Part shown: positions 1-64,000 of the stretch, in pieces
Layout: each line of letters starts with the position of its first letter
Numbering within the stretch: the first letter of the stretch is position 1
Origin: Candidatus Melainabacteria bacterium 17Bon1m
GTDB taxonomy: Bacteria > Cyanobacteriota > Vampirovibrionia > Obscuribacterales > Obscuribacteraceae
Assembly: GCA_032128875.1 (NCBI GenBank)
Contig: JAVLKG010000003.1
Location: forward strand, 353,008-417,007
Length of the DNA: 64,000 nt
Reading direction: 5' to 3'
Notes under the pieces: generated by a model
Database searches by the model: none
Told to the model about the DNA's origin: nothing
What the model saw: the letters and a program-made list of their open reading frames with translations, nothing else
Translations under genes and position numbers: made by a program

Positions 1-114
1 ATTGAAGATAGCGATAGATCTACCAACGATGTAGATAAGCCGGCAAAGGCAAAGGATACGCCCGATCGTAGTACTACCGGCGATGGTGGCAACTCGGATG
101 ACAGTGGAAAGTAG
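1..114 (+). CDS. 3' end of a gene entering from the left edge (low-complexity D/S/G/K tail)
   Basis: Frame 1 is open from base 1 (IEDSDRSTNDVDKPAKAKDTPDRSTTGDGGNSDDSGK) to TAG at 112-114. Confidence 0.5.
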   Translation: MEDSDRSTNDVDKPAKAKDTPDRSTTGDGGNSDDSGK

Positions 115-710
115 GGTATCGAAAAACTTCTAGTTTGCGTTGCGTCGCTTTTAGCGCTAGTCGCAAGTGCTTCGCAAGAACTCGAACAGAAGTTAGCTGA
201 TTTGCGTCGCTGCCATCAATTCGGGATGTCTGCTCAGAGCGCAATTGCGTGATGGCAAAAAGGCATACCTCGTGATCTGCGTCGGTGTTTCGCTCAGTTT
301 CGCCAACCGTGAAAATGCTCTTCGCTTCAGTGAAGTACGAGTCTCTGTAATAGCATGCCACGTCTATAAGACCTTGATGTGTTGATGTTATTGGCTTGGC
401 GGTCGGTCTAAGAAGTTGGTTTACGTATGTCGAGTAGTAGAGAAAAACGCTACTGGTAGCGCCACTACTTTTGGTGCCTCTACAGGCAGAGAAAAGTAGC
501 TGCTGACAACATTTAATCCTAGATTTTGACTGGAAGTATGCACGGCGAAAAGTTTTTCCTGCATAATGAAAGAGAAGGATATTCCACGAACAGAACCCGT
601 GACCGAAGTTGAGTTTGTTCTCGCACATTGCTGTGCGAGTTTGAATTCAAACTGTTTCGGGCGAACACTGCTGGACTCGCTTACGTACGCATAAGGGAGG
701 ACATTTTGTT

Positions 711-1646
711 ATGTCAAAAAAGAGAAACGATAAGAAAAAAAACCATTCTAAAGCCGCAGCAGTTAGCCAAGTTAGCGATGTCCAAGAGGCAGCGCCCGAA
801 GCGACGAACGGCAACGAAGAAGTGAAAACAGAAGACGTAGCAGCGGAAGCTGCCGAAGCGCCGGAATGCGCTGATAAGGCTGATGAATGCTGCGACGAGA
901 AAGCAGAAGAAACATGCGAAGAAAAGTCGGAAGATGCTTGCGATGAAAAGTCGGAAGAATCTTGCGAAGAAAAATCCGATGAATCTGGTGAAGAAAAGTC
1001 GGAAGACGCAGAAGAAGAGAAAGCTGAAGACTCCGAAGAAGAAAAGGCTGAAGATGCCGGAGAAGAGAAAGCCGAAGACGCTGAAGAAGAGAAGGCTGAA
1101 GATGCCGGAGACGACCAAGGCGAAGAAGCTGGAGAAGAAAAGGCTGAAGACGAAGGCTCCGAAGATGTAGAGCCTACGGGCGAAGCCGACGGTGAAGAAA
1201 AGTCTGAAGACGAAAGCGGCGGTGGTGAAGAAGAGTCCGAAGAAAAATCGGAAGAGCCGACTGCTGAATCCGATGAAGAAGAAAAAGCAGAAGACGCTGA
1301 TGAATCGGAAGAGAAAGAAGACTCCGGTGAGGAAAGCGAAAAGGTAGTTGCTGACGCCGAGGGCGATGACGAGTCCAAGGAAGAAGAGGCTCCTGCTGCT
1401 GAAACTGAAAGCGAAGAGTCGGAAGACAAAGCTGAAGACTCAGACGAGAAAGAAGAAGACGAAGTCGCCGCCGAGTCTGAAGACTCGGACGAAAAAGACG
1501 AAGACGAAGTCGCCGCCGAATCTGAAGAATCGGACGAGAAAGAAGAAGACGAAGTCGCTGCTGAATCTGAAGAAGAAACAGAAGCAAAAGGCGACGAAGA
1601 AACCAAAGAAGGAGATGAAGAGAAAAAAGATACCGAAGCTGCTTAA
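711..1646 (+). CDS. Very acidic low-complexity repeat protein (E/D/K/A/S-rich), unknown function
   Basis: 311 aa ORF with AAGGGAGG RBS upstream, basic N-terminus, 8-aa and 15-aa repeats, and a terminator downstream. Confidence 0.8.
   Translation: MSKKRNDKKKNHSKAAAVSQVSDVQEAAPEATNGNEEVKTEDVAAEAAEAPECADKADECCDEKAEETCEEKSEDACDEKSEESCEEKSDESGEEKSEDAEEEKAEDSEEEKAEDAGEEKAEDAEEEKAEDAGDDQGEEAGEEKAEDEGSEDVEPTGEADGEEKSEDESGGGEEESEEKSEEPTAESDEEEKAEDADESEEKEDSGEESEKVVADAEGDDESKEEEAPAAETESEESEDKAEDSDEKEEDEVAAESEDSDEKDEDEVAAESEESDEKEEDEVAAESEEETEAKGDEETKEGDEEKKDTEAA
895..1110 (+). repeat. Coding tandem repeat, ~9 copies of a 24-nt/8-aa unit ([ED]EK[AS]E[DE]x[CEG])
   Basis: DEKAEETC EEKSEDAC DEKSEESC EEKSDESG EEKSEDAE EEKAEDSE EEKAEDAG EEKAEDAE EEKAEDAG in the translation. 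Confidence 0.8.
1443..1577 (+). repeat. Coding tandem repeat, 3 x 45 nt (DEK[ED]EDEVAAESExx)
   Basis: Units start at 1443, 1488 and 1533 with near-identical DNA. Confidence 0.85.
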
Positions 1647-1702
1647 CGCAGCATAGGCATTCGACAATTTTTCCACCCGGAGAAATCCGATCACACCACT
1701 GC

Positions 1703-1731
1703 AAAGGGGGGACATTTTTGTCCCTCCTTTT
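1703..1731 (+). terminator. Intrinsic terminator hairpin
   Basis: aaaggggggaca-tttt-tgtccctcctttt inverted repeat after the 711-1646 gene. Confidence 0.7.
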
Positions 1732-1823
1732 CAAATTTAATGTAGTTTGACCCCGTCAATCATCGGGCAAGACTTTAGTAGAAAGTGCGGCGAAAGCTAT
1801 AAACCAGGAAAGTGAGGTTGGCT

Positions 1824-2270
1824 ATGTACGGAGAGTACAAACGCAACTGGTCTACAGACGAGGTTTGGATGAACCCGGCGGTTCATGAGAATTATCCGGA
1901 ATGGAAAAAAGCTCGTGACAGACGCCGGAAATTTAAGCCAAGCGACGTGACCTTTTTGAATCAACACGGTGATCGCTTCTCTAAAGACGGAGACGGCCGA
2001 GTTACTATGTTCCGCTATAGAGATATCGAGACTTTGTACTCGATTTCGTACGATGAGAGAGGCGACGTTTCCTCAATCAGCAGCTCGGCGGGCTGGACTT
2101 GGACGAGACTGGATGAAGGTGCCTGTCGCGCATGGTTGATTCGCAACTATTTCGATGCCTGGCAGGTTGAAGAAAGAGAATGCGGAGAAGTTTTGGTTGA
2201 CGAAGAAGGCATTAAGTGCACCACAGGTGGTACTAGTGTTCTTGGTTTGCCGGAGCGCCCAGGCAACTGA
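1824..2270 (+). CDS. Hypothetical protein
   Basis: Protein-like ORF; ATG at 1824 preceded by GAGG; followed by a terminator. Confidence 0.7.
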   Translation: MYGEYKRNWSTDEVWMNPAVHENYPEWKKARDRRRKFKPSDVTFLNQHGDRFSKDGDGRVTMFRYRDIETLYSISYDERGDVSSISSSAGWTWTRLDEGACRAWLIRNYFDAWQVEERECGEVLVDEEGIKCTTGGTSVLGLPERPGN

Positions 2271-2310
2271 CACCTGCGAAACTCGCCCAGAAAAAATTGA
2301 TTTTGTTTGG

Positions 2311-2341
2311 AAAGAGAGCCCTCCTTACCGGGCTCTCTTTT
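2311..2341. terminator. Intrinsic terminator hairpin, possibly bidirectional
   Basis: aaagagagccc-tccttacc-gggctctctttt perfect inverted repeat. Confidence 0.75.
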
Positions 2342-2537
2342 GCTTCCGAGGGGTTCGTCCAGCCGTAATCTGAGCCTTTTTGTTTCCAAGAATCAGCGAA
2401 TCCCTGTATTGGTGGTAATCTATATAGCTCAACAGACCCGGCCGTCACTGTTTTGGCGGTTTGCGATCTCAAGTGATGGCGCGTTCTTAGCGAAGCGCCG
2501 AAAAATTTTGTCTACAAGCGCATTCGAGGAATGAAAG

Positions 2538-3644
2538 ATGGTTGTGACAGCTTTGAAAGAAACGCCACTAGCAGCGGTGCACAAAAGTTTGGGTGCAAGA
2601 ATGGTGGAGTTTGGTGGATGGAATATGCCTGTTCGCTACAAGTCTGACATTCAAGAACACCAGGCAGTGCGCAACAAAGTTGGTCTCTTCGATGTTTCAC
2701 ACATGGGCGAATTCCTCGTCTCTGGTGATGATGCTCACGACTTTGTTCAGTACATGATTGCCAACGATGTTAATCGTTTGAGCAAGCCGAATATGGCTCT
2801 GTACACGCAGTTCGTCAACGAGGAAGGTGGCACCGTCGACGATCTGATTGTGTACCGCAGAGAGAACGATTTCTTACTCGTTGTAAATGCTTCCAATATG
2901 GAAAAAGATTGGAATTGGGTGCAAAAGCATGCTGGCAAGTACAAGAATTTGAATTTGAAAAACGTTTCCAACGACACTGCCCTGCTGGCGCTGCAAGGTC
3001 CTAAGGCTGTGCAATTGCTTTCCGACGTAGTTGGAAAAGATTTGAGTGGCTTGCCGAGTTTTTCCTATTCGCAGGAGAAAGCGGACGGACTTGAAATCAG
3101 TTTTGGCAGAACCGGCTACACGGGCGAAGACGGCTTTGAAATCTTCTGTGCTACGGGTGATGCAGAGAAGCTGTGGAACTTGCTTTTAGCTAAAGGTGAG
3201 AAATACGGTATCGAACCGTGCGGTTTGGGCGCTCGCGACACGCTGCGACTGGAAGCCGGTCTTCCTTTGTACGGTCATGAACTTGACGATCAAACAGGTC
3301 CACTGGAAGCCGGCCTTGGCTGGAGCGTAAAACTTGAAAAGGGCGATTTCATTGGCCGCGATAAGTTGAAGGCGCAAAAGGAAAAGGGCGTGCCTAAACA
3401 ATGCGTATGTCTGAGAAGTGAAGGAAAAGCACTTCCGAGACAAGGCTATGAAGTCTGGTCCGGAGGTAAGCAAGTCGGTGTTGTAACCAGCGGCTCAACT
3501 GGCATTCACGTTGGTTATCCAATTGCGTTTGCTTATGTTCCGCCTGAGTTGGCAAAAGAAGGTAATCAACTCGAGATCAAAATCCGCGACAATATGGTGG
3601 TAGCGCATGTGGTGCGTCGCCCTTGGTACAAACGCGCGAAGTAA
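2538..3644 (+). CDS. gcvT: Glycine cleavage system T protein (aminomethyltransferase)
   Basis: Motifs FGGWNMPVRY, GLFDVSHMGE, RTGYTGEDGFE, GLGARDTLRLEAG. Confidence 0.97.
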   Translation: MVVTALKETPLAAVHKSLGARMVEFGGWNMPVRYKSDIQEHQAVRNKVGLFDVSHMGEFLVSGDDAHDFVQYMIANDVNRLSKPNMALYTQFVNEEGGTVDDLIVYRRENDFLLVVNASNMEKDWNWVQKHAGKYKNLNLKNVSNDTALLALQGPKAVQLLSDVVGKDLSGLPSFSYSQEKADGLEISFGRTGYTGEDGFEIFCATGDAEKLWNLLLAKGEKYGIEPCGLGARDTLRLEAGLPLYGHELDDQTGPLEAGLGWSVKLEKGDFIGRDKLKAQKEKGVPKQCVCLRSEGKALPRQGYEVWSGGKQVGVVTSGSTGIHVGYPIAFAYVPPELAKEGNQLEIKIRDNMVVAHVVRRPWYKRAK

Positions 3645-3735
3645 ACTCTCAGAACGCCGACGGCTCGCCGGCTCCGGTCGGCATTAATGCCACCCCTACA
3701 GCAAGCATTGACGAACAATTGAAAGAGCGCAGCGT

Positions 3736-4050
3736 TCAAATTATGATCACTCGCTGAACGAAATTGTTCGGCTCCTGCGGATCGTCTGGTCCGAAGTAGA
3801 GAGGATTGATTTCGAGCGACCTCATCAGTTGTGCGATGAATTGATTGCTCTCATTTATGTCCGATTTGATTCTGTGTGCGTCAGTGCGGAAAGGGTCGCT
3901 CTTGCGGCATCCGCAGTTGTGGCTATGCACGTGACCGGCAGAATTCTGCCATGCATCTGCCTGCCCGAAGGCTACTAAATTGCTCACACATGCCTGATTT
4001 CTAGTGCAGTTTTGCAGCGAAGGAAGTAACGAAGAGTCCATATGAAACAC
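3736..4050 (-). CDS. Possible small hypothetical protein
   Basis: 104 aa ORF filling the gcvT-gcvH gap; no recognisable motif. Confidence 0.4.
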   Translation of the reverse strand: MFHMDSSLLPSLQNCTRNQACVSNLVAFGQADAWQNSAGHVHSHNCGCRKSDPFRTDAHRIKSDINESNQFIAQLMRSLEINPLYFGPDDPQEPNNFVQRVIII

Positions 4051-4377
4051 AAAGTGTCGCTACGGAGAGAATGTCGAGAACTTTTGCCGGGATTGCGATA
4101 CGCATTTCAAAACTCACTTTCTAGTACATAGTTTTCAGGACGGACGCCCGTCCGATGTGTTCCTTAACGTAACGTCGATGTTAATTAGGGAGATTTGCGA
4201 AAAGATTTCCAAAATTAGATCCAATATCTAGGCAGGCAAGAATTACAGGCGCTTTCGTATGGTGTTAAGATCTTGATTCTGCTGCTGAAGAGGCCGTTTA
4301 TGGCGGGTGCCAAGAGCCTCTTAGCATTTGCAGCAGGTCACGCTCGAAACCCAGAAAGAAATAGACGGAGAATCCGC

Positions 4378-4761
4378 ATGCTCTCATACCCAGCCGAATT
4401 GAAGTACGTCAAATCTCACGAATACGTGCGTGTTGAAGGTGACACGGCGACAATTGGTATTACTGCGTTTGCGGCCGACCAATTGGGTGATGTCACGTTT
4501 GTCGAGCTTCCGAAGGTCGGACAATCATTTAAGAATGAAGAGAAATTCGGCGTCATTGAGTCGGTAAAGTCGGTTTCTGACCTCTTCATGCCTTGCGGCG
4601 GTGAGGTTACGGCTGTTAATGACAAGCTTTCTTCCGAGCCAGAGCTCGTCAATAGCGACTGCTACGGTGAAGGCTGGATGATCAAAGTGAAGCTCTCCAA
4701 TAAGGAAGAGCTGAATGAAGCCCTTTCCGCTGACGCTTATAAAGATTTCGTAGTCGAATAG
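4378..4761 (+). CDS. gcvH: Glycine cleavage system H protein
   Basis: SHEYV, IGITAFAADQLGDVTFVELP, lipoyl-Lys motif IESVKSVSD, YGEGW; start moved to ATG 4378 (GGAG upstream). Confidence 0.96.
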   Translation: MLSYPAELKYVKSHEYVRVEGDTATIGITAFAADQLGDVTFVELPKVGQSFKNEEKFGVIESVKSVSDLFMPCGGEVTAVNDKLSSEPELVNSDCYGEGWMIKVKLSNKEELNEALSADAYKDFVVE

Positions 4762-4967
4762 AGCTAGAAAATGCTCACCGACCCGTTTTCGGGACAGGTG
4801 CCCATTTTTCGACCTTGTTATAAAGAGCCGTAGAACCGTTTGTTATCAACGGTTCAGGTATGTTGCAAGTATTTCAAATAGATTATTAAGGCTTGGTGAG
4901 ATCTGCCCGACCAGTACTACATTGGTTGCAGGGCAACCCAATTCGTTGGCACTCGGGAGGAGAGAAC

Positions 4968-5270
4968 ATGCACATCTCTCTGGTAAGAAGGACAATAGAT
5001 CCAATCATCGCCGCCACGGCAGCCACGTTAATGTGCGCTGTTGCAGCTAATTCGCAGATTGTGGTTTCGCAAGAAAGTGGCGAAAATCCAAGCCTGATGA
5101 CCAAATTGAAGGCGAGCGAACGCTTCGTTCCAGACGTAGTTCTTTATGAAAAGGCGCCGGTGTCGCGCCCCGCTGTTGATACACACTTGATCAACAAGCT
5201 GGTGAAGGCACGTCAGACGACATCTACACCGAAAAGTTTTGCGCAACTGCCGGGACACGGCGTTCAATAA
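4968..5270 (+). CDS. Small hypothetical protein with signal-peptide-like N-terminus
   Basis: GGAGG RBS before ATG 4968; hydrophobic N-terminal stretch. Confidence 0.6.
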   Translation: MHISLVRRTIDPIIAATAATLMCAVAANSQIVVSQESGENPSLMTKLKASERFVPDVVLYEKAPVSRPAVDTHLINKLVKARQTTSTPKSFAQLPGHGVQ

Positions 5271-5307
5271 CGCCACACACGGCACTTAGAGCTTTCTTTG
5301 CCAATAA

Positions 5308-6132
5308 CTAAGGACTGGCGTCTTTTGCGTCGTCGTCCGGAACGATAGGCTTATCTTCTTTGACTTCCGGGTCGCTAGGATCCGCGTCATGCGACGCTCC
5401 ACCTTCAAGTTGAAGCTTTGGAGGTGGGGAGTTATCGCGCAACAGGTCCTGCGCAAGCTCAAAATAGCCGGAGCCGGGTCTGATTTCCTGTAGTTCGTCT
5501 ATAGCCGACTGGTCTTCCCTATTGGTTTCTAGCTTGTTAATGGCATCAAGGTAGAGCGCACGGTTAAGCAATTCGACCGAATCTTCTGAGCCGGCAATAT
5601 TGAAGAAGCCGGGTAGCGGCGTGCCTTTGAGCAATCCAATCGCAGCCTTGTAGTTCTGCTGATTGATGCTTTGTTTGGCAGAATGCGTGATGTAAATCTT
5701 GAACATTCCTATGGAAAAGCCAGCCATAGCTACAAGTAGCCCGCAGGCGAGGATGACGTCCAAAAATAACGGATGCTTAAAGCCGTGATGGCCAGAAGTT
5801 TCGTCGACGGGTTCGTCAAGAACGGCGTCTAGAATGCGTGAAACTCTCTGCTGCTGCATGTGCTCAGGCTTGCGGTCAACGATTTTAGAGACTTCTGGCT
5901 GTGAATCTTCTGCTTTGCTCTCAAGGGCGCTTTCCTGCGCGCTAAGCGGCGCGCTGGCAGCTTCGGAGTCCTCGACTTTTGCATGTTCAGTTGCAGCAGA
6001 TTCGGTTGTTTCTTCTTCTTTCGGCGCCGGATTTATCTGAGACTTCTTGGGTGACTCAGATTCGTTGCCCTTGGGCTTCTTGCCCTTAGCGCCCTTTCCG
6101 TTTGAACCGCCGCCTTTTTTGGCTTCAGCCAC
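5308..6132 (-). CDS. Single-pass membrane hypothetical protein
   Basis: 274 aa; charged disordered N-terminus, one TM (VILACGLLVAMAGFSIGMF), helical C-domain; AGAG plus GTG start. Confidence 0.75.
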   Translation of the reverse strand: MAEAKKGGGSNGKGAKGKKPKGNESESPKKSQINPAPKEEETTESAATEHAKVEDSEAASAPLSAQESALESKAEDSQPEVSKIVDRKPEHMQQQRVSRILDAVLDEPVDETSGHHGFKHPLFLDVILACGLLVAMAGFSIGMFKIYITHSAKQSINQQNYKAAIGLLKGTPLPGFFNIAGSEDSVELLNRALYLDAINKLETNREDQSAIDELQEIRPGSGYFELAQDLLRDNSPPPKLQLEGGASHDADPSDPEVKEDKPIVPDDDAKDASP

Positions 6133-6283
6133 CTCTAAACCCTCAGTATGCTTGATTCACGGGTCTCCAGCATTCCTCTAACTACCTTAGCACGGACGAA
6201 TGATGGAATGTTCATGATAGCCTACGCCCGGTACTGGGCGGGCTTTTGTGGCTTGCTCGGCGTCTGATAACGAGCTTGTTTTG

Positions 6284-8083
6284 CTACTTTATTTCGTTAG
6301 CCAGCTTCGTTAGACGATCTTTACGCGTCTGATCGCTGGTTGTAACCAGTCTTTTATTCAGTTCTGCCAGAACTTTTTCTTTATGACCTTGCTGAGAAAG
6401 GGACTTGAGAGACCTATTCGCCTCTTTCCACAGGGACGATTCTTTTGCAATCGCCATAGCGGCCACGTCTTCTATAAGTGATGGATCGTCAAACACTGCC
6501 GCTGCTTCGATGGCTGTTTGCCGGACAAGAGTTGATGGATCTTTGAACGCCTCAAGAAGGATCGAGCGTAATGCGGTTTCCTTTTCTGTGGACAGTTTCA
6601 AACCTTTGCCAACAGAAACAAGCGATGACAGCGCCTTTTCGCGCTTGTCTGGTGCATGGTCTTGAACAGCGGACAACAAATACTCAAACGATTGGTCTGT
6701 TTTCACATTGCCGAGAGCGCGTAAAACGTGCCAGTAAGTGACGCTTTCTTTGGGGCGCACTTCAACAACAGGCTGTGCGCTTGCTGCTTTTGTGGCTCTC
6801 TGCTCCTGGTTAACTGCACGTCGCCCGATCTGAATAAGCCTTTCAGCCGATGAAGCGGAGCCGATTTTTCCGATTGCTTCAATCGCCGAGTCTGCATAAA
6901 GTGAATCTTCATGTGACGCTAATTCTTCCAGTTTTTTCAACTGCGATTCGTCTTTCAACTCTCCAAGCAGTTGGATAAGGCAGGCACCTTCAAGGTCTTT
7001 GATTGCATTGCTATGTTCTTTTTGCCAGGTATGAGCAGCAAATTTTTCACTTAAGCGATTTTTTGTTGCGTCAGAAAGAAGAGTTGTTTTTGTATCTTCC
7101 AGTATTTTTTGATCTAATGCAGAGCGGTCGTCAACGTCGATATTCAGCCGGTTTGTTTCAATCCAATCAATTAGATTTAGGGTGGCGCGTAATCGCAATG
7201 CTGATTCATTTTCTCTGGCGAGTTTTACCGCATCTTCAAAACACGATGGAAGGTCGAACGCCATCAATTGTTCTGGTTGAAATGCCTTGTGAGCCGGTGC
7301 GCAAAGTGCTAACAGCATAGCCATGCCGCCGTTTTGGACAGTCTGTCTATCATCTTTCAGAAATGTCGCAGGTTTGTGATGGCGCGCTGCAGCGACTGCT
7401 GCATAGTCGGAAAGATTGTTTACTGACGTTAGTGCCGTGCTTAAAATCTCAGCGACCTGAGCGAATGGCCATCTTGCTATCGCGTTGATGCAGTCCACGC
7501 GAAACCAGGGCTCATCAGCAAACATGTATTCTTCAACCGCACTCAAAGCTGCTGGCGTTTTAATTTCGGCAAGAGCAAGCACAGTGTGACAAAACGCACT
7601 TTTGGCACTGCCTGCGGTATCGTTCAAAGATTTTGTCAATACGTTTACTGCATTCGCATCTCCGACGTAGGCGATTAGCGTAGCCGCATTGGCTCTCACT
7701 CTCCAGTCTTCTGCAAAAGGCGGATTTTGATTTGGTGCGAGCATGCCGTCGCTGTTGTCTGGCATCAGGCACCGGATGATTGCCTCTTTTTGTGTATTTT
7801 TGATTTCCGCTGCAATTGCCTTTAATTTGTCTTCCCAAAAGAGCGGCATCAATTTGAGCGTGATGCCCATTTGCAGGCTGCTCTTGTTCTTCACTGCGGA
7901 AAGAAAGTCCGCGCGCACATCCTTAAATGACCGCTGGCCCTCGGGGCTGCTGCCTATCAATCCGTGATACAGCAAAAAATGTTCCAACTCAAAATCTTCA
8001 ATCTCAACTGCCGACTTTTCTCCGAATCGAGAAAACGTCTGATTGAATCGCTTTACAATGCGCTGGAAAAGTGTGAGTGCCAT
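6284..8083 (-). CDS. HEAT-repeat protein
   Basis: Repeated DWRVRANAA, DEPWFRVDCINA, DHAPDKREKALSSL, DPSTLVRQTAIEA motifs. Confidence 0.8.
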   Translation of the reverse strand: MALTLFQRIVKRFNQTFSRFGEKSAVEIEDFELEHFLLYHGLIGSSPEGQRSFKDVRADFLSAVKNKSSLQMGITLKLMPLFWEDKLKAIAAEIKNTQKEAIIRCLMPDNSDGMLAPNQNPPFAEDWRVRANAATLIAYVGDANAVNVLTKSLNDTAGSAKSAFCHTVLALAEIKTPAALSAVEEYMFADEPWFRVDCINAIARWPFAQVAEILSTALTSVNNLSDYAAVAAARHHKPATFLKDDRQTVQNGGMAMLLALCAPAHKAFQPEQLMAFDLPSCFEDAVKLARENESALRLRATLNLIDWIETNRLNIDVDDRSALDQKILEDTKTTLLSDATKNRLSEKFAAHTWQKEHSNAIKDLEGACLIQLLGELKDESQLKKLEELASHEDSLYADSAIEAIGKIGSASSAERLIQIGRRAVNQEQRATKAASAQPVVEVRPKESVTYWHVLRALGNVKTDQSFEYLLSAVQDHAPDKREKALSSLVSVGKGLKLSTEKETALRSILLEAFKDPSTLVRQTAIEAAAVFDDPSLIEDVAAMAIAKESSLWKEANRSLKSLSQQGHKEKVLAELNKRLVTTSDQTRKDRLTKLANEIK

Positions 8084-8190
8084 GTTGCCATCGTTTGGTA
8101 GGAATTGCCGCAGAGCTTATCACGCTTGGGCTCGCGTGCGCGTCGCCTTAGCTCTGCGATAATAATGTTCTTTCAAGCAAAGCAGATTCT

Positions 8191-9234
8191 ATGGATTTTC
8201 ATACTCTCGATCCTATATTTTCCGAAATCTCCCGTCTGGCTACATCCGACGAGTATGCCGTACCTTTCTGGGCGGCGATTTTATGGCTTTTGCTGTTGCT
8301 TAACAGGCGCGCGTCACTTCGTCTAATTTGGCGCAAGCTCCACATATTTCAGGACAGCACTCTCGAAACCGAAGCTTATTCCAAGATCAATGCTCCTCTG
8401 CAAGCCTTTCTGTTGCTGCTTGCCGGATTTCCCTTCCTTCGGCTTTTGCCGCACGGTATCGGGAAAAACCTTACGCCGCTTGCGATTTGTATAACAGCAT
8501 TTCTGGGGTTGCACGTATTTGTTTGTGCCCTGGACCTGGCGCTATTTGGCTGGTTTTTCGCAAAGAGGCAGGATGCAAACGTTCCTTCCATTTTTCGCTT
8601 TGTCGTTCTGACGGCTGTCTATGTTGGCGTGGGCTTGATTTTGCTCAACGTCACGCTTGGCATCAATATTATGCCTTTGCTGGCAACATCGACCATCATC
8701 ACGGCCGTCTTTGGTTTTGCGCTGCAAGACACCTTAAAAAATCTCTTCTCAGGGCTAACCATGAGCTTTGAAAAGCGCTTCAAGCAAGGCGATTGGATTC
8801 AAGTGGGTACTGATCCAGCGACGGCAACACTGGGGCAGGTTGTGGAAATCGGCTGGCGTTCTACTAAAGTGCGTTTGAAAGATGATGATTTTGCGGTTAT
8901 TCCAAATCAGCAATGTACCGCCAGTCTGCTCGTCAACTTGACTTCGCCGAAGTCCACACACCTGATTTCTGTTGACTTTCCGGTCAAGCATAAGGTGGAT
9001 GTTGAAAAGCTGCGGAAGACTCTTGTAAAGCTTGCGTCTGGTGTAGAAGGTGTCGTGAAAGAGCCGCCTGTAGAGCTTTTGGCGGTCGGCATTAAGACCG
9101 ACCATTTGATTTTACGGCTCAGATTCTGGATTGAAGACCTGCTTAAGAAGGACCACGTGCAGTCCGAGATTATTGAAAAGACGTACAAAAAGCTTGCTGA
9201 AGATGACCTTCTGCCCCCGAGCGACAGCAAGTGA
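8191..9234 (+). CDS. MscS family mechanosensitive channel
   Basis: GFALQDTLKNLFSG, FKQGDWI, GQVVEIGWRST, VIPN motifs. Confidence 0.92.
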   Translation: MDFHTLDPIFSEISRLATSDEYAVPFWAAILWLLLLLNRRASLRLIWRKLHIFQDSTLETEAYSKINAPLQAFLLLLAGFPFLRLLPHGIGKNLTPLAICITAFLGLHVFVCALDLALFGWFFAKRQDANVPSIFRFVVLTAVYVGVGLILLNVTLGINIMPLLATSTIITAVFGFALQDTLKNLFSGLTMSFEKRFKQGDWIQVGTDPATATLGQVVEIGWRSTKVRLKDDDFAVIPNQQCTASLLVNLTSPKSTHLISVDFPVKHKVDVEKLRKTLVKLASGVEGVVKEPPVELLAVGIKTDHLILRLRFWIEDLLKKDHVQSEIIEKTYKKLAEDDLLPPSDSK

Positions 9235-9315
9235 TGAGTGATAAAATCTTGCTTTGAACCTGGATTGGTCGGGTTGTAGTGGTCCGCGGCGAAAGCCCGC
9301 GTTATGAGGTGCCCA

Positions 9316-10443
9316 GTGAACACCTTCTTAAGTTCATCTCAAGAAGCGCTCAAAGAGCAGTATGAAAAGTATGCCGCAGAAGAGATTCAACCGGCGGCTA
9401 AAGATTTAGAGCTAGGCAAGACTTCGCTCAAAGAATTCTTGCAAAAGCTCGGTCAGACTGGTTTTCTCGGCTTGGCTATTGCAAAAGAGTACGGTGGTGC
9501 CTCCGGCACTTTCCTGGAGCAATCGCTTTTCGTCGAAGCTGCCAGTGAATACGAAGCAGGGCTAGGACTCTCGCTCTCTGCCCACTTCCAAGTTGTTGAG
9601 TTGATTAAGCGTTATGGCGACGATCGTCAAAAGTCGCGCTATTTGCCTTTACTGGCGCGCGGCGAAGCAGTTGGCGCATTTTGCTTGAATGAAGAGAACG
9701 CAGGAAGCGATTATTCTTTGGTTGAAGCTGTTGCGTCAACGAAGCAAGAAGCTCCCAAGCTCAACGGCAAAAAGCTCTGGGTTGTTAACGGCAAGATTGC
9801 GACCCTTTTGGTCGTCGCAGCGAAGGACGAAGAGACTGGAAAACTCTCTCTTTGGCTCGTAGATGCTGGTGACAGTAAGTCTCTGAAAGTTACTGCTGGT
9901 GCGAAGAAATTGGGACTGCGCTCCGCAAGCACCGACATAGTTGAATTCGTCGATACCAAGCTGGCGGAAGGCAGCCGGCTTGAAGGTGACGCCAGCGAGC
10001 AAATCGAATTTGCACTTGATGTAGCGAAAACGATTTTAGCAATGGCTTCTATCGGAATGAGTCAGGGTGCGATGAAACTTGCTGTAGATCACGCAAAGAC
10101 CCGCAAGCAGTTCGGCAAGAATATCGGTGCATTCCAAGGCATTCAATGGAAGATCGCCGACATGAGCACAGATGTAGCAGCTGCACGTATGCTCGCATTG
10201 CGCGCCGCTTGGGCGTTTGATGAGTCGAAAGATGAATTCAGAAAGTGTGCCGCTATGGCAAAACTGCTTTCTTCCAAAGCTGCCAGACTCCACACAGGCG
10301 AAGCGATTCAAATCATGGGCGCCAGTGGAATCGTCGAAGATTCGCCAACCGAGCGCTTCTATCGCGACGCCAAAATGATGGAAATCTGTCAGGGCACCTC
10401 CGAATTGCAGAAGGTTATCATCGCGGACGAACTCAAAGTCTAG
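9316..10443 (+). CDS. Acyl-CoA dehydrogenase family protein
   Basis: AFCLNEENAGSD, LNGKKLWV, KLGLRS, RKQFGK, IQIMGASG, ERFYRDAK, EICQGTSE; start GTG 9316 or ATG 9304. Confidence 0.93.
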   Translation: MNTFLSSSQEALKEQYEKYAAEEIQPAAKDLELGKTSLKEFLQKLGQTGFLGLAIAKEYGGASGTFLEQSLFVEAASEYEAGLGLSLSAHFQVVELIKRYGDDRQKSRYLPLLARGEAVGAFCLNEENAGSDYSLVEAVASTKQEAPKLNGKKLWVVNGKIATLLVVAAKDEETGKLSLWLVDAGDSKSLKVTAGAKKLGLRSASTDIVEFVDTKLAEGSRLEGDASEQIEFALDVAKTILAMASIGMSQGAMKLAVDHAKTRKQFGKNIGAFQGIQWKIADMSTDVAAARMLALRAAWAFDESKDEFRKCAAMAKLLSSKAARLHTGEAIQIMGASGIVEDSPTERFYRDAKMMEICQGTSELQKVIIADELKV

Positions 10444-10456
10444 GATTGGTGAGCTT

Positions 10457-11719
10457 ATGTTTGATAAGCGCGAAAGCAAGGGTAAGGCAGTCGGTACTTT
10501 CGGCAAATCTGCACTCTGTGCAATCGCAATTGTGGCGTTGTTTAGCAGTGCCGCAACTGCGGAGCCGTATTCAGAAGGTATCGAGTTTTACAATCAACGC
10601 AACTTCCAGCGTGCTGCAAGTTGTTTTGAAACAGCGATTGCTCGCAGCCCTGAAAACACAAATGCAATCTACTACGCTGCACTTACCTATCAGCAATTGC
10701 GCAACAATCCTCGTGCTATCGAGCTCTACAAGCAGCTCGCTACGCGTTATCCAGGTTCGCGTGGTGGCAAGTTGGCAATTCAAGCCCTGCAAGGATTAGG
10801 AGCTGGTGGTGGAAGTGGTGGTGGTTATTCGTCTTCTTCTGCATCTACAACTCGATCATATTCGAGATCTTATGGCGGCTCCAGCTCCAGCAGCGAAGAT
10901 CCTGATCTTGCAAGACTGCCTGCTCAAGAGCGTCTCCACTTCCGCACGGAAGACAATGGTGGAAAACCAGTGCTTTGGGTGTCGGGTGCCGTGCGTAGCA
11001 CACCGCTGGATTTTGTTTTTGACACGGGAGCAGACCACACTGTTATCGGTATGGACCATCTGGCACAGATTGGACTTCCGAGACCGAGTGGTCCGCCCGA
11101 TGGTCACTCTATGGGTGTAGGCAACAAGGTTAGCGAAAGCTGGATTATACGAACCGATGTAAAAGTTGGCGGCATTCAACGCCACAATTTTCCTCTTTGG
11201 GTTTCGGACAGAACAGGCGTTCCGCCTCTTCTGGGGCGCAACTTCATGGAGCCATTCAACTACACCATTGATACGAGTGGTGGCAGCATTCTTATGACAA
11301 AGAAGGTGACTGCTTCATCATCCGGCGGATTTGGCGTTTCCAGTCAAGGCGGCGTTCCGTTTAGACGCGTTAGAGGCGGTGGTGTTCTCGTCTCTGTAGA
11401 AGTGAATGGAAGGCCTATAGACATGCTTTTCGATACTGGAGCGCAGTCATGCTTGTTCAGCAAGAAGGACATGCGAGATCTAGGAATATCAATCCCCGCA
11501 GATGCGGAGCATGAAATGACTCAAGGTGTGGGCGGCGCAATGCCGGGTCTCAAATTCCCAGTCTCCCGCATGAAGCTGGGTCCCATCGATAAGACTAATT
11601 TACCTATCACTGTCGTCGAACAAGATTTTGGTGAGCCCCTGCTCGGGCAGTCTTTTTTCCACGACTATCAATACACCATTGACGATCAGCGCAACGTTAT
11701 CCGCTTCCTGCGCAGGTAG
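10457..11719 (+). CDS. Exported TPR protein with two retropepsin-like aspartyl protease domains
   Basis: Signal peptide, TPR helices, G/S linker, and two FDTGA motifs each followed by an LLG motif. Confidence 0.88.
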   Translation: MFDKRESKGKAVGTFGKSALCAIAIVALFSSAATAEPYSEGIEFYNQRNFQRAASCFETAIARSPENTNAIYYAALTYQQLRNNPRAIELYKQLATRYPGSRGGKLAIQALQGLGAGGGSGGGYSSSSASTTRSYSRSYGGSSSSSEDPDLARLPAQERLHFRTEDNGGKPVLWVSGAVRSTPLDFVFDTGADHTVIGMDHLAQIGLPRPSGPPDGHSMGVGNKVSESWIIRTDVKVGGIQRHNFPLWVSDRTGVPPLLGRNFMEPFNYTIDTSGGSILMTKKVTASSSGGFGVSSQGGVPFRRVRGGGVLVSVEVNGRPIDMLFDTGAQSCLFSKKDMRDLGISIPADAEHEMTQGVGGAMPGLKFPVSRMKLGPIDKTNLPITVVEQDFGEPLLGQSFFHDYQYTIDDQRNVIRFLRR

Positions 11720-11722
11720 TGG

Positions 11723-12478
11723 ATGGCGACTCTATCTGTCGTTATCGTGGCGAAGAACGAAGAGCGCATCATAGGACGCACTCTCGATGCTGTTCGTGAT
11801 ATTGCTGATGAAATTTTGGTTGTTGATTCTGGTTCAGAAGACAAGACTGTTGAGATTGCTACGGCGAAAGGCGCTCGTGTTGTGCACCAAGACTGGCTTG
11901 GTTACGCGGGACAGAAGAATTTCGCTTTGTCGCTTGCAAAAAGTGACTGGCTTTTAAGTCTTGATTCGGATGAAGTCTTGACACCAGATTCGGTGGCGGA
12001 GATAAAGGCAATAGTGTCAGGTGAAACTGCTGGCAAGTGTGATGGATACAAGATTCCACGGATTCTCTATATTGGGGAACATCCGGTACGGCATGGTGGC
12101 TTTTACCCCGATGCTCAATTGCGTTTGATTCAAAACGGGAAAGGAAAGTTTCGTGATCGCATGGTGCACGAACGCATCTTTGTAGACGGACCGGTCGCTG
12201 TTCTGCGGCATCCCATGTTGCATTACAGCTATAAAAACGTCGATGAATTCACTAAAGCAATGGACAAGTATGCTCGTTTGTCGGCTGAAGAATTCAAACA
12301 AGATGGTTCGAAAAAATGGCGTGCCAATCCATTGAACGAGCTATTGCATCCCATGTGGACCTTCTTCGCGCGCTATGTTCTACGCCTAGGTTTCCTCGAT
12401 GGAAAGCTCGGTTGGGAATTGAACTGGATCTACAGCAACTACGTGCGCAACAAGATCCGCTATTTGCGAGAATCGTAG
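11723..12478 (+). CDS. GT2 glycosyltransferase (WaaE/KdtX-like)
   Basis: LSVVIVAKNEE, VVDSGSEDKT, WLGYAGQKN, LDSDE, VHE, GFLDG motifs. Confidence 0.9.
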   Translation: MATLSVVIVAKNEERIIGRTLDAVRDIADEILVVDSGSEDKTVEIATAKGARVVHQDWLGYAGQKNFALSLAKSDWLLSLDSDEVLTPDSVAEIKAIVSGETAGKCDGYKIPRILYIGEHPVRHGGFYPDAQLRLIQNGKGKFRDRMVHERIFVDGPVAVLRHPMLHYSYKNVDEFTKAMDKYARLSAEEFKQDGSKKWRANPLNELLHPMWTFFARYVLRLGFLDGKLGWELNWIYSNYVRNKIRYLRES

Positions 12479-12500
12479 GGTCGACGCCATGCGTCAACCG
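12475..12500 (+). repeat. GTAG-type REP-like palindrome
   Basis: GTAG-GGTCGACGC-CAT-GCGTCAACC; near-identical copy at 45025. Confidence 0.8.
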
Positions 12501-12503
12501 GTC

Positions 12504-12899
12504 TTAGTTCCTAAACGCCCGTATAGTCGCGTGCAATAAGGGGAACGAGAAAATCAGCGACGATGAAAGCCTCCACATGGAGTTCCAGAAGAGCTGGAGT
12601 TTTGTGTTTTCTGTGCCAAACATCTTGATCAAGAACAACCTGTCCAGCAGTATTGCTGGAACTCCGCAAAGAAGTATCAATAGGACAGGCATTGAGACTC
12701 TGGCGGAAACGAATGGAAGAACGATGTATCCCAGCAGTACGATAATGGTATTTGAGAGTAAGTTCGCTTTGAGTAATACAAAATAGCTTGTTCCGAAATC
12801 CTTGCCAACGATGGACTTTGTGAAAAGTGGCGCGGCAAACAGGCTTGGGAGGCATACCACCAAGACAGCCACTGGGAACAATGGAATGTTCGGAAGCAT
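12504..12899 (-). CDS. Small multi-pass membrane protein
   Basis: 131 aa with about four hydrophobic segments. Confidence 0.65.
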   Translation of the reverse strand: MLPNIPLFPVAVLVVCLPSLFAAPLFTKSIVGKDFGTSYFVLLKANLLSNTIIVLLGYIVLPFVSARVSMPVLLILLCGVPAILLDRLFLIKMFGTENTKLQLFWNSMWRLSSSLIFSFPLLHATIRAFRN

Positions 12900-12941
12900 T
12901 CTGATGTGTCTACTGTTTTCTACGTTGGAAGGAAACTAATT

Positions 12942-13241
12942 CTATTCTTCCATGATCTCGCGCATCAGAGACTCATAGCGGCGTAGATTCTGTTCGTAGA
13001 TTGATCTGTCTGAGGCTTTTGCCGAATCTTCGTTGAGTGACTGCCCAAGCCAGGGCGCTTGCTCTACCAAGACGTCTTGAGCCACCCAGCCGCGAACTGT
13101 GAGCGATTCCCAGCTAGGGACGCCCATCGAGCTGCAATCGTAACGCACTACTTCCGCTTGCGCAGCCGTAATGATGTTTTTCTCCACCAGCGTTGCCAAA
13201 AGCGCTTCAGATTGCTTGTCTTGTTCTGAAGTTGTGCTCAT
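12942..13241 (-). CDS. Hypothetical protein with degenerate T2SSE-N/MshEN-like helical motif
   Basis: LVEKNIITAAQAE...ESLTVRGWV pattern; directly downstream of the KH gene. Confidence 0.6.
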   Translation of the reverse strand: MSTTSEQDKQSEALLATLVEKNIITAAQAEVVRYDCSSMGVPSWESLTVRGWVAQDVLVEQAPWLGQSLNEDSAKASDRSIYEQNLRRYESLMREIMEE

Positions 13242-13250
13242 GCGGCGAGC

Positions 13251-13607
13251 TTATTGGATTTCTATGTCTACTCGTTTGCCATGGCGGCTTGCAGCCGCTC
13301 TGACCAGATTGCGCAAGGCAGTAATTGTCTTACCGTCTTTGCCAATCAACCGTCCGGTAATGGTCGGTTCGCAAGTGACGCCCAGACGGCAACGTCTGGA
13401 GCCCATCATCTTACGGTCGAATTGGAGCGCGTCTGGGTCGCGCGCTAACACGCGCAAAATATACTCGGCCAAATCTTCAGCCGCTGTCGAATTGCTGGGC
13501 GGACCCGAAGATCTGCCTACGCCGTAGCCGCCGGGGCGCCTGCCGCCGCCGCCTTTCTTAAAAGGCTTGCCACCGTATCGCTTGGCTGGGCCCCGTTTTT
13601 CATCCAT
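13251..13607 (-). CDS. khpA: KH domain RNA-binding protein (KhpA/YlqC); start uncertain
   Basis: [15 protein letters not shown] (GxxG loop); position directly after rpsP is conserved synteny. Confidence 0.85.
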
Positions 13608-13771
13608 CTGTCTACCGCTTCCTGGTCGAGTTTGAGTTCCTTAGACTGCGGATTGTAATATCCGAGCTCTTCCAACGGCTTACCGTCACGACGGGTCCGA
13701 ACATCAACTGCAACGACTCTGTAGTGCGGCGCTTTCTTGGAGCCTACTCTCTTAAGTCTGATCTTTACCAC
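13517..13771 (-). CDS. rpsP: 30S ribosomal protein S16
   Basis: [35 protein letters not shown]...GAQPSDTV. Confidence 0.98.
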
Positions 13772-13935
13772 TGAACTTTCCTTTGAACGATTGAAGTCGC
13801 AGGACTTCTTTTATGCGAACACGTTTATATAAAGGCATATATTATGCGAATGGATATTTTAGCAGGTGCTTTCGGCCCGCAAGGATTGCAAGAGCGTATA
13901 TTTGCGCGATTGCAAAGAAGACGGTAACACTTGCC

Positions 13936-15504
13936 CTATTTCTTCTTCTTTTTCTTGTAATAGCCGCCGCCTATTCCGCCCGGATAGCCCGACGGGGGCT
14001 TCTTCTTAGGCATGCTACCCGGCAGTCCGCCAGGGAATCCAGGAGGTAATCCTCCGGGCATTCCGCCCGGCATTGGAGGAAGTCCTGGTTTGCCGCCGCC
14101 CATTCCCGGCAAGCCTGCAAAGGGATTCGGCATTTCGGCACCAGTGCCGCCTGGAGAGCCTCCCGGCATGCCTGGGAAACCACCGCCAAAGCCGCCCATT
14201 AACTTACGGAAATGCGTCATCATGCCACGCATCTGTTCAAACTCATTTAACATTTGCCCGACTTCTGAGTCCTTGAGTCCCGCACCAGCAGCGATTCGGC
14301 GTCTGCGGCTCATGGTGATAATCTCGGGTTTGCGCTGCTCTTCGAGTGTCATAGAGCTAATAGCTGTCTCATAGAGCTTCATCATCTTGTCGCCATGCTC
14401 GGCGATTTGCGCTTGCTGAGAGCTGTTTAAGCCGAACATGCCGCCGACGCCCATCATCTTCATAAGATCGCCCATGTTGCCCATCTTCTTCATCATCTTT
14501 TGGGACTTGATGAACATCTCCAGGGTGAACTCGCCCTGGAGCATTTGCATAGCCACTTTCTCGGCTTCTTTCTCGTCGATGACTTGCTTGGCTTTTTCGA
14601 CGAGGGAAAGGACGTCGCCCATGTCGAGGATTCTGCTCGCCATGCGGTCTGGGTAGAAGGCATCGAGGTTGTCCAGCTTTTCGCCGGTGCTGATGTACTT
14701 GATCGGTTTGCCGACGATTTCACGAACTGAAAGCGCTGCACCGCCTCTGGCGTCACCATCGACCTTGGTCATAATGATGCCGGATACATCTAGCTGTGTA
14801 TTGAAGGTTTCTGCAACGTTGACTGACTCCTGTCCGGTCATCGCGTCGATGACCAAGAGCTTCTCGGACGGCTCGAAAGCGCGGTCGAGAATCATGATTT
14901 CAGCCATTAGTTCCGTATCGATTTGCAGACGACCGGCGGTGTCGATGATGACTGGAGAGTTGTTGTTTTCTCTTGCTTGAGCGAGTGCGCGCTCGGCAAT
15001 CTCGTGCACATCTTTGCTTTCGAGATCGGCGAAAACAGGGACGTCAATCTGTTTGCCGAGTGTTTGAAGCTGGAGAATCGCAGCCGGACGTTGAACGTCG
15101 CAAGCCACCATAAGTGGTGACATGCCTTCGTCCTTCAACTTCTTAGCGAGCTTTCCGCAGGCTGTAGTTTTACCAGCACCCTGCAAGCCCAAGAGCATTA
15201 CTACAGGCGGCTTGCCTTCGAGTGTAATAGGAACATTGTCAGTTCCCAAAATCTCAATCAGTTCGTCGTGTACAACTTTGACGAATTGCTGCGTGGGCGA
15301 AACGGATTCAATAACTTCCGTTCCCAGTGCCTTCTGTCGGACGCGGCTTATGAAAAGCTTTACTACCTTCAAGCTGACGTCTGCTTCCAGCAGTGCGCGC
15401 CTGACTTCGCCAATCGCTTCCTCGATGTTTTCCGCGGTCAATTTGGTGTCGCCACCAAGATTGCGCATCGCGTTTTTCAATCGATCGCTTAACTGGTCAA
15501 ACAT
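13936..15504 (-). CDS. ffh: Signal recognition particle protein
   Basis: ALLEADV, GLQGAGKTT, DTAGR, TKVDGDARGG, RILDMGD, M domain SRRRRIAAGAG; ffh-rpsP synteny. Confidence 0.98.
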   Translation of the reverse strand: MFDQLSDRLKNAMRNLGGDTKLTAENIEEAIGEVRRALLEADVSLKVVKLFISRVRQKALGTEVIESVSPTQQFVKVVHDELIEILGTDNVPITLEGKPPVVMLLGLQGAGKTTACGKLAKKLKDEGMSPLMVACDVQRPAAILQLQTLGKQIDVPVFADLESKDVHEIAERALAQARENNNSPVIIDTAGRLQIDTELMAEIMILDRAFEPSEKLLVIDAMTGQESVNVAETFNTQLDVSGIIMTKVDGDARGGAALSVREIVGKPIKYISTGEKLDNLDAFYPDRMASRILDMGDVLSLVEKAKQVIDEKEAEKVAMQMLQGEFTLEMFIKSQKMMKKMGNMGDLMKMMGVGGMFGLNSSQQAQIAEHGDKMMKLYETAISSMTLEEQRKPEIITMSRRRRIAAGAGLKDSEVGQMLNEFEQMRGMMTHFRKLMGGFGGGFPGMPGGSPGGTGAEMPNPFAGLPGMGGGKPGLPPMPGGMPGGLPPGFPGGLPGSMPKKKPPSGYPGGIGGGYYKKKKKK

Positions 15505-15579
15505 GCTTCAAATTACCTCTCGTCGTTTTCTCTTTGATTGGCTCTGTAGAGCCGATTTGGACTTTTGAACTTGGAATTA

Positions 15580-16947
15580 TTACTTCTTCTTTTCGGATTT
15601 GGTTTTGCGCTTTTCTTGCACTTCTTCCGGGTGCGCCAGCTCTTGGATGTCGATGACTTTCTCGTCGATTTCAGGCGGATAGATTAGCCAGAATGACTCG
15701 TAATTGCCCCCGACAAGCGCTTTGACAGTTGGCGAAAGCTCTGACAATTCCGCAACTATTCCAGTGTCGGTTCTTACCACGATGTTTGTTTCTGGATGCA
15801 CAGATTCTGGTCTGTAGTAGTCGTATGGGCGGAAGCCCGTCGACTCGACTGCTACGTAATACTCGGGGTCCATACCGTGCGCTTTGACCAATTCTTTGGT
15901 GTGGTTTTGAACTTGTTCGATCAAGTTTTGGAACTTTCCGTTGCCGTTGCCACCAGTTGTTGGTGGCATGATACGCACGGATTTGAACAATCTGCGATCA
16001 AGAAAACGTCTGGCAAGGTCCTTCAGGACCGGGTCTTTATCTTCGACCCAACGTTTGATGTGATAGGTCATTTGGATGTCGTCGAGTGATAGATATTCAT
16101 CGACTGTCAAGTCTTCACCGTTCAGCCATTTCTGAGTCGGCTCGTCCATAAAGCTGAACTTGTGATTTTGTTCCATCAAGTGCCTGACACGCTTAAGCAG
16201 TTTGGCTAGATGGGCTCTGGCTGCCAGATTTTTGCGATGGTAATAGACCTGCGCATACATCGAATAGCGACCGAACAAATAATCTTCGACTGCTGTTTGT
16301 CCCTTTTCGCCAACGACCTCGATGCGATCTTTTTCTTGATTCACTTCCATCGAGCGAAGAATGCGCTGCAGTGCGAGATGCCCATAGGCAGTGCCTGTCA
16401 TATAGCTATCGCGGAGCAAGTAATCGAATCTGTCGCAATCGAGTTGGCTCGAAACAATGTGCGAGACATATTTTGGTAAGTGCTGTTTCTTCAGCAGTTT
16501 TACAATCTTCTCCGCGAGATTTGGAACTTCAGTAAATCCGTCGAGAACTTTGCGTATCTCCGTATCGCCGGATATGATGCGGCAAGACCACTCTTCGTGA
16601 TCGTAGTGAAGGATTTTTTCTGTGACGTGGCTGTAGGGTCCGTGACCGCAATCGTGCAAAAGCGCAGAAGCAAGAATCAGCGGTCTGTGCTCTTCAATTG
16701 ACGGTGTTTTCTCCTTCAGCATGTCGATAAGTTGCGATGCGATGTGCATGACGCCGACCGAGTGCGTAAAGCGGGAGCCTTCAGCGCCCTGAAAAGTGAA
16801 GAAAGAAACGCCCAATTGGTGAACGCGGCGCAGGCGCTGGAATTCGCGGGTGTCGATCAGGTCCATAACCAGGCGCTCTGCGGGGATGCGCCGGTCCAGG
16901 ACGATGTCCTGATGGATCGGGTCGAGATAAGTCCGCTTGTTCGCCAT
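15580..16947 (-). CDS. HD-domain phosphohydrolase (SAMHD1-like dNTPase family)
   Basis: DPIH, FQRLRRVHQLG, SRFTHSVG, LLHDCGHGPYSH, LDCDRFDYLLRD, MYAQVYYH; start set at ATG 16947. Confidence 0.92.
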   Translation of the reverse strand: MANKRTYLDPIHQDIVLDRRIPAERLVMDLIDTREFQRLRRVHQLGVSFFTFQGAEGSRFTHSVGVMHIASQLIDMLKEKTPSIEEHRPLILASALLHDCGHGPYSHVTEKILHYDHEEWSCRIISGDTEIRKVLDGFTEVPNLAEKIVKLLKKQHLPKYVSHIVSSQLDCDRFDYLLRDSYMTGTAYGHLALQRILRSMEVNQEKDRIEVVGEKGQTAVEDYLFGRYSMYAQVYYHRKNLAARAHLAKLLKRVRHLMEQNHKFSFMDEPTQKWLNGEDLTVDEYLSLDDIQMTYHIKRWVEDKDPVLKDLARRFLDRRLFKSVRIMPPTTGGNGNGKFQNLIEQVQNHTKELVKAHGMDPEYYVAVESTGFRPYDYYRPESVHPETNIVVRTDTGIVAELSELSPTVKALVGGNYESFWLIYPPEIDEKVIDIQELAHPEEVQEKRKTKSEKKK

Positions 16948-17179
16948 GTTGAAAACCTGCTTCTTGAAAAACCTTACGCCGCAACCGGAAACACCGATTT
17001 TTCGGCAAAAGGAACAGCCCGCATACTGCAAGCAGCCTAATTATACTGGGATAGAGAAGAACAGTTTCTCTTTATGACAGCAAATGGAGTCGCTCAAACC
17101 AATTGTTTAACCTTACCAGTTGGAAAGTTTTGGCTTCTGCCTGGGAATAACTTCCTAGAGAGAAGCTAGTTTTGAGGCT

Positions 17180-18121
17180 TTGGACTGCATGATTCTAGAA
17201 AAGCAATGGTTTCCTAGTCCGGTTTCTCAGCCACTGGGAGTTTCAAGCATTCTTCAGCGAAGTCTCGCTACCTACATTGCCAATTTGGGGTTTTGCTCGA
17301 AGCTGTTTTTGCTTCCTGCAGTTGTCTTAGTCGTCAGCGGTTTGCCTTTTACTCTTTTTTCGCATGCTGCTCATGCCAACAAAGACCATCTTTCAATTGC
17401 ACTGATGTGGGGCTGGTTTTTGTTCATGCAGATACCGCTTTATTACAGCTGTGCAGTGCGCGGCACGATTCTGCAACGCTTAGCGCTTTTGCCGAATGAG
17501 GAGTTTGTGCCTGCCGCTGCTTACGCAAATAGGTTTTGGTGGATGCGTAGCTCAGCCAGTGTGGCCAGAGATATTTTTCAGATTGCCGGGTTCATATTGC
17601 TCGGAGGAATTGGGGTTGCCGGATGGTTCATTTTCGGCGCGTTTTCTCCAGCCTTTTTTGCACTTGCAGCAGTGCTTTCCGCGCTCATGTGCTTCGCTTG
17701 GTTCTCGTGCGAATTCCTTCACATGTGCTTTTCCGTGTCAGTTGCAGCAGAAGAAAAGCGATTTGGACAACATTGGCGCAGCGCGCTCGCACTTTTCCGC
17801 AGGGCATTCTGGCGAGGAAGTAACTTTCAGGTGCTGCTTTTCGTGCTCTATTTCGCAATAAGCATGCTGTTTAATCCAGTCACTCTCTACTACCTTCCCC
17901 AGGTTGGAGAACTTGGGTTGTGGGGTTGCATGTTTCCACAAAATCCTCCGCTTCTGGTGGCGTTATTTCGCGATTTGTTCAGTGTTTTCAACACTTTAGT
18001 GGGCTTTCCGATTTTCTACATCTGCGCGGCATATTTTATTCACGATCTGCGTGTGCGCAACAATTTACCGCTCTTGGTCGGAGAAAACGGCCATGAGTAT
18101 GAGCCCCTACTGCCATCATGA
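17180..18121 (+). CDS. Multi-pass membrane protein
   Basis: Six or more hydrophobic segments. Confidence 0.7.
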   Translation: MDCMILEKQWFPSPVSQPLGVSSILQRSLATYIANLGFCSKLFLLPAVVLVVSGLPFTLFSHAAHANKDHLSIALMWGWFLFMQIPLYYSCAVRGTILQRLALLPNEEFVPAAAYANRFWWMRSSASVARDIFQIAGFILLGGIGVAGWFIFGAFSPAFFALAAVLSALMCFAWFSCEFLHMCFSVSVAAEEKRFGQHWRSALALFRRAFWRGSNFQVLLFVLYFAISMLFNPVTLYYLPQVGELGLWGCMFPQNPPLLVALFRDLFSVFNTLVGFPIFYICAAYFIHDLRVRNNLPLLVGENGHEYEPLLPS

Positions 18122-18184
18122 AGTCTGGGGCGAGTTACAGTTTTTCTCTGGTTCTTAGGCAAGTCTGTCTTTCAGATATTGAAA

Positions 18185-18661
18185 CTAAGCGGCTTTCTTC
18201 TTTTTGCCGGACATCGCGATAGATGCGACTGCGAGCAGCATTGCGGTGCCCAGAATTGGTTGCGAGAGGTGATGCAGCTTGTCGAATTTTGCTCCAACTT
18301 CTGCGTCTGTCTTCATTTGTGGCAGCATCTCAGCCATCGGTGCTGTTAGTCCGAGCGCGAACACGAGAACGAGAATCGCGCTAGCAATGCTGGTTCCATA
18401 TCTTGCGAAAGTGCATTTGCTCTTTTCTGGGTTGGTGAAAAAGTCTGCGACTTCACTAACGATGAGTGCAATTGCGGCCCCCAGCGCCAGTTTGCTGAAG
18501 TGGATAAATAGCGGTGCATTTGCTAACCCGATTGTGGCTTTATCAAGTCCCGCTGCGTGCCCTTCTTTTGCGATGTTTACTACGACAAAAACTATGGCTA
18601 CCGATCCGCCGAAGATTATTGACAGGGCGAGAAGGCGCAATGTTTCTACGAGTTTGTTCAT
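18185..18661 (-). CDS. Four-TM membrane protein (DUF4149-like)
   Basis: Four TM helices ending FDKLHHLS; start at ATG 18661. Confidence 0.7.
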   Translation of the reverse strand: MNKLVETLRLLALSIIFGGSVAIVFVVVNIAKEGHAAGLDKATIGLANAPLFIHFSKLALGAAIALIVSEVADFFTNPEKSKCTFARYGTSIASAILVLVFALGLTAPMAEMLPQMKTDAEVGAKFDKLHHLSQPILGTAMLLAVASIAMSGKKKKAA

Positions 18662-18878
18662 GAATTGATACCTGCTGGATTTGGTGGACTTGCTGGGATT
18701 GTCGGCTACTAGCCAACACCCTATCCCGGTCATGCAAACGGCATGAAAGCTCGGCTTCGGTAACTTCAAGAAGTGCTACCATTGCCTTCTCGGTCCACCG
18801 GGGACATTTTACATCCTTGGCAACGAGTGCAATTTGGCACAGGGTCGTGTTATGACACTGGTCTAACGATAGAGACCG

Positions 18879-20105
18879 ATGACTGGCAAGCATCTCCACG
18901 TTTTTCCACAAGAAGCGACTGTTCAATTGGGACAAGTCACTTATTCTGCGGTGGTGGAAAAACCTGATGGGCAAAAGGAAAAACTCTGGTATCGTCTGCC
19001 TGAAGCGTATCTCGATGCAATCGATGACAGCGCCGACTATCTAGTGATAGCTAACATCTTTCAGGCGATGGAAGCAGGTGTGGACTGCCGCGTTCACGGT
19101 AGAGTGTCGAGTACTTTGTTGCGAAACGTGTCTGAGTTTCAAAGCCTCTGGGCAACCTGGTTTCCAGAGCGCTACAAGTGCGTGGACATTATTGCTGATA
19201 TTGAAGATGGTCCCAATATTTACGGAAATGGTTCGAATCACTCAGGTGACGAACATGGCGGAGCAGCTGTTTTGAATGCGGCAATTGCTGCATATACAGG
19301 CGGAATCGACAGCTCCTACACTGTTATGCGACACCATCGAAAACTATGCGGGCGAATGACTCAACCTTTGCGCGCTTGTCTTTTCGTGCATGGATTCGAC
19401 ATACCCTTGCCAGATGAGGATGCGTTTCGGCGGGTCGAAGAACGGCTAAAGAAGACTCTTTTGGATACGAACCTTGAATTAATTCCAATGGCAAGCAATC
19501 ACAAAGAATTAAATCAACAATGGGATCACACTCACATTGCCGGCGTCGCATCTTGCCTTATGTTGCTGAGTAAACGCTTCGATAGAGCCCTCATCGGAAG
19601 TACATTTACGTATCACGAAGCGTCCATGAAGTGGGGCAGCAACCCTATTTCCGACCGCCTGCTTTCCAGCCACAGGATGAGTTTCTTTCATGATGGTGCT
19701 GAAACCGGGCGCGGTGGAAAAATGGTGGCGCTGCGCGATTGGCCTGAAGCATATGATGATTTGCGCATATGCTGGAGCGCTGCCAACAAGGACGAAAATT
19801 GTGGAACGTGCGGAAAGTGCGCGTTGAGTTTGCTGGGCTTTAGGTATAAAAATCTTCCCTTGCCGAAGTCCTTTCCTTCGGGTCTTTCAGAATCAATGAT
19901 CGAAAATCTGGTCTTTGACGAATCGCATTTGGGAGCTGCCGAAACACTCTTGAAGTTTGCATTGAGAGAATCAGAGCAAGCACCGTGGGTAGCGGCACTA
20001 AAGAAGTGCGTGAAAACCAATCAGGAACGATTGGGCGCCACGAATAGCGGCAAAGGTACATTCTATAGCCGTGTGAAACGCAGGCTTGGTCGCCTTACGC
20101 AGTAA
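18879..20105 (+). CDS. PP-loop (adenine nucleotide alpha-hydrolase-like) protein with QueC-like Cys motif, copy 1
   Basis: YTGGIDSSY PP-loop and RICW..NCGTCGKC motif; paralog of 31272-32447. Confidence 0.75.
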   Translation: MTGKHLHVFPQEATVQLGQVTYSAVVEKPDGQKEKLWYRLPEAYLDAIDDSADYLVIANIFQAMEAGVDCRVHGRVSSTLLRNVSEFQSLWATWFPERYKCVDIIADIEDGPNIYGNGSNHSGDEHGGAAVLNAAIAAYTGGIDSSYTVMRHHRKLCGRMTQPLRACLFVHGFDIPLPDEDAFRRVEERLKKTLLDTNLELIPMASNHKELNQQWDHTHIAGVASCLMLLSKRFDRALIGSTFTYHEASMKWGSNPISDRLLSSHRMSFFHDGAETGRGGKMVALRDWPEAYDDLRICWSAANKDENCGTCGKCALSLLGFRYKNLPLPKSFPSGLSESMIENLVFDESHLGAAETLLKFALRESEQAPWVAALKKCVKTNQERLGATNSGKGTFYSRVKRRLGRLTQ

Positions 20106-20119
20106 TTTTAGGATCATTC

Positions 20120-20172
20120 GTAGGGGCGGCGCATGCGCCGCCCTGGCAGGGAGCCGCATGCGGCTCCCCTAC
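20120..20172. repeat. Inverted pair of GTAG-type REP palindromes between convergent genes
   Basis: GTAGGGGCGGCGCATGCGCCGCCC ... GGGAGCCGCATGCGGCTCCCCTAC. Confidence 0.85.
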
Positions 20173-20205
20173 TTTAAAGTGTTAACGACCGACATCGCTA
20201 AGGTG

Positions 20206-21006
20206 TTAAAGTCCGACGCCCAGAGCCAGCAAGGCGCATTTGTCCAAGCCGTCAAAACCTAGAGATGAATTGATTTCTGAGTCTACGAATCCCGCGGTTG
20301 CACAGACGCAAAGTCCGAGTGCGTTTGCAGTCAAATAGATGTTTTCTGAGACGTGACCGGCATCCATTAATCCGAGCCTGTATGCTCTAATGGTGTATTT
20401 CTCCGCCAGGCGAGCCATATCGCAAGACAGAATCAGTACAGCGCCAGCGTCGCCAAATTCGACTTGAAGAATTCCGAATTCCTTGAGCCAGGTCGAGAAA
20501 TTGCCTTTTTTCTTTAACACGAGTTCGTGCTTGCGCCGATCAAATCTATAGATCCCCGGCTCAACTCCTTCGATATTTAAAACAAATAGGTCTATTTGGG
20601 TTGAAGCTAATCCGCCTGCGGAGGGGAAGTTGAAGCCAGCCCCGTAACTCGTTTCTGTTTTGTCGGAAGCTTCAGTCGCCTGCGTACGTGCGCCATTTGC
20701 AAGATACAATACCTTTGCTAAATGCGACACTGGAAGAGCTTTGTTGGAAAAACTCTTCTTGCTCGTTCGATTCGTGATTGCTGTTTGTACTGGCATATCT
20801 GCACTTACAGCATTTACATCGAGTTTGATTCGCACTTCTTGCGCAGCACCTTCGACCGTCTTTTCGGCGGTCTCGCTGCCTAGAGGTGAAGCACTTCGTT
20901 CATAGTTCATCTCATAAGATGCGCGGTTCCATTTCGCAGCCTTTTTGTTACAGCTTTCAGTGTGGTAGACATCGGCGCTTGAGCCGGGATTGTGGATTAG
21001 TTTCAT
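20206..21006 (-). CDS. SagB/ThcOx family FMN-dependent azoline dehydrogenase, cassette 1
   Basis: NRTSKKSF, FPSAGGL, GIYRFD, KYTIRAYR, DAGHVSENIYL, GFVD nitroreductase-fold motifs. Confidence 0.9.
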   Translation of the reverse strand: MKLIHNPGSSADVYHTESCNKKAAKWNRASYEMNYERSASPLGSETAEKTVEGAAQEVRIKLDVNAVSADMPVQTAITNRTSKKSFSNKALPVSHLAKVLYLANGARTQATEASDKTETSYGAGFNFPSAGGLASTQIDLFVLNIEGVEPGIYRFDRRKHELVLKKKGNFSTWLKEFGILQVEFGDAGAVLILSCDMARLAEKYTIRAYRLGLMDAGHVSENIYLTANALGLCVCATAGFVDSEINSSLGFDGLDKCALLALGVGL

Positions 21007-21008
21007 AC

Positions 21009-22316
21009 TTATGGAAATGGATGTGCGTCGTGGTTGAAGTCTTTTGCAGAACGTTGAGTTGGAGTGTCATTGCATAAACGTGGGCAAGCGAGCCAGCGCA
21101 CTTTGTGAGCGACAATCAAAGGCACCATTTCCGGTACCGTCACTTTGACGCACACGCCAAGTTCGCTGGCTTCGGTCGAGGTGAGATCGCTCCACATAAC
21201 GGTCAATCCAATTTCTTCCAGGCGTCTTGCGACGTTTGCCAAATCCTCCATGGAATGTGGCGCCTGAAGCCAATCTCTGTCCTTATAGTCTTGCAGTGTA
21301 ATTTCATTCGTATTGTCTTTTAGAAGGAAGTCCAACGCTGGACTATTGGGCCAATTTGCATAGAGATTGGCGTGGTCGGAAAATGATTTGACCCAATCGA
21401 ATTCGGTAAATGACTGAACCACTGCATCGCTTCCAAATTTATGTTGCGCAAAACGTATTGCCATCGCTTCGTCGATCGCGCCGCAGCATGCGATTTCAGC
21501 ATCTTCATGGGCCGATGCACCGGCAACATAATATGGAAAGCGTTCGCTTTCTAATACGCAAAATACTGCCGGTATCGGAAAGTCGCGCGTCATGCTGAAA
21601 ATGTTTACTCTTGTCCCGCTCTTTTCTATAAGTGAGATGCGCTGCCCAAGCTCTCGCCCGACAGATTCCTTTTCTATGCGCAATTTTGGTATAGAAACTT
21701 TATTGAGCCAAAAGATCATCATCTGATCTCTTTCGGCAAGTTCGAGCAAACCTGACCAGATCGCTTGTACTCTATTGCTGTAGAACGAAAGTCCGGCAGA
21801 AGTGGGAAGAGCGATGAGCGGTTCTGGAGCTTTCGCCCAGAACGACATGTGCACAGTGCCTGCGGGAATCCAGTAATCCTTTCCGTCGCTTCCGTCCTTC
21901 AAACGTTTTGCCGGTGTATGAGTTAGAAGTGTGTCGTCTGCATAGCCGATACCTGGACCTTTGAAGCTGTCGCTGCATGTTTCATCGGGCAAGCAATAGG
22001 GAAACAGTTTCAAAAGCTCGCTATCCCCTGCTTTCATCTGTCGCAGTTCCGCTGAGTGCAGTGAGTTGTAGCCCGTATAACGCTCGACTGCTTCACCTAG
22101 TGCACGCAGCATTGCTTCGTTGGGATCCAGCGAACAGCCCAAAGCATTGGGCGTGTCGGCAGTAAAAAACTTTCCTATCGTTCGAACCAGGTCGCCTTGG
22201 TACAGCCACCACGGCGGTTCTGGTCGCTCCAGGCGCATTCCCCGAAAGCGTGTAATCGGTCCGAACCGGGGGTTTACCCAATTCAAAACCGGTGCAAGCG
22301 GTCCTGGGCTATGCAT
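21009..22316 (-). CDS. YcaO cyclodehydratase (D protein), cassette 1
   Basis: GEAVERY, SAGLS, LELAERD, IDEA ATP-binding motifs; C-terminal HPFP; ATG 22316 overlaps the upstream gene end. Confidence 0.92.
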   Translation of the reverse strand: MHSPGPLAPVLNWVNPRFGPITRFRGMRLERPEPPWWLYQGDLVRTIGKFFTADTPNALGCSLDPNEAMLRALGEAVERYTGYNSLHSAELRQMKAGDSELLKLFPYCLPDETCSDSFKGPGIGYADDTLLTHTPAKRLKDGSDGKDYWIPAGTVHMSFWAKAPEPLIALPTSAGLSFYSNRVQAIWSGLLELAERDQMMIFWLNKVSIPKLRIEKESVGRELGQRISLIEKSGTRVNIFSMTRDFPIPAVFCVLESERFPYYVAGASAHEDAEIACCGAIDEAMAIRFAQHKFGSDAVVQSFTEFDWVKSFSDHANLYANWPNSPALDFLLKDNTNEITLQDYKDRDWLQAPHSMEDLANVARRLEEIGLTVMWSDLTSTEASELGVCVKVTVPEMVPLIVAHKVRWLACPRLCNDTPTQRSAKDFNHDAHPFP

Positions 22317-23448
22317 ATGCAGAGTCTCTTTCCGGCTGCACGTCGCCACGGACATCAACCGCGCCACTGAAACAGTCAGGGCATCGTGCAACCTTTTTGA
22401 CTTTGAGTTGCTCGGTGTGTCCATCAAAAGTGTTGAATATCACTGCTCCTAATGTGACAGGCAAGCTGATCTTGGTTATCGCTCTAATAACTTCCATAGA
22501 AATTTGCGCACCTCCTGCGGTGGCAAAGGCCAGGGATTCTCCCTGCATTGGTCTTTCGCTCTTAGGCAAGGATTCTATATGCTGCGAATAGAGGGATTCT
22601 TCGATAGGGTGATCGCTAGCGCTGCGCGTGCGCAAGACATAGCACGTGTAGCAAGCTGTATCGCGAGGCACTACGAGTGGACCGATTTCGAGTTCTACCG
22701 CACTCTCATTTGCGCGCAGCCAATCAATTGGCGTTTCGAGCGAAATTTGGTTGATGCGGTTGAAAAAGCTTTGAGGTGCGTTTCGCGTAGCTGTGACCAA
22801 AAGATCTGCTGTGTCTACTTTCGATTCAATTAATTCGGCAAGGGTGTCGAGGGTGTCGGCATGGGTATAGCTAGTCTGCATGCCATTGTTTTGCGCATCT
22901 TCAACTAATTTCTTTAGGTCTGTGTTGTTAAGTCTGTCGATCACTTCAATTGTATTGATGCCCGATCGGTGCAGAATATCGAACGTGCAGCATCCTAAAA
23001 GCCCGTCGGCGACAAGAACTATCTTCGCTCCCTTCAGTTTGCTTTCCACTTCTTTGGCTGATGTATTGTTGCGCGTAAAACCAAGTTTTCTACCCCAGAA
23101 TAAGCGCTGTTTCGCGTCCAGCCCTTGTTTGCCTGTCTCTACCGATGCCTCTTTCGTCTCGGCATCGACCAAATAGCCCTTTCTAACGAGCAGTAATAGC
23201 AGCTCTTCAATCTCAGCCTCATGTGAGCCAGCTGGGCGACTTTTGACGATGTTTTCCAATGATGTCTTTTGCTTAAGTTCGCCAATTAGCCAGGGCATCA
23301 AGCCGACTGCAAGCCGCCCGCGCACTACAAGATTTGTCGCGCCACCGCGCACTTGCATCCCCAACCCGTCAGGCATTTCGAAGACGTCGAGGTCATCAAC
23401 CAGGGTTGGTTTCTTGGGAAAGCGTAAGTTCGGGTCTTTGATAGTCAT
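22309..23448 (-). CDS. E1/ThiF-like leader-peptide-binding partner of YcaO (C protein) with N-terminal RRE-like region, cassette 1
   Basis: Winged-helix-like N-terminus (LLLLVRKGYLVD), Rossmann-like IVLVADGLLG, IGPLVVPRDTACYTC, C-terminal RCPDC. Confidence 0.88.
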   Translation of the reverse strand: MTIKDPNLRFPKKPTLVDDLDVFEMPDGLGMQVRGGATNLVVRGRLAVGLMPWLIGELKQKTSLENIVKSRPAGSHEAEIEELLLLLVRKGYLVDAETKEASVETGKQGLDAKQRLFWGRKLGFTRNNTSAKEVESKLKGAKIVLVADGLLGCCTFDILHRSGINTIEVIDRLNNTDLKKLVEDAQNNGMQTSYTHADTLDTLAELIESKVDTADLLVTATRNAPQSFFNRINQISLETPIDWLRANESAVELEIGPLVVPRDTACYTCYVLRTRSASDHPIEESLYSQHIESLPKSERPMQGESLAFATAGGAQISMEVIRAITKISLPVTLGAVIFNTFDGHTEQLKVKKVARCPDCFSGAVDVRGDVQPERDSAYA

Positions 23449-23502
23449 TTTGATTCTCTTGTAGATTGCCGATCTTACAAGCTTTTATGGGGTGTAAGAA
23501 GA

Positions 23503-23536
23503 AAAAATGATAGCCAGTTTAGTGACTATCATTTTT
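23503..23536 (-). terminator. Hairpin/terminator between precursor genes and cassette-1 enzymes
   Basis: Minus strand aaaaatgatagtca-ctaaac-tggctatcattttt with a U tract. Confidence 0.65.
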
Positions 23537-23560
23537 GAATGATTGAATTTGTCTCAGCTT

Positions 23561-23761
23561 TTAGAAATCTGCCAATGGTGTCGGCGGCACGAATTCGCAG
23601 CCATCGCAGGCGCACGGTCCTTTCGGAACTGCCATTTTCTGATTGCGTTGCGAGATGGTTTCAACAACCAGCAATTTCTCAACATCAGTGTTGTTCAGAT
23701 AGTTGAGGTAATCGGCTTGGAAGTCTGCAGTTTCGGTGATTGTGTTCTTTAGAGATGACAT
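23561..23761 (-). CDS. RiPP precursor peptide A3 (66 aa; core ...KGPCACDGCEFVPPTPLADF)
   Basis: AGGGG RBS before ATG 23761; paralog of A1 and A2; adjacent to YcaO machinery. Confidence 0.88.
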   Translation of the reverse strand: MSSLKNTITETADFQADYLNYLNNTDVEKLLVVETISQRNQKMAVPKGPCACDGCEFVPPTPLADF

Positions 23762-23783
23762 CTTTTGCCCCTGTTGTTTGCTT

Positions 23784-23987
23784 TTAGAACTGAAAATCTG
23801 GTGTTGGGGGTTGGAATTGGCAGCCGTCGCATGCGCAGGGACCCGACGGCTTGGCCATGCGCTGATTGCGCTGAGAAAGGGTTTCAGCGACAAGCATCTT
23901 ATCGAGTTGTTCGTTGGCGTTCAGATAGTTCAAATAATCTGATTCGAACTCGTTTGTCTGGCTTGTAGTTTGATTTTTGGCTGACAT
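23784..23987 (-). CDS. RiPP precursor peptide A2 (67 aa; core ...SGPCACDGCQFQPPTPDFQF)
   Basis: AAAGGG RBS; paralog of A1 and A3. Confidence 0.9.
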   Translation of the reverse strand: MSAKNQTTSQTNEFESDYLNYLNANEQLDKMLVAETLSQRNQRMAKPSGPCACDGCQFQPPTPDFQF

Positions 23988-24010
23988 TTTGATGCCCTTT
24001 CTGAGTGTTT

Positions 24011-24211
24011 TTAGAAACTAAAATCTGGCTGCGGTGGTTGAAATGTGCAGTTGTCACATGCACACGGACCCGATGGCTTGCTCACGGTTTGTTGTTGCTG
24101 AGAGAGAGTCTGAGCAACAAGGGCTTCGTCAGCGCCTTGTTTGAAATCGAGATAGGTTTGGTAATCTTGCAGAAATTCCAAAGCTTCGTTTGACTGAAAA
24201 TTGTTTGACAC
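24011..24211 (-). CDS. RiPP precursor peptide A1 (66 aa; core ...SGPCACDNCTFQPPQPDFSF)
   Basis: GTG start at 24211 with AGAGGG RBS gives a length matching the paralogs. Confidence 0.88.
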   Translation of the reverse strand: MSNNFQSNEALEFLQDYQTYLDFKQGADEALVAQTLSQQQQTVSKPSGPCACDNCTFQPPQPDFSF

Positions 24212-24348
24212 AGCTTCCCTCTCTATTAATGATGGCCACTTATCCCTGGCCGCCGAAAGCATATTATCTTATTGACAATCTTGGTGGCGTAACAGTGGGC
24301 GCGGAATTCGGCGATAATGCAAAAGGTTACGAACCGGACAGCATCGCA

Positions 24349-25704
24349 GTGAGTCCAGATTCCACCCCGGACCTTAACTCCCCGACGGGACAAGAAAGAG
24401 CGACCGGGAAATCAAATTCAGCTATTGATTCGCTCTTTTCCTTCTTTCTGCTGTCGGAAGATGGATTAGATGCGCTGAGCCGAATAATGGGCTTGCTTTC
24501 GATTTACACGTGTTTCGAAATCTTTAAAAGGCTTAATTGGTTAAGAGCGGAGTATCAAGTCGAATCCTGGTGGTGGCGGGACCAGTGTCTTGCGTTGCCT
24601 GATTCTGAAACCCTGGCCATTATTTTGCTTTCCATCTGTGCCATCGCCGGACTTGCGATGGTGTTCGGCGTAAGAAGTAAGCTGGCGCCAGCCGTGGTGG
24701 CATTATGCGTCTTGTACCTGACATGTTTGGACGTGAATATTGCATTTCCGCATAGCTTTTTTCTTGCCATTTGGGTTTGTGTGGCGTTGATCTTCAGGCG
24801 CGCCAGAAGGTCCGCAACCCGCCGCCTTATCCAGCTTGCTTTGTTCGCTTGTTATTCGCTTTCCGCCCTGCAAAAGATCTTTACCCCGCAGTTTATTCAA
24901 GGGGATTCGCTTGCGGCATTGAAATACGGACCCAACCTGGATGCCTGGGTCTTGAAGGCTGTCAGCCAGATTCCCAGTTCGTCGGGATTGTGGCAGCTTT
25001 TCGCAATCGTCGTCGTTGTTGTCGAACTCGCTCTTGCGCTTGGCCTGTGGCATCCGAAGACTCGCAAGTTTGCTGTCGTTGGCATCATTGTGTTTCAGTC
25101 GCTGATTCTTCTGACCATGGATCCGCGCATTCTGCCTCTTCACTTGATGATCTGTCTTTGCTGTCTTTCCTTTGTCAACCCAGTTGCAATTGAAAAGCGA
25201 TTTGCATGGCTGACGAATAGAGTCGAAGCGTCCGCCGGTTCTCTTGCTGGTTTGAAAGAGCTGGACTGTAAGCCACCAGGGGTGGTGTACACAACACTTA
25301 CCATTCTCGCCACTGGGATCTTCTTTGCTATCCCATTAAGGATTTATCTCTATCCGAACGCATTCGAGCAAATGTCGATGATGGACAGGCGTCCATGGAC
25401 ATTTTGCATGTTTGTGTGTTTGGAAGGGCGGTACAAGACAAGCATTGTCTTGAAACGAAAAGACGGCAATCTAGTCTGGGTTGAACCACGCGGAAGAATG
25501 GCTTACTTGTCCAGCGACACTGACATGCTGGCGTTAGCAAAGTATCTGGAAAAAACATATCCAGGCGTTTTGGAAATCAAAATAGAGTCGCAATACGACG
25601 TAAACATGACCAGCCGAGACCACAAGGTTCTCACGGCGCAAGCTTGTGATATCGGAGGCTTTAAACACCGAATAAGCTGGCACAGAGAGGCTTTAAAATA
25701 CTAG
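24349..25704 (+). CDS. HTTM-domain membrane protein (SdpB/vitamin K-dependent carboxylase N-terminal-like); start uncertain
   Basis: Multiple TMs with YSLSALQK...FIQGDSL and VVELALALGLW.PKTRK motifs typical of HTTM; soluble C-domain with PWTFCMF. Confidence 0.7.
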   Translation: MSPDSTPDLNSPTGQERATGKSNSAIDSLFSFFLLSEDGLDALSRIMGLLSIYTCFEIFKRLNWLRAEYQVESWWWRDQCLALPDSETLAIILLSICAIAGLAMVFGVRSKLAPAVVALCVLYLTCLDVNIAFPHSFFLAIWVCVALIFRRARRSATRRLIQLALFACYSLSALQKIFTPQFIQGDSLAALKYGPNLDAWVLKAVSQIPSSSGLWQLFAIVVVVVELALALGLWHPKTRKFAVVGIIVFQSLILLTMDPRILPLHLMICLCCLSFVNPVAIEKRFAWLTNRVEASAGSLAGLKELDCKPPGVVYTTLTILATGIFFAIPLRIYLYPNAFEQMSMMDRRPWTFCMFVCLEGRYKTSIVLKRKDGNLVWVEPRGRMAYLSSDTDMLALAKYLEKTYPGVLEIKIESQYDVNMTSRDHKVLTAQACDIGGFKHRISWHREALKY

Positions 25705-26630
25705 TTACGCATGCCAAGTTTTTTCAGCGCTACATAGGAAATTTGCTTGGCTAGCCTGGGAGCGCTTGCAAGAATCTGCTCTGAGTGTTGTGCCTGTTTT
25801 TCGAGTGTTTCATACTGTTGCAAGAGATCGTGAAACTCCTTGCTTAGCTTCTCATAAGTCGCTTGTCTGGTATCAACTTCTGGCTTCACGTAATTTTGAG
25901 TCTGCATATTTTTGATCATGCCTTCAAGCATTCGAGGCAAATGCTCCTTTGTAGACTCAAGATGTTGAAGAAGTACTTTTAAAAATTCGAGGTCCAGCGT
26001 TTTGACGTTTTGGCTCCAGGAATCAGAGTGCCTGCGATAAAAGTATAAGGGCTCAGGATGGTAAGCAAATTTAGTGCCGATTTCTAGAAGCGAAATCCAA
26101 AATTCAGTGTCCACAATTGCTTTTATGTTCTTGTATCCACCAACTTTGTCATAAGATTCTCGCTTTAGAAGCAGAGTGTTGTGTGGATAGTGTCCTGAAA
26201 TAATATCTCCCAGGTCGGCGCTAGGCTTATACACATAGTTGTGAATGCCGAAGACTTGAACATCGCTAAAGGCAGCAGAAGCATTGTTTTCGTTCATCAC
26301 TTTGAGCGTCGCTTCAATGTAGTTTGGTGCGATTAAATCATCGCTATCCAGTGGCAGTAGCAGCTCTCCATTGCTGTTGCGGGCTGCGGTATTTCGAGTT
26401 TCACCATTCCCGCGGTTGGTTTCATGGCGGAAAATCCTGATGCGGGGATCGCTGAAATTTGCCAGCACTTCATCAGCTGGGCAAACAGGAGAACAATCAT
26501 CGACAATGACGAGTTCCCAGTTTTGATAAGTCTGTGCGACCACGCTGTTGACGGTTTCCACCAGATAATTGCCAAGTTTGTAATACGGAGTAAGTATGCT
26601 CACTAGTGGTTGAGCTGTAGTCGTTTTCAT
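25701..26630 (-). CDS. GT2 glycosyltransferase with C-terminal coiled coil
   Basis: VSILTPYY, QTYQNWELVIVDDCS, RN, LDSDD, VGGY, YRRH. Confidence 0.92.
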   Translation of the reverse strand: MKTTTAQPLVSILTPYYKLGNYLVETVNSVVAQTYQNWELVIVDDCSPVCPADEVLANFSDPRIRIFRHETNRGNGETRNTAARNSNGELLLPLDSDDLIAPNYIEATLKVMNENNASAAFSDVQVFGIHNYVYKPSADLGDIISGHYPHNTLLLKRESYDKVGGYKNIKAIVDTEFWISLLEIGTKFAYHPEPLYFYRRHSDSWSQNVKTLDLEFLKVLLQHLESTKEHLPRMLEGMIKNMQTQNYVKPEVDTRQATYEKLSKEFHDLLQQYETLEKQAQHSEQILASAPRLAKQISYVALKKLGMRN

Positions 26631-26638
26631 TGCTCGAT

Positions 26639-27559
26639 TTACCGCAACCCCGCCTTTTTCAAGGAAACATACGAAAGTTGGCGCGTCAGTTGCGGCAGGC
26701 TCGCCAGCATTTCTTCATTGCGCCTGACACGTTTTTCCAAACTTTCATACTTTGCTCTCAGGTCGGCGTATTCTGATTGCAAATGAGAAATTTCCGAGTC
26801 GATTTGGCTGGTGCTTTGTGCGGCATAGTAAGCCGCCTTCTGCTCTATCCATTTTTCGAGCACGACTTCCAAGTGTTGGGAAAGTGAATGATGATGTGAA
26901 AGCAAGACTTCCAGAAAATCTTTCGCGACTGCTGAACCTCGCATGCGCATGAGTCCATCTTCATGAGTGCGATACAGATAGAGGGGCTCTTCCACGAATG
27001 CGAATTTAACGCCTGATTCGATTGCTGAAATCCAAAACTCAGTATCTTCGATTGCAGCAATGGGCTTGTAGCCACCTACTGAGTCATAGACTTCTCGCTT
27101 CATTAGCAGTGTATTGCAGGGATAATGCCCTGAAAAAATGTCGCATAGGCGTGTGCTGGGCGTGTAGATAAAATCGAATTTTCCGAAGTACTTTACTTGC
27201 GAGTAAGCGGCTGATGATCCCGTTTCTCCCAAGGCTCTCAACATTTTTTCGATGTAGGTCGGCTCCAGCAAGTCGTCTGAATCGAGTGGCAATAGATATT
27301 CGCCTTTGCTGTTTGAAGCGGCAGTGTTGCGCGCTGCCGATACACCTAGATTTGAATCGTGCCGCAATAAGCGGATGCGCGGATCGGTTTGCTGCGCAAG
27401 TACAGAGGTTGCCGACATTTCTGGAGAGCAATCGTCAACAACAAGGAGTTCCCAGTTTTGGTAAGTTTGCCTCTTGACTGACTCAACTGCTTCGACCAGG
27501 AACTGACCAAGTCGGTAGTAGGGCATCAAAATGCTGATGAGAGGTTGGTTCGACTGCAT
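26639..27559 (-). CDS. GT2 glycosyltransferase with C-terminal coiled coil (tandem paralog)
   Basis: ISILMPYY, QTYQNWELLVVDDCS, GVSAARN, LDSDD, EDTEFW. Confidence 0.92.
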   Translation of the reverse strand: MQSNQPLISILMPYYRLGQFLVEAVESVKRQTYQNWELLVVDDCSPEMSATSVLAQQTDPRIRLLRHDSNLGVSAARNTAASNSKGEYLLPLDSDDLLEPTYIEKMLRALGETGSSAAYSQVKYFGKFDFIYTPSTRLCDIFSGHYPCNTLLMKREVYDSVGGYKPIAAIEDTEFWISAIESGVKFAFVEEPLYLYRTHEDGLMRMRGSAVAKDFLEVLLSHHHSLSQHLEVVLEKWIEQKAAYYAAQSTSQIDSEISHLQSEYADLRAKYESLEKRVRRNEEMLASLPQLTRQLSYVSLKKAGLR

Positions 27560-27711
27560 CTTTGGATATCCTCTGTCTGCTGTACTTTAAAGAACCCGCT
27601 ATTTCAACAAGTTAGTTCTGTGTAATTTTGGAGTTTTATCTTTTTCAATTGACACTCGACATCAGGCCAAGTGGTTAGCATTGTGGATAGGGGTCATCCA
27701 GGAGTTCTAGT

Positions 27712-27966
27712 ATGGGTTTTCGCAAGTCATTCAGTAGCGGCTATCTCGGTTACGTGAAAGCTACAACGCGTTCCAGTGCAGAGGGTCTACAGTCCTTTGC
27801 TTTGGGTCAAAACAATTCGAATTCGCAAGGCTTTTCGGCAGCTGGTCCATGCTCTTGTGCTTGCACATGCCCTTGCGCATGCGCCAGCTCCTGCTCATGC
27901 GCTTGTACTTGCCCATGTGCCTGCGGCAGTAGTTGCTTTACTCCTCCTGCTCCTACAGATAACTAA
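27712..27966 (+). CDS. RiPP precursor peptide B (84 aa; 13-Cys alternating core)
   Basis: AGGAG RBS; core GPCSCACTCPCACASSCSCACTCPCACGSSCFTPPAPTDN; first gene of cassette 2. Confidence 0.92.
   Translation: MGFRKSFSSGYLGYVKATTRSSAEGLQSFALGQNNSNSQGFSAAGPCSCACTCPCACASSCSCACTCPCACGSSCFTPPAPTDN
27850..27933 (+). repeat. 2 x 42-nt coding repeat (CSCACTCPCAC[AG]SS)
   Basis: Amino acids identical at 13 of 14 positions while most codons differ. Confidence 0.85.
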
Positions 27967-28033
27967 GCCAGCTGTCTCTATCTTCTAAAGCACCGGGCAT
28001 CGTAAAATGAATCTTGCCCTGTGAGCGTATGTC

Positions 28034-29176
28034 ATGCCAGAGAAGGACAATAAGAAGGCGCTTTCCTTTTTGAAGGAAGGCGGCACTAACTTTCCGAAGC
28101 GGCCAAAACTAGTGGAAGACGTCCTGGTCTTTCACATGCCGGACGGTTTGGGCATGCAATTTCGCGGACTATCCAGCCCTGTTGTATTGCGGGGGGCACT
28201 TGTCGAAGCGCTGCTTCCAAAGCTATTGCCCTTGCTGAATGGAGAGCATGAGATTTCGCAGCTGTTTGAGAAGTGCGGCGCAGAATTTGAGCCCGCTGAT
28301 GTGGCGGCCCTTCTTTTGAGTCTTTTTACCCGTGGGGCAATTGCAGAGGCGGAAGCGGAAAGATATCCCCAGGCTGTTGTTGATAGAAAGACTCTGCTCT
28401 TTCATGGAAGAAGGTTAGGCGTAACTCGCAATAACAATTCTTCTTCGCAAGTCGTGAAGAAGTTATCGCGCGCTCACATTGTGGTAATTGCCGATGGATT
28501 GCTTGGTGCAAGCACCATCGATTTGTTGAGTCGATCCGGTTTTGAGAAGATTTCCGCAGCAGCTCTAAAATCAAGTACAGATGCAGCTGAAATTTTTTGC
28601 GAATTGCAGAGCGAATTCAACGTCGAGTACATCGAAGGAAACGAGAACGGCATCAAGAACTTCTTGCACGGGCGCCAGGAATCAGCCGACCTTGTATTAG
28701 CAGCACTACGCAATGTGCCGCAATCTCTCTTTGTCGCGCTCAATGAAGAATGCGTTCAAGCAAATGTTGAATGGTTGCGCGCTTACGACAATGGCAGTGT
28801 TATAGAGTTGGGTCCTTATGTAAACCCGCACGATACCGCGTGTTTTGAATGCATGCTTGTGCGTGAAATTAGCGCCGGCGAGCATTCTGTAGAGGAAGAG
28901 CTTTATCAGAAATTTCTTGAAGAAGGCAGGTCTACCGATTTTATGTGCGGTGAGTCGATAGCGCTGGCAACTCAGGCTGCTGCATACTTGACCCAGGAAG
29001 CCGTGCGAATAGTCACTGCCATTGAAAAACCTCAGTTGGACGGACGCGTACTTAGCTTTCACTCGGATGGTAACATCGATCAAAATACCTTCACACGCGT
29101 GCCGCGATGCGAAGTGTGCGCACGAGCCGGAGCCTTGGTTTTGCCGGAGAAAGAGCATGCCAGTAAGCTCTCGTGA
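28034..29176 (+). CDS. E1/ThiF-like leader-binding partner (C protein) with RRE-like region, cassette 2
   Basis: Paralog of 22309-23448 (FPKRPKLVEDV.VF.MPDGLGMQ.RG, LGPYVNPHDTACFEC, RCEVC). Confidence 0.88.
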   Translation: MPEKDNKKALSFLKEGGTNFPKRPKLVEDVLVFHMPDGLGMQFRGLSSPVVLRGALVEALLPKLLPLLNGEHEISQLFEKCGAEFEPADVAALLLSLFTRGAIAEAEAERYPQAVVDRKTLLFHGRRLGVTRNNNSSSQVVKKLSRAHIVVIADGLLGASTIDLLSRSGFEKISAAALKSSTDAAEIFCELQSEFNVEYIEGNENGIKNFLHGRQESADLVLAALRNVPQSLFVALNEECVQANVEWLRAYDNGSVIELGPYVNPHDTACFECMLVREISAGEHSVEEELYQKFLEEGRSTDFMCGESIALATQAAAYLTQEAVRIVTAIEKPQLDGRVLSFHSDGNIDQNTFTRVPRCEVCARAGALVLPEKEHASKLS

Positions 29177-30476
29177 AAAACTGGGAAGCCTTGCTTCGGT
29201 TTTGGATCTGGTCGATGACAGGTTCGGTCCGGTTAAGAGCATCTACGGCATAAAGACGACCGGGAAACAACCGCCATTCTGGGTTTTTCACGCTCAACTG
29301 ACGCGCCCTTTGGGACAGTATTTTGTTGATTATGACTGTGACGCTTGGGGCTCTTCCGTCGACAAGGATGAAGCCTTGTTCAAATGCCTGGGTGAAGTTC
29401 TCGAGCGTTACTGCATGTACAACACCTTTTTAACCGGAGAATTTGCGCAGCTTCCGGCATCTGAATGCCAATTGCTCAGGCAGTTTCCACGTTGTGCTCC
29501 TGACGAGAGATGCGCCGATTCATATAAGGAAATATCGCCAGACTGGACTTTGACGATGGCATCCGTCAAGGAAGTTGCAACAGGTAATGCCCATTGGATT
29601 CCCGCAGGCTACGTAGACTTTTCCTATCAGTCTCCTGAAGGCGAGCCAAGAGTGACACTGTCGCATTCGTCCGGTTCGGCATTCCATGAAAATCTTCACC
29701 GAGCAATATGGGCTGGGCTCTGCGAAGTTGCTGAAAGAGACGCATTTTCGCTTTTTTGGCTGAACCAATATTGCGCCAAAGAGATAACTTTTGATCTGAA
29801 TTTCGGCAGCGATACTGCAGAATTAAATTCCCTGGCAAAGCGACTGAAACTCATTAAAGACTCAGGATTGCGAGTTCGCAGCTTTGATATTACGACTGAT
29901 TTTAGAGTCCCGACGGTTTTTTCAGTCGTTCAGGGCGATGAATTTCCGTTTGCCACTTTTGGTGCCTCTTGCTCTGCAGATCCTGTGAAGGCTGTAATTA
30001 AGTCGATTGATGAAGTCTTTCTGGTGCGCTTAGCACAGCTCAGTGGTGAAAAGGAGGTTCTCGATGCTCCGTCTTATACAGACTTCTCCTGGGTTAATCA
30101 ATTGCGCGATCACTGCGATCTTTACGCTAGGTGGCAAGACACTCCAGCATTCGATTTCTTCATGAAAAAGTCGGAGACCATCTCGCTTTCAGAGTTACGG
30201 CAAATGAGCTGGTGGTCCGAGCCTGACAGTTACGAGCAGCTGCGCGATACATGTGCGATGCTTCAAGAGCGCCTTGGCATGACGGTTTTGTTTATGGACT
30301 GCACGCTTGATGATGTATCAAAATTTGGAGTTGGAATCAAAGTTGTGGTCCCGCAAATGCAGCCGATCAGTGTGCCAGAGTCGCTCAAATGGTTGGCGCA
30401 CTTGCGCCTCGCTCAGCATGCTGAAAGACTATCGCTCAAGTGTGCGAGCAATCCTTACCCGCATCCATTTCCATAG
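29157..30476 (+). CDS. YcaO cyclodehydratase (D protein), cassette 2
   Basis: GEVLERY, SSGSA, CEVAERD, IDEV; C-terminal PYPHPFP; start ATG 29157. Confidence 0.93.
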   Translation: MPVSSREKLGSLASVLDLVDDRFGPVKSIYGIKTTGKQPPFWVFHAQLTRPLGQYFVDYDCDAWGSSVDKDEALFKCLGEVLERYCMYNTFLTGEFAQLPASECQLLRQFPRCAPDERCADSYKEISPDWTLTMASVKEVATGNAHWIPAGYVDFSYQSPEGEPRVTLSHSSGSAFHENLHRAIWAGLCEVAERDAFSLFWLNQYCAKEITFDLNFGSDTAELNSLAKRLKLIKDSGLRVRSFDITTDFRVPTVFSVVQGDEFPFATFGASCSADPVKAVIKSIDEVFLVRLAQLSGEKEVLDAPSYTDFSWVNQLRDHCDLYARWQDTPAFDFFMKKSETISLSELRQMSWWSEPDSYEQLRDTCAMLQERLGMTVLFMDCTLDDVSKFGVGIKVVVPQMQPISVPESLKWLAHLRLAQHAERLSLKCASNPYPHPFP

Positions 30477-30484
30477 GTAGACAA

Positions 30485-31267
30485 ATGCGAATTACAGAAA
30501 GGAAAATGGCTGCAGACCTCGCTTGTGACTATCACACAGCGAGCAATAATTCTCCATGGCTGCTGAAGTTGCCTGTGATTCGTCAGGTCAACTACAGCGA
30601 GCACGTTCAAGAATTGATGGATGAAGGTCCGAGGCAAATCGATTCGGTAACAGATGTTCGAACTTTTCAGCAAGTTGCCGAGACATCTGAAATGACTTTG
30701 CTAGAGGCGCTTGCGCGCAGAAAAAGCTCACGGGAATTTTCTAAAGTTGCTCTGGATTTGCAAAAGTTGGGTCAATTACTCGGACTTTCTAATGGGCTGC
30801 GCAACAAAGTAGGCAATGCCAATGACGGAGGGAGAAACGCTCCCAGTGCCGGGAGCCTTTGCTCTTGTGAAATGTATGTGTTGGCGCTGAACGTCGCTGA
30901 TCTTGAAAAAGGTATTTACCACTATGATGTGGGCGCTCATGGATTGAAGAAGATCAAACTCGGCGATTTCAAAGAATGGTCGAAGCGAATGCTTCTTCTG
31001 CAGTCGGAATTGTGCGACTCTGCGGCGTTGATTTTTCTTGCCAGCAATCAAGGACGCTTGCGCAGCAAATATGGTCCTCGCGCATATAGACTGGGTTTAC
31101 TGGATGCAGGGCATGTTTCTGAGAACCTCTATCTGGTGTCAGCTGCGCTCAATCTTTCAGTGACAGCTACGGGTGGTTTTATTGATGATGAGATAAATCA
31201 TTCGCTCGGCTTGGACGGAGTCGATGATTGCGTAGTGCTTGTTCTGGCGGTTGGTGAACCGGGCTGA
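30485..31267 (+). CDS. SagB/ThcOx family azoline dehydrogenase, cassette 2
   Basis: RRKSSREF, APSAGSL, GIYHYD, KYGPRAYR, DAGHVSENLYL, GGFID. Confidence 0.92.
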   Translation: MRITERKMAADLACDYHTASNNSPWLLKLPVIRQVNYSEHVQELMDEGPRQIDSVTDVRTFQQVAETSEMTLLEALARRKSSREFSKVALDLQKLGQLLGLSNGLRNKVGNANDGGRNAPSAGSLCSCEMYVLALNVADLEKGIYHYDVGAHGLKKIKLGDFKEWSKRMLLLQSELCDSAALIFLASNQGRLRSKYGPRAYRLGLLDAGHVSENLYLVSAALNLSVTATGGFIDDEINHSLGLDGVDDCVVLVLAVGEPG

Positions 31268-31271
31268 GCAG

Positions 31272-32447
31272 CTAATATGGCGGCTTTCCAAACAGGGCTT
31301 TTATTCTCTCGCTGGTCTGTTTTAGTCCGTGGTGAATTGTATTCTTCGGCCTTAAGCGTTGCCGATTAGTCGCTATCAAATCGGAGAGCTGATTGCGAAA
31401 CGGTAGTCTGTTGCCTATTTTCAGAAGGGTTTCTAATGCCTCGAGATGAACCTCGTCAAGTTCTTCAATATCTTGAAAAACATCTTCAGACAGCGCTTGT
31501 GGAAATGAGCAAGGCGTCGGAAGCTGCAACATGCTGATAAGCATTAGTGTGATCAAGCACTTTCCGCACCGCCCGCAGTTTTGGTCTTTCTTCGGATTTG
31601 AGTAACAGACGCGAATTCGCTCGTAAGCTGTCTGCCATTCGCGCAAATGATAAAGCTTAGAGCCGCGATTCCAAATGGCACCATCATGGAAAATGGAAAA
31701 ATTTCTGCTGGACATTAGATGATCACTTGTCGGATTGCTGCCCCAGAGCGGCGCCAGGTCGTTGTAGCAGTAGGTGCCTGGAATAATTCCTTCGGAAAAG
31801 GTGCGCTTGAAAAATGTCAAACAAGATGCAATTCCGGCTGCATGCGTTTCATTCCAGTCAGGAAAGAGAAGGCGATGATTGGACTGAATTGGATACAGAG
31901 GCACGCCGACAGACTTGAGCGTGTCTTGATTCGTCCTGAACGCTCGTTGGTAAGCCTCTTCATCTTCCAGCGGAATGTCAAAGCCATGCACAAAAAGCGC
32001 TGCTCCCAGATTGCGTTTTAGTCGACCGCAAATTCCCGATGCGTGTCGATAAACCGTAAAACTGCTGTCGAGTCCGCCGGAGAAAGCGCATATAGAGCGA
32101 TCAAGGTCGGGAAAAACATCTGTCTCTGCCTCAGTTTGGGCAGTAATTTCCACCCGACTGTATTTGCCAGGCAGGTTGGCGTACCAGTAAGCCTGGAATT
32201 CCATCAAATTGCGAATGAGGAATGGAGAGACTGTGCCATGAACATGCACGTTAGCTTTAGCAGTCATCGCTGCGAAAATTGCGGCAATGAGGTAAGGTTC
32301 TGCACTTCCCGTCAAATTTTGCGCAAGCTCTTCCGACACCCTGTACCAGAGCTGTTTGCGTTCTCCATTGGGAAATTCGATTTCGGCCGAAAGCTCGACT
32401 TGTCCGTCAACCAGCTTGGGCTCTAATGGGTAAATATTGGTACGCAT
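31272..32447 (-). CDS. PP-loop protein with QueC-like Cys motif, copy 2
   Basis: FSGGLDSSF and RVCY..NCGRCGKC; paralog of 18879-20105; start ATG 32447. Confidence 0.75.
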   Translation of the reverse strand: MRTNIYPLEPKLVDGQVELSAEIEFPNGERKQLWYRVSEELAQNLTGSAEPYLIAAIFAAMTAKANVHVHGTVSPFLIRNLMEFQAYWYANLPGKYSRVEITAQTEAETDVFPDLDRSICAFSGGLDSSFTVYRHASGICGRLKRNLGAALFVHGFDIPLEDEEAYQRAFRTNQDTLKSVGVPLYPIQSNHRLLFPDWNETHAAGIASCLTFFKRTFSEGIIPGTYCYNDLAPLWGSNPTSDHLMSSRNFSIFHDGAIWNRGSKLYHLREWQTAYERIRVCYSNPKKDQNCGRCGKCLITLMLISMLQLPTPCSFPQALSEDVFQDIEELDEVHLEALETLLKIGNRLPFRNQLSDLIATNRQRLRPKNTIHHGLKQTSERIKALFGKPPY

Positions 32448-32548
32448 ACTGCATTTGTATAACAATGCCGAATGCATAATCATGAGACGGTTGTCATGTT
32501 GCTTTTGGCTGAGCGAGTAGACTGATAGAAAAACGCAGTCCTCTGACC

Positions 32549-33562
32549 ATGCAAAAAGCGCCGCTGATCTCGATTGTCATCACTTACTACAGCTATGCCG
32601 ACTATCTGTTGGAAGCAGTGGCGAGTATTAACGCGCAGACATATCGCAATTTCGAAGTAATTATCGTAGATGATGGTTCGCCCGAAAAACACGTGTATGA
32701 GCTGGATTTCGGAGCTATTGAGTTTCCTCTCAAAATCGTTACGCACGAGTCCAACAAAGGTCTGCCGGAAGCTAGAAACACTGGTGTTAAACAGGCATCA
32801 GGTGAGTTTCTCGTAATAATGGACTCCGACGATCTTATTGAGCCAACGTTCTTGCAAGATACGTTGGCTGTGCTCCAAAACTCTGATAATGACGGCGTTT
32901 ACACTCATATGCAGTTGTTCGGCGCACGCGATTATCTCTGGACGGACGAGGTTTCTCTCATTTCTCTTCTTGCTGGAGAGCCTGGACCCGTAACATTCTT
33001 GATGAAGCGAAAGGTTTTTGAAGAAGTGGGCGGTTATAACCAGCACCTGTCTCTCAACAGCGATCACGAGTTTTGGGTCGCGGCTTTGGGCTGCGGCATG
33101 AAGTTTGCTCGCCTGGAGAAAACCTTATTCAAATACCGCAAGCACGAGCAAAGCATGTCCAGCGTGAATCGCGATCAGTGGTGGCAATCTATTCCTGTTC
33201 TTTTAGAACACCACAAGGAGTTGTACGACCGTCATTATCCGGAAGTCTTGGCTTTCAAAGAAAGACAATTCAGAAAGCTTGAAGATCAGTATGACACGCT
33301 CTATCAAGAGTGGCTCGAAGTAGACGCTGAGTCCAGGCGTGTTCACCAGATCCACAAGGAAGCGCTGAAGCGCATGTCCTTTGCCGATCAAGTGTTTCAG
33401 AATCCAGTTTTGCGAGCGCTATTTTTTCTTTTCAGGCGCAGTCCAAACAGCACCATCGATTCCGCCGTTGACTCCGCGCTTACGGTCTCGGCGAAAACTG
33501 CGCCGGACAGCAATGCCAAAGTCACAGGTATAGGCGACACTCGCAGAGTTGTGTCGCGCTAG
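32549..33562 (+). CDS. GT2 glycosyltransferase with C-terminal coiled coil
   Basis: QTYRNFEVIIVDDGS, GLPEARN, MDSDD, VGGY, DHEFW. Confidence 0.92.
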   Translation: MQKAPLISIVITYYSYADYLLEAVASINAQTYRNFEVIIVDDGSPEKHVYELDFGAIEFPLKIVTHESNKGLPEARNTGVKQASGEFLVIMDSDDLIEPTFLQDTLAVLQNSDNDGVYTHMQLFGARDYLWTDEVSLISLLAGEPGPVTFLMKRKVFEEVGGYNQHLSLNSDHEFWVAALGCGMKFARLEKTLFKYRKHEQSMSSVNRDQWWQSIPVLLEHHKELYDRHYPEVLAFKERQFRKLEDQYDTLYQEWLEVDAESRRVHQIHKEALKRMSFADQVFQNPVLRALFFLFRRSPNSTIDSAVDSALTVSAKTAPDSNAKVTGIGDTRRVVSR

Positions 33563-33612
33563 TAAGTTCGACAGAGTTAGAACTCATTCGAAGTATTTGG
33601 AATGAGTTTGCG

Positions 33613-34728
33613 CTAGTTTGTGCTGGATTGAATGAACTGATTTATTTGAGATTCGTCAGCCAGAAAACTGCAATTTCTGTTTTGCATTTTCCAGGTGGAA
33701 AAGAACTGTTCATTCTTGTGGTAAGAGTTTGATACCAAGCCATTTTTTACGCCCAGAATGCATGAGGTCAAATGCGCGTGCAGACGATCTGTGATGACCA
33801 AAACGCATTCGGAAATTTGTCTTATCGCATCGAAAGCAATCATCCAGGAAAAAAGCGTCTGCTCGCGATTGGGCATGGCTTCAAGTATTGGAGCAAATCT
33901 CTTTGAATAGCGCCACTTGATTCGATCAGGCAGTCGATGTGGTTTGGAAATTCCTCTTTGCCAAAGTTCGCGCACTGCATATACCGAGCCTGGTAGTTTT
34001 TTATAAATTTCAGCTGGCTCTGAAAGCTTGCCGCGCCCGTCGTAGAGCCATTTGTAAGTCTCCCAGTCTTCGACCGGTAGATTCGAGTTGCTGGCTATTT
34101 CTGAAAGCTGTTTGTTCGATGACTCTTTATCTGCTCGAATGAGAAACTTTGTTTTTCCTTTTTTCCGTTTTTTGAAAAACATTTGAATCACTGGTGCGAG
34201 CATGAAAACCATGTCAGGGGCGAGAATTACGCGAGCATTCGTAAAATGCTCCTGGGCAAATTCAAAGCTCTTTTGGTCGCGCGTGAAAATTGTCAGGTTT
34301 GGATGTGAGTTGAAAACATGTTTGGCCGCATTCAGTGCTTCGTCATCAGAGAAGAGAATTGATTGCGGCATGATGTAAATCGGACAATCATGATTATCGG
34401 CGATCACGCGTTCGCGAAACTTTTGGCTGTCGGGCCAGATATCACCCAGGTTGCCTCCACCTTGCAAAAATATCGGTGCAGTGCCATTTTTCTCTCTCAT
34501 CGCTTTCTGATCGAAATCAACAAGAGATGAAGTGTAGGTAATTCGTGCTTTTCTCTTCTCGATTAGGAAGAAGCATGTGCCGAGCCAGATCAAATGATCT
34601 CCCGAATTGAGATGATCCGGATAGTCGAGAAAAGCGCACTGCTGGAAGCTCTCGATTTGCGCGAGAGCCTCCGATAGCTGCGTTTCCAGAGGCAGATCTT
34701 TCAGATGTTGTGCCTCTGACTTTTCCAT
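33613..34728 (-). CDS. Polysaccharide pyruvyl transferase family protein
   Basis: NSGDHLI, LQGGGNLGDIW, MPQS, TRD, APDM, ITDRLHAH, NSYHK. Confidence 0.9.
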   Translation of the reverse strand: MEKSEAQHLKDLPLETQLSEALAQIESFQQCAFLDYPDHLNSGDHLIWLGTCFFLIEKRKARITYTSSLVDFDQKAMREKNGTAPIFLQGGGNLGDIWPDSQKFRERVIADNHDCPIYIMPQSILFSDDEALNAAKHVFNSHPNLTIFTRDQKSFEFAQEHFTNARVILAPDMVFMLAPVIQMFFKKRKKGKTKFLIRADKESSNKQLSEIASNSNLPVEDWETYKWLYDGRGKLSEPAEIYKKLPGSVYAVRELWQRGISKPHRLPDRIKWRYSKRFAPILEAMPNREQTLFSWMIAFDAIRQISECVLVITDRLHAHLTSCILGVKNGLVSNSYHKNEQFFSTWKMQNRNCSFLADESQINQFIQSSTN

Positions 34729-34749
34729 TTTGATGACTTGTCTCGAAGC

Positions 34750-36453
34750 TTATTCTACTTTGAGGTCACCAGCGGCGATGGCAAATTCGGCCGTTGGTTT
34801 TCCTTGAGTATTGGAAGCGTTGAGTATCTGCAATTTACGCTTTGTGTCGACGTCGACGACCGATACAAAAACGGAATACTTGCCGGGCTTGAGGGGCGGC
34901 ATTTTGAGCTCTTCAGACCAGGTGATCGGTTTTCCGGCTTGCCATTGATTGGTCGGTGGCTGCGGTGTGTGAAGCGATTGCCCAATCGGTCTGCCGGATT
35001 CATCACGGAATTCCATTTGTAGTTTGTAGCTGCCGGCTACGTCTTTGTCGAATTCTCTGGATGGACGCAACGGTGTTGCGGCGCCCAGGTTGAGGAATTC
35101 GAAAGATGCCTTCAACTTTTCGCCTTGCTTCAGCTTTTCGTCAAAAGAGATTTTTTGCGAGACTAACTGATAGCCGAGTTTTGAGCGAAGCTCTTCGAGA
35201 GACTTCGACAACACTTCATCTTTGCTGGCGCTCTCCAGTGTCGAGAGTGGGATTTCAACAAAGCTGATGCCGTCCACAGGAGCGTTTTTCGCGATCTTTT
35301 CCAGACCTTCTGCATCAACCTTTTCAGTCAGCTGATAGCCGGTAAATGTATCGGGATGGAATTTGATGATGACTCGATATTGATCGAACCCGTGCTTTCC
35401 GTCATTGACGTTTTGACGGGTGATATAAACCCGCTGTCCATAACGGTAAATGAGGTAGTCGGAGATTTCATCCAACGTATCTTGTCCAGGACGATTCGGT
35501 GTGGGCGGGTCAACGTCGAAGTTCAATCTTGCTGTCGGAAAGGCTTTCGGGAAAATGTCGGCTACGTACTTCCAGTGCGTCACTAGTTGTCTTTGGCTCA
35601 TGCCGTGATCTTTGATGAGCGCTGTTTCTAGCTTGCTGTAATTGCCCTTCTCTCCGGTTACATCCGGTACAACCAGGGTGCTGCCGCCGACGCCACCACC
35701 GGTGATGCCGATGGAATGGATGTTGGGATTTTTGTCATACTTCTCACCCATTTCGGTAATGAAATTTGACCATTTAGCCAGATAGTTGGTATCCCAGAAG
35801 ATCGGCATCAAATGCTGCTTGCCGTCCTTGCCGGTGTATTCCATTGTCTTTACGTCACCGGTGAAAACCCAGCTCGGGGTATCGGAATCAAGCGCGACTT
35901 TTTTGTCGCCTTCTTCCGCCTTCGGAGCAACGTAGCCCTCCGGTACAGTGTCGATGCCGCAGGTAGAAACGCGCAGGATCAATGTTTTACCTGACGGCTT
36001 CAAGAGTTCCAAAAGATTGTCCAGTGGTTGCCAATTGAACTCGTCTTCTTTCGGTTCCAAAACTTTCCACGGAATGGTTACTGAAAGTCCGCTTATATTT
36101 GGGCGATTCAGAATTTCGGTGATCGCTTGGGTCTGTCCGATTTTGTCGGTCGGAATAAGCGCGAACAAACCGATTTCCTTGTTGAAAACCGGCTGCGCTC
36201 CCTCTATCGCTACTGCCTTAAATTTCTTGGTTTTGATCAGGCGATCTTGACCTTCATTCAGGTAGTGCTTTTTCTCGGGAATCGGATTGAAATACTTGAC
36301 AAATTCCCCTGGCGTATTTTTTGCTTCGGCCTTCTGAAGAGGAAGACCTATCCCTGAAAATGCAGAGACGCCAAAGGTTACCGCCAGCGAAAGTGATATT
36401 GATCTAAACGCGAAATCCTTCATAGCGCTCCTCACATTCCCTCCATCAGACAT
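34750..36453 (-). CDS. Exported glycoside hydrolase-like TIM-barrel protein (GH-A/beta-galactosidase-like) with C-terminal Ig-like domain
   Basis: Signal peptide; PWKVLEPKEDEFNW, TPSWV, PIFWD..YLAKW..F...GEKYD motifs; GYQL junction to a beta domain. Confidence 0.65.
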   Translation of the reverse strand: MSDGGNVRSAMKDFAFRSISLSLAVTFGVSAFSGIGLPLQKAEAKNTPGEFVKYFNPIPEKKHYLNEGQDRLIKTKKFKAVAIEGAQPVFNKEIGLFALIPTDKIGQTQAITEILNRPNISGLSVTIPWKVLEPKEDEFNWQPLDNLLELLKPSGKTLILRVSTCGIDTVPEGYVAPKAEEGDKKVALDSDTPSWVFTGDVKTMEYTGKDGKQHLMPIFWDTNYLAKWSNFITEMGEKYDKNPNIHSIGITGGGVGGSTLVVPDVTGEKGNYSKLETALIKDHGMSQRQLVTHWKYVADIFPKAFPTARLNFDVDPPTPNRPGQDTLDEISDYLIYRYGQRVYITRQNVNDGKHGFDQYRVIIKFHPDTFTGYQLTEKVDAEGLEKIAKNAPVDGISFVEIPLSTLESASKDEVLSKSLEELRSKLGYQLVSQKISFDEKLKQGEKLKASFEFLNLGAATPLRPSREFDKDVAGSYKLQMEFRDESGRPIGQSLHTPQPPTNQWQAGKPITWSEELKMPPLKPGKYSVFVSVVDVDTKRKLQILNASNTQGKPTAEFAIAAGDLKVE

Positions 36454-36625
36454 TTTTCAAGTTCGCCGGACAGTAGACACTTTTAATGCCGGCACCAAAA
36501 CTGTGAATTGTACAAGCAATCAGCCATTTTTTCCCTTTTGAATCGCATGGCTGCCTGCATAAAGCTGTCTGCTCAAATGTGATAACCTTTCACGACGATT
36601 CAAATGAACGAAGCGGAGGCGTTTC

Positions 36626-37366
36626 GTGAGTCTTTCTTACCTGGGCCACAGCGCAGTAAGGTTCACTGTTTCTGGGGTCAACGTTTATGTCGACCCTTAT
36701 CTCAAGGACCCTATCGACTGGACGAAATTGCCAAAGGGCGATCTCGTCCTTTTCAGTCATGGTCACTTCGATCATGGCGTCCTCATGGCGCTAAAACTTT
36801 ACGAGGCGTGGGGTTGTAAATTCGCAGGACCACGCGTTTTGATGCGCTGGATGGCTCGCAAATACAGAAAGCGTATTCCGCATGAGGCGCTAATCAGCAT
36901 CGACCATCACGAAACAATAACCTTCAACTCGCTCAATGTCCGCGCGATACCTGCGCACCATCCTGTCAACCGACTGGGCAAGACTATTCTCCATTTGCAT
37001 GGTCGCACTCGGGCGCCGGGAAAGCCTGTCAATGGCTACTATTTCGAGGGCTTCTATCACGCTGGCGATACCATTTATACGCAAACTATTCGTGACAGCC
37101 TCAAGGGTTTTCCAGTGCATACCGCTTGTCTGCCCATCGGCGGAAAGTATGGAGTAGCCTCACCGGACGAGGCTTTAAAAATTGCCGAGGAAATTGGAGC
37201 CAAACGTGTAATTCCGCTTCACTTCCAGGCGCTGGTTGAGCGCGTTCCATTTCGTTACCAATCGTCAGATTTGGTCAAGCATGCAAAATCAACCGGTACA
37301 TCCATTGAAATTTGCCCACTGGCCATAGGCGAGGTTCTGGAAATCACGGCCAAAGCATCCCGCTAG
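36626..37366 (+). CDS. Metallo-beta-lactamase fold hydrolase (UPF0173/UlaG-like)
   Basis: YLGHS, VDPY, SHGHFDH, PAHH, YHAGDT, LPIGG, IPLH. Confidence 0.9.
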   Translation: MSLSYLGHSAVRFTVSGVNVYVDPYLKDPIDWTKLPKGDLVLFSHGHFDHGVLMALKLYEAWGCKFAGPRVLMRWMARKYRKRIPHEALISIDHHETITFNSLNVRAIPAHHPVNRLGKTILHLHGRTRAPGKPVNGYYFEGFYHAGDTIYTQTIRDSLKGFPVHTACLPIGGKYGVASPDEALKIAEEIGAKRVIPLHFQALVERVPFRYQSSDLVKHAKSTGTSIEICPLAIGEVLEITAKASR

Positions 37367-37472
37367 ATGACATAAGTCACTTCCCTAAAAGATTCGGGCG
37401 GCAAGCCAATCGGCTATAAACTAAAACTCTGGGTACAAACAATTTTAGGTATGACTTAACGGTCTGATAAAG

Positions 37473-40217
37473 TTGGCTGAAGAAAATTCGAGTACAGACG
37501 CCAAGACCATTCGCTTGATGAAGTATCCCAGGCCTCCTGCGGAAGCTCAAATCGAGGAATTGCTTACGACTGCGCGCAATAATTTGCGCGTTACTGTTGA
37601 GATGCCGTTCAACGAATCTCAAGAGCCTTACATGCTCAGCAGCTTTGTCGAGTCTGCCAAGTCTGAGTGTTTTTGGATGTTCTACCGGGGCGTCGGACCT
37701 GATTCTTCGCTGCTATGGAACATGATGACCGATGATCCTGGTTTGATTCACCATTTGATGACATCGCAGTTCCCCGCCTTGGAAACTGGGTTTTCGAGTA
37801 TTCCGCGCTCGAAAGAAGTGGCGCGTGCGGTTGCCAATTACAAAGACGTGAAGGACGCACAACTGCCGGCAGACTCCGAATTCGAAATGACTGATTCGCC
37901 AAACCATCCGGTTTATTCGGCTGCGCAAAACTTTCCGAAGAGCACCAAGCCTGAGCACGATTTGCTGACTTTGCCTGACGAGCCGGCCAAAGCCAAGAAT
38001 GGTCCGGCGTCAAACGAAGCGCCTATGACCTCCGCTCCAATTCCCGGTGCGCCGCCTCCGGTACTGCCTGTTTTTCCTCACAACCCGTCCATGCCGAATT
38101 CCAGCTCTGGCACTGGTTCTGCTTCCAATCAAGTAGCCCAATCACCTATGGCTCCTGTGTTTCAACAGCCTGCCGTTCCGTTTGCACAAGCGCCGGGAAT
38201 GGCTTCAGCTGTCGATGTTGCGCAGGCGGCCGCTCATGCCGCTGCGCAAGCGGCCATTAATGCCGCCGTACAAGCTGCGGCCCAAGCCGCCGCCCAGGCT
38301 GCTGCGCAAGCGGCGATGGCGCATCAGCCTGTTGCACCAATGACTTCGCAACCGGCAGTTGCAACCGCTCAGCAGCCTGTTTCAGATCTACCTGTGACGC
38401 CGGCTGCCACAGTCACGCCGGCAGCAGATGCTGCTCAGTCTTCATCTTCGGCCGCCGGGCAGCCGGCTTTTTCTGCGCCCGCGGCTCAGACCAATACAGC
38501 CGAAGCGCCGTTGGTTCCGCAGATTCCTCAGATTTTGCAGCCACCACCGCAGCAGCCTGCGCAGCAGCCGCCCTTGCCCTTTGCGGCACCTGGCGCCAAT
38601 CCCAATCGCCAGAATTTGGAACCGCCGCCTGGTTATACCCCTCTGAATCTGGCACAGGGAGCGCCTCTTGCGCATACGCCTCAGATACCGCTTTCGCAAG
38701 TTGTTCCTCTGTCTCCTCAGCCGCCGGGGTCAGTTGCCTCCGAGTCTCCCGACATACCTTCCTTTCTGAAGTCTTCTACCAATCCACCAACACCAACCTC
38801 CACTGCCGAAGCAACGCCGGGACCAGCTAATGCCGACGCATCGCCAGCAGCAAAGACTGCCGATGCAGCGTCAGGAGCGCAGACTACAGAGGCAACGCCA
38901 GGAACTGCCGCATCCAGTGCTCCGAAGACTGCTTCTCGGGGTACCGCGGATAAGACATTGAAATTAGAAGCAAATGCGCACACTGCGCCCGGTCGCGGCT
39001 GGCTCAAGGATGATAAAGGCACGAGCATGGTCGTCGAGCCTGTTTTAGATTCCGACTCTCCTTTTGTACAGCCGAAAAAATCGCCGCGTCAGACAAGCCA
39101 GAAGATGAAAGCTCGTCCGATGTTGGAAGGCGACCTCACCAACTTGCAGATGCCCACGCTCTTGCAGTCGATAAACATGGGCAAAATGACCGGTCGTCTT
39201 GACTTGCAGTCAGGCGGAGAGCTGGCGGTGATCTACTTCAAGGAAGGGGTGCCGGTGCATTGTCAGTTGCGAAACTCCGAAGGCGAGAACGCCATCATCG
39301 AGGCAATAGGCTGGGATGAAGGCGAATTCAAATTCTTTATGGAATCACCGCATCACAGAGAAACCATCAAAAAGCGTCTTGACCACTTGCTTATGGAAGG
39401 TGCAGCGCTTATTGACCAAAGCAAATTCCTCAAAGAGATTGGCGTCAATCTTGATTCGTACTTGGTTCGCAACCACGCAGATATCACAGAACAATTGTTC
39501 GAAGAGATGGTGGCTCGCGGCGCTGCTGCCGAGATGAATTTGCAAAAGATGCTCTATCAGTTGATTGACAACGAGAGCACGCTTGAAGACTTGCTGCGCT
39601 TGCGGCCGATGCCCAAGCCGCGCTGGGTGCCGGTTATATTCAATCTTGTCACGTGCAGTCTGGTTTCATTTTCCGATCGTCCGTTGCACGAGGGCGGCGA
39701 AGAAGCCGTAACGGAAGACATTGACTGGCCGGCTATTCAGGCTTTTGAAGACTCGATAAAAATTGCAGAAACAGGTTTTCTCACATATCCGGCATTTGTC
39801 TATCACCTCGAGCGTGAATACGAGCGCTTCGAACGTTTCCAACACCCATTCACTTTGATCATTCTTGAAGTGTCGATCAAGGAAGAATTATCGGAAACCA
39901 AAGATCCGAAGGTGCTTCAGGACAGGGCGGTCCTCGGACAATTGTCGACAAGAATTGAAAAGCTCAAGAGAAAAACCGATATAGCCGGGCATTTTGGTGA
40001 GAATCAATTTGCATTGCTCTTGCTGGAAACGGAAGGGGAGGCTGGGCGCAATTTTGCCAGCCGTTTGGCTGAGGCCATTGCAATGAATCCATTCACGACA
40101 GACCGTGTGGAAGTTGTGCGCCTGACCGTCAGCCTTGGTGTCGCCTCCGTGCCCGAGACTTGCAGAGATTTGGGACGATTGATTTCCCTTGCTCGTCCGC
40201 ACAATTCTCAAAAATAG
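37473..40217 (+). CDS. DUF4388 (PatA-N-like) domain protein with Pro/Ala/Gln-rich linker and degenerate GGDEF-like C-terminal domain
   Basis: LEGDL...LPTLLQ-like, TGRL, IYFKEG, WDEGEF, LLMEG; C-terminal RKTDIAGHFGENQFALLL, LTVSLGVA. Confidence 0.75.
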   Translation: MAEENSSTDAKTIRLMKYPRPPAEAQIEELLTTARNNLRVTVEMPFNESQEPYMLSSFVESAKSECFWMFYRGVGPDSSLLWNMMTDDPGLIHHLMTSQFPALETGFSSIPRSKEVARAVANYKDVKDAQLPADSEFEMTDSPNHPVYSAAQNFPKSTKPEHDLLTLPDEPAKAKNGPASNEAPMTSAPIPGAPPPVLPVFPHNPSMPNSSSGTGSASNQVAQSPMAPVFQQPAVPFAQAPGMASAVDVAQAAAHAAAQAAINAAVQAAAQAAAQAAAQAAMAHQPVAPMTSQPAVATAQQPVSDLPVTPAATVTPAADAAQSSSSAAGQPAFSAPAAQTNTAEAPLVPQIPQILQPPPQQPAQQPPLPFAAPGANPNRQNLEPPPGYTPLNLAQGAPLAHTPQIPLSQVVPLSPQPPGSVASESPDIPSFLKSSTNPPTPTSTAEATPGPANADASPAAKTADAASGAQTTEATPGTAASSAPKTASRGTADKTLKLEANAHTAPGRGWLKDDKGTSMVVEPVLDSDSPFVQPKKSPRQTSQKMKARPMLEGDLTNLQMPTLLQSINMGKMTGRLDLQSGGELAVIYFKEGVPVHCQLRNSEGENAIIEAIGWDEGEFKFFMESPHHRETIKKRLDHLLMEGAALIDQSKFLKEIGVNLDSYLVRNHADITEQLFEEMVARGAAAEMNLQKMLYQLIDNESTLEDLLRLRPMPKPRWVPVIFNLVTCSLVSFSDRPLHEGGEEAVTEDIDWPAIQAFEDSIKIAETGFLTYPAFVYHLEREYERFERFQHPFTLIILEVSIKEELSETKDPKVLQDRAVLGQLSTRIEKLKRKTDIAGHFGENQFALLLLETEGEAGRNFASRLAEAIAMNPFTTDRVEVVRLTVSLGVASVPETCRDLGRLISLARPHNSQK

Positions 40218-40570
40218 TCGTTCCGATTTTTCGGATTTCAGTTGATTCTTCTATTTAGGTGGTAAATAAGAGCTAACGGCCAGGTCGGTGGGAATTTCAT
40301 TTTCAGCGACGAATGTCTGCGATAGCGCATGACAAGCCGGGCTTGACAGGAGGATGAATTGGTTAGGGCGCGGCTTTTATAAAGCTTTGTATAGGTTTTT
40401 TAATCTGCTTACTAATATGCGGCCATCATTAGAGCAAGGCCCATAAGCATTTTTGGAGTTCGCGGCGCGCGATTGAGGAAACGGCGGATTGAACTGCCCG
40501 TTTCACGGGGCGCAGCAAAGTATAATTCCGGGGGGAAACTCCATCTAAAGGAGTAAAGGGAGTTTAAAAG

Positions 40571-42541
40571 ATGGGAAAAGCAGTAGGCATCGACTTGGGA
40601 ACGACCAACTCTTGTGTTGCCGTTATGGAAGGTGGTCAACCGGCAGTGGTTTCCAACTCTGAGGGCGGTAGAACGACGCCTTCGGTAGTAGCCTTTACCA
40701 AGTCCGGTGAACGGCTTGTCGGGCAGTTGGCAAGACGCCAAGCGGTTCTTAACCCAGAAAACACCGTTTATTCGATCAAGAGATTTGTCGGACGTCGCTT
40801 CTCGGAAGTGCAGTCTGAGCAAAAGATTGTGTCCTATAAAGTCAAAGAAGGCGCCGACGGCGGTTGCAAAGTCGCTATCCAAGGCAAAGATTATTCGCCG
40901 GAAGAAATCTCCGCGATGATTCTTCGCAAATTGAAGGAAGACGCCGAGAAGTATTTGGGCGAAAAGGTCACGTCAGCAGTAATCACTGTTCCTGCTTATT
41001 TCAACGACTCGCAGCGCCAGTCCACTAAAAACGCCGGGACAATCGCCGGTTTGGACGTTCTTCGTATCATCAACGAGCCGACTGCAGCAGCGCTTGCATA
41101 CGGTCTCGATAAGAAAGACAACGAAATCATCCTTGTATTCGACTTGGGCGGCGGTACTTTCGACGTATCCATCCTCGAAGTAGGCGACGGTGTATTCGAA
41201 GTTAAGTCCACCTCGGGCGACACGCACCTTGGCGGGGATGACTTCGACCACCAGGTAGTCACCTGGGTTGCCGATGAATTCATGAACCTGGAAGGCATCG
41301 ACCTGCGCAAAGACAGACAAGCTCTGCAAAGACTTACTGAAGCTGCGGAAAAAGCGAAGATCGAACTTTCGTCCGTAACCGAAACCAACATCTCGCTGCC
41401 GTTCATCACTGCGGATGCAACCGGTCCGAAGCACTTGGAGATCAAGTTGACCCGCGCTCGTTTCAACGAGCTCACTCGCAGTTTGGTTGAGCGTTGCCGC
41501 AATCCTATGGAGCAGGCATTGAAAGATGCCAAACTCGGCTACGAACAATTGGACGAAGTTGTACTGGTAGGTGGTTCAACCAGAATTCCTGCGGTACAAG
41601 AACTCGTCAAACAGGTTACAGGCGGCAAAGAGCCCAACCAATCCGTAAACCCGGACGAAGTTGTGGCTGTAGGAGCTGCCATTCAAGCAGGCGTATTGGG
41701 CGGCGAAGTCAAAGGGGTCGTGCTCCTCGACGTTACTCCGCTGTCTCTCGGTATCGAGACTATGGGTGGTGTGTTCACCAAGTTGGTTGATCGCAACACC
41801 ACAATTCCGACAAGAAAAGCGGAAGTATTCTCGACTGCAGACGACAACCAGACCGCCGTCGATATCTATGTATTCCAGGGCGAACGTCCAATGGCTCGCG
41901 ACAACAAGCTCTTGGGCAACTTCCGTCTCGACGGTATTCCGCCGGCATCCAGAGGCACGCCGAAAGTTGAAGTAACTTTCGACATCGACGCCAACGGCAT
42001 CATGAACGTCACAGCACGTGACCAAATGACCGGCAAAGAACAGAAGATTACGATTACCGCTTCGACCAACATGTCCAAAGAGGACATCGAAAGAGCGATG
42101 CGCGATGCCGAAAATTACTCGGCAGACGACCGCAAGCGCAAGGAAGAAGCAGATGTCCGCAACGAAGCAGACAGCATCTGCTACGCAGTCGAAAGACAGG
42201 TGCGCGACCTTGGCGACAAGGTATCGTCCGGGGAAAAGGCAAGAGCAGAAATGTTGGTTGCCGACCTCAGGCAGAAGCTCAAAGACGATGCAGACCTCGA
42301 GTCCGTCAAGCAAATCATGAACGAACTCAGAGGCGCTCTCGTTCTCTTGCAACAAGCAGCTGCGCGTGGCGGCGGTGATGAAGGCGGCGGCGGAATGGAA
42401 GACTATACGACCGGCGGCGGTGCTGATGGTGGCGCCGGCGGTGGCTACGATTACGGTAATGGCGGAGACGGCGGCAACGCAGGCTACAGCCAGCCCGGTG
42501 AAGACGTAGTGGATGCTGAATTCAGAGCATCCGACGACTAG
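40571..42541 (+). CDS. dnaK: Chaperone DnaK (Hsp70)
   Basis: [48 protein letters not shown]. Confidence 0.98.
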
Positions 42542-42561
42542 ATCTTCTGATCGTTAGGTTT

Positions 42562-42596
42562 GTGAGGGCGGCGCTATGCGTCGCCCTTGCCTTTTT
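42562..42596 (+). terminator. REP-like hairpin acting as dnaK terminator
   Basis: AGGGCGGCGC-TAT-GCGTCGCCCT followed by a T tract. Confidence 0.65.
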
Positions 42597-42743
42597 AAGA
42601 AAGCGCTGAGGTTCGGAACAAAAATTTCGATGGTGATGTCTATTGACAAATAGGCGGATTAGGTTTTTTGTGTAAGGTATATATTGCAATCGCAGATTGC
42701 TTCGTGACCTCGGTCGTAACTTCGTTTTGGTGAGTTTGAGGCA

Positions 42744-43739
42744 ATGAAAAAGGCAAATCAGTCGCTCAGGCAGCTCATTTCTAGGTCGCTTTCGCTGGGA
42801 CTCTGTCTTGGTGTTTCGCTTAGTCTTTGTAGTGCGGCTTTTGCACAGGTGGGTCCCGGCGATGGCAGTCCAAATAATGCCGAGCTGGAGAAGCTGGAGA
42901 ATAAGATGTTCTCCCGTCTCTATCCCAATGACCCTCCCGAAAAAAGAGTAGAAAGACTCGAGCTCTTAGTTTTCGGAGCCACACAGGCAGGCGATCTCGA
43001 TGACCGTTGGGCGAGGATCAGTAAAGCAGTAAAAGACAGGCAAAATCCCGAATCAACGGTCGTGCAGCCGAAATCCGGTGATTCTCCCGGCAAGCCGAGC
43101 GCTAGTGCAGCGCCCTTGAAAGGTAACTACCCTGCAGTAGATTCACTCGAGTGGCGTGTTTTGAAAAAGACTTTTAAGGCAGAGCCTATCAGTGAGAGGC
43201 TTTCCAGGCTGGAGACGAAATTGCTTGGGCAGGCCAGCCCCGGGATGGCGCTCTTTGACAGAGTCGAGCGCTTGAAGAAAATCGGCGCATCAGTCGCTGC
43301 AGGCAGTCAGCCAGCCAATCCAGGGACAGCGTTAGTGCCACCGGGGATGCTCGGACCAATGCCAAAAGCTTATCCGCGTGGAAATCCCTTTTCTTTTGCT
43401 GACCCATCAGACCCGTCCATGCCCGGCCCGTTTTCGATGCAGCCGTTTCCCATGCAGCCTTTCGCCGGAACCGAAGACCTGTCTTCCATCAATCGCCTGA
43501 TGTCTGAAATGTTCTCTCAAATGAATCGCCAGATGCGTGACTTGAAGAGCATGCCGCCCGGTGTCTATCAATACAAGATAGAACCAGGCGCTCCCGGCTC
43601 TATGGGTATTACTCCTTTTAAGATTCAGCCCGGCAAACCCGGACAGGGCGGTCAAATTAGCCCATTCCAGCCCTTGGCGCCTAAGAAGCCGGCCGTTCAA
43701 GACAGCTTGCCACCTTACGCCGATCCGAATTCCATCTAA
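42744..43739 (+). CDS. Exported hypothetical protein with repeated LE..(V/M)F/L...R(V/L)ERLE helical units and Pro-rich tail
   Basis: Signal peptide (AAFA|Q); internal repeats KRVERLE, ERLSRLE, DRVERLK. Confidence 0.75.
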   Translation: MKKANQSLRQLISRSLSLGLCLGVSLSLCSAAFAQVGPGDGSPNNAELEKLENKMFSRLYPNDPPEKRVERLELLVFGATQAGDLDDRWARISKAVKDRQNPESTVVQPKSGDSPGKPSASAAPLKGNYPAVDSLEWRVLKKTFKAEPISERLSRLETKLLGQASPGMALFDRVERLKKIGASVAAGSQPANPGTALVPPGMLGPMPKAYPRGNPFSFADPSDPSMPGPFSMQPFPMQPFAGTEDLSSINRLMSEMFSQMNRQMRDLKSMPPGVYQYKIEPGAPGSMGITPFKIQPGKPGQGGQISPFQPLAPKKPAVQDSLPPYADPNSI

Positions 43740-43831
43740 GTTACACTCTGCTTGACATTAACCGTCTCTAGCTTGTTTGCCTTGATTATTCACTAAAATA
43801 GTCAAGTGCTATTGGTCGGGAGAGGTAAATT

Positions 43832-45028
43832 TTGCCCGCGACAGTCGAGACGGTAAAGACGCCTGAAATAAAACCAGGCGGACCATCTACCGGTTCAGCG
43901 AATGAGAGATCGAGCAAACGCAGGGGTGTTGTAACCCGTGTGCTATGGTCGCTCGCCCTTTTCGGCGCCATAAATGCGGGACTTTGGACCTTTGTCGGCG
44001 ATGGTAAGAAAAGTTCTAGCGACGCCAACTGTTGGAATAGCGGCGCGTCAGTAGAAGAAACGATCAGAGGCTTTGAAGCACTGAAGGAAAAGCCGGATGT
44101 TATCCTGCTTGGCTCTTCACTCGTGATGTTTCCCTTCTGGGCAATGGATGCTGCTGAGAAGAAAAACATCGACGACATCTTTCATTATCACGGTTCTGAG
44201 GCTTTGAAAAAACAACTCAAAGCAGCAGGATGTGGACAGGAAAACATTTATAGCCTGGCAGTGTTCGGGCAAATGGCTTCTGATGCCTATTTGATGACGA
44301 GCGAGTTCGTTAAAGGCGATAAAACTCCGAAGGTCATCATATACGGTATCGCACCAAGAGACTTCCACGACCACAGTCTGTCATCTCCGATGGCGACTTT
44401 CTCGTTTCAGAAGATCGTCAACCTCTCCAATTTCCCAAATTACGCAAGTGCGTTTTTGCCAGACTTTGAGAAGAAGGCAGATTGGCTTGCCATGCACCTT
44501 TGCTATTTCTATGGCAAGAGATGGCGCCTGCAAATGGAAACAGATAAAGCAATCAACAAAGTTTATTCAACCCTCGGAATTGCAAATCCTCTCGATTCGA
44601 CTGCCACCAAATCTGATACCGCAACGCAAGGTGGCGGATTCAACTTGGAAGGTTCGACAGAAGATCGCTGGAACAATAGCGTAAAGGAATACCAAGGCCG
44701 CTACAAGGAAATCACGGAGAAAGACCACTCGTTGCAAATGAGTTTTCTTGCTCGCACGCTGAAAAACTTGCGTGAGCGCGGTGTGAAAATTGTTCTGGTC
44801 AACATGCCTCTGACGAAGAGAAACCTCGAGATTCTCCCGCAAGGATTTTATGCGAGCTACCAAAAAGAAATCGCGAAAGTTGCCGATATGCCAGGCGTGA
44901 AGCTCGTTGATTTGGGCGATAGCAAAGACTTTGACGACAATGACTATTGGGATACGACACACTTGAATCATGTCGGGGGACACAAGTTGTTGAATCACGT
45001 AGTCCCAGCGGTCAAAGAATTACTGTAG
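43832..45028 (+). CDS. Membrane-anchored SGNH-like protein (DltD/DUF1574-like)
   Basis: One TM, LLGSS, LVNMP, DTTHLN..G motifs. Confidence 0.75.
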   Translation: MPATVETVKTPEIKPGGPSTGSANERSSKRRGVVTRVLWSLALFGAINAGLWTFVGDGKKSSSDANCWNSGASVEETIRGFEALKEKPDVILLGSSLVMFPFWAMDAAEKKNIDDIFHYHGSEALKKQLKAAGCGQENIYSLAVFGQMASDAYLMTSEFVKGDKTPKVIIYGIAPRDFHDHSLSSPMATFSFQKIVNLSNFPNYASAFLPDFEKKADWLAMHLCYFYGKRWRLQMETDKAINKVYSTLGIANPLDSTATKSDTATQGGGFNLEGSTEDRWNNSVKEYQGRYKEITEKDHSLQMSFLARTLKNLRERGVKIVLVNMPLTKRNLEILPQGFYASYQKEIAKVADMPGVKLVDLGDSKDFDDNDYWDTTHLNHVGGHKLLNHVVPAVKELL

Positions 45029-45051
45029 GGTCGACGCCATGCGTCGACCGC
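45025..45051 (+). repeat. GTAG-type REP-like palindrome
   Basis: GTAG-GGTCGACGC-CAT-GCGTCGACC. Confidence 0.85.
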
Positions 45052-45063
45052 TTTTATTCTGTT

Positions 45064-45762
45064 CTAGTACGCGCGATATCTAAACATTGCTGGACGAAAG
45101 GCGTTTGTCTTGCGCATGGGCTCGCGTAAGAATACCGAGTCTTTTTTGCGAGAGATAGAAGAAACACCCGAATGATCGAAGACGATCTTGTCGCCATTGT
45201 TGAAGACGATAGTGGTGATGCCTGAAAATTCAATGGCTTGTGCGATCACTTCGCCGCCTCTGTCCAAGCCAAATGTGGAAGTGTCGCCGTCGGGTCCAAA
45301 CTGCCTTGTGATCGGATTTCCTTTGCCGTCTTCCATAATCCAACCAAGTGTCTTGTAGATGATCAGCCTATCTTTGTTCTTCATCTCGAGAATTTCTTGA
45401 TCGGGCAACTGTCTGAGCGTGTCGCCTGTCTTCAATCTCTCTGTGTGTCTTTGAGAATCCTCTTCATCGGATTCTTCTTCCGATTCGATCTTTTCACCGT
45501 CGATAGTCGTTGCTGTCCTTTCGTCGAAAGCAAATGATGCACTTAAGCCAAAGCGCGATTGTCCCGGCATTTGAAAGCTTGTGCGCAGGTTGCGCGGCAT
45601 GCCGCCGCCACCGTAATAACCAAGTCCTCGGGTCGTCGGTATGTACGACGAGCGCAAATTGTCCAGAAAAGCAGCAGACTGTTCTTCTGTGCCAGGCAAT
45701 TGTTCAGTCCCTTCGTTGGAGCTGAATGTCTCGTTAGCGTCGTCTTCTTGCGGGTCAGCCAT
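45064..45762 (-). CDS. Hypothetical protein
   Basis: 232 aa protein-like ORF; AGGT upstream of ATG. Confidence 0.7.
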   Translation of the reverse strand: MADPQEDDANETFSSNEGTEQLPGTEEQSAAFLDNLRSSYIPTTRGLGYYGGGGMPRNLRTSFQMPGQSRFGLSASFAFDERTATTIDGEKIESEEESDEEDSQRHTERLKTGDTLRQLPDQEILEMKNKDRLIIYKTLGWIMEDGKGNPITRQFGPDGDTSTFGLDRGGEVIAQAIEFSGITTIVFNNGDKIVFDHSGVSSISRKKDSVFLREPMRKTNAFRPAMFRYRAY

Positions 45763-45951
45763 GTTTTGACCTGTGCAGTAGAGCTTATCGGTGAAGGAGC
45801 TAATTAAGAGAATTAGCAGTTAGAAACAGGCGTGCGCACGTGCTGTAAATCTCGGCAGCAGTTCTCTTAATATACACCTTATCGCCTTTCGGCGGGCATA
45901 GGACTCTTACACCATAAGGTGAAAGTCGCACCAGTAGCCGTCTTGTAAAGA

Positions 45952-46803
45952 TTATTGCTCTCTCAGGCTGACTGAAAGAATCTTGTCGCCTTTCTGAATT
46001 CTCTGGACGACGTCCAAACCATTGATCACGCCCCCGAATATCGAATACTGGTGATCGAGGCGCGGCTGTGGCTGCAGCGTGATGTAAAATTGGCAGCTGG
46101 CGGAATTGGGATTTTTCGGAAAGCGAGCCATCGCCACGACTCCAGGCGCATTGTGACTGAGCTGAGTGGTGGTTTCGAGTGGCAACATCTTCGGCTTGCC
46201 CGTCTTCGGATCGCTGTAAAGGCCGGAGCCGTCACCATTCGGACAGCCTCCTTGAATGACGAAGCCTGGCTCTACGCGATGGAAAGTCAGTCCGTTATAA
46301 AAACCTGTTTGCACCATCTCCATAAATGCTGCCACCGTCTTTGGTGCCTGTTTGCGGAACAATCTGATCATGATGACGCCTTTCTGTGTTTCTAAAACGC
46401 AGATCGGATCAGGTCTTGTTTCGCTCGATGCTGCCGCGGGCGGTTGTCCGCCTGGGTATACCGGCGGGCGCTGATTGATGGGGAGTCGGGGATGTCCTTG
46501 ATTTGCCGATGCTGGTGGCTGCATTATGCCGGCTTGTGCCGGATTAAATTGAGGCTGCTGCGCGCCACCGCTTCCCTGTCCAGGAGCCGGTGTCTCAGGC
46601 TGTGATGGAGTTGCAGCGGCGGGAGATACGGCAGATGCTGTTGATGTTGCGGCACTGGATGAAGTTTGCGGAGCGCCGGGCGACGGAAAGGTTACATCCG
46701 GCGGAATCATGTCCGGGTTGGTTCTTTCAGCCATGCACGGCAGCCATGCGCAAGCGACCAAGCCGGTCGCGACAGCGGCAGTTAGAAATTTAGCTTTCAA
46801 CAT
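45952..46803 (-). CDS. Cyclophilin-type peptidyl-prolyl isomerase, exported, with Pro-rich linker
   Basis: FYNGLTFHRVEPGFVIQGG, AMAR, SASCQFYI, YSIFG. Confidence 0.93.
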   Translation of the reverse strand: MLKAKFLTAAVATGLVACAWLPCMAERTNPDMIPPDVTFPSPGAPQTSSSAATSTASAVSPAAATPSQPETPAPGQGSGGAQQPQFNPAQAGIMQPPASANQGHPRLPINQRPPVYPGGQPPAAASSETRPDPICVLETQKGVIMIRLFRKQAPKTVAAFMEMVQTGFYNGLTFHRVEPGFVIQGGCPNGDGSGLYSDPKTGKPKMLPLETTTQLSHNAPGVVAMARFPKNPNSASCQFYITLQPQPRLDHQYSIFGGVINGLDVVQRIQKGDKILSVSLREQ

Positions 46804-46885
46804 CCGGTTTATCCTTTTATCCTGCAATGAAAGCGCACAGCTCCGCTTTCCATTCTAAACACTTGTAGCCAAAAAGCGCCTGCAA

Positions 46886-47557
46886 TTACATCTCGAAGTC
46901 TCGGAATACCCTCACTGCAGGATGCAAAGCTAGAAAGGAGGCTGGCAATTGAGATGTTATTTCTCCCGAAAGTGCTTTTGAAAGAGCCGCTTTCTTCTTG
47001 TCACCGCTAGCAATCAGGATAATCTGACGACTGGCGAGAATCGTCTCAATCCCAATTGTTATGGCTCTTGTCGGCACTTTATCTGCTCCGCCGAAAGCGG
47101 CGGCATTAGCTTCCCTCGTCGATTGAGTGAGCCAGTGGCAATGAGTCCAGCTCAGCTGCGGCGTTCCGGGCTCATTAAAGGCGATATGACCGTTTGTTCC
47201 CAACCCCAGAATACACATGTCCAGCCCGCCCTGGTCCGCAATCACTTGGTCGTAATTGTCCTGATTTCTTGGGCTGAAACGGTTTTCAGGCGGCAGATTC
47301 GTATGTTTATAGAGATTTGACTCCAGGAAATAGTGAAACGATTGCTCCTCGTCCACATCCAAGTAGTCATCCAGAGCAAAGCACTTACTTTGCGACCAAT
47401 TCAGCGCCCCCTGCTGGGACCACTCCGAAAGTATCTGATAACACCCTACAGGCGACCGCCCGGTGGGCATCCCGAACCTGCTTTCTGGCTTGATTTTTAG
47501 CTGCCTGGCAATCGCCTCGGCGACATTGAGGCTCATTGCGTCATATAAATTGGACAC
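46886..47557 (-). CDS. nagB: Glucosamine-6-phosphate deaminase
   Basis: GMPTGRSP, LDDY, LGLGTNGHIAFNEP, TREAN, PASFL..H; start GTG 47557. Confidence 0.88.
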   Translation of the reverse strand: MSNLYDAMSLNVAEAIARQLKIKPESRFGMPTGRSPVGCYQILSEWSQQGALNWSQSKCFALDDYLDVDEEQSFHYFLESNLYKHTNLPPENRFSPRNQDNYDQVIADQGGLDMCILGLGTNGHIAFNEPGTPQLSWTHCHWLTQSTREANAAAFGGADKVPTRAITIGIETILASRQIILIASGDKKKAALSKALSGEITSQLPASFLALHPAVRVFRDFEM

Positions 47558-47664
47558 CTTATATCCTGACTTTTGATTGGATTCCTTGCTCTTCAATATT
47601 AGACTGAGAGCAGGAATTTGCTTCTTGTCGTTAAAATAAAACCAGTACTTAAATTTAGAACCAG

Positions 47665-48600
47665 ATGAACGTGCCGACCCTGCAGAAGTTTCTTCCGACC
47701 TTAATAGCTGTATCCGTTCTGGCGCCATGTATTTCGTATGGTCCGGCAGATGCTCAGGTAGTCAAACGCAAGCTGCCGAAAGCCGGGTTTCAATCCTTGA
47801 TGCGTCCGGGTCCGGGAGCCGCTGGGGTGGGCTATAGCGGTCAGCAGATGGTGCCGGGAAGCTCGCAAGGGGTGCACCTTGTGCCGGGTCTGGACAGAGG
47901 CCCTCGTGCCAGCGCTGGCGATTGGTACGACCCGGGAGAGCCGGATCTCAAAATGCAATGGGTGCGCTGGGAGCCCCGCAAGATGCCGCTCAAAGTCTGG
48001 ATCAGCCCCGGACTCGAATTGCCTGCCTTGCCTTTTCAGGAATTGAAAGCGACTCGCGTGGATACGGTTGCCCAGATGTGTTTTTCCGGTGGAGATGCTA
48101 ATCCGTTTGGGAGTTTGGCGCGCGTAAACGGCTGGTCGGACGAAATGGGTGAAGCTGTTTGTGCCGGTATCGAGATGTGGAAGCCTTTCGAGCAAGAAGG
48201 CCTCTTTTCCTTTGACTTCACAGGGAACCCAAGGGAAGCAAATATTCTTGTGTTCTTTAACGACAACTTCGCTGGTGCCACCGAACCTGGTGGCATATCG
48301 ACCGGCGGGTACACCTGTGCGCAAGCCATTCCTTATGCCAAAATCGCTGAGGCGCTTCAGCAAGGTAAGAATCCTCGCACTCCTCCTGTCGTGATGGAGT
48401 TGTCTCTTGGCGTTAACAGCACACTGGAAAAACTTAAGGCTGCCACTGCTCATGAGTTCGGTCACGCCTTAGGCATTAAGGCACACTCGCCGTACCGAGA
48501 CGACATCATGCATGAAAACCGAGTCGTGGAGCAGTTATCGCAAGCTGACAAAAACACCATTCGTCGCCTTTATCGCTCACGTACCCAATGGGTTCTCTAG
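47665..48600 (+). CDS. Matrixin-like (metzincin) zinc metalloprotease, exported
   Basis: HEFGHALGIKAHS zinc motif plus DIM Met-turn; signal peptide. Confidence 0.88.
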   Translation: MNVPTLQKFLPTLIAVSVLAPCISYGPADAQVVKRKLPKAGFQSLMRPGPGAAGVGYSGQQMVPGSSQGVHLVPGLDRGPRASAGDWYDPGEPDLKMQWVRWEPRKMPLKVWISPGLELPALPFQELKATRVDTVAQMCFSGGDANPFGSLARVNGWSDEMGEAVCAGIEMWKPFEQEGLFSFDFTGNPREANILVFFNDNFAGATEPGGISTGGYTCAQAIPYAKIAEALQQGKNPRTPPVVMELSLGVNSTLEKLKAATAHEFGHALGIKAHSPYRDDIMHENRVVEQLSQADKNTIRRLYRSRTQWVL

Positions 48601-48607
48601 TTCTAAA

Positions 48608-48726
48608 GTAGGGGCGACGCCATTTGTCGACCGCTGCATTGAACGCAGATTTCAACAATTGACGCCATGCGTCGACCGCTTTAATGAACGCGCGTTTCGA
48701 CGGGCGATGCATGGCATCGTACCTAC
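48608..48726. repeat. Cluster of three REP-like palindromes between convergent genes
   Basis: GTAGGGGCGACGCCATTTGTCGACC; TTGACGCCATGCGTCGACC; and on the minus strand GTAGGTACGATGCCATGCATCGCCC. Confidence 0.8.
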
Positions 48727-48820
48727 AAAACCAAGACTATTGAACCACCAAGCCGAAAGGGCAGCATATCTGCCGCCCAGTCAGTTAGCCGTGTTCGGCT
48801 TCCCCAAAATCTGTTGTTAT

Positions 48821-50026
48821 TTAGCGTCCGCGCAGTTGTTGATCCAGAACTTCTGCATTCAGATTTGCATCGAGATATTCTTGGATTTTTTCGTACGATT
48901 CCAATCGCTGCGAAGCCTTCCAAGCGTCGTCACGTACTTGAATGCGCTGTCCCGGATGAATTGAGCGCACCTTGGGATCGTATGTGTTGCGGTCAAAACC
49001 ATTGAGTTGTGCGATGTCGCTAGAGAAATCTACGACATCGTGTTCACTCGGAGTTTGTCCGCTTTCTTTCTTAAGTACACCTCTGGCGATGCGGTCGAAG
49101 CCTTCACCCTTTTGGACTGTGTGCTGAGCGCGATCTTCAATGGATTGCAGGTTCTCTTTGTTCATGCGTCTTGCTTCTTGCAAAACAGTCATGTTGCTTT
49201 CTTCTGTTTTGCACTTTTGCACCACAGCATCTCTCAGGTAGCCGCTATTAGCGTTGGCAGCTGCGTGGATTTCTTCGGAGCTTTCGAAACCGGCACCTTT
49301 AGCGACAGTGTCGTAGTTCAAGATGCCGTCGCAACCCATGTCGTCGCCTTGTCCGCGATGTTCGACGCGGCGCATGTCCGAGCTGCCCCACTTCTTGTAG
49401 AGCGTGTCGATGGCAGCTCTTTCTTCGTCGCTGTATACTTTATCGCCTTTCGCACGGGCTCTGTCATCAGCTTTTCTGGCGTCTTTCAAATCCCAGTAGG
49501 TGACGCCCCACTGTCCGTTGTGGTCTTCTGCCAGTTTGCTAAACAGCTCGCCGTTGTTTGCAAACAGCGGATTTACGATGTCGAGAGAGCGTCTTTGATT
49601 CTCGATTTTCTTCAATGTTGAATCAAGGTCTTTTCCGGAAATCTCATCCTTTTCGCGTGAGCCGATGCCGATGAATCCACCTTCGCGGTTGGACTTCGCA
49701 TGCTTGATGGTCTCGAATTGTTTGAGCGCACTTTCTGCCATGAGCGAGTCAAACTTAGTGTTGGCGCTGTTTGTGATATCTTCCCGCGTGATGCTGCGTC
49801 CGAGTTCTTTATACTTGTCGGCGAGCCAGACAACTGCCATTTTGTCGACTGTTGAGTCGGCAACCGTACCGATGCGACCAGTTTGCCTGTCGCTCATGCT
49901 GCCTCTGATTGCGCAGCCTGCCGAATTCTCATAGTCTTCTCTAAAGCGGGAGTAGGCTTCAAATGCAGGAGTTGTGACCTCTACGCTGAGGGGTTCGAAC
50001 GATTTCGATTCAATTTCTCGTGCCAT
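48821..50026 (-). CDS. Hypothetical protein with C-terminal LysM-like domain
   Basis: HTVQKGEGFDRIAR...IAQLNG...IHPGQRI; GGAG RBS. Confidence 0.75.
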   Translation of the reverse strand: MAREIESKSFEPLSVEVTTPAFEAYSRFREDYENSAGCAIRGSMSDRQTGRIGTVADSTVDKMAVVWLADKYKELGRSITREDITNSANTKFDSLMAESALKQFETIKHAKSNREGGFIGIGSREKDEISGKDLDSTLKKIENQRRSLDIVNPLFANNGELFSKLAEDHNGQWGVTYWDLKDARKADDRARAKGDKVYSDEERAAIDTLYKKWGSSDMRRVEHRGQGDDMGCDGILNYDTVAKGAGFESSEEIHAAANANSGYLRDAVVQKCKTEESNMTVLQEARRMNKENLQSIEDRAQHTVQKGEGFDRIARGVLKKESGQTPSEHDVVDFSSDIAQLNGFDRNTYDPKVRSIHPGQRIQVRDDAWKASQRLESYEKIQEYLDANLNAEVLDQQLRGR

Positions 50027-50289
50027 TTTTGATTCTCCGTTAGAAGCTTAATTAGTTGTCCAACCCTGCCACCGCCAACCTTCGTTGGTGTACTCGTATG
50101 CGAACCGGGGGTTCGACATCAAAGGTACGATTCCAATGTGTTAGCAACGTGGCAGTCGTGGGAAAACTACGCACCCGTGCGCTTCCTTGGTCTTCGCGCA
50201 TGGGAGTGCAAGCCTTCCGTGCCAACCTGAGTGAGGGATTGCTTAGAGAATAGACTTCAATTTGGAAATTTGTCGGGAGCTAGCTTTGC

Positions 50290-53274
50290 CTAGAGCTTGG
50301 AGATTGGAACAGTCAGATGAACATCGCGGTACTGTTCTGATGGCGGCAGGAAGTTCGGCAGGAAGACATCAGCTGAAGCGTTGAGGTCTCTGCCCGGAAC
50401 TTTTATGGTGCCGTGAATGGCGCCGTGCGCGTTGATCTTCTTCTCGCTGAATTCGACTTTGGCTATTTGCTCGGGCTTGCCTGGCATTTGAATTTTTGCA
50501 GAGATACTCGATGGCAGCTCCATTGGGAAGTCCCGGTCGTTTTTCAAAACAACCTTCAGCTTGATTTGGGACTTGGACGGAACCACTCCCTCGAGTTCAA
50601 AACGCACTGAGCCGCGAGCATTGCTGGCATTAGCCGCCATAGTCTGTTTAATTGAATTGATTTGGTCTGGTGATAAATCTTTGCCCATTGCCGATTGACC
50701 ATTCGAAGGCGCCTGCGGCATATTTGCCAGCATGTCCGGATGCACCATTGACTGTGCTTTTTGGCGGATATAGTCCGGCGCTTGCGGTGGCGGTGAGATT
50801 TCCGGCAAGAGCTGCGGTTTTACAGCCTCGGAAGGCTGTGCAGATGGTGATGGAACGAGATCTCTGGGAGCGCTTTGCTGAATGGCCACAGGTGTTTGGG
50901 CATAAGTCTGTGGCGCAGCGGATAGTGCGTAACTTGGCTGTGCGGCTGGTTGAGCATAGTTCGGTGCTGCCTGTGGCATCATGCCGTTCATCAATCCTGG
51001 GAGCGCTTGAGCTGCTGCCTGAATGTTGGCGCTGGAAATGCCGTTCGGAAAAGCCTTCATTGCTAAAGCGGAAAGCGTATTGCCGTCAATTGCTGAAGTT
51101 GCTCCTGGTATCGCTGTTATAGCTGAAGCTAGAGAGCTGGCTGCTGGCGCCGCGCTTGCGGCGGCCGCCGTTGCCCCTGGTGCTGGGGCTGCGGACGCTG
51201 CCGAAGCGATGGCACTTGCCGTGACAGGTGTCTCAGTGGTCAGGACAGGCGGAAGTGGCGGAAGCGGAGGCAAAGGTGGTAGCCCGAGGCTTGAACCGGC
51301 TGACGAGCCAGAAGCGCCTCCCATAGCTTTTTGAGTCGCATCTTCGATTTTAGCCATGCGATCTTTTTCGCTCTGCTGGAATCCTCTGAGTTGTCCGAGA
51401 AATCCACCCAAACTGTTGACGTGATTGTCGGTCGTCAGAGCTGAATCGGCAGAGGACGCCGCGGCGGCTCCTGCCACAGTCGGAATCGCTCTCGGAATGC
51501 TAGGTGCCGGCGGCAATTCGCCAGGTTGGACTTGCGAGTTTAATTGCGACAACAATGATGGTTGAACGCCCTGTTGTTGATTTAGAAACGTCATAACTTG
51601 TGGCGACGCCATTCCGCCTGCAGTCTGCGGTGTAAGCATCGTCGTCGCCTGCATCTTCGCATTTAGCTCCTGGAGCTTCTTGGCGGCGACGGTGTTTTTT
51701 GGTTCTTCTCGAATGACTGTCATATACGCATCGTGCGCTTGCGAATACAGTCCCAAACGTGTCGCCAAATCGCCTTCGTACAAGCGGATCTTCACATCCG
51801 TCGGTGCGATTCCTGCTGCTTCGATAATCTTCGAATGAGCATCTCTGACAGCGCCGCTTTGATCGAGAGTTTGTGCTGCTTGATAGGCTTTCATCGCTTC
51901 TTGACGGGCAAGAGCGAGTTTAAAACTTTGACGTGCGGCCGGAAGATTTGGGTTGTCCGGCTCCAGTCTCACGACTTGCTTGTACTCGTTTTGCGACGAT
52001 TTGAGGTCGCCGGAGAGCTGGTAAGCTCTTGCAAGACCAAGGTGCTGACCGGCATCGCGAGGATTTTTCGCTACCTGTCTGTGCCATAGATCGATAAGTG
52101 TTCGCGACGCAACTTTGTCTTCCGGGTTGATGATTAGCGCGCGGCTGAGGTCGTTGTTCGCACCAATCACGTCACCTTGTGTATAGCGCAAACTGCCGAG
52201 GTGTCTCAAAGCGGCGCTGGAATTGGGATCAAGCTCAAGAGCTTTTTGAAACTCACCTTTGGCAGTTTCCTTCTTCCCTTCCTTAAAGAGCATTGCGCCC
52301 ACACCAATGTGACCATCGGCTGATGGTTTGATCTTGAGCGCTGCTCTGTATTCGACTAATGCTTCGTTGTATTTGCCTTCGCGAGCCAAAGTATCTGCCA
52401 TTTTGAGGCGAGCGATATCACTTGTGTGATCGATGCCTTTCTTTTTGAGCCAGTCATTGAGGGCTGTTGTGGCTGGTGTGCTGCCAGGCTCAAGAGTCAA
52501 AGCTTCGCGCGCGAGTTTTACAGCTTCATCGTAATCATTCGCTGCGACCTGTGCTCTGCCGTTGCTCAAAAGCGTCTTAACGAACTCATCTTTGAGTACT
52601 TTGTCTTTCGGAAATGCTTTGGTGTAATTCTTTATTAGAGACTGCGCTTCGGTGAACTTTCCTTCCTTTAGGAAGGTGTTAAGCTGGGCTGCCGCTTGCG
52701 CCGCATGGGGTGAGCTTGCCTGATTTTGCGCTGCACTCATCGCGTCATATCGAGGAGACGTCTGCTGAGACATCGGTGACATCATGCCCATCTGTGGAGT
52801 CACGATCGATGGCGTAACTGCCGGAGGCGGCGGGATCAGACCGTTTTTGGACTTGGCAGAACTGCTGCTCGAATAGCTTGGAGAGGAAATGTTGTACGGC
52901 AGCGGCGCAGGACTTAACCCCCCGCCGGAATAGTAGCTATCCATCGATGAGCCATTATTTGGGTTCATCGAATACGAAGACGACTCGCGTACTTCGGAGT
53001 CGTAGCGCCGTCTGATTCTTGTAGTCGGGACAATAATTTGCTTGGCGTGTGCGAAGTCGGCCGCCTGAGCCGGAGGCGTAAAAACCAGGGGAGCGGACAA
53101 AATACCGAGCGTTTCGGCTACCAGGCAAGAGCCCGGGAGTATGAAAGATAGAAACGCTGTTTTTAGTCTATCGCTGGTCACAGTGGTTGTTTTGTCAGAG
53201 CCGGAAGACCCATATACGAGCAAGCGGCAAACCATCAGTTCGCCATGCCGGTAATTAAGGTGTCGCCTTCGCAT
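50290..53274 (-). CDS. Large TPR-repeat protein with Pro/Ala/Ser-rich linker; start uncertain
   Basis: Multiple TPRs (EALTLEP, ALKIKP, KALELDP, ALIINP, VVRLEP) and a C-terminal beta-rich domain. Confidence 0.8.
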   Translation of the reverse strand: MRRRHLNYRHGELMVCRLLVYGSSGSDKTTTVTSDRLKTAFLSFILPGSCLVAETLGILSAPLVFTPPAQAADFAHAKQIIVPTTRIRRRYDSEVRESSSYSMNPNNGSSMDSYYSGGGLSPAPLPYNISSPSYSSSSSAKSKNGLIPPPPAVTPSIVTPQMGMMSPMSQQTSPRYDAMSAAQNQASSPHAAQAAAQLNTFLKEGKFTEAQSLIKNYTKAFPKDKVLKDEFVKTLLSNGRAQVAANDYDEAVKLAREALTLEPGSTPATTALNDWLKKKGIDHTSDIARLKMADTLAREGKYNEALVEYRAALKIKPSADGHIGVGAMLFKEGKKETAKGEFQKALELDPNSSAALRHLGSLRYTQGDVIGANNDLSRALIINPEDKVASRTLIDLWHRQVAKNPRDAGQHLGLARAYQLSGDLKSSQNEYKQVVRLEPDNPNLPAARQSFKLALARQEAMKAYQAAQTLDQSGAVRDAHSKIIEAAGIAPTDVKIRLYEGDLATRLGLYSQAHDAYMTVIREEPKNTVAAKKLQELNAKMQATTMLTPQTAGGMASPQVMTFLNQQQGVQPSLLSQLNSQVQPGELPPAPSIPRAIPTVAGAAAASSADSALTTDNHVNSLGGFLGQLRGFQQSEKDRMAKIEDATQKAMGGASGSSAGSSLGLPPLPPLPPLPPVLTTETPVTASAIASAASAAPAPGATAAAASAAPAASSLASAITAIPGATSAIDGNTLSALAMKAFPNGISSANIQAAAQALPGLMNGMMPQAAPNYAQPAAQPSYALSAAPQTYAQTPVAIQQSAPRDLVPSPSAQPSEAVKPQLLPEISPPPQAPDYIRQKAQSMVHPDMLANMPQAPSNGQSAMGKDLSPDQINSIKQTMAANASNARGSVRFELEGVVPSKSQIKLKVVLKNDRDFPMELPSSISAKIQMPGKPEQIAKVEFSEKKINAHGAIHGTIKVPGRDLNASADVFLPNFLPPSEQYRDVHLTVPISKL

Positions 53275-53643
53275 TTTTGGTGATAGAGCAACGCCATCGA
53301 TATTCTAGTGACAACCTTTCATTCTATAAAGTGGGAAATTACGAGGTAAAGCAAAGTTTTGTTCGGTTTTTAACTTGCCGCAGCCGCTAAATTGCCCAAA
53401 ACGGCGTTGGATTCGGCTTCTTGGCTTGGGTAAGGCGGAAAAAAGGCGATTTTGGGCTAGGGAGCTTTGTAAAAGGTTTCGGAACACCCATCTATAAATG
53501 TGAGTCTGTAACTTACACTTGGAAAGGTTGCCGGGTGCCCGGGGCAAAGAGGAAAATCCTTTCCTGCTTTTTGTCTGGGGCGCCGTTCGCTGACCAGCGG
53601 CAAATTTCAAGTCTGGGTTTTCATAAACAGAAGGGCTTTATAA

Positions 53644-56286
53644 ATGACGACAGCAGTCAAAGACAACGACACCAGTTTGATGGAACGGGTGAATCACCTG
53701 ACCCGACAAGCGAGACTGGCAGCCGCTGTCTTCACGCAGTACTCGCAGGAAGATGTTGATCGCATCGTCAAAGCGATGACTGCAGCCGCGATTGAGAATG
53801 TGGAAAAGTTGGCGCGTGCGGCTTGTGATGAAACCCGCATGGGGCTTTTCGAGGACAAGATGCTGAAGAATTTCGTCGCCTCGGAATTCCACTATCACCA
53901 GATCAAGGACAAAAAGACCGTCGGCATCATCAGAGAATTTCCCGAAGACAACATGGTCGAAATTGCCGAGCCGGTTGGGGTTATCTTGGCTTTGTCACCC
54001 GTAACTAACCCGACTTCTACCGTCATTTTCAAGGCAATGGCTGCCGCCAAAACTAGAAATTCCATCATCTTCAGCCCGCACTTGATGGCTGCAGATGCAA
54101 GCAACATGGCAGCAAGAATAGTGTATGAAGCGGCTGTTGCAGCTGGCGCACCCAAAGGTTTCATCGGCTGGGTTGAAAAATCTTCGCGTTTGAGAAGAGA
54201 AACCGAGCTCATGATGGTGCATCCGGAAGTCGATTTGATTTTCGCCACCGGCGGAACCGGAATGGTCAAAGCAGCCTGCAGCTCTGGGAAACCTGTTCTG
54301 GGCGTGGGTTCGGGCAACACTCCTGTGTACGTCCACAAGAGCACGAACGTTCGTCAGGCGGCGATGGACATCATCATCTCTAAAACGTTCGACAATGGAA
54401 CCGAGTGCCCATCAGAGCAAACCCTTGTTGTTGACCGCGAAATTGCCCAATCGCTTATTGAGCAGTTCAAAGAATATGGCTGCCATGATTGCAACGAAGA
54501 AGAAACAGCCAAGATTACAGAGACAATCATCGACGCGCGCACAGGTGGAATGAACTACCGCATGGTCGGTCAGCCGGCCAATCTCATCGCGGAGAAAGCA
54601 GGAATTACTGTTCCGCCAGAAACCAAAATCATTCTCTGCGAGATGAAAGGTGATCTGCGCGGAAACAAATTGGCAGTAGAAAAACTGATGCCAGTGTTGA
54701 GCTATGTTGTCGTAGACTCCGTCGACGAAGGGCTCAACCGCGCATTGGATATCAATTACGGTGGTGGCACCGGACACACTGCCGGCATCTTTTCTGAAGA
54801 TGAGGATGTTATTGAACAGTTCGGCACGTTTATCAATGCCGGACGTATTATCGTCAATTCACCGACATCAATCGCTGGATTGGGCGGCATCTACAACAAC
54901 TTGAATACGACCCTCAGCTTCGGCTGCGGTACCGGTGGCGGCAATATCACCACCGATAACGTCGGTATCAAAAACTTGCTCAACTACAAGCGTGTACCGC
55001 GCCGTAAGCACTTCACGCTCTCGTTCCAAACAACTAAGAACATCTACATCAACCCAGGTTCCATCGACCACCTGAGAAATATCAAGACGAAGCGTGCTTT
55101 CGTCGTCACTTCCCGATCTGCTGCTCGCAGAGGACACCTATCCATGGTGTTGGAGCGCTTGCCGCAAGATTGCCGAGTCGACGTTTTCTCGGAGGTCTGC
55201 GAAGAGCCGGAATGGCATACGATTGAAGCGGCACTGCAAGTAATGAAGCAGAGCCAGCCGGATACCGTTATCGCTCTAGGCGGTGGTTCTGTTCTTGACG
55301 CTTCGAAAGTAATGCGTCTCTTCCATGACTACCCGGATTTGAAGCTGCAAGAAATCGCTTTCAACTTCCTGGATTTCCGTCATCGTATGGCAGAGTTTCC
55401 AAAGGGCGTAAAAACCCAGCTGGTTGCCATTCCAACGACTTCAGGAACTGGTTCGGAAGTTACACCTTTTGCCGTTTTGAAAGACAGCAAATCGCAAAGG
55501 AAGCTCTCGCTTATCGACGAGACGCTACTGCCGACGGTGGCAATTATCGACGCCAATCTCACTAAGACATTACCGCGTGATATCACCGCCGATACCGCGT
55601 TCGACGCACTGACTCATGCTTTGGAGGCGCTTGTTTCCACGGTTGCATCCGACTACACTGACGGTTTGGCATTCGAAGCCATGCGCCTCATATTTGAAGC
55701 GTTGCCGGAAGTTTTGAAAAACCCGACCAATGTTGTCTGGCGTCACAAACTGCACAATGCTTCGTGCTTGGCTGGTATGGCGATCGGCAATGCATCTGTC
55801 GGCGTCAACCACGCACTGGCTCACAGTCTCGGCGGACACTACGATGTTCCGCACGGCAGAGCCAACGGTGTATTTCTCGTCTCGACTCTGGAATACAATG
55901 CGCAGATTCCACACAAATTTATGGTGCAATCGTGCTATCCACTCTGGGTTGCCGATGAGAAATATGCGCGCGCCGCTCAATTCCTTGGGTTGGACGAAGA
56001 TGGCAAACTGGCTGCAGTCGGTAAAGGCGAAAAACCGCACAAAGGCAATATCAAACAATTGAATTTGGCTCTCCGGCGCGCAATCTACGACTTGTCCGCC
56101 CAGTGTGGTCAACCAATGTCGATTGCAGAGCTTGGAATTTCGCAAGAAGATTTCGCCGCAGCAATGCCGGATCTTGTACGTGGTGCTTTCGAAGATATGG
56201 CTGTGAAAACAAATCCAGCTGTGCCGTTGTTTGAAGACATCAAAGATCTCTTCATCAACGCTTATCCACCCAGACAGCGCCCGTAA
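53644..56286 (+). CDS. adhE: Bifunctional acetaldehyde-CoA/alcohol dehydrogenase
   Basis: PVTNPTST, ATGG, SKTFDNGTECPSEQ, EKL.P, GCGT.GGN linker, GGGS, PTTSGTGSEVT, DALTHALE, HALAH, PHG. Confidence 0.96.
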   Translation: MTTAVKDNDTSLMERVNHLTRQARLAAAVFTQYSQEDVDRIVKAMTAAAIENVEKLARAACDETRMGLFEDKMLKNFVASEFHYHQIKDKKTVGIIREFPEDNMVEIAEPVGVILALSPVTNPTSTVIFKAMAAAKTRNSIIFSPHLMAADASNMAARIVYEAAVAAGAPKGFIGWVEKSSRLRRETELMMVHPEVDLIFATGGTGMVKAACSSGKPVLGVGSGNTPVYVHKSTNVRQAAMDIIISKTFDNGTECPSEQTLVVDREIAQSLIEQFKEYGCHDCNEEETAKITETIIDARTGGMNYRMVGQPANLIAEKAGITVPPETKIILCEMKGDLRGNKLAVEKLMPVLSYVVVDSVDEGLNRALDINYGGGTGHTAGIFSEDEDVIEQFGTFINAGRIIVNSPTSIAGLGGIYNNLNTTLSFGCGTGGGNITTDNVGIKNLLNYKRVPRRKHFTLSFQTTKNIYINPGSIDHLRNIKTKRAFVVTSRSAARRGHLSMVLERLPQDCRVDVFSEVCEEPEWHTIEAALQVMKQSQPDTVIALGGGSVLDASKVMRLFHDYPDLKLQEIAFNFLDFRHRMAEFPKGVKTQLVAIPTTSGTGSEVTPFAVLKDSKSQRKLSLIDETLLPTVAIIDANLTKTLPRDITADTAFDALTHALEALVSTVASDYTDGLAFEAMRLIFEALPEVLKNPTNVVWRHKLHNASCLAGMAIGNASVGVNHALAHSLGGHYDVPHGRANGVFLVSTLEYNAQIPHKFMVQSCYPLWVADEKYARAAQFLGLDEDGKLAAVGKGEKPHKGNIKQLNLALRRAIYDLSAQCGQPMSIAELGISQEDFAAAMPDLVRGAFEDMAVKTNPAVPLFEDIKDLFINAYPPRQRP

Positions 56287-56412
56287 TCGTTGGGGCGCGT
56301 TGCACGCGCCCTGATTTTTTTTGAATCCAACAAACAGAACAGAATCAGCTGACTTAAATTCGCTAATATCCAATCCTCAAAATATTTGCGAGAGAAAACT
56401 GGAGAAAGACCC

Positions 56413-56745
56413 GTGACAGAAAAGAAGAAATCCAAAGAATCATCGACAGCAACGAAAGATGCCGCGCAGTTTCGGTTGCCGGGACCTTTGGTGAAAAGTC
56501 TTGATGAAGTCGATAAGCTGCTCGCCTCCGGTTCCGGCGATTTGAACTTGGACTTCTCCGATTGCACATTCATCTCAGTTGATGGTCTTGAATGGCTGGA
56601 AGAAATGCTCCTTCGTGCTCAGTCAAAAGGCGTTTCGATAAGTTTTTCCAACGTCACTCCGAGCGTCTACAAAGTATTCAAAGTCGCACATATTGATTCA
56701 GTCATGGGCGCTTGCGGACTGCCAATCTCAGGACCTGTTTGCTAA
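56413..56745 (+). CDS. STAS domain (anti-sigma factor antagonist-like) protein
   Basis: LDFSDCTFISVDGL, VYKVFKV; GTG start after GGAG. Confidence 0.8.
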   Translation: MTEKKKSKESSTATKDAAQFRLPGPLVKSLDEVDKLLASGSGDLNLDFSDCTFISVDGLEWLEEMLLRAQSKGVSISFSNVTPSVYKVFKVAHIDSVMGACGLPISGPVC

Positions 56746-56855
56746 TCCACTGGGAGCGCCGGCGGCTCGCCGGCTTCGGGCGGCAAAGGTTCCGCATTTT
56801 CAGAAACAGCCGTCAGGATGATGCACGCCATTGTCCTTTCGTTACTTTTATGAAC

Positions 56856-57185
56856 TTAGATCGTCATGAGAAGAGATGGACATGCGTGAACACCGCGCTG
56901 GCAATAGCTGACCGTATAGCCCATCATAAGAATAGATAGGAGCCATCCTACTAGCATTACGAAAAACGCTTCTTTCAATTCTTGCCTGCGGTTTCTAATG
57001 AGTGCGAGTACCATCAAAACATTCGTACATTCGAGCGTTGCGAAGCCAAAGGCTAGCAGCCCCAGCCCTTCAGACGTAAATGGATATCGGCTAAAGAGGA
57101 AATATCCATAATGGATACCGGCTAGCAGGCACAGCGCAATGCAAAACATTGAAAGTTGGAGAGATGCAGTTCTAGGAGTTTGCAT
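56856..57185 (-). CDS. Small three-TM membrane protein
   Basis: Hydrophobic; resembles the neighbouring 57189-57545 protein. Confidence 0.6.
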   Translation of the reverse strand: MQTPRTASLQLSMFCIALCLLAGIHYGYFLFSRYPFTSEGLGLLAFGFATLECTNVLMVLALIRNRRQELKEAFFVMLVGWLLSILMMGYTVSYCQRGVHACPSLLMTI

Positions 57186-57188
57186 TGA

Positions 57189-57545
57189 CTACCGCTTCTC
57201 GCTCTGAGTTAGGTCTTCCATGCGTGTAAGGTCTTCCGGCGATCTGACTTGAAGACCGCAACCGGAAGTGCTGGAAGCTGCAAATCCGACTGTAAAAAGT
57301 TCGAATATAGCTGCAAATACGAGCAGCGCTAGAGCTGAAGTGACATTTCGACGCTCAAAGATTTTCCAAACTAAATTGATCATGGCAAGACCGCCGGTGG
57401 CATTGCTCAGTGCGAGCAGACTAATCGCAGCTGGGCTAGCTGGGCATTTAAGTGCATAGAGAAATCCATAAGTAGCGCCGGCGACTGCACAGAACAATGC
57501 CGTCGCGATACCTGTATTTATGAAATTCGATTTGTAGGTTTGCAT
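57189..57545 (-). CDS. Small three-TM membrane protein
   Basis: Hydrophobic; GGAG and GAG upstream; similar layout to 56856-57185. Confidence 0.6.
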   Translation of the reverse strand: MQTYKSNFINTGIATALFCAVAGATYGFLYALKCPASPAAISLLALSNATGGLAMINLVWKIFERRNVTSALALLVFAAIFELFTVGFAASSTSGCGLQVRSPEDLTRMEDLTQSEKR

Positions 57546-57724
57546 ATCGTTTCGCTACTCAAACTCCACTCTCTCACATCCACCTTCAGCAGCGAAAGGC
57601 ACTTAAAGGCTGGAAAACTGCCTGGATTACCCAGGCTGCTCAGGTTTCGCAGAGTTAGCAATTTTTGGACTTATGCGGCGCTCTCCATTTAGTTATGATG
57701 GTAGTTACTATCTGATACCAGCAA

Positions 57725-58318
57725 ATGTTGAAACGTAGATACGCTATAGCCATTGCACTCGGTGTTTTCTTTGGTGTTGTATCCATTGCAACGACCGCCG
57801 AATTTCACTATGGTAGCTGGGATGATTTAAGCCAGTTTGGGAAGGGAGCCTGGCACATTCCTGGTTGGGATACCTATCAATCGTTCGAACCTGGACTAAG
57901 TTTGGATCTGAAACACAAAGCTGTATTGCTGCGCATGTGCCAAGTTTTCTTGGAGCAAGGCTTTGCGTCGATTCTAATTCCAGTTCTGCTGTGTTCTGGG
58001 GCCGCAAGGTTAGACGAACTGTCGGCCCAGAGTCGTCATTTGTACTGTTTAACTAGAAGCCTTCTAATTACAGTTATTTGCGTAAGCGTTGTTGCCATAC
58101 CTTGGGCGATTGGCGCAAGCCAGCACGATACAGAAGCTCCGAAGATTTTAGAGGGGCAAATTCTTTACGCTTATCATGCCTACCTTTTCCTGTTTCTTAT
58201 GGCGGTTGTATCGCTCTTGGCACCTGCATTTTGGATTTTGGTTTATGTTGGATTGTGGTGGCATACAAGAAAATTTCCCGTAAAACTCACTGTGAGCAAC
58301 ATTGTTTTGGACCCCTAA
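57725..58318 (+). CDS. Multi-pass membrane hypothetical protein
   Basis: Four hydrophobic segments. Confidence 0.6.
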   Translation: MLKRRYAIAIALGVFFGVVSIATTAEFHYGSWDDLSQFGKGAWHIPGWDTYQSFEPGLSLDLKHKAVLLRMCQVFLEQGFASILIPVLLCSGAARLDELSAQSRHLYCLTRSLLITVICVSVVAIPWAIGASQHDTEAPKILEGQILYAYHAYLFLFLMAVVSLLAPAFWILVYVGLWWHTRKFPVKLTVSNIVLDP

Positions 58319-58376
58319 CTACGGCATAGACAATGGTGGACGCTTAAAGGGCTGGAAACTGCTAAGATTGCAGGCG

Positions 58377-59390
58377 ATGAGTGAAACACCGTCGATTAAG
58401 GTAACCCAGCTCACGAAGGTTTTCGGAAAGAGAACAGTCGTTGATAAGCTTGACCTGGAAGTCCGTCCTGGCGAACTTTACGCGCTTTTGGGCGACAATG
58501 GCGCGGGCAAAACGACCACCATCAATATGTTGACGACGCTTTTGAAGCCGACGTCAGGGACCTTCAGTATCTCCGGCTTTGACGGTGTTTCTAACCCCGA
58601 ACAGGCGAAGTCCAGATTCGCTGTTGTTTCCCAAGAAGTCTCGCTGTATCAAGAGCTTACGGCATTCGAGAATCTATTGTTCGTTTCGCGGTTGTATGGT
58701 CTTCCGAAAGAAGGCGCGGTTGAGCGCATTGAACATCACCTGAATCAATGGGATTTGCTTTCTCGCCGTGATGACTATGTCGGTGACTTTTCTGGCGGAA
58801 TGCAAAGAAAGTTGTCGATTGCGTGCGCATTGCTGCGTTCGCCGCGCGTGTTGTTCCTTGACGAACCGACTGTGGGGTTGGACCCCGGTTCGCGACAGCA
58901 CATTTGGGAAATTCTCACCGGTTTGAAGCATGAGGGCGTGACGATTTTTCTCACGACTCATTACTTGGAAGAAGCGGAACTTTTGTCGGATCGAGTGGGT
59001 ATCATCGTGCGCGGCAAGCTTATAGCAGAAGGAACGATTGATGATCTTCGCGGGCGTCTAAATCACATGAAGTCCATCTGTGTGAGAATGGCTCGCCGTC
59101 CAAATTCTGATGAGCTCCAATCAAGCTTGAGTCGTTTGCGTAACTTCGCATTTGGAGAAGTGGCCTATGACGAACTTCGCAATACGTTTTCGATTGCTCT
59201 CACAAGTGAAGGTCATTTGTCTGAGACACTACGGGCGGTGACTGACTGGATTGAGACAGAGCACATTCCGATTACAGGCGTTTCTACAAGCGAGCCAAGT
59301 TTGGAAGAAATCTATTTGGCACTGTCGCACGAAAAATCTCCACTGCCAAAGTTGGAGCAATCCGTTGTTCCAGCTAGCAAGGAAAATTAA
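58377..59390 (+). CDS. ABC transporter ATP-binding protein (DrrA-like)
   Basis: GDNGAGKTT, FSGGMQRK, LFLDEPTVGLDP, TTHYLEEA, PSLEEIYL. Confidence 0.95.
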   Translation: MSETPSIKVTQLTKVFGKRTVVDKLDLEVRPGELYALLGDNGAGKTTTINMLTTLLKPTSGTFSISGFDGVSNPEQAKSRFAVVSQEVSLYQELTAFENLLFVSRLYGLPKEGAVERIEHHLNQWDLLSRRDDYVGDFSGGMQRKLSIACALLRSPRVLFLDEPTVGLDPGSRQHIWEILTGLKHEGVTIFLTTHYLEEAELLSDRVGIIVRGKLIAEGTIDDLRGRLNHMKSICVRMARRPNSDELQSSLSRLRNFAFGEVAYDELRNTFSIALTSEGHLSETLRAVTDWIETEHIPITGVSTSEPSLEEIYLALSHEKSPLPKLEQSVVPASKEN

Positions 59391-59392
59391 AA

Positions 59393-60439
59393 TTGGATCA
59401 AGTCATAGCCATAATGCGAAAAGACCTGCGTCAATGGATCAGGCGACCTGCTTATTTGATTTCTAGTTTGATCATGGCGATCTTAATTGTTGCCGTTGTT
59501 GGTGACACCTTATCTGGTGCCAGACATATTCCTTTTGGTTTGTATGATCCGAGCAACGTTAGTGACTTGAAGAAGAAGCTAGCTCCCAGTGAGCGCTTCG
59601 ATGTCCTTGAATATAAAAATCTGGAAGAGGCAAAGCGCGATTTAATCAGCGGCAAGATTGTAGCTTTCGCCAAAGTAGATGAAGATCCATTGGGGGACAC
59701 TGTGGAGATTGTTACTGAAGGACACAATCCTTTTGTGGATGATCAAATCTCCATGGGGCTTTTGCGAGGTCTTACTGGTCCAGGCAATCGCAATATCGAA
59801 ACCGGGATTAAGACGTCTTCGCTTTCCAACTTTGAATATGAACTGCGCGATTTTATAACACCGGGACTTACGGCTTATCTTTGTTATGTCCTTGCCTCGA
59901 TGAATCTAGGATTCTCCTGGATTTATGAATGGATGGAGAAAACCTACCGGCAGATTATTCTTGCGCCCCATGGTTTGCGCTCAGCGATAATTGCAAAGAC
60001 TCTTACGGTTACCCTGCAGGCCTCTGCAGTTTTGTGGCTGGCTTTGACGCTTACGGCGCCGTTTGTGCACTTCACCTTAGGAACGAACCCGCTTGGTCTG
60101 ATTGGTATCACGCTATTGAGCGTTTTCTGTTTTGCGTCCATTGGTCTTTCTTTTGCATGTTGGCTGCGCACTATCAGGGTATACACCATGACCGTGTCCA
60201 TTCTTGGTGTTGCTCTAATGTTTGTCTCTGGCATCATCGTGCCTCTAGAAGCCATGCCTGCTTGGGAGCAGATGATTGCACGTTGTATGCCTCTGTACTA
60301 CGCTGCTGATGCCTTTAAGGGGGTTTTTCTGGATACCCCGGCTCATTATGGACAGGACGTTTTCGTGCTGCTTGCCTGGAGCGTTTCCGGTCTTTTGGTG
60401 GCAGCTTCTCTTTTGACGAAACGGCAAGCAGCGCTCTGA
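59393..60439 (+). CDS. ABC-2 type transporter permease
   Basis: KDLRQ, PGL, MFVSG..VP.EAMP.W, PLYYA.DA motifs; multiple TMs. Confidence 0.92.
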   Translation: MDQVIAIMRKDLRQWIRRPAYLISSLIMAILIVAVVGDTLSGARHIPFGLYDPSNVSDLKKKLAPSERFDVLEYKNLEEAKRDLISGKIVAFAKVDEDPLGDTVEIVTEGHNPFVDDQISMGLLRGLTGPGNRNIETGIKTSSLSNFEYELRDFITPGLTAYLCYVLASMNLGFSWIYEWMEKTYRQIILAPHGLRSAIIAKTLTVTLQASAVLWLALTLTAPFVHFTLGTNPLGLIGITLLSVFCFASIGLSFACWLRTIRVYTMTVSILGVALMFVSGIIVPLEAMPAWEQMIARCMPLYYAADAFKGVFLDTPAHYGQDVFVLLAWSVSGLLVAASLLTKRQAAL

Positions 60440-60589
60440 GATGTGCGTGAAGATATTTCTCGATGCCGGCCGGAAGCTGGCGATCCGGCCGAGTGATGCG
60501 AGCAGAGCCGGCGTTCCTGCAGAGCGATGCATGGCACCGTCCCCACAAGAACATACGCTACAATGCGCTACTACACAGAGGAAAAACCG

Positions 60590-61309
60590 GTGTCCACACG
60601 ATGCAACCCGAAAGCGTTAATGGTACTGGCTGCCCTCGCGTTTTCTTTGTCGATTTCAGGGTTGGGCGCGACCGCAAAGTCCGGTCATACAGCAAAGAAA
60701 AACTCTTCGCCTAAGATCAGCGCGCCTACAAAGAATAATTCTGCCGCCAATAAAGACTGCTCTGAAAAGGAGATGGTCGAGGGGTTTATTGCCGCTGTAA
60801 CTCGACCTGATGCCGACAAGCATGCGAAAGCTGGTTTTGATGAAGCGGCTCAATTGATGGCATTTGATGAAATGGCAAAGCGCGCTTTTGGCGATGCCGG
60901 CTGGCCGAAATTCTCTCCTGCAGAGCAAAAGGAAATCGTCGTTCTGTTTCGACGCTTGATCGAAATTCGCTTTTACCCGCGTTGGCGCCGTGTTTTTCAG
61001 AATGGTAAGTTCGAGGTGGCGGATGTCCAGAAGGGCGCAGACTCAATTGTCTCTGGAAGTCTGAATGCGGACGGCAGGAAATCAGCTTTGTCGTTTCGCC
61101 TTACTAAGACGCCAGAAGGTTACAGATTGGTGAGCATGTCCGTGAAAGAAAAGGACATGCTTGAGCGCACTTCAGTTCGTTTGAAGCGCGGTCTTGCTAA
61201 CAAAGGCGCAGCCGGGCTAATTGCGCATTTGAGAAAACGGACACAAGAGGCGCAAAAAGATTCGAATTATAAGCCGCCACTAGAAGAGTTAATCTCGGGC
61301 GGTAAGTAG
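60590..61309 (+). CDS. Exported MlaC/Ttg2D-like binding protein
   Basis: Signal peptide; FDEMAKRAFG..W..FSPAEQKE...LF..LI..., YRLV.MSV, GLIAHLR pattern. Confidence 0.65.
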   Translation: MSTRCNPKALMVLAALAFSLSISGLGATAKSGHTAKKNSSPKISAPTKNNSAANKDCSEKEMVEGFIAAVTRPDADKHAKAGFDEAAQLMAFDEMAKRAFGDAGWPKFSPAEQKEIVVLFRRLIEIRFYPRWRRVFQNGKFEVADVQKGADSIVSGSLNADGRKSALSFRLTKTPEGYRLVSMSVKEKDMLERTSVRLKRGLANKGAAGLIAHLRKRTQEAQKDSNYKPPLEELISGGK

Positions 61310-61566
61310 CGTTTCTCGAGCGTAGGGCTGGGCCTTGTTTTCAGGTACAGCCAAGTAACCTTTCGGCAGCATGCGCGGTCTTGACCGGTTTGAGTGGCCC
61401 TACTAGAATTATTATTGAGAGTTAATAATGCGCGCTTAGTGAGGTCAGACCTCGCCATAGATGCTTCACCAAGTGCTTCCGTTGGGCTAAGAGGAGTTTT
61501 CCTATGCTGCTGTGCGGTTGTGAATTTTGTCGTGGTGGCAAACGACGAAAATTAGGACGTTGCCGA

Positions 61567-63357
61567 ATGCGCGGACAGCGCGGCAATATGCTGGTTTTTA
61601 TCCTTGCCATCTTGATGGGGATCTTGATGCTTCTGCTGGGATTCGCTCTCAGTTATGTCCGTATGCTCGGTTCGAATGCCGAACAGAAGACTGCCATTGA
61701 AGCGGCTTCTTTGGCTGCTGCTAAAGACTTGGCACGCATCGTTATCGAGGATCCGAATTTTGGGTTTATCTCGCTGTCGGATGCCGCGCCATCAACGCCT
61801 AACACTAAAGCTGATGACGGGTTTTCGATGCCTGTTGTCGGCATCAATACACTGCTCGGCACCATCCGTTTAGACATGATCGTTGCAAGTGAGTTGGGCG
61901 ACAATACGATGTCCACACTCGCTCAGACCGATTACACCAACGCGATGCAGGCCAAAGATTTCCTGGTCAGCAACCTGCAACAAGCGATGCTCCCGGGCAA
62001 CGGTGGGTCTAATTTGCGTGACGTCGACGGTAACGTGGTCAGTCCATATCAAGCTGCTGTCGAAGCTTACCAGCAGAACGTGGTGCGCATCGCCGGCGGT
62101 AATTCGCGCATGGTCAACGGCTCCATGAAGTTGACACTGGGTGCGCTCACAACCCCTGCGACTACCAGCACCCCGATTCCAAACCCGCAGGCTCTCTCGA
62201 ACACCAGCGGGGCACAAGTTAATCAAGGATGTTACACCTCCTACAATGACATTCCATATGCTGGGAAAAGCTTTGTGTTTGCCGGCATCGGCAAGGACGT
62301 CAAACTTGTCGACCTGAAGAATTTCACGACGAGTCTTGGTTCTGTTCCGTATTTCATCCCGACAATAGTTAAAGCCGAAGCCGATCACATGGTCGTCTCC
62401 GCCGGGCAGGGCGGTACCAATATCGTTCACTCCGTTGCCTGCGCTCAGCCCGCATCGGTGCACGATCCTAGACCGGCGCCCGGAGCTATTACTCTCTCAA
62501 TGCTGCCTGGAAAGGTCGACGACCTTCCGCAACCGGGCAGTATGACGTCAGATCCGCAGCTGTCTAACACCCCTCTGGAAATCAAAACCTCAGTTGGTGG
62601 AGATACTCCGGGTGGCGGTACCCTCGCACCCACACCCGTCAGTGGGTTCGGCAGTTCAATGACCTTAGGTCAAGCGTTCAGCATGGGCTTCTACGACTGG
62701 CTGAGGCGCGCAGGCACCAAAGCGGACGTAAAGGCTGTGAAAGCCTTCATGAGTACACCATTCGGTCCTGGCATTACCAGCACCGTTGGTGGTGTCAACT
62801 GCTACACCTGGAATGAGGATGGAACGATCCGTTATGCTCAAATGTCAGGGCTGACGGCGCGGAATGTTACAGTAAGCCACTTTCAAGGAAGAGTGGTCAG
62901 CTCAGGTACTTTCACAAGCTCAACTGGAAAAACTTACAAGGTAATTGGTACCGACGAAAGCCGCCAACCGGGAAGGATGCGAGGCGGGCAGCACGGCGGC
63001 GAGCCTCTGGAAGATCCAGTTGTACAAGCGTGTGCTGGCTTGCCTGCAACAACAATATCGTCATCTGATACTGGATCTGATATTGCTGGACTGTTGGGCT
63101 TATTGCTGATGGTGGCTGTCCCTTCCGGGCTGTTTGTCGCCGGTACACAACGCAACAGCAAAGTAATGCGTCAGGTCGCAGCGGCAATGCTTCTCGCAGG
63201 CACAGAGGCGTCCACGCTCGGACTCCTTACCGCTTGCGGTGGAGGCTCGCCTCCGCCACCAGTAGTGGTGACTACGACTGTAACTGGTCCGCGTGTTAAT
63301 AGACCAACTTACACATCCAATGGCATCGTGGTCGACCTGACTTTCATCAAGCAGTAG
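61567..63357 (+). CDS. Tad/TadG-like pilus-associated protein (N-terminal prepilin-like TM)
   Basis: RGQRG|NMLVFILAIL prepilin-like start and KTAIEAASLAAA Tad motif. Confidence 0.65.
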   Translation: MRGQRGNMLVFILAILMGILMLLLGFALSYVRMLGSNAEQKTAIEAASLAAAKDLARIVIEDPNFGFISLSDAAPSTPNTKADDGFSMPVVGINTLLGTIRLDMIVASELGDNTMSTLAQTDYTNAMQAKDFLVSNLQQAMLPGNGGSNLRDVDGNVVSPYQAAVEAYQQNVVRIAGGNSRMVNGSMKLTLGALTTPATTSTPIPNPQALSNTSGAQVNQGCYTSYNDIPYAGKSFVFAGIGKDVKLVDLKNFTTSLGSVPYFIPTIVKAEADHMVVSAGQGGTNIVHSVACAQPASVHDPRPAPGAITLSMLPGKVDDLPQPGSMTSDPQLSNTPLEIKTSVGGDTPGGGTLAPTPVSGFGSSMTLGQAFSMGFYDWLRRAGTKADVKAVKAFMSTPFGPGITSTVGGVNCYTWNEDGTIRYAQMSGLTARNVTVSHFQGRVVSSGTFTSSTGKTYKVIGTDESRQPGRMRGGQHGGEPLEDPVVQACAGLPATTISSSDTGSDIAGLLGLLLMVAVPSGLFVAGTQRNSKVMRQVAAAMLLAGTEASTLGLLTACGGGSPPPPVVVTTTVTGPRVNRPTYTSNGIVVDLTFIKQ

Positions 63358-63396
63358 GTCTTCGACTCCGAACGATAGCTAAGTCCGAAATCAGAC

Positions 63397-63426
63397 AAAG
63401 GGTGGCTCTCAGGAGTCACCCTTTTT
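63397..63426. terminator. Bidirectional terminator hairpin overlapping the stop codon of the last gene
   Basis: aaagggtggctc-tcag-gagtcacccttt. Confidence 0.7.
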
Positions 63427-64000
63427 AGCTTTTGAGGTAACAGAAAAAACGTTCTTCTGCCCTCTCACAACCCATGGATCTTCGAGAATTTGTTTTTGCA
63501 GTTTTGCCGGAATCTTATATAGTGCAAAAATCAACCGATCAATTTCGGTTTGAATAATACTTTCCTTCGATTTTGCCCATGCGATGAAGCTAATGTCTAT
63601 TAGGTTTCCTTCCATGCTTTCCACACGACGTGCCAGGTCGACTGCTTCTTCTGCAAGCTTTGACACTTCAAATTGTGTCATTGCATCAGGTTGTGCAAAA
63701 GGCAACTTTCTCAAATCACCAATTTGAAAATTGATGGTTGGATTGAGAACGCCCATGAGATAACGGACCAGTGATGAGTTCATAAAGCCAAGCATGTACA
63801 TGCGTAGAGGCTCGGGGGTAAACACCGAAGAGCTAGCTATATCAAAAATAGAGTCAGGGCTGAGGAGTCGCGCCTTGAAACCTTGCGTTCCTATATATGA
63901 GTACGTTATGCCGGGCTTGAAGTAATATTCTTCACCTGGCAAGCTGCGCGATTGACCTCTTGATACTCGATATTCGCGTATAACATCTCCGCCATTTTGC
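63409..64000 (-). CDS. C-terminal part of an adenine DNA methyltransferase (PglX/type IIG R-M-like); 5' end lies outside the window
   Basis: Frame open to the window edge; YYFKPGITYS..., FD, LGFMNS, LNPTINFQIGDLRKLP, EID..IF.LY pattern typical of PglX-like target-recognition regions. Confidence 0.7.
   Translation of the reverse strand, partial: QNGGDVIREYRVSRGQSRSLPGEEYYFKPGITYSYIGTQGFKARLLSPDSIFDIASSSVFTPEPLRMYMLGFMNSSLVRYLMGVLNPTINFQIGDLRKLPFAQPDAMTQFEVSKLAEEAVDLARRVESMEGNLIDISFIAWAKSKESIIQTEIDRLIFALYKIPAKLQKQILEDPWVVRGQKNVFSVTSKAKKGDS

Follow-up and report, generated by a model that had tools for sequence, protein, structure and literature searches.

Gene sets at positions 18879-34728 of the 64,000-nucleotide stretch of DNA analysed here (the window) probably represent a new family of linear azol(in)e-containing peptides (LAPs) with two old paralogous modules; judged from the sequence, they most likely turn cysteines of four small peptides into thiazole rings. 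This reading draws on domain matches, the predicted fold of one enzyme (C2), the position of the precursor genes, a conserved leader and G-P-C junction, conservation of the precursor cysteines, and synteny.

Two facing cassettes and their enzymes

The region holds two mirror-image cassettes, each consisting of an RRE/E1-like partner (C), a YcaO (D) and a SagB dehydrogenase (B), and each flanked by a convergent QueC-family protein of about 400 residues (Q1 and Q2); three short precursors lie with cassette 1 (A1-A3) and one with cassette 2 (Bp) (Table 1). ORF calls across 18879-34728 returned the gene order and strands of the initial annotation. All window ORFs are intact, and the cassette paralogues share 36-40% identity (36% for C1 and C2), indicating that the cassette duplication is old. 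By the names of its database matches, the host belongs to the Obscuribacterales (Melainabacteria), which are non-photosynthetic relatives of cyanobacteria.

Table 1. Features of the twin-cassette region (window coordinates)
Feature	Position	Strand	Details
Q1, QueC-family (QatC-like) PP-loop ATPase	18879..20105	+	convergent with cassette 1; fold inferred from Q2 model
REP-like palindromic dispersed repeat	20117..20173	.	between convergent Q1 and B1
B1, SagB-type FMN dehydrogenase	20206..21006	-	TIGR03605 106.4 bits; PF00881 E 2.2e-12
D1, YcaO cyclodehydratase	21009..22427	-	PF02624 E 3.1e-42, 145.5 bits; C-terminus ...HPFP
C1, RRE + E1-like partner	22309..23448	-	TIGR03882 37.3 bits; ThiF 30.5 bits
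Terminator-like hairpin	23503..23536	-	14 pairs + T run, between last precursor gene and C1
A3 precursor	23561..23761	-	66 aa, 3 Cys
A2 precursor	23784..23987	-	67 aa, 3 Cys
A1 precursor	24011..24211	-	66 aa from inferred GTG start, 3 Cys
Polytopic membrane protein	24190..25704	+	HTTM/VKGC-like, lead only; ATG at 24229 possible, true start uncertain
GTa, GT2 glycosyltransferase	25701..26630	-	PF00535 E 1.3e-28; coiled-coil-like C-terminal tail
GTb, GT2 glycosyltransferase	26639..27559	-	PF00535; 53% identical to GTa; divergent from Bp
Bp precursor	27712..27966	+	84 aa, 13 Cys mostly at alternate positions
C2, RRE + E1-like partner	28034..29176	+	TIGR03882 46.2 bits; AF2 model pLDDT 80.6
D2, YcaO cyclodehydratase	29022..30476	+	PF02624 E 8.4e-48, 163.8 bits; C-terminus ...PYPHPFP
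B2, SagB-type dehydrogenase	30440..31267	+	TIGR03605 130.8 bits
Q2, QueC-family (QatC-like) PP-loop ATPase	31272..32483	-	convergent with cassette 2; AF2 pLDDT 88.9
GTc, GT2 glycosyltransferase	32549..33562	+	PF00535 E 4e-28
Polysaccharide pyruvyl transferase	33613..34728	-	PF04230 E 2.7e-27

The components of a LAP/TOMM system were found twice. In both cassettes, the YcaO (PF02624, cut-off 25.7 bits), SagB (TIGR03605, 78.4) and E1-like (TIGR03882, 36.9) assignments of the initial annotation scored above cut-off, with PF02624 covering profile positions 2-324 of 325, and the proline-rich YcaO C-terminus that it described is present as the shared ending of D1 and D2. Together with adjacent precursors carrying a leader and a Cys-rich core (A1-A3, Bp), this duplicated set of three enzyme types supports its proposal of thiazole/oxazole-forming machinery. 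The coordinates of D1 are those of the longest ORF; translation probably begins within it, at an ATG near 22319 that overlaps the C1 stop; D2 likely starts at an ATG near 29154, and B2 at the ATG at 30485, orthologue alignments of B2 beginning at residue 15-16. The model of C2 was consistent with the RRE/E1-like assignment; a Foldseek search matched it to MccB (E 1.2e-18, TMq 0.65), then to TruD, LynD and PaaA, full-length over about 360-380 columns, and the solved sequences nearest to C2 and D2 were MusD, LynD and TruD (E 4e-8 to 8e-6).

Three observations were counted against the LAP reading: both YcaOs fell just under the cut-off of the SagD-type model TIGR03604 (D1 190.9 and D2 191.7 bits; cut-off 219.25); their clade lies far from the other YcaOs found on sampling the phylum (10 of 400 other genomes, at 23-26% identity); and a Pfam scan of the ORFs identified no leader peptidase or exporter at 18.8-34.7 kb, with no match to protease families among ORFs of at least 200 aa at 18.8-34.8 kb.

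A synteny comparison found the twin arrangement in three other congeneric Obscuribacterales genomes (G003, G007 and G011) and cassette 2 alone in two further related genomes, which argues that the twin layout is not due to chance. Literature searches on RiPP or thiazole chemistry in Obscuribacterales yielded nothing on such a system. Three RNA-labelled sequencing runs contain 21-kb contigs identical to those of the DNA run and are thus uninformative on transcription. The REP-like repeat coincides with assembly-graph breakpoints in four runs and has 53 matches in its own genome, a number in which some copies are counted twice, once per strand.

Precursor peptides and the predicted chemistry

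The relatedness of the four precursors, proposed in the initial annotation, was borne out by an alignment of A1-A3 and Bp, in which the leader and G-P-C junction of Bp align with the A-type peptides, and by a precursor profile that recovered Bp in its own genome (E 5.5e-8). In both cassettes C is directly preceded by precursor genes; 67 bases separate Bp from the following C2 in the window, and in five of five related loci Bp immediately precedes the C2 orthologue. The Bp gene contains an internal 42-nt tandem duplication, and across five orthologues the Cys positions of Bp are kept and the intervening residues vary; orthologues of A1 are present in two related loci (L012 and L013). Terminator-like sites in the region did not exceed shuffled sequence in total, and the hairpin before C1 is suggestive only by its position and stem length.

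As had also been claimed, the precursors do not resemble known families: no NCBIfam family matched any of the four at E up to 10, and Pfam gave no match for three of them and two chance-level matches for A3 (E 0.14 and 0.2). Only six A-type and three B-type relatives were found among 5.8 billion protein clusters, and there were almost none among 1.84 billion representatives either.

Six cassette types were compared: the two of the window and those of loci L017, L018, L019 and L100. A small ORF with an invariant G-P-C lies inside or beside the cassette in all six, preceded by a leader motif resembling F-x-x-D-Y-x-x-Y-[LIV]; D-Y-x-x-Y is found in five, and L017 has the variant D-R-Y-V. A conserved leader followed by a variable core was seen in 18 regex matches, to which the ORF listing added the L017 variant and a third L018 copy, and the regex for leader motif plus G-P-C returned nothing in six cassette-less control loci (L025, L026, L097, L098, L099 and L101). 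Cores after G-P-C are hypervariable, with as few as one Cys and as many as 13-15 alternating Cys, and the single Cys of G-P-C is the only family-wide invariant site.

We infer the following chemical steps, with modules paired to precursors by adjacency only. The N-terminal RRE (peptide-clamp) domain of C would bind the leader through its F-x-x-D-Y-x-x-Y-[LIV] motif; D, using ATP, would cyclodehydrate core cysteines to thiazolines, and the flavoprotein B would oxidise these to thiazoles. The targets of module 1 (C1/D1/B1) would be the three Cys of each of A1-A3, from the invariant G-P-C onward, and those of module 2 (C2/D2/B2) the 13 Cys of Bp, yielding a chain of mostly 2-aminoalkyl-thiazole units. 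The expected product had been called a poly-thiazol(in)e; this description suits the poly-Cys Bp, but not the A-type peptides with their three Cys each.

Metallothioneins have C-X-C cysteine patterns, and the 13-15 Cys of Bp-type peptides, in C-X-C runs, resemble such metal-thiolate peptides, so that Bp could be an unmodified metal-binding peptide merely lying beside YcaO genes. The leader and G-P-C shared with A-type precursors and the fixed position upstream of C2 make this highly improbable, and Bp matched neither metallothionein nor any other Pfam or NCBIfam family at E up to 10. YcaO chemistry other than azoline formation, namely thioamide or amidine formation, is very improbable too: the sub-threshold SagD-type scores leave room for it, as does a weak match of both YcaOs to a McrA-thioamidation model (48-64 bits vs 365), but each YcaO has both a SagB dehydrogenase and an E1-like/RRE partner beside it, an association typical of azole formation in LAP systems; moreover, no TfuA-like match was found among the region ORFs scanned, and the sole invariant core residue is a Cys. 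That the cassettes are decaying remnants without a product is suggested by the loss of cassette 1 in two genomes (G008 and G010), of which G008 still has Q1 along with a piece of the membrane gene; we consider this very unlikely, given the intact window ORFs, orthologues (60-92% protein identity) intact in several species, and conserved precursor Cys positions.

QueC-family proteins and glycan-type genes

In the initial annotation the QueC-like genes figured as bystanders; that they always adjoin the cassettes is the most surprising feature of the locus. The QueC-like label is backed by fold but not by Pfam: the best PDB folds of the Q2 model in Foldseek were QatC (9y02_B; E 4e-7, 398 columns), QueC (3bl5) and Cap9 (9nto), whereas Q2 scored 16.2 bits against PF06508, under the cut-off of 22, and Q1 (40% identical to Q2) had no match. 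An SGGxDS motif and four Cys are invariant in an alignment of 20 relatives. As outlined in PMC13279940, the QueC core of QatC, which has a Cys4 zinc site, lies between an alpha/beta extension at the N-terminus and helices at the C-terminus; the Q2 model and the four invariant Cys appear to match this three-part build. QatC and Cap9 are described as acting on protein N-termini (outlined in PMC13279940 and 10.1101/2025.04.06.647259). Neither canonical QueC above cut-off nor QueD/PTPS was found in the window's own genome (93% complete), which makes a 7-deazaguanine donor unlikely for Q.

In a tree of Q relatives, a widespread family annotated only as hypothetical, every cassette-linked Q (14) and every radical-SAM-linked Q (seven) falls in a single Obscuribacterales clade (25 rows, local support 99). 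The latter form a sister clade paired with an FxsB/YhhB-like radical SAM peptide maturase (E 4.6e-108, 361.5 vs 370 bits). A Q paralogue in the window's own genome and six other Q loci are divergently paired with such a maturase, five of the six titled Melainabacteria/Obscuribacterales and one 'Cyanobacteria bacterium'. A point against a peptide role for Q is that C, D and B occur together in eight of 77 kept Q loci; seven of the eight are titled Melainabacteria, Obscuribacterales or Cyanobacteria, and one (L086) only 'bacterium'.

The glycosyltransferase and pyruvyl transferase labels of the initial annotation were confirmed by three PF00535 matches and by the PS_pyruv_trans match. Its HTTM label found no backing in Pfam, where the membrane protein belongs to no family (DoxX only, E 0.062), but the ESM Atlas groups the protein with HTTM/VKGC_lumenal clusters (0.98, 0.94 and 0.93), which is a lead only. 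GTa accompanies cassette 2 in five related loci (L011-L015), and GTa and GTb occur exactly where cassette 2 occurs. A link of the two to the peptide is argued only by this co-occurrence; no glycocin-type model was among the matches of GTa, GTb or GTc at E up to 0.001.

A contender only a little short of even odds is that plain LAP cassettes landed and were duplicated in a glycan locus; a polysaccharide or glycolipid, not the peptides, would then be the sole target of Q, the three GT2s, the pyruvyl transferase and the HTTM-like protein. Most Q relatives elsewhere are indeed in polysaccharide-type loci, mostly without YcaO: among the 77 kept loci, pyruvyl transferase occurs in 27 (many phyla), GT2 in 28-36, Asn-synthase-like genes in 16 and Wzm/Wzt exporter genes in 10-13. 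Orthologues of the Q2-GTc-pyruvyl transferase trio exist without C/D/B in L025-L027, and in L025 and L026, where Q2 orthologues are 66-68% identical, Q adjoins a relative (45% identical) of the membrane protein; the best named matches of the GT2s are polysaccharide enzymes, all under cut-off, and Q is convergent, not co-directional, with the cassette in five of six types. Against this, wherever the flank of a cassette type can be read (six of six), Q is kept beside it, across three gene orders, although common descent, not separate selection, may account for part of this adjacency, since the cassettes are mutually homologous. In addition, the partner of the sister Q clade is another peptide maturase, unrelated to the first, a Q relative (P0085) carries an N-terminal PqqD/RRE domain, GTa and GTb track cassette 2 and have no counterpart in the cassette-less base locus (L025/L026), and the distant cassette of L019 is also flanked by a GT2 and a sugar epimerase.

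The six-of-six adjacency, the radical-SAM-linked clade, the PqqD fusion and the likeness to QatC and Cap9 point to a peptide role for Q; whether Q acts on the peptide (through ATP-dependent carboxylate activation, then amide formation) or with the glycan genes only is about evenly balanced. By analogy, and tentatively, Q might be a RiPP tailoring enzyme of a new kind that spends ATP on an amide bond to the thiazole peptide, either at the amine exposed at Gly-Pro-Cys after leader removal or at a carboxylate. With sugar perhaps attached by GTa and GTb, this would result in a poly-thiazole peptide that is capped and possibly glycosylated, and the same family would serve FxsB-type cyclophane peptides in this lineage.

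Relation to known systems

LAPs include microcin B17, streptolysin S, plantazolicin and heterocycloanthracins. The window modules share with them a split E1-like C, a YcaO D, a SagB-type B and an adjacent precursor with leader and Cys-rich core. They differ in precursors that lack a curated-family match and have their own leader motif and invariant G-P-C junction, in the absence from the locus of a CAAX/TldD-type protease or ABC exporter, in YcaOs under the SagD-type cut-off, and in the presence of two diverged facing modules, each flanked by a QueC-family protein. The cyanobactin heterocyclases LynD, TruD and MusD, nearest to C2 and D2 in sequence and, for LynD and TruD, to C2 in fold, are E1-like-YcaO fusions of roughly 780 aa, whereas the window has two genes, and identity to C2 is low (18% in the fold alignment). 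A cyanobactin identity was rejected, as C and D are separate genes and no PatA/PatG-type protease or macrocyclase match was found in the region.

Similarly, although Q2 resembles QatC (QatABCD defence) and Cap9 (type IV CBASS) in fold, it is only 13-14% identical to them; a QatABCD system was rejected because the QatC model NF041925 gave 11.2 bits against a cut-off of 280 and the neighbours are RiPP and glycan genes, and other NCBIfam Qat-system models had no match among the ORFs scanned. The FxsB/YhhB cyclophane-forming radical SAM/SPASM (triceptide-type) systems are linked to the locus through a Q paralogue in its own genome that is divergently paired with such a maturase; their RiPP chemistry and locus are different, and they matter here only because they give the Q family another peptide maturase as partner.

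Thiazole/oxazole peptides include DNA-gyrase inhibitors, ribosome inhibitors and cytolysins. With its own leader code, cores of one to fifteen Cys and two co-resident modules, the family offers a ready-made system for studying substrate divergence of heterocyclase pairs. If Q acts on peptides, the recently discovered protein-modifying role of QueC-like enzymes would reach beyond phage defence to the biosynthesis of natural products, and a function could be assigned to a widespread family that annotations list only as hypothetical.

The twin-cassette locus and its enzymes

An ORF map bore out exactly the gene order of the initial annotation, in which two cassettes, each with an RRE/E1-like protein (C), a YcaO (D) and a SagB dehydrogenase (B) beside one or more precursor genes, are each met by a convergent gene for a QueC-family protein (Q). 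The outlying genes are housekeeping-like (glycine-cleavage T protein, SRP54, an HD-domain protein, DnaK and a diguanylate cyclase), and the block therefore forms an island of ~16 kb.

Features of the locus, in window positions
Feature	Position	Strand	Remark
Q1	18879-20105	+	convergent with cassette 1
B1	20206-21006	-	cassette 1
D1	21009-22427	-	cassette 1
C1	22309-23448	-	cassette 1
A3	23561-23761	-	cassette 1 precursor
A2	23784-23987	-	cassette 1 precursor
A1	24011-24211	-	cassette 1 precursor
Polytopic membrane protein	24190-25704		between cassettes
GTa, GTb (two GT2 genes)	25701-26630, 26639-27559		between cassettes
Bp	27712-27966	+	cassette 2 precursor
C2	28034-29176	+	cassette 2
D2	29022-30476	+	cassette 2
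B2	30440-31267	+	cassette 2
Q2	31272-32483	-	convergent with cassette 2
GTc (third GT2 gene)	32549-33562		past Q2
Pyruvyl transferase	33613-34728		past Q2

Family models recovered all three enzyme types in both cassettes, in agreement with the split C, YcaO and SagB set first proposed, and the Pro-rich C-terminal tail ascribed to the YcaOs, which is typical of azoline-forming members, was confirmed on both. D1 and D2 belong to PF02624 (E 3.1e-42 and 8.4e-48) and fall slightly below the NCBIfam SagD-type cut-off (190.9 and 191.7 versus 219.25 bits); B1 and B2 exceed that of the SagB model TIGR03605 (106.4 and 130.8 versus 78.4 bits), and C1 and C2 exceed that of the TOMM leader-peptide-binding model TIGR03882 (37.3 and 46.2 versus 36.9 bits) and match ThiF as well. 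An AF2 model of C2, built from 14 relatives (pLDDT 80.6), matched MccB (E 1.2e-18, TMq 0.65) and aligned across 360-380 columns with MccB, TruD, LynD and PaaA, all four of them peptide-clamp-plus-E1 RiPP enzymes of published structure. By sequence, the solved chains nearest to C2 and D2 were the cyanobactin heterocyclases MusD, LynD and TruD, all weak matches (E 4e-8 to 8e-6). Identity between the cassettes is 40% for Q1/Q2 and B1/B2, 37% for D1/D2 and 36% for C1/C2; the two are evidently old paralogues, and D1 and D2 are the only YcaO genes of the 7.55-Mb genome.

Assuming internal ATG starts, C and D overlap by ~11-23 bases, which would be consistent with translational coupling. Between A3 and C1, a 14-pair hairpin with a T run (23536-23503) could attenuate read-through; sites of this kind are no commoner in the region than in shuffles. 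The membrane protein matched no Pfam or NCBIfam model at E up to 0.01, its only lead coming from the ESM Atlas, and neither a leader peptidase nor an exporter was evident within the window. Three runs recorded as RNA-Seq gave 21-kb contigs identical to those of the same-sample DNA run (window 18000-35500), with depth flat and even across both strands; these libraries probably contain DNA or are mislabelled, and are thus evidence neither for transcription nor for its absence.

Between the convergent Q1 and B1 lies a palindromic element of ~55 bases (20117-20173), in which two GC-rich hairpins sit inside an outer stem. It is dispersed genome-wide (53 matches, some being the same copy on both strands), the assembly graphs of four runs break at it, and it looks REP-like or bidirectional-terminator-like. 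A gene at 10457-11719, some 7 kb upstream of the island, encodes a TPR protein in which two domains are retropepsin-like aspartyl proteases; no link between this gene and the locus was seen.

The precursor family and its cassettes in relatives

A1-A3 are peptides of 66-67 aa with three Cys close to the C-terminus, and Bp is an 84-aa peptide with 13 Cys, mostly at alternate positions (13-15 Cys in its orthologues). An alignment of the four revealed a common leader motif, a G-P-C junction and a Pro-rich stretch past the core, such that Bp looks like an A-type scaffold with an inserted Cys-X array. Within the Bp core a 42-nt unit is duplicated in tandem (27850-27929; 1.9 copies at 78% match), a repeat that shows how this array grew.

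The precursors had been described initially as unlike those of cyanobactins, microcin B17, streptolysin S, plantazolicin and thiopeptides, and no curated family matched them either: none of the four had an NCBIfam match at E up to 10, and Pfam returned nothing for A1, A2 or Bp and two chance-level matches for A3. It is a very small family: searches of 5.77 billion protein clusters yielded six proteins with A2 and three with Bp, from Melainabacteria or Obscuribacterales where the source was named. A ten-sequence precursor profile run against 1.84 billion representatives recovered two true precursors along with two others, 3100 and 1133 aa long (E 2.8e-5 and 9.7e-5), whose match is confined to leader positions and which we regard as unrelated. 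Weak profile matches in two genomes (G107, G114) contained internal stops and were set aside.

Searching 41 related genomes with D2 gave matches in 11, the window's own included; these were confined to the window's family (10/24, versus 0/16 across seven other families) and included 8 of the 12 genomes of its genus. Among 400 other genomes sampled from the phylum, YcaO matches reached just 23-26% identity at best (10 genomes). The synteny check suggested at the outset found G003, G007 and G011 to have the complete twin locus, in the same position on the chromosome, with one or two A-type genes versus three in the window. Two congeners, G008 and G010 (loci L014 and L015), have cassette 2 and are missing cassette 1; in G008, Q1 survives together with a 43-aa stretch left over from the membrane gene, a pattern that shows recent loss of one module with the other kept.

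Four further, diverged cassettes (L016-L019) and a fragment (L100) were found, and wherever the flank was readable a small ORF with G-P-C lay within the cassette or next to it. A D-Y-x-x-Y leader motif is present too in most of these ORFs, L017 having a variant of it, and the cores past G-P-C differ strongly, several having a single Cys. A regular expression combining motif and G-P-C matched precursors in the cassette loci, missing the L017 variant, and had no match in six control loci. As G-P-C is invariant across the cassette-linked ORFs, its Cys would be the only modification site common to the whole family; cores with three or 13-15 Cys are lineage-specific elaborations.

A third cassette type occurs in a congener (L018, 6354-7223 and 9338-10042), where C is followed by B, then by three precursors in tandem with a single Cys each, and then by D. 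Directly upstream of its C lies a gene for an M50 metallopeptidase, a candidate leader peptidase of which the window has no counterpart. In L017 (1636-3842), the cassette is followed by genes for a cytochrome P450 and an arginyl-tRNA-protein-transferase-like (ATE) protein, possible extra tailoring enzymes.

The QueC-family neighbour

No Pfam family scores above its cut-off for Q, and the relatives of Q are annotated as hypothetical proteins only. The best fold match of an AF2 model of Q (pLDDT 88.9) was QatC (9y02_B; 398 columns at E 4e-7), followed by QueC and Cap9, and a PP-loop motif and four Cys are invariant across 20 relatives. In the literature, QatC is described as combining a QueC core, which has a Cys4 zinc site, with N- and C-terminal extensions, and some QueC-family proteins as targeting protein N-termini (PMC13279940; 10.1101/2025.04.06.647259).

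We put the odds that Q acts directly on the peptide at about even. Q adjoins every one of the six cassette types whose flanks could be read, and their gene orders are of three kinds. In a FastTree phylogeny of 91 rows, which gives local support only and in which long branches are readily joined, a 25-row clade (local support 99) holds 14/14 cassette-linked and 7/7 radical-SAM-linked rows; one gene was entered twice (L014_Q1 = L022_17625), its label 'CDB' deriving from a cassette 2 within 6 kb, its own cassette having been lost. Titles in this clade, where a lineage is given, read Melainabacteria, Obscuribacterales, Obscuribacteraceae or 'Cyanobacteria bacterium'. The radical SAM partner scored slightly below the cut-off of the model for FxsB, a cyclophane-forming peptide maturase (E 4.6e-108; 361.5 versus 370 bits), and in a distant 507-aa Q relative labelled Arenicellales (P0085) residues 77-138 form an N-terminal PqqD (RRE-type) domain. 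Against such a role, neighbour counts over 77 of the 287 Q loci of species-representative genomes place C, D and B together in just 8, whereas pyruvyl transferase occurs in 27, GT2 in 28-36, an Asn-synthase-like gene in 16 and Wzm/Wzt genes in 10-13; moreover, Q2 orthologues (66-68% identity) accompany GTc, pyruvyl transferase and the membrane protein in two cassette-less loci (L025, L026). The genome also yielded no canonical QueC above cut-off and no QueD/PTPS, which makes a deazaguanine donor unlikely, although at 93% completeness their absence is unproven; deazaguanylation as the specific chemistry of Q was accordingly dropped. A structure-based complex prediction for Q1 and A2 scored 0.00 (mark 0.32) and is evidence neither way.

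Elsewhere in the genome, a third Q paralogue (L097, contig C2, 9487-12349) forms a divergent pair with the gene of an FxsB/YhhB-like radical SAM/SPASM peptide maturase, immediately upstream of which a 52-aa ORF (10904-11062) may encode the maturase's precursor. The pairing recurs in six other Q loci (L032, L035, L046, L059, L066, L071); five have Melainabacteria or Obscuribacterales in their titles, and the sixth is titled 'Cyanobacteria bacterium'. Also in the window's genome, a tandem pair of more distant Q-like genes, of which one matches Pfam QueC (E 2.1e-6), adjoins a GT87 glycosyltransferase (L099, contig C5, 7238-11182), and a sixth Q-like gene adjoins a methyltransferase-like gene (L098).

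Proposed pathway and relation to known systems

Classical LAP (linear azol(in)e-containing peptide) logic is the most likely mechanism, and each chemical step is proposed by analogy with it. The clamp domain of C would bind the precursor leader, the YcaO would carry out ATP-dependent cyclodehydration of Cys, and the SagB protein would oxidise the thiazolines to thiazoles; in Bp, most X-Cys pairs would become 2-aminoalkyl-thiazole units, with oxazoles possibly added from Ser/Thr between the Cys. From adjacency, module 1 is presumed to act on A1-A3 and module 2 on Bp.

Glycosylation of the peptide is possible. GTa and GTb are present in 5/5 cassette-2 loci, divergent from Bp, and nothing equivalent occurs in the base locus that lacks cassettes; the distant cassette L019 is also flanked by a GT2 and a sugar epimerase gene. 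The sequence matches of the glycosyltransferases are generic polysaccharide GT2 enzymes, and support for peptide glycosylation therefore does not extend beyond co-occurrence.

The locus has every feature of a LAP/TOMM cluster that can be checked in sequence. With C and D split and PatA/G proteases absent from the locus, it is not that of a cyanobactin, nor is it a Qat defence system. Literature searches, limited to the papers themselves, found no account of the system and no paper joining YcaO with Melainabacteria, QueC-like with YcaO, or Obscuribacter with thiazole; judging by titles and the beginnings of abstracts, papers returned for Vampirovibrionia and RiPP concerned other subjects, presumably stray matches such as author names. 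The main text of a QueC-family review (PMC13329287) contains none of the terms YcaO, RiPP, pyruvyl, glycosyltransferase, radical SAM or peptide. The core enzymology is of a known, LAP type; what is new is a precursor family with a leader motif, a G-P-C junction and cores of 1 to 15 Cys, the pairing of mirror-image modules, the constant QueC-family companion, and the Obscuribacterales as host.

Follow-up and report, generated by a model that had tools for sequence, protein, structure and literature searches.

Precursor B, an alternating-cysteine peptide conserved within one genus of non-photosynthetic cyanobacterial relatives, is a likely LAP/TOMM precursor

The question raised by this locus is whether a short reading frame with a Cys at every second position of its core encodes a real peptide and, if so, what the enzyme genes that stand directly behind it would make of that peptide. 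The frame lies on the forward strand at 27712..27966 of the window (the whole 64,000-nt stretch of DNA that was analyzed), which comes from a 7.55-Mb assembly of 35 contigs that is 93% complete. It opens with ATG, has a GGAG sequence 8 nt 5′ of this start codon, and encodes a peptide of 84 aa, here termed precursor B, with orthologs in five other genomes. Residues 1-46 (27712-27849) form the leader and residues 47-84 (27850-27963) the core and tail, followed by the stop codon at 27964-27966. The C-terminal part of the peptide reads ...AAGP-CSCACTCPCACASS-CSCACTCPCACGSS-C-FTPPAPTDN; of this, the two 14-aa core units, as delimited by codon comparison and Tandem Repeats Finder, occupy 27850..27891 (+) and 27892..27933 (+), and the last Cys (C75) with the tail FTPPAPTDN occupies 27934..27963 (+). 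The core was found to contain 13 Cys, arranged as two alternating runs of six and a single final Cys; four of the 13 are preceded by Pro. A 13-Cys alternating core with two 14-aa units had been the starting point of the original prediction, and this description was confirmed by translation of the ORF as well as by Tandem Repeats Finder, which detected an array of period 42 over 27850-27929 (score 104; 1.9 copies with 78% matches). A scan of 27400-28200 revealed no promoter-like or terminator-like site around precursor B. The whole stretch is present in three sequencing runs labeled as RNA-Seq, but these assembled into a 21,015-nt contig identical to that from the sample's DNA run, and their flat depth is to be read as presence of the DNA, not as transcription.

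Comparison of the two core units revealed that 10 of the 14 codons and 12 of the 42 nucleotides differ and that 13 of the 14 residues are kept. The mismatches were concentrated at third codon positions (9/14 vs 3/28 for first and second positions combined; Fisher p = 6e-4); by the Nei-Gojobori method, 9.0 synonymous differences were counted over 9.0 sites and 3.0 non-synonymous differences over 33. The same pattern was observed between orthologs. Relatives of the YcaO enzyme encoded next to precursor B were identified in 11 of 61 related genomes (the window genome counted), and a small orthologous gene was found immediately 5′ of the C gene, in the same orientation, in all five loci that had a YcaO at least 60% identical and readable upstream DNA (G003, G007, G011, G008, and G010); a sixth locus, G001, was left out of this count because its contig stops just past the C gene. 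Together with the window, these loci provide six orthologs, all with a GGAG-type motif 6-10 nt 5′ of the start and an N-terminus of the form M-[GS]-x-R-K-[SA]-F-S. Twelve Cys columns are invariant across the six, with both TGC and TGT in use at 10 of these 12, and C75, F76, P78, and P81 are likewise invariant. Variable sites in the core were distributed over codon positions 1, 2, and 3 as 21, 12, and 33 of 36, respectively. For the closest pair (window and G003), pN and pS were 0.05 and 0.70 in the core and 0.16 and 0.49 in the leader. Overall, the comparisons indicate that purifying selection acts on the peptide in this frame, as had been proposed from the two units by themselves, and they identify precursor B as a real gene that is conserved within one genus.

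Precursor B is followed on the same strand, after a gap of 67 nt, by the three genes of cassette 2. The first, C2 (28034..29176, +), encodes a 380-aa E1/ThiF-like protein, the presumptive leader-binding partner of the cyclodehydratase, which was identified by Pfam ThiF and by TIGR03882 (46.2 bits, cutoff 36.9). C2 was also matched by TIGR03603 (E 2.1e-12, far under the cutoff of that model) and displayed a weak N-terminal winged-helix match (E 0.0052), and a CxxC...CxxC arrangement is kept in all 14 C proteins that were aligned. The second gene, D2 (29022..30476, +), encodes a YcaO cyclodehydratase, matched over positions 2-324 of 325 by PF02624 (E 8.4e-48) and over positions 1-377 of 377 by TIGR03604 (E 1.8e-56), with a score of 191.7 bits that lies below the NCBI cutoff of 219.25. 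The listed D2 ORF overlaps C2, and its true start is probably the Met at ~29157. The third, B2 (30440..31267, +), encodes a SagB-type FMN dehydrogenase according to TIGR03605 (130.8 bits, cutoff 78.4) and Pfam Nitroreductase. D2 terminates in PYPHPFP and B2 contains a Lys-Tyr pair, both of which we take to be motifs needed in TOMM enzymes. Among solved structures, C2 and D2 are closest, at distant E-values (4e-8 to 7e-6), to MusD, LynD, and TruD, which are heterocyclases that form azolines. A complex of C2 residues 1-125 with precursor residues 1-50, predicted with alignments, scored 0.00 against a mark of 0.32, a result that weighs neither way.

The original prediction had assigned precursor B to cassette 2 as its own set of enzymes, and this pairing was upheld. 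Not only do C, D, and B follow the precursor on one strand, but the order precursor-C-D-B is kept in 5/5 related loci with upstream DNA (6/6 including the window). The window also carries a paralogous cassette 1 (20206..23448, −; C 22309-23448, D 21009-22427, and B 20206-21006) with three precursor-A genes of its own (24011-24262, 23784-23987, and 23561-23761, −). Since precursor B and cassette 2 are both present in G008 (86% complete) and G010 (64% complete), and cassette 1 was not found in either of these genomes, precursor B belongs with cassette 2. The locus combines the elements by which LAP/TOMM clusters are recognized: an adjacent YcaO D protein, an E1/ThiF-like C protein, a SagB-type B protein, and a short peptide with a leader and a core rich in Cys, Ser, and Thr.

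Based on enzyme identity, synteny, and selection, precursor B is likely a LAP/TOMM precursor that is processed by cassette 2 to carry up to 13 thiazoles at alternate positions. By analogy with characterized C/D/B systems, (i) the E1-like C2 protein would bind the 46-residue leader; (ii) the YcaO protein D2 would use ATP to cyclodehydrate the core Cys residues to azolines, possibly along with Ser or Thr residues flanked by Cys; and (iii) the SagB-type flavoprotein B2 would oxidize the azolines to azoles. As many as 13 thiazoles would be expected because a Cys occupies every second position, and each ring would bear the side chain of whichever residue precedes it (Ser, Ala, Thr, Pro, or Gly), with contiguous tri-azoles conceivable at the CSC and CTC sites. 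The chain of up to 13 thiazol(in)es put forward originally is, thus, a straightforward prediction from the enzyme set, to which we infer the further steps of leader removal, export, and a choice among the residues to be cyclized. Several observations were counted against the LAP reading: (i) the scores of D2 and C2 below the cutoffs of TIGR03604 and TIGR03603, respectively; (ii) the negative scan for promoter-like and terminator-like sites; (iii) the density of the substrate, with 13 Cys spaced by one residue and four of them preceded by Pro; (iv) the finding that the core is conserved more than the leader in close pairs, the opposite of many RiPP families; and (v) the gene content between 17 and 37 kb of the window, where nothing was recognized as a leader peptidase, an immunity gene, or a dedicated transporter. 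As to what the product would do, an antibiotic or cytolytic peptide is a guess.

Each of the two cassettes is adjoined by a QueC-family PP-loop protein. The one beside cassette 2, u403 (31272..32483, −; 403 aa), has a QatC-like architecture, and its paralog u408 (18879..20105, +; 408 aa, 40% identity to u403) adjoins cassette 1. Neither u403 nor u408 was matched by a Pfam family. Among 50 sequences of the u403 family, residues G136, G137, D139, C293, C303, C306, and C309 are invariant and correspond to an SGGxDS PP-loop and a four-Cys zinc site. A structure model of u403 (pLDDT 90.7) was found to align with QatC over 299 residues (VIA Z 16.6, rmsd 4.4 Å, model residues 11-375, 14% identity) and with QueC over 127-322 (Z 13.9); Cap9 was likewise matched over the core (Z ~13-14). 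On this model, u403 has a QueC core fold with N- and C-terminal extensions in the manner of QatC. QatC, which like Cap9 is a QueC-family protein of anti-phage systems, shares the same three-part architecture with u403 and u408; it differs in the low identity noted above and in that the usual neighbors of the u403 family are glycan genes. The partners QatA, QatB, and QatD are absent beside u403 and u408, PADLOC models gave no match for u403, u408, or two neighboring proteins, and a search of the window genome, which is 93% complete, turned up no QueD (PTPS) gene. Outside the window, a 442-aa frame was noted (G000:C5:234967-235125) with a weak QueC-domain match at the zinc-site region, and this frame possibly encodes another u403-family protein.

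The neighborhood of these proteins bears on whether the product of precursor B is glycosylated, is otherwise coupled to what the glycan genes on either side make (GT2a/GT2b, u403, GT2c, and a pyruvyl transferase), or is modified by the QueC-family protein. Glycan genes stand on both sides of cassette 2. Two of them, the GT2 glycosyltransferase genes GT2a and GT2b (25701-26630 and 26639-27559, −), are divergent from precursor B and adjoin it in 5/5 related loci. A u403/u408-type protein is found beside every C/D/B cassette examined (10/10 loci), including G020, where the gene is on the same strand 50 nt before C. Furthermore, QueC-family proteins are reported to target and modify protein N-termini, and the SGGxDS and four-Cys motifs are listed in the same report (PMC13279940); in a review of the family, the words RiPP and YcaO are absent (PMC13329287). 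Against these points stands a survey of the u403 family (232 relatives, 79 loci kept) in which C/D/B genes were located within 7 kb in only 10 of the 79 loci and in none of the other 69, as judged with C/D/B models built from this clade only, which very distant YcaO genes could escape. When 13 other u403-family loci were inspected, a polysaccharide pyruvyl transferase was found nearby in 10, often with GT2 and Asn-synthase-like genes. The block u403-GT2c-pyruvyl transferase-DUF4832 in the window is the same glycan module, and two Obscuribacterales loci have this module without any cassette. The adjacency may therefore reflect insertion of the cassettes into a glycan locus. A peptide product that is glycosylated, joined to a glycan, or QueC-modified is, therefore, considered quite unlikely.

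Two narrower assignments within this neighborhood were set aside. A SunS-like function of GT2b, as a glycosyltransferase acting on peptides, was rejected because the solved structures that match it best are polysaccharide transferases. A function of u403/u408 as a dedicated RiPP tailoring enzyme was suggested by one member fused to PqqD, and was weakened by the 10/79 and 10/13 counts. The two proteins represent an uncharacterized QueC-family branch in glycan loci, for which a role in peptide maturation is possible. The most far-reaching proposal, in which the full poly-thiazole is formed (the longest regularly alternating one in RiPPs) and is also modified by the QatC-like enzyme or joined to the glycan of the flanking genes, strikes us as unlikely. 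If true, non-photosynthetic cyanobacteria would have a new RiPP subclass of their own, and the QatC-like modification would provide the first peptide natural-product substrate for a QatC-like enzyme.

The reading of precursor B as a LAP/TOMM precursor was further examined through its distant relatives. A profile of the six orthologs was compared with 1.84 billion representative proteins and returned 10 matches at E <= 1e-3, of which three were orthologs, five had the common leader with other cores, and two were judged spurious. P0101 (1964 aa, 11 stretches) was rejected as a relative, as was P0103, which has a Cys-Val repeat without the leader. Among the five leader-sharing relatives, all from metagenomes, two have short cores with ~2 Cys and three have Cys-X tracts with 7, 8, and 9 Cys. 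A second profile search of 5.8 billion proteins brought together 14 members, and all of the named ones are hypothetical proteins of Melainabacteria/Obscuribacterales. Distant C/D/B loci of the same order were found to encode a similar leader followed by a core that starts with G-P-C and has either one Cys (G002 and G006) or four (G020). Precursors of this distant type were located by the leader motif and the G-P-C junction at 8440-9042 (+) of L025, 3227-3412 (−) of L026, and 3898-4092 (−) of L024. In G002, three single-Cys precursor genes were observed between the B and D genes.

Leader B was found by hhalign to match the single-Cys leaders of the G002 and G006 loci over columns 1-48 with a probability of 85% (E 6.9e-6). 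The corresponding comparisons with leader A were weak, both for leader B (probability 8%, E 0.004) and for the single-Cys family (10%, E 0.003). Precursors A and B may nonetheless form one leader superfamily, an assignment that draws on motifs in one register and on the paralogous cassettes and to which no significant score contributes. When 19 precursors were aligned together, no variation was seen at Y14, G45, or C47; the leader of precursor B has a conserved F-x3-Y-x2-Y-[LV] motif and ends in A-G-P. A tree of the YcaO enzymes placed the six that are paired with (Cys-X)12-15 precursors in one clade (support 97/96), nested in a lineage whose outer members have short cores. As judged from these sequences, the long Cys-X tract is a derived expansion, inserted with the G-P-C junction found throughout the family on its N-terminal side and a conserved C-F-x-P-P-x-P tail on its C-terminal side.

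This history can also be turned into an argument for a metallothionein-like peptide, which would act mainly through free or partly modified thiols, with modification by the cassette confined to the conserved first Cys or a few others. The classic motif of metallothioneins is C-X-C, and the single Cys after G-P in distant family members suggests that the enzymes ancestrally needed one ring, so that the additional Cys residues may serve otherwise. Precursor B, however, was matched by no metallothionein family, nor by any other Pfam or NCBIfam family, at E <= 10 (within this range, HMMER filters drop most matches above ~0.1). In addition, the first 46 residues of the peptide form a leader with homology to those of RiPPs, and the gene precedes a C/D/B cassette in 6/6 genomes, whereas metallothioneins need neither a leader nor a cyclodehydratase. 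We thus view a thiol-based function of this type as a poor prospect.

The repeat structure was next compared across homologs with regard to the unit from which the core is built. The number of Cys varies from 12 to 15 among the orthologs of the genus. The 14-aa duplication is clear in only three of the six orthologs, and indels between orthologs were found to be two-residue steps. The internal spacer that separates the two Cys runs reads ASS in two of the six (window and G011), whereas G003 has ACS and G010 has FSS; G007 and G008 lack a spacer altogether and have an unbroken Cys-X run. By comparison, the terminal x-S-S-C-F-x-P is invariant in all six. Since indels come two residues at a time, and since the Cys number among relatives varies over 12-15, 7-9, ~2, and 1, the functional and evolutionary unit is the dipeptide Cys-X, with the 14-aa duplication specific to one clade. 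Variation in repeat number was thus borne out in terms of a Cys-X step, and the 14-aa duplication did not hold as the building principle.

The same data bear on the suggestion, made originally from the SS spacers, that the two units are separate cores released at these sites. In its favor, the units of the window peptide are near-identical and each ends in SS, and multi-core precursors exist, e.g., in cyanobactins and among the flavazolicin precursors described in PMC7136475. The internal spacer is variable or absent among the six orthologs, however, and neither recognition sequences next to the units nor a protease gene within the cluster came to light; in PMC7136475, an extra protease is noted exactly where precursors are fused. 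Two separately released cores are, therefore, very improbable, and the suggestion was dropped.

The profile searches also bear on whether precursor B is a gene at all. Full-length matches were found in only six of 301 genomes of the class, all of one genus. Weaker matches in seven further genomes proved to be TGY-type simple repeats without the leader, two of nine with internal stops. The notion that precursor B is itself a TGY-rich simple repeat read in frame by chance, to which the weak matches of such repeats in related genomes lend some color, can practically be discounted given its ribosome-binding motif, conserved leader, third-position-dominated substitutions, and conserved synteny. The period-42 core array is neither a chance occurrence nor a simple-repeat artifact.

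LAP precursors with periodic Cys are already known (Cxx, Cxxx, and one dipeptide-repeat case), and the alternate-Cys family adds a new variant that, in the sequences searched, has been found so far only in non-photosynthetic cyanobacterial relatives. Among the known systems, the heterocycloanthracins of the Bacillus cereus group are described (PMC2674419 and PMC4603692) as having a long periodic Cys tract, with thirteen Cys in one Bacillus precursor, and as varying in length by indels of whole units. The heterocycloanthracin tracts are Gly-rich and of period three (Cys-Xaa-Xaa), whereas precursor B is of period two. Their clusters also have a fused, N-terminally truncated C-D protein together with an F protein, and the precursor is usually distant; here, by contrast, C and D are encoded by discrete genes next to that of the precursor. 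The heterocycloanthracin precursor model TIGR03601 did not match precursor B, and TIGR03693, the test for the heterocycloanthracin ocin-ThiF-like F protein, gave 23 bits against a cutoff of 561.9. Lactazolicins, with 8-12 Cxxx repeats, and phazolicin, in which every third residue is converted to an azole, resemble precursor B in the regular spacing of heterocyclizable residues (PMC7136475); they differ in period (four or three), leaders, hosts, and clusters.

A precedent for the period-two pattern is provided by the Streptolysin-S-like TOMM precursor of Staphylococcus aureus RF122, which is cited as having repeated Cys-containing dipeptides (Haft 2009, PMC2674419). Nothing further was found in the literature on the RF122 streptolysin S-like thiazole peptide. 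Genes for a CaaX-type protease and for an ABC exporter are part of SLS-type clusters, whereas no Pfam family of either kind was detected among ORFs of at least 100 aa between 14 and 44 kb around precursor B; the nearest ABC genes are at 58-60 kb of the window. The leader of precursor B is unrelated to any curated family, and the residues between its Cys include the non-cyclizable Ala, Pro, Gly, Phe, Asp, and Glu. TruD, LynD, and MusD, the distant solved relatives of C2 and D2, are from the photosynthetic cyanobacteria, the sister lineage; they are fused C-D proteins of ~780 aa, and no cyanobactin proteases were seen at the present locus. The literature search revealed no YcaO precursor peptide with alternating Cys, although Table S2 of PMC4603692, a list of TOMM precursors, may contain other Cys-X cores.

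For Vampirovibrionia (Melainabacteria), including Obscuribacter, the literature search identified, among the papers listed, no characterized ribosomal natural product and no work on YcaO. With one precursor and three enzymes, the present cluster is a compact, testable system. If a thiazole is indeed formed at every second residue, it would test how far a C/D/B cyclodehydratase runs on a maximally dense substrate. The growth of the core within one lineage from one Cys to fifteen, by Cys-X steps, serves as a clear natural example of RiPP core expansion, and the co-located QatC-like proteins provide a lead to the unsolved chemistry of that enzyme family.

The remaining neighbors were also inspected. 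The three precursor-A cores are nearly identical and follow the pattern GP-CAC-D[GN]-C-x-F-x-PP-x-P (three Cys, one Asp), and the F-x-P-P-x-P tail is common to precursors A and B. The precursor-A type is commoner in public data than the B type, with one variant present on 25 contigs. A 504-aa multi-pass membrane protein with weak DoxX/MauE-like matches is encoded at 24190..25704 (+); its gene accompanies cassette 1, and loci that lack this cassette retain no more than short remnants of it. The protein may serve the A peptides in export or immunity. Comparison of the window at 25701-30476 with L020 of G011 revealed a mosaic identity pattern: identity is 91% for the proteins of cassette 1 and 95-97% for u403 and GT2c, whereas GT2a, GT2b, precursor B, C2, and D2 are 55-71% identical. 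The YcaO trees of cassettes 1 and 2 group the genomes differently. These patterns suggest recombination or fast evolution of the segment from GT2a to D2. Finally, an element of ~55 bp with two GC-rich hairpins was observed at 20117-20173, between the convergent ends of u408 and B1. With 53 genome-wide matches and a break at this point in the assembly of each of the four sequencing runs, the element looks like a REP- or MITE-like dispersed repeat.
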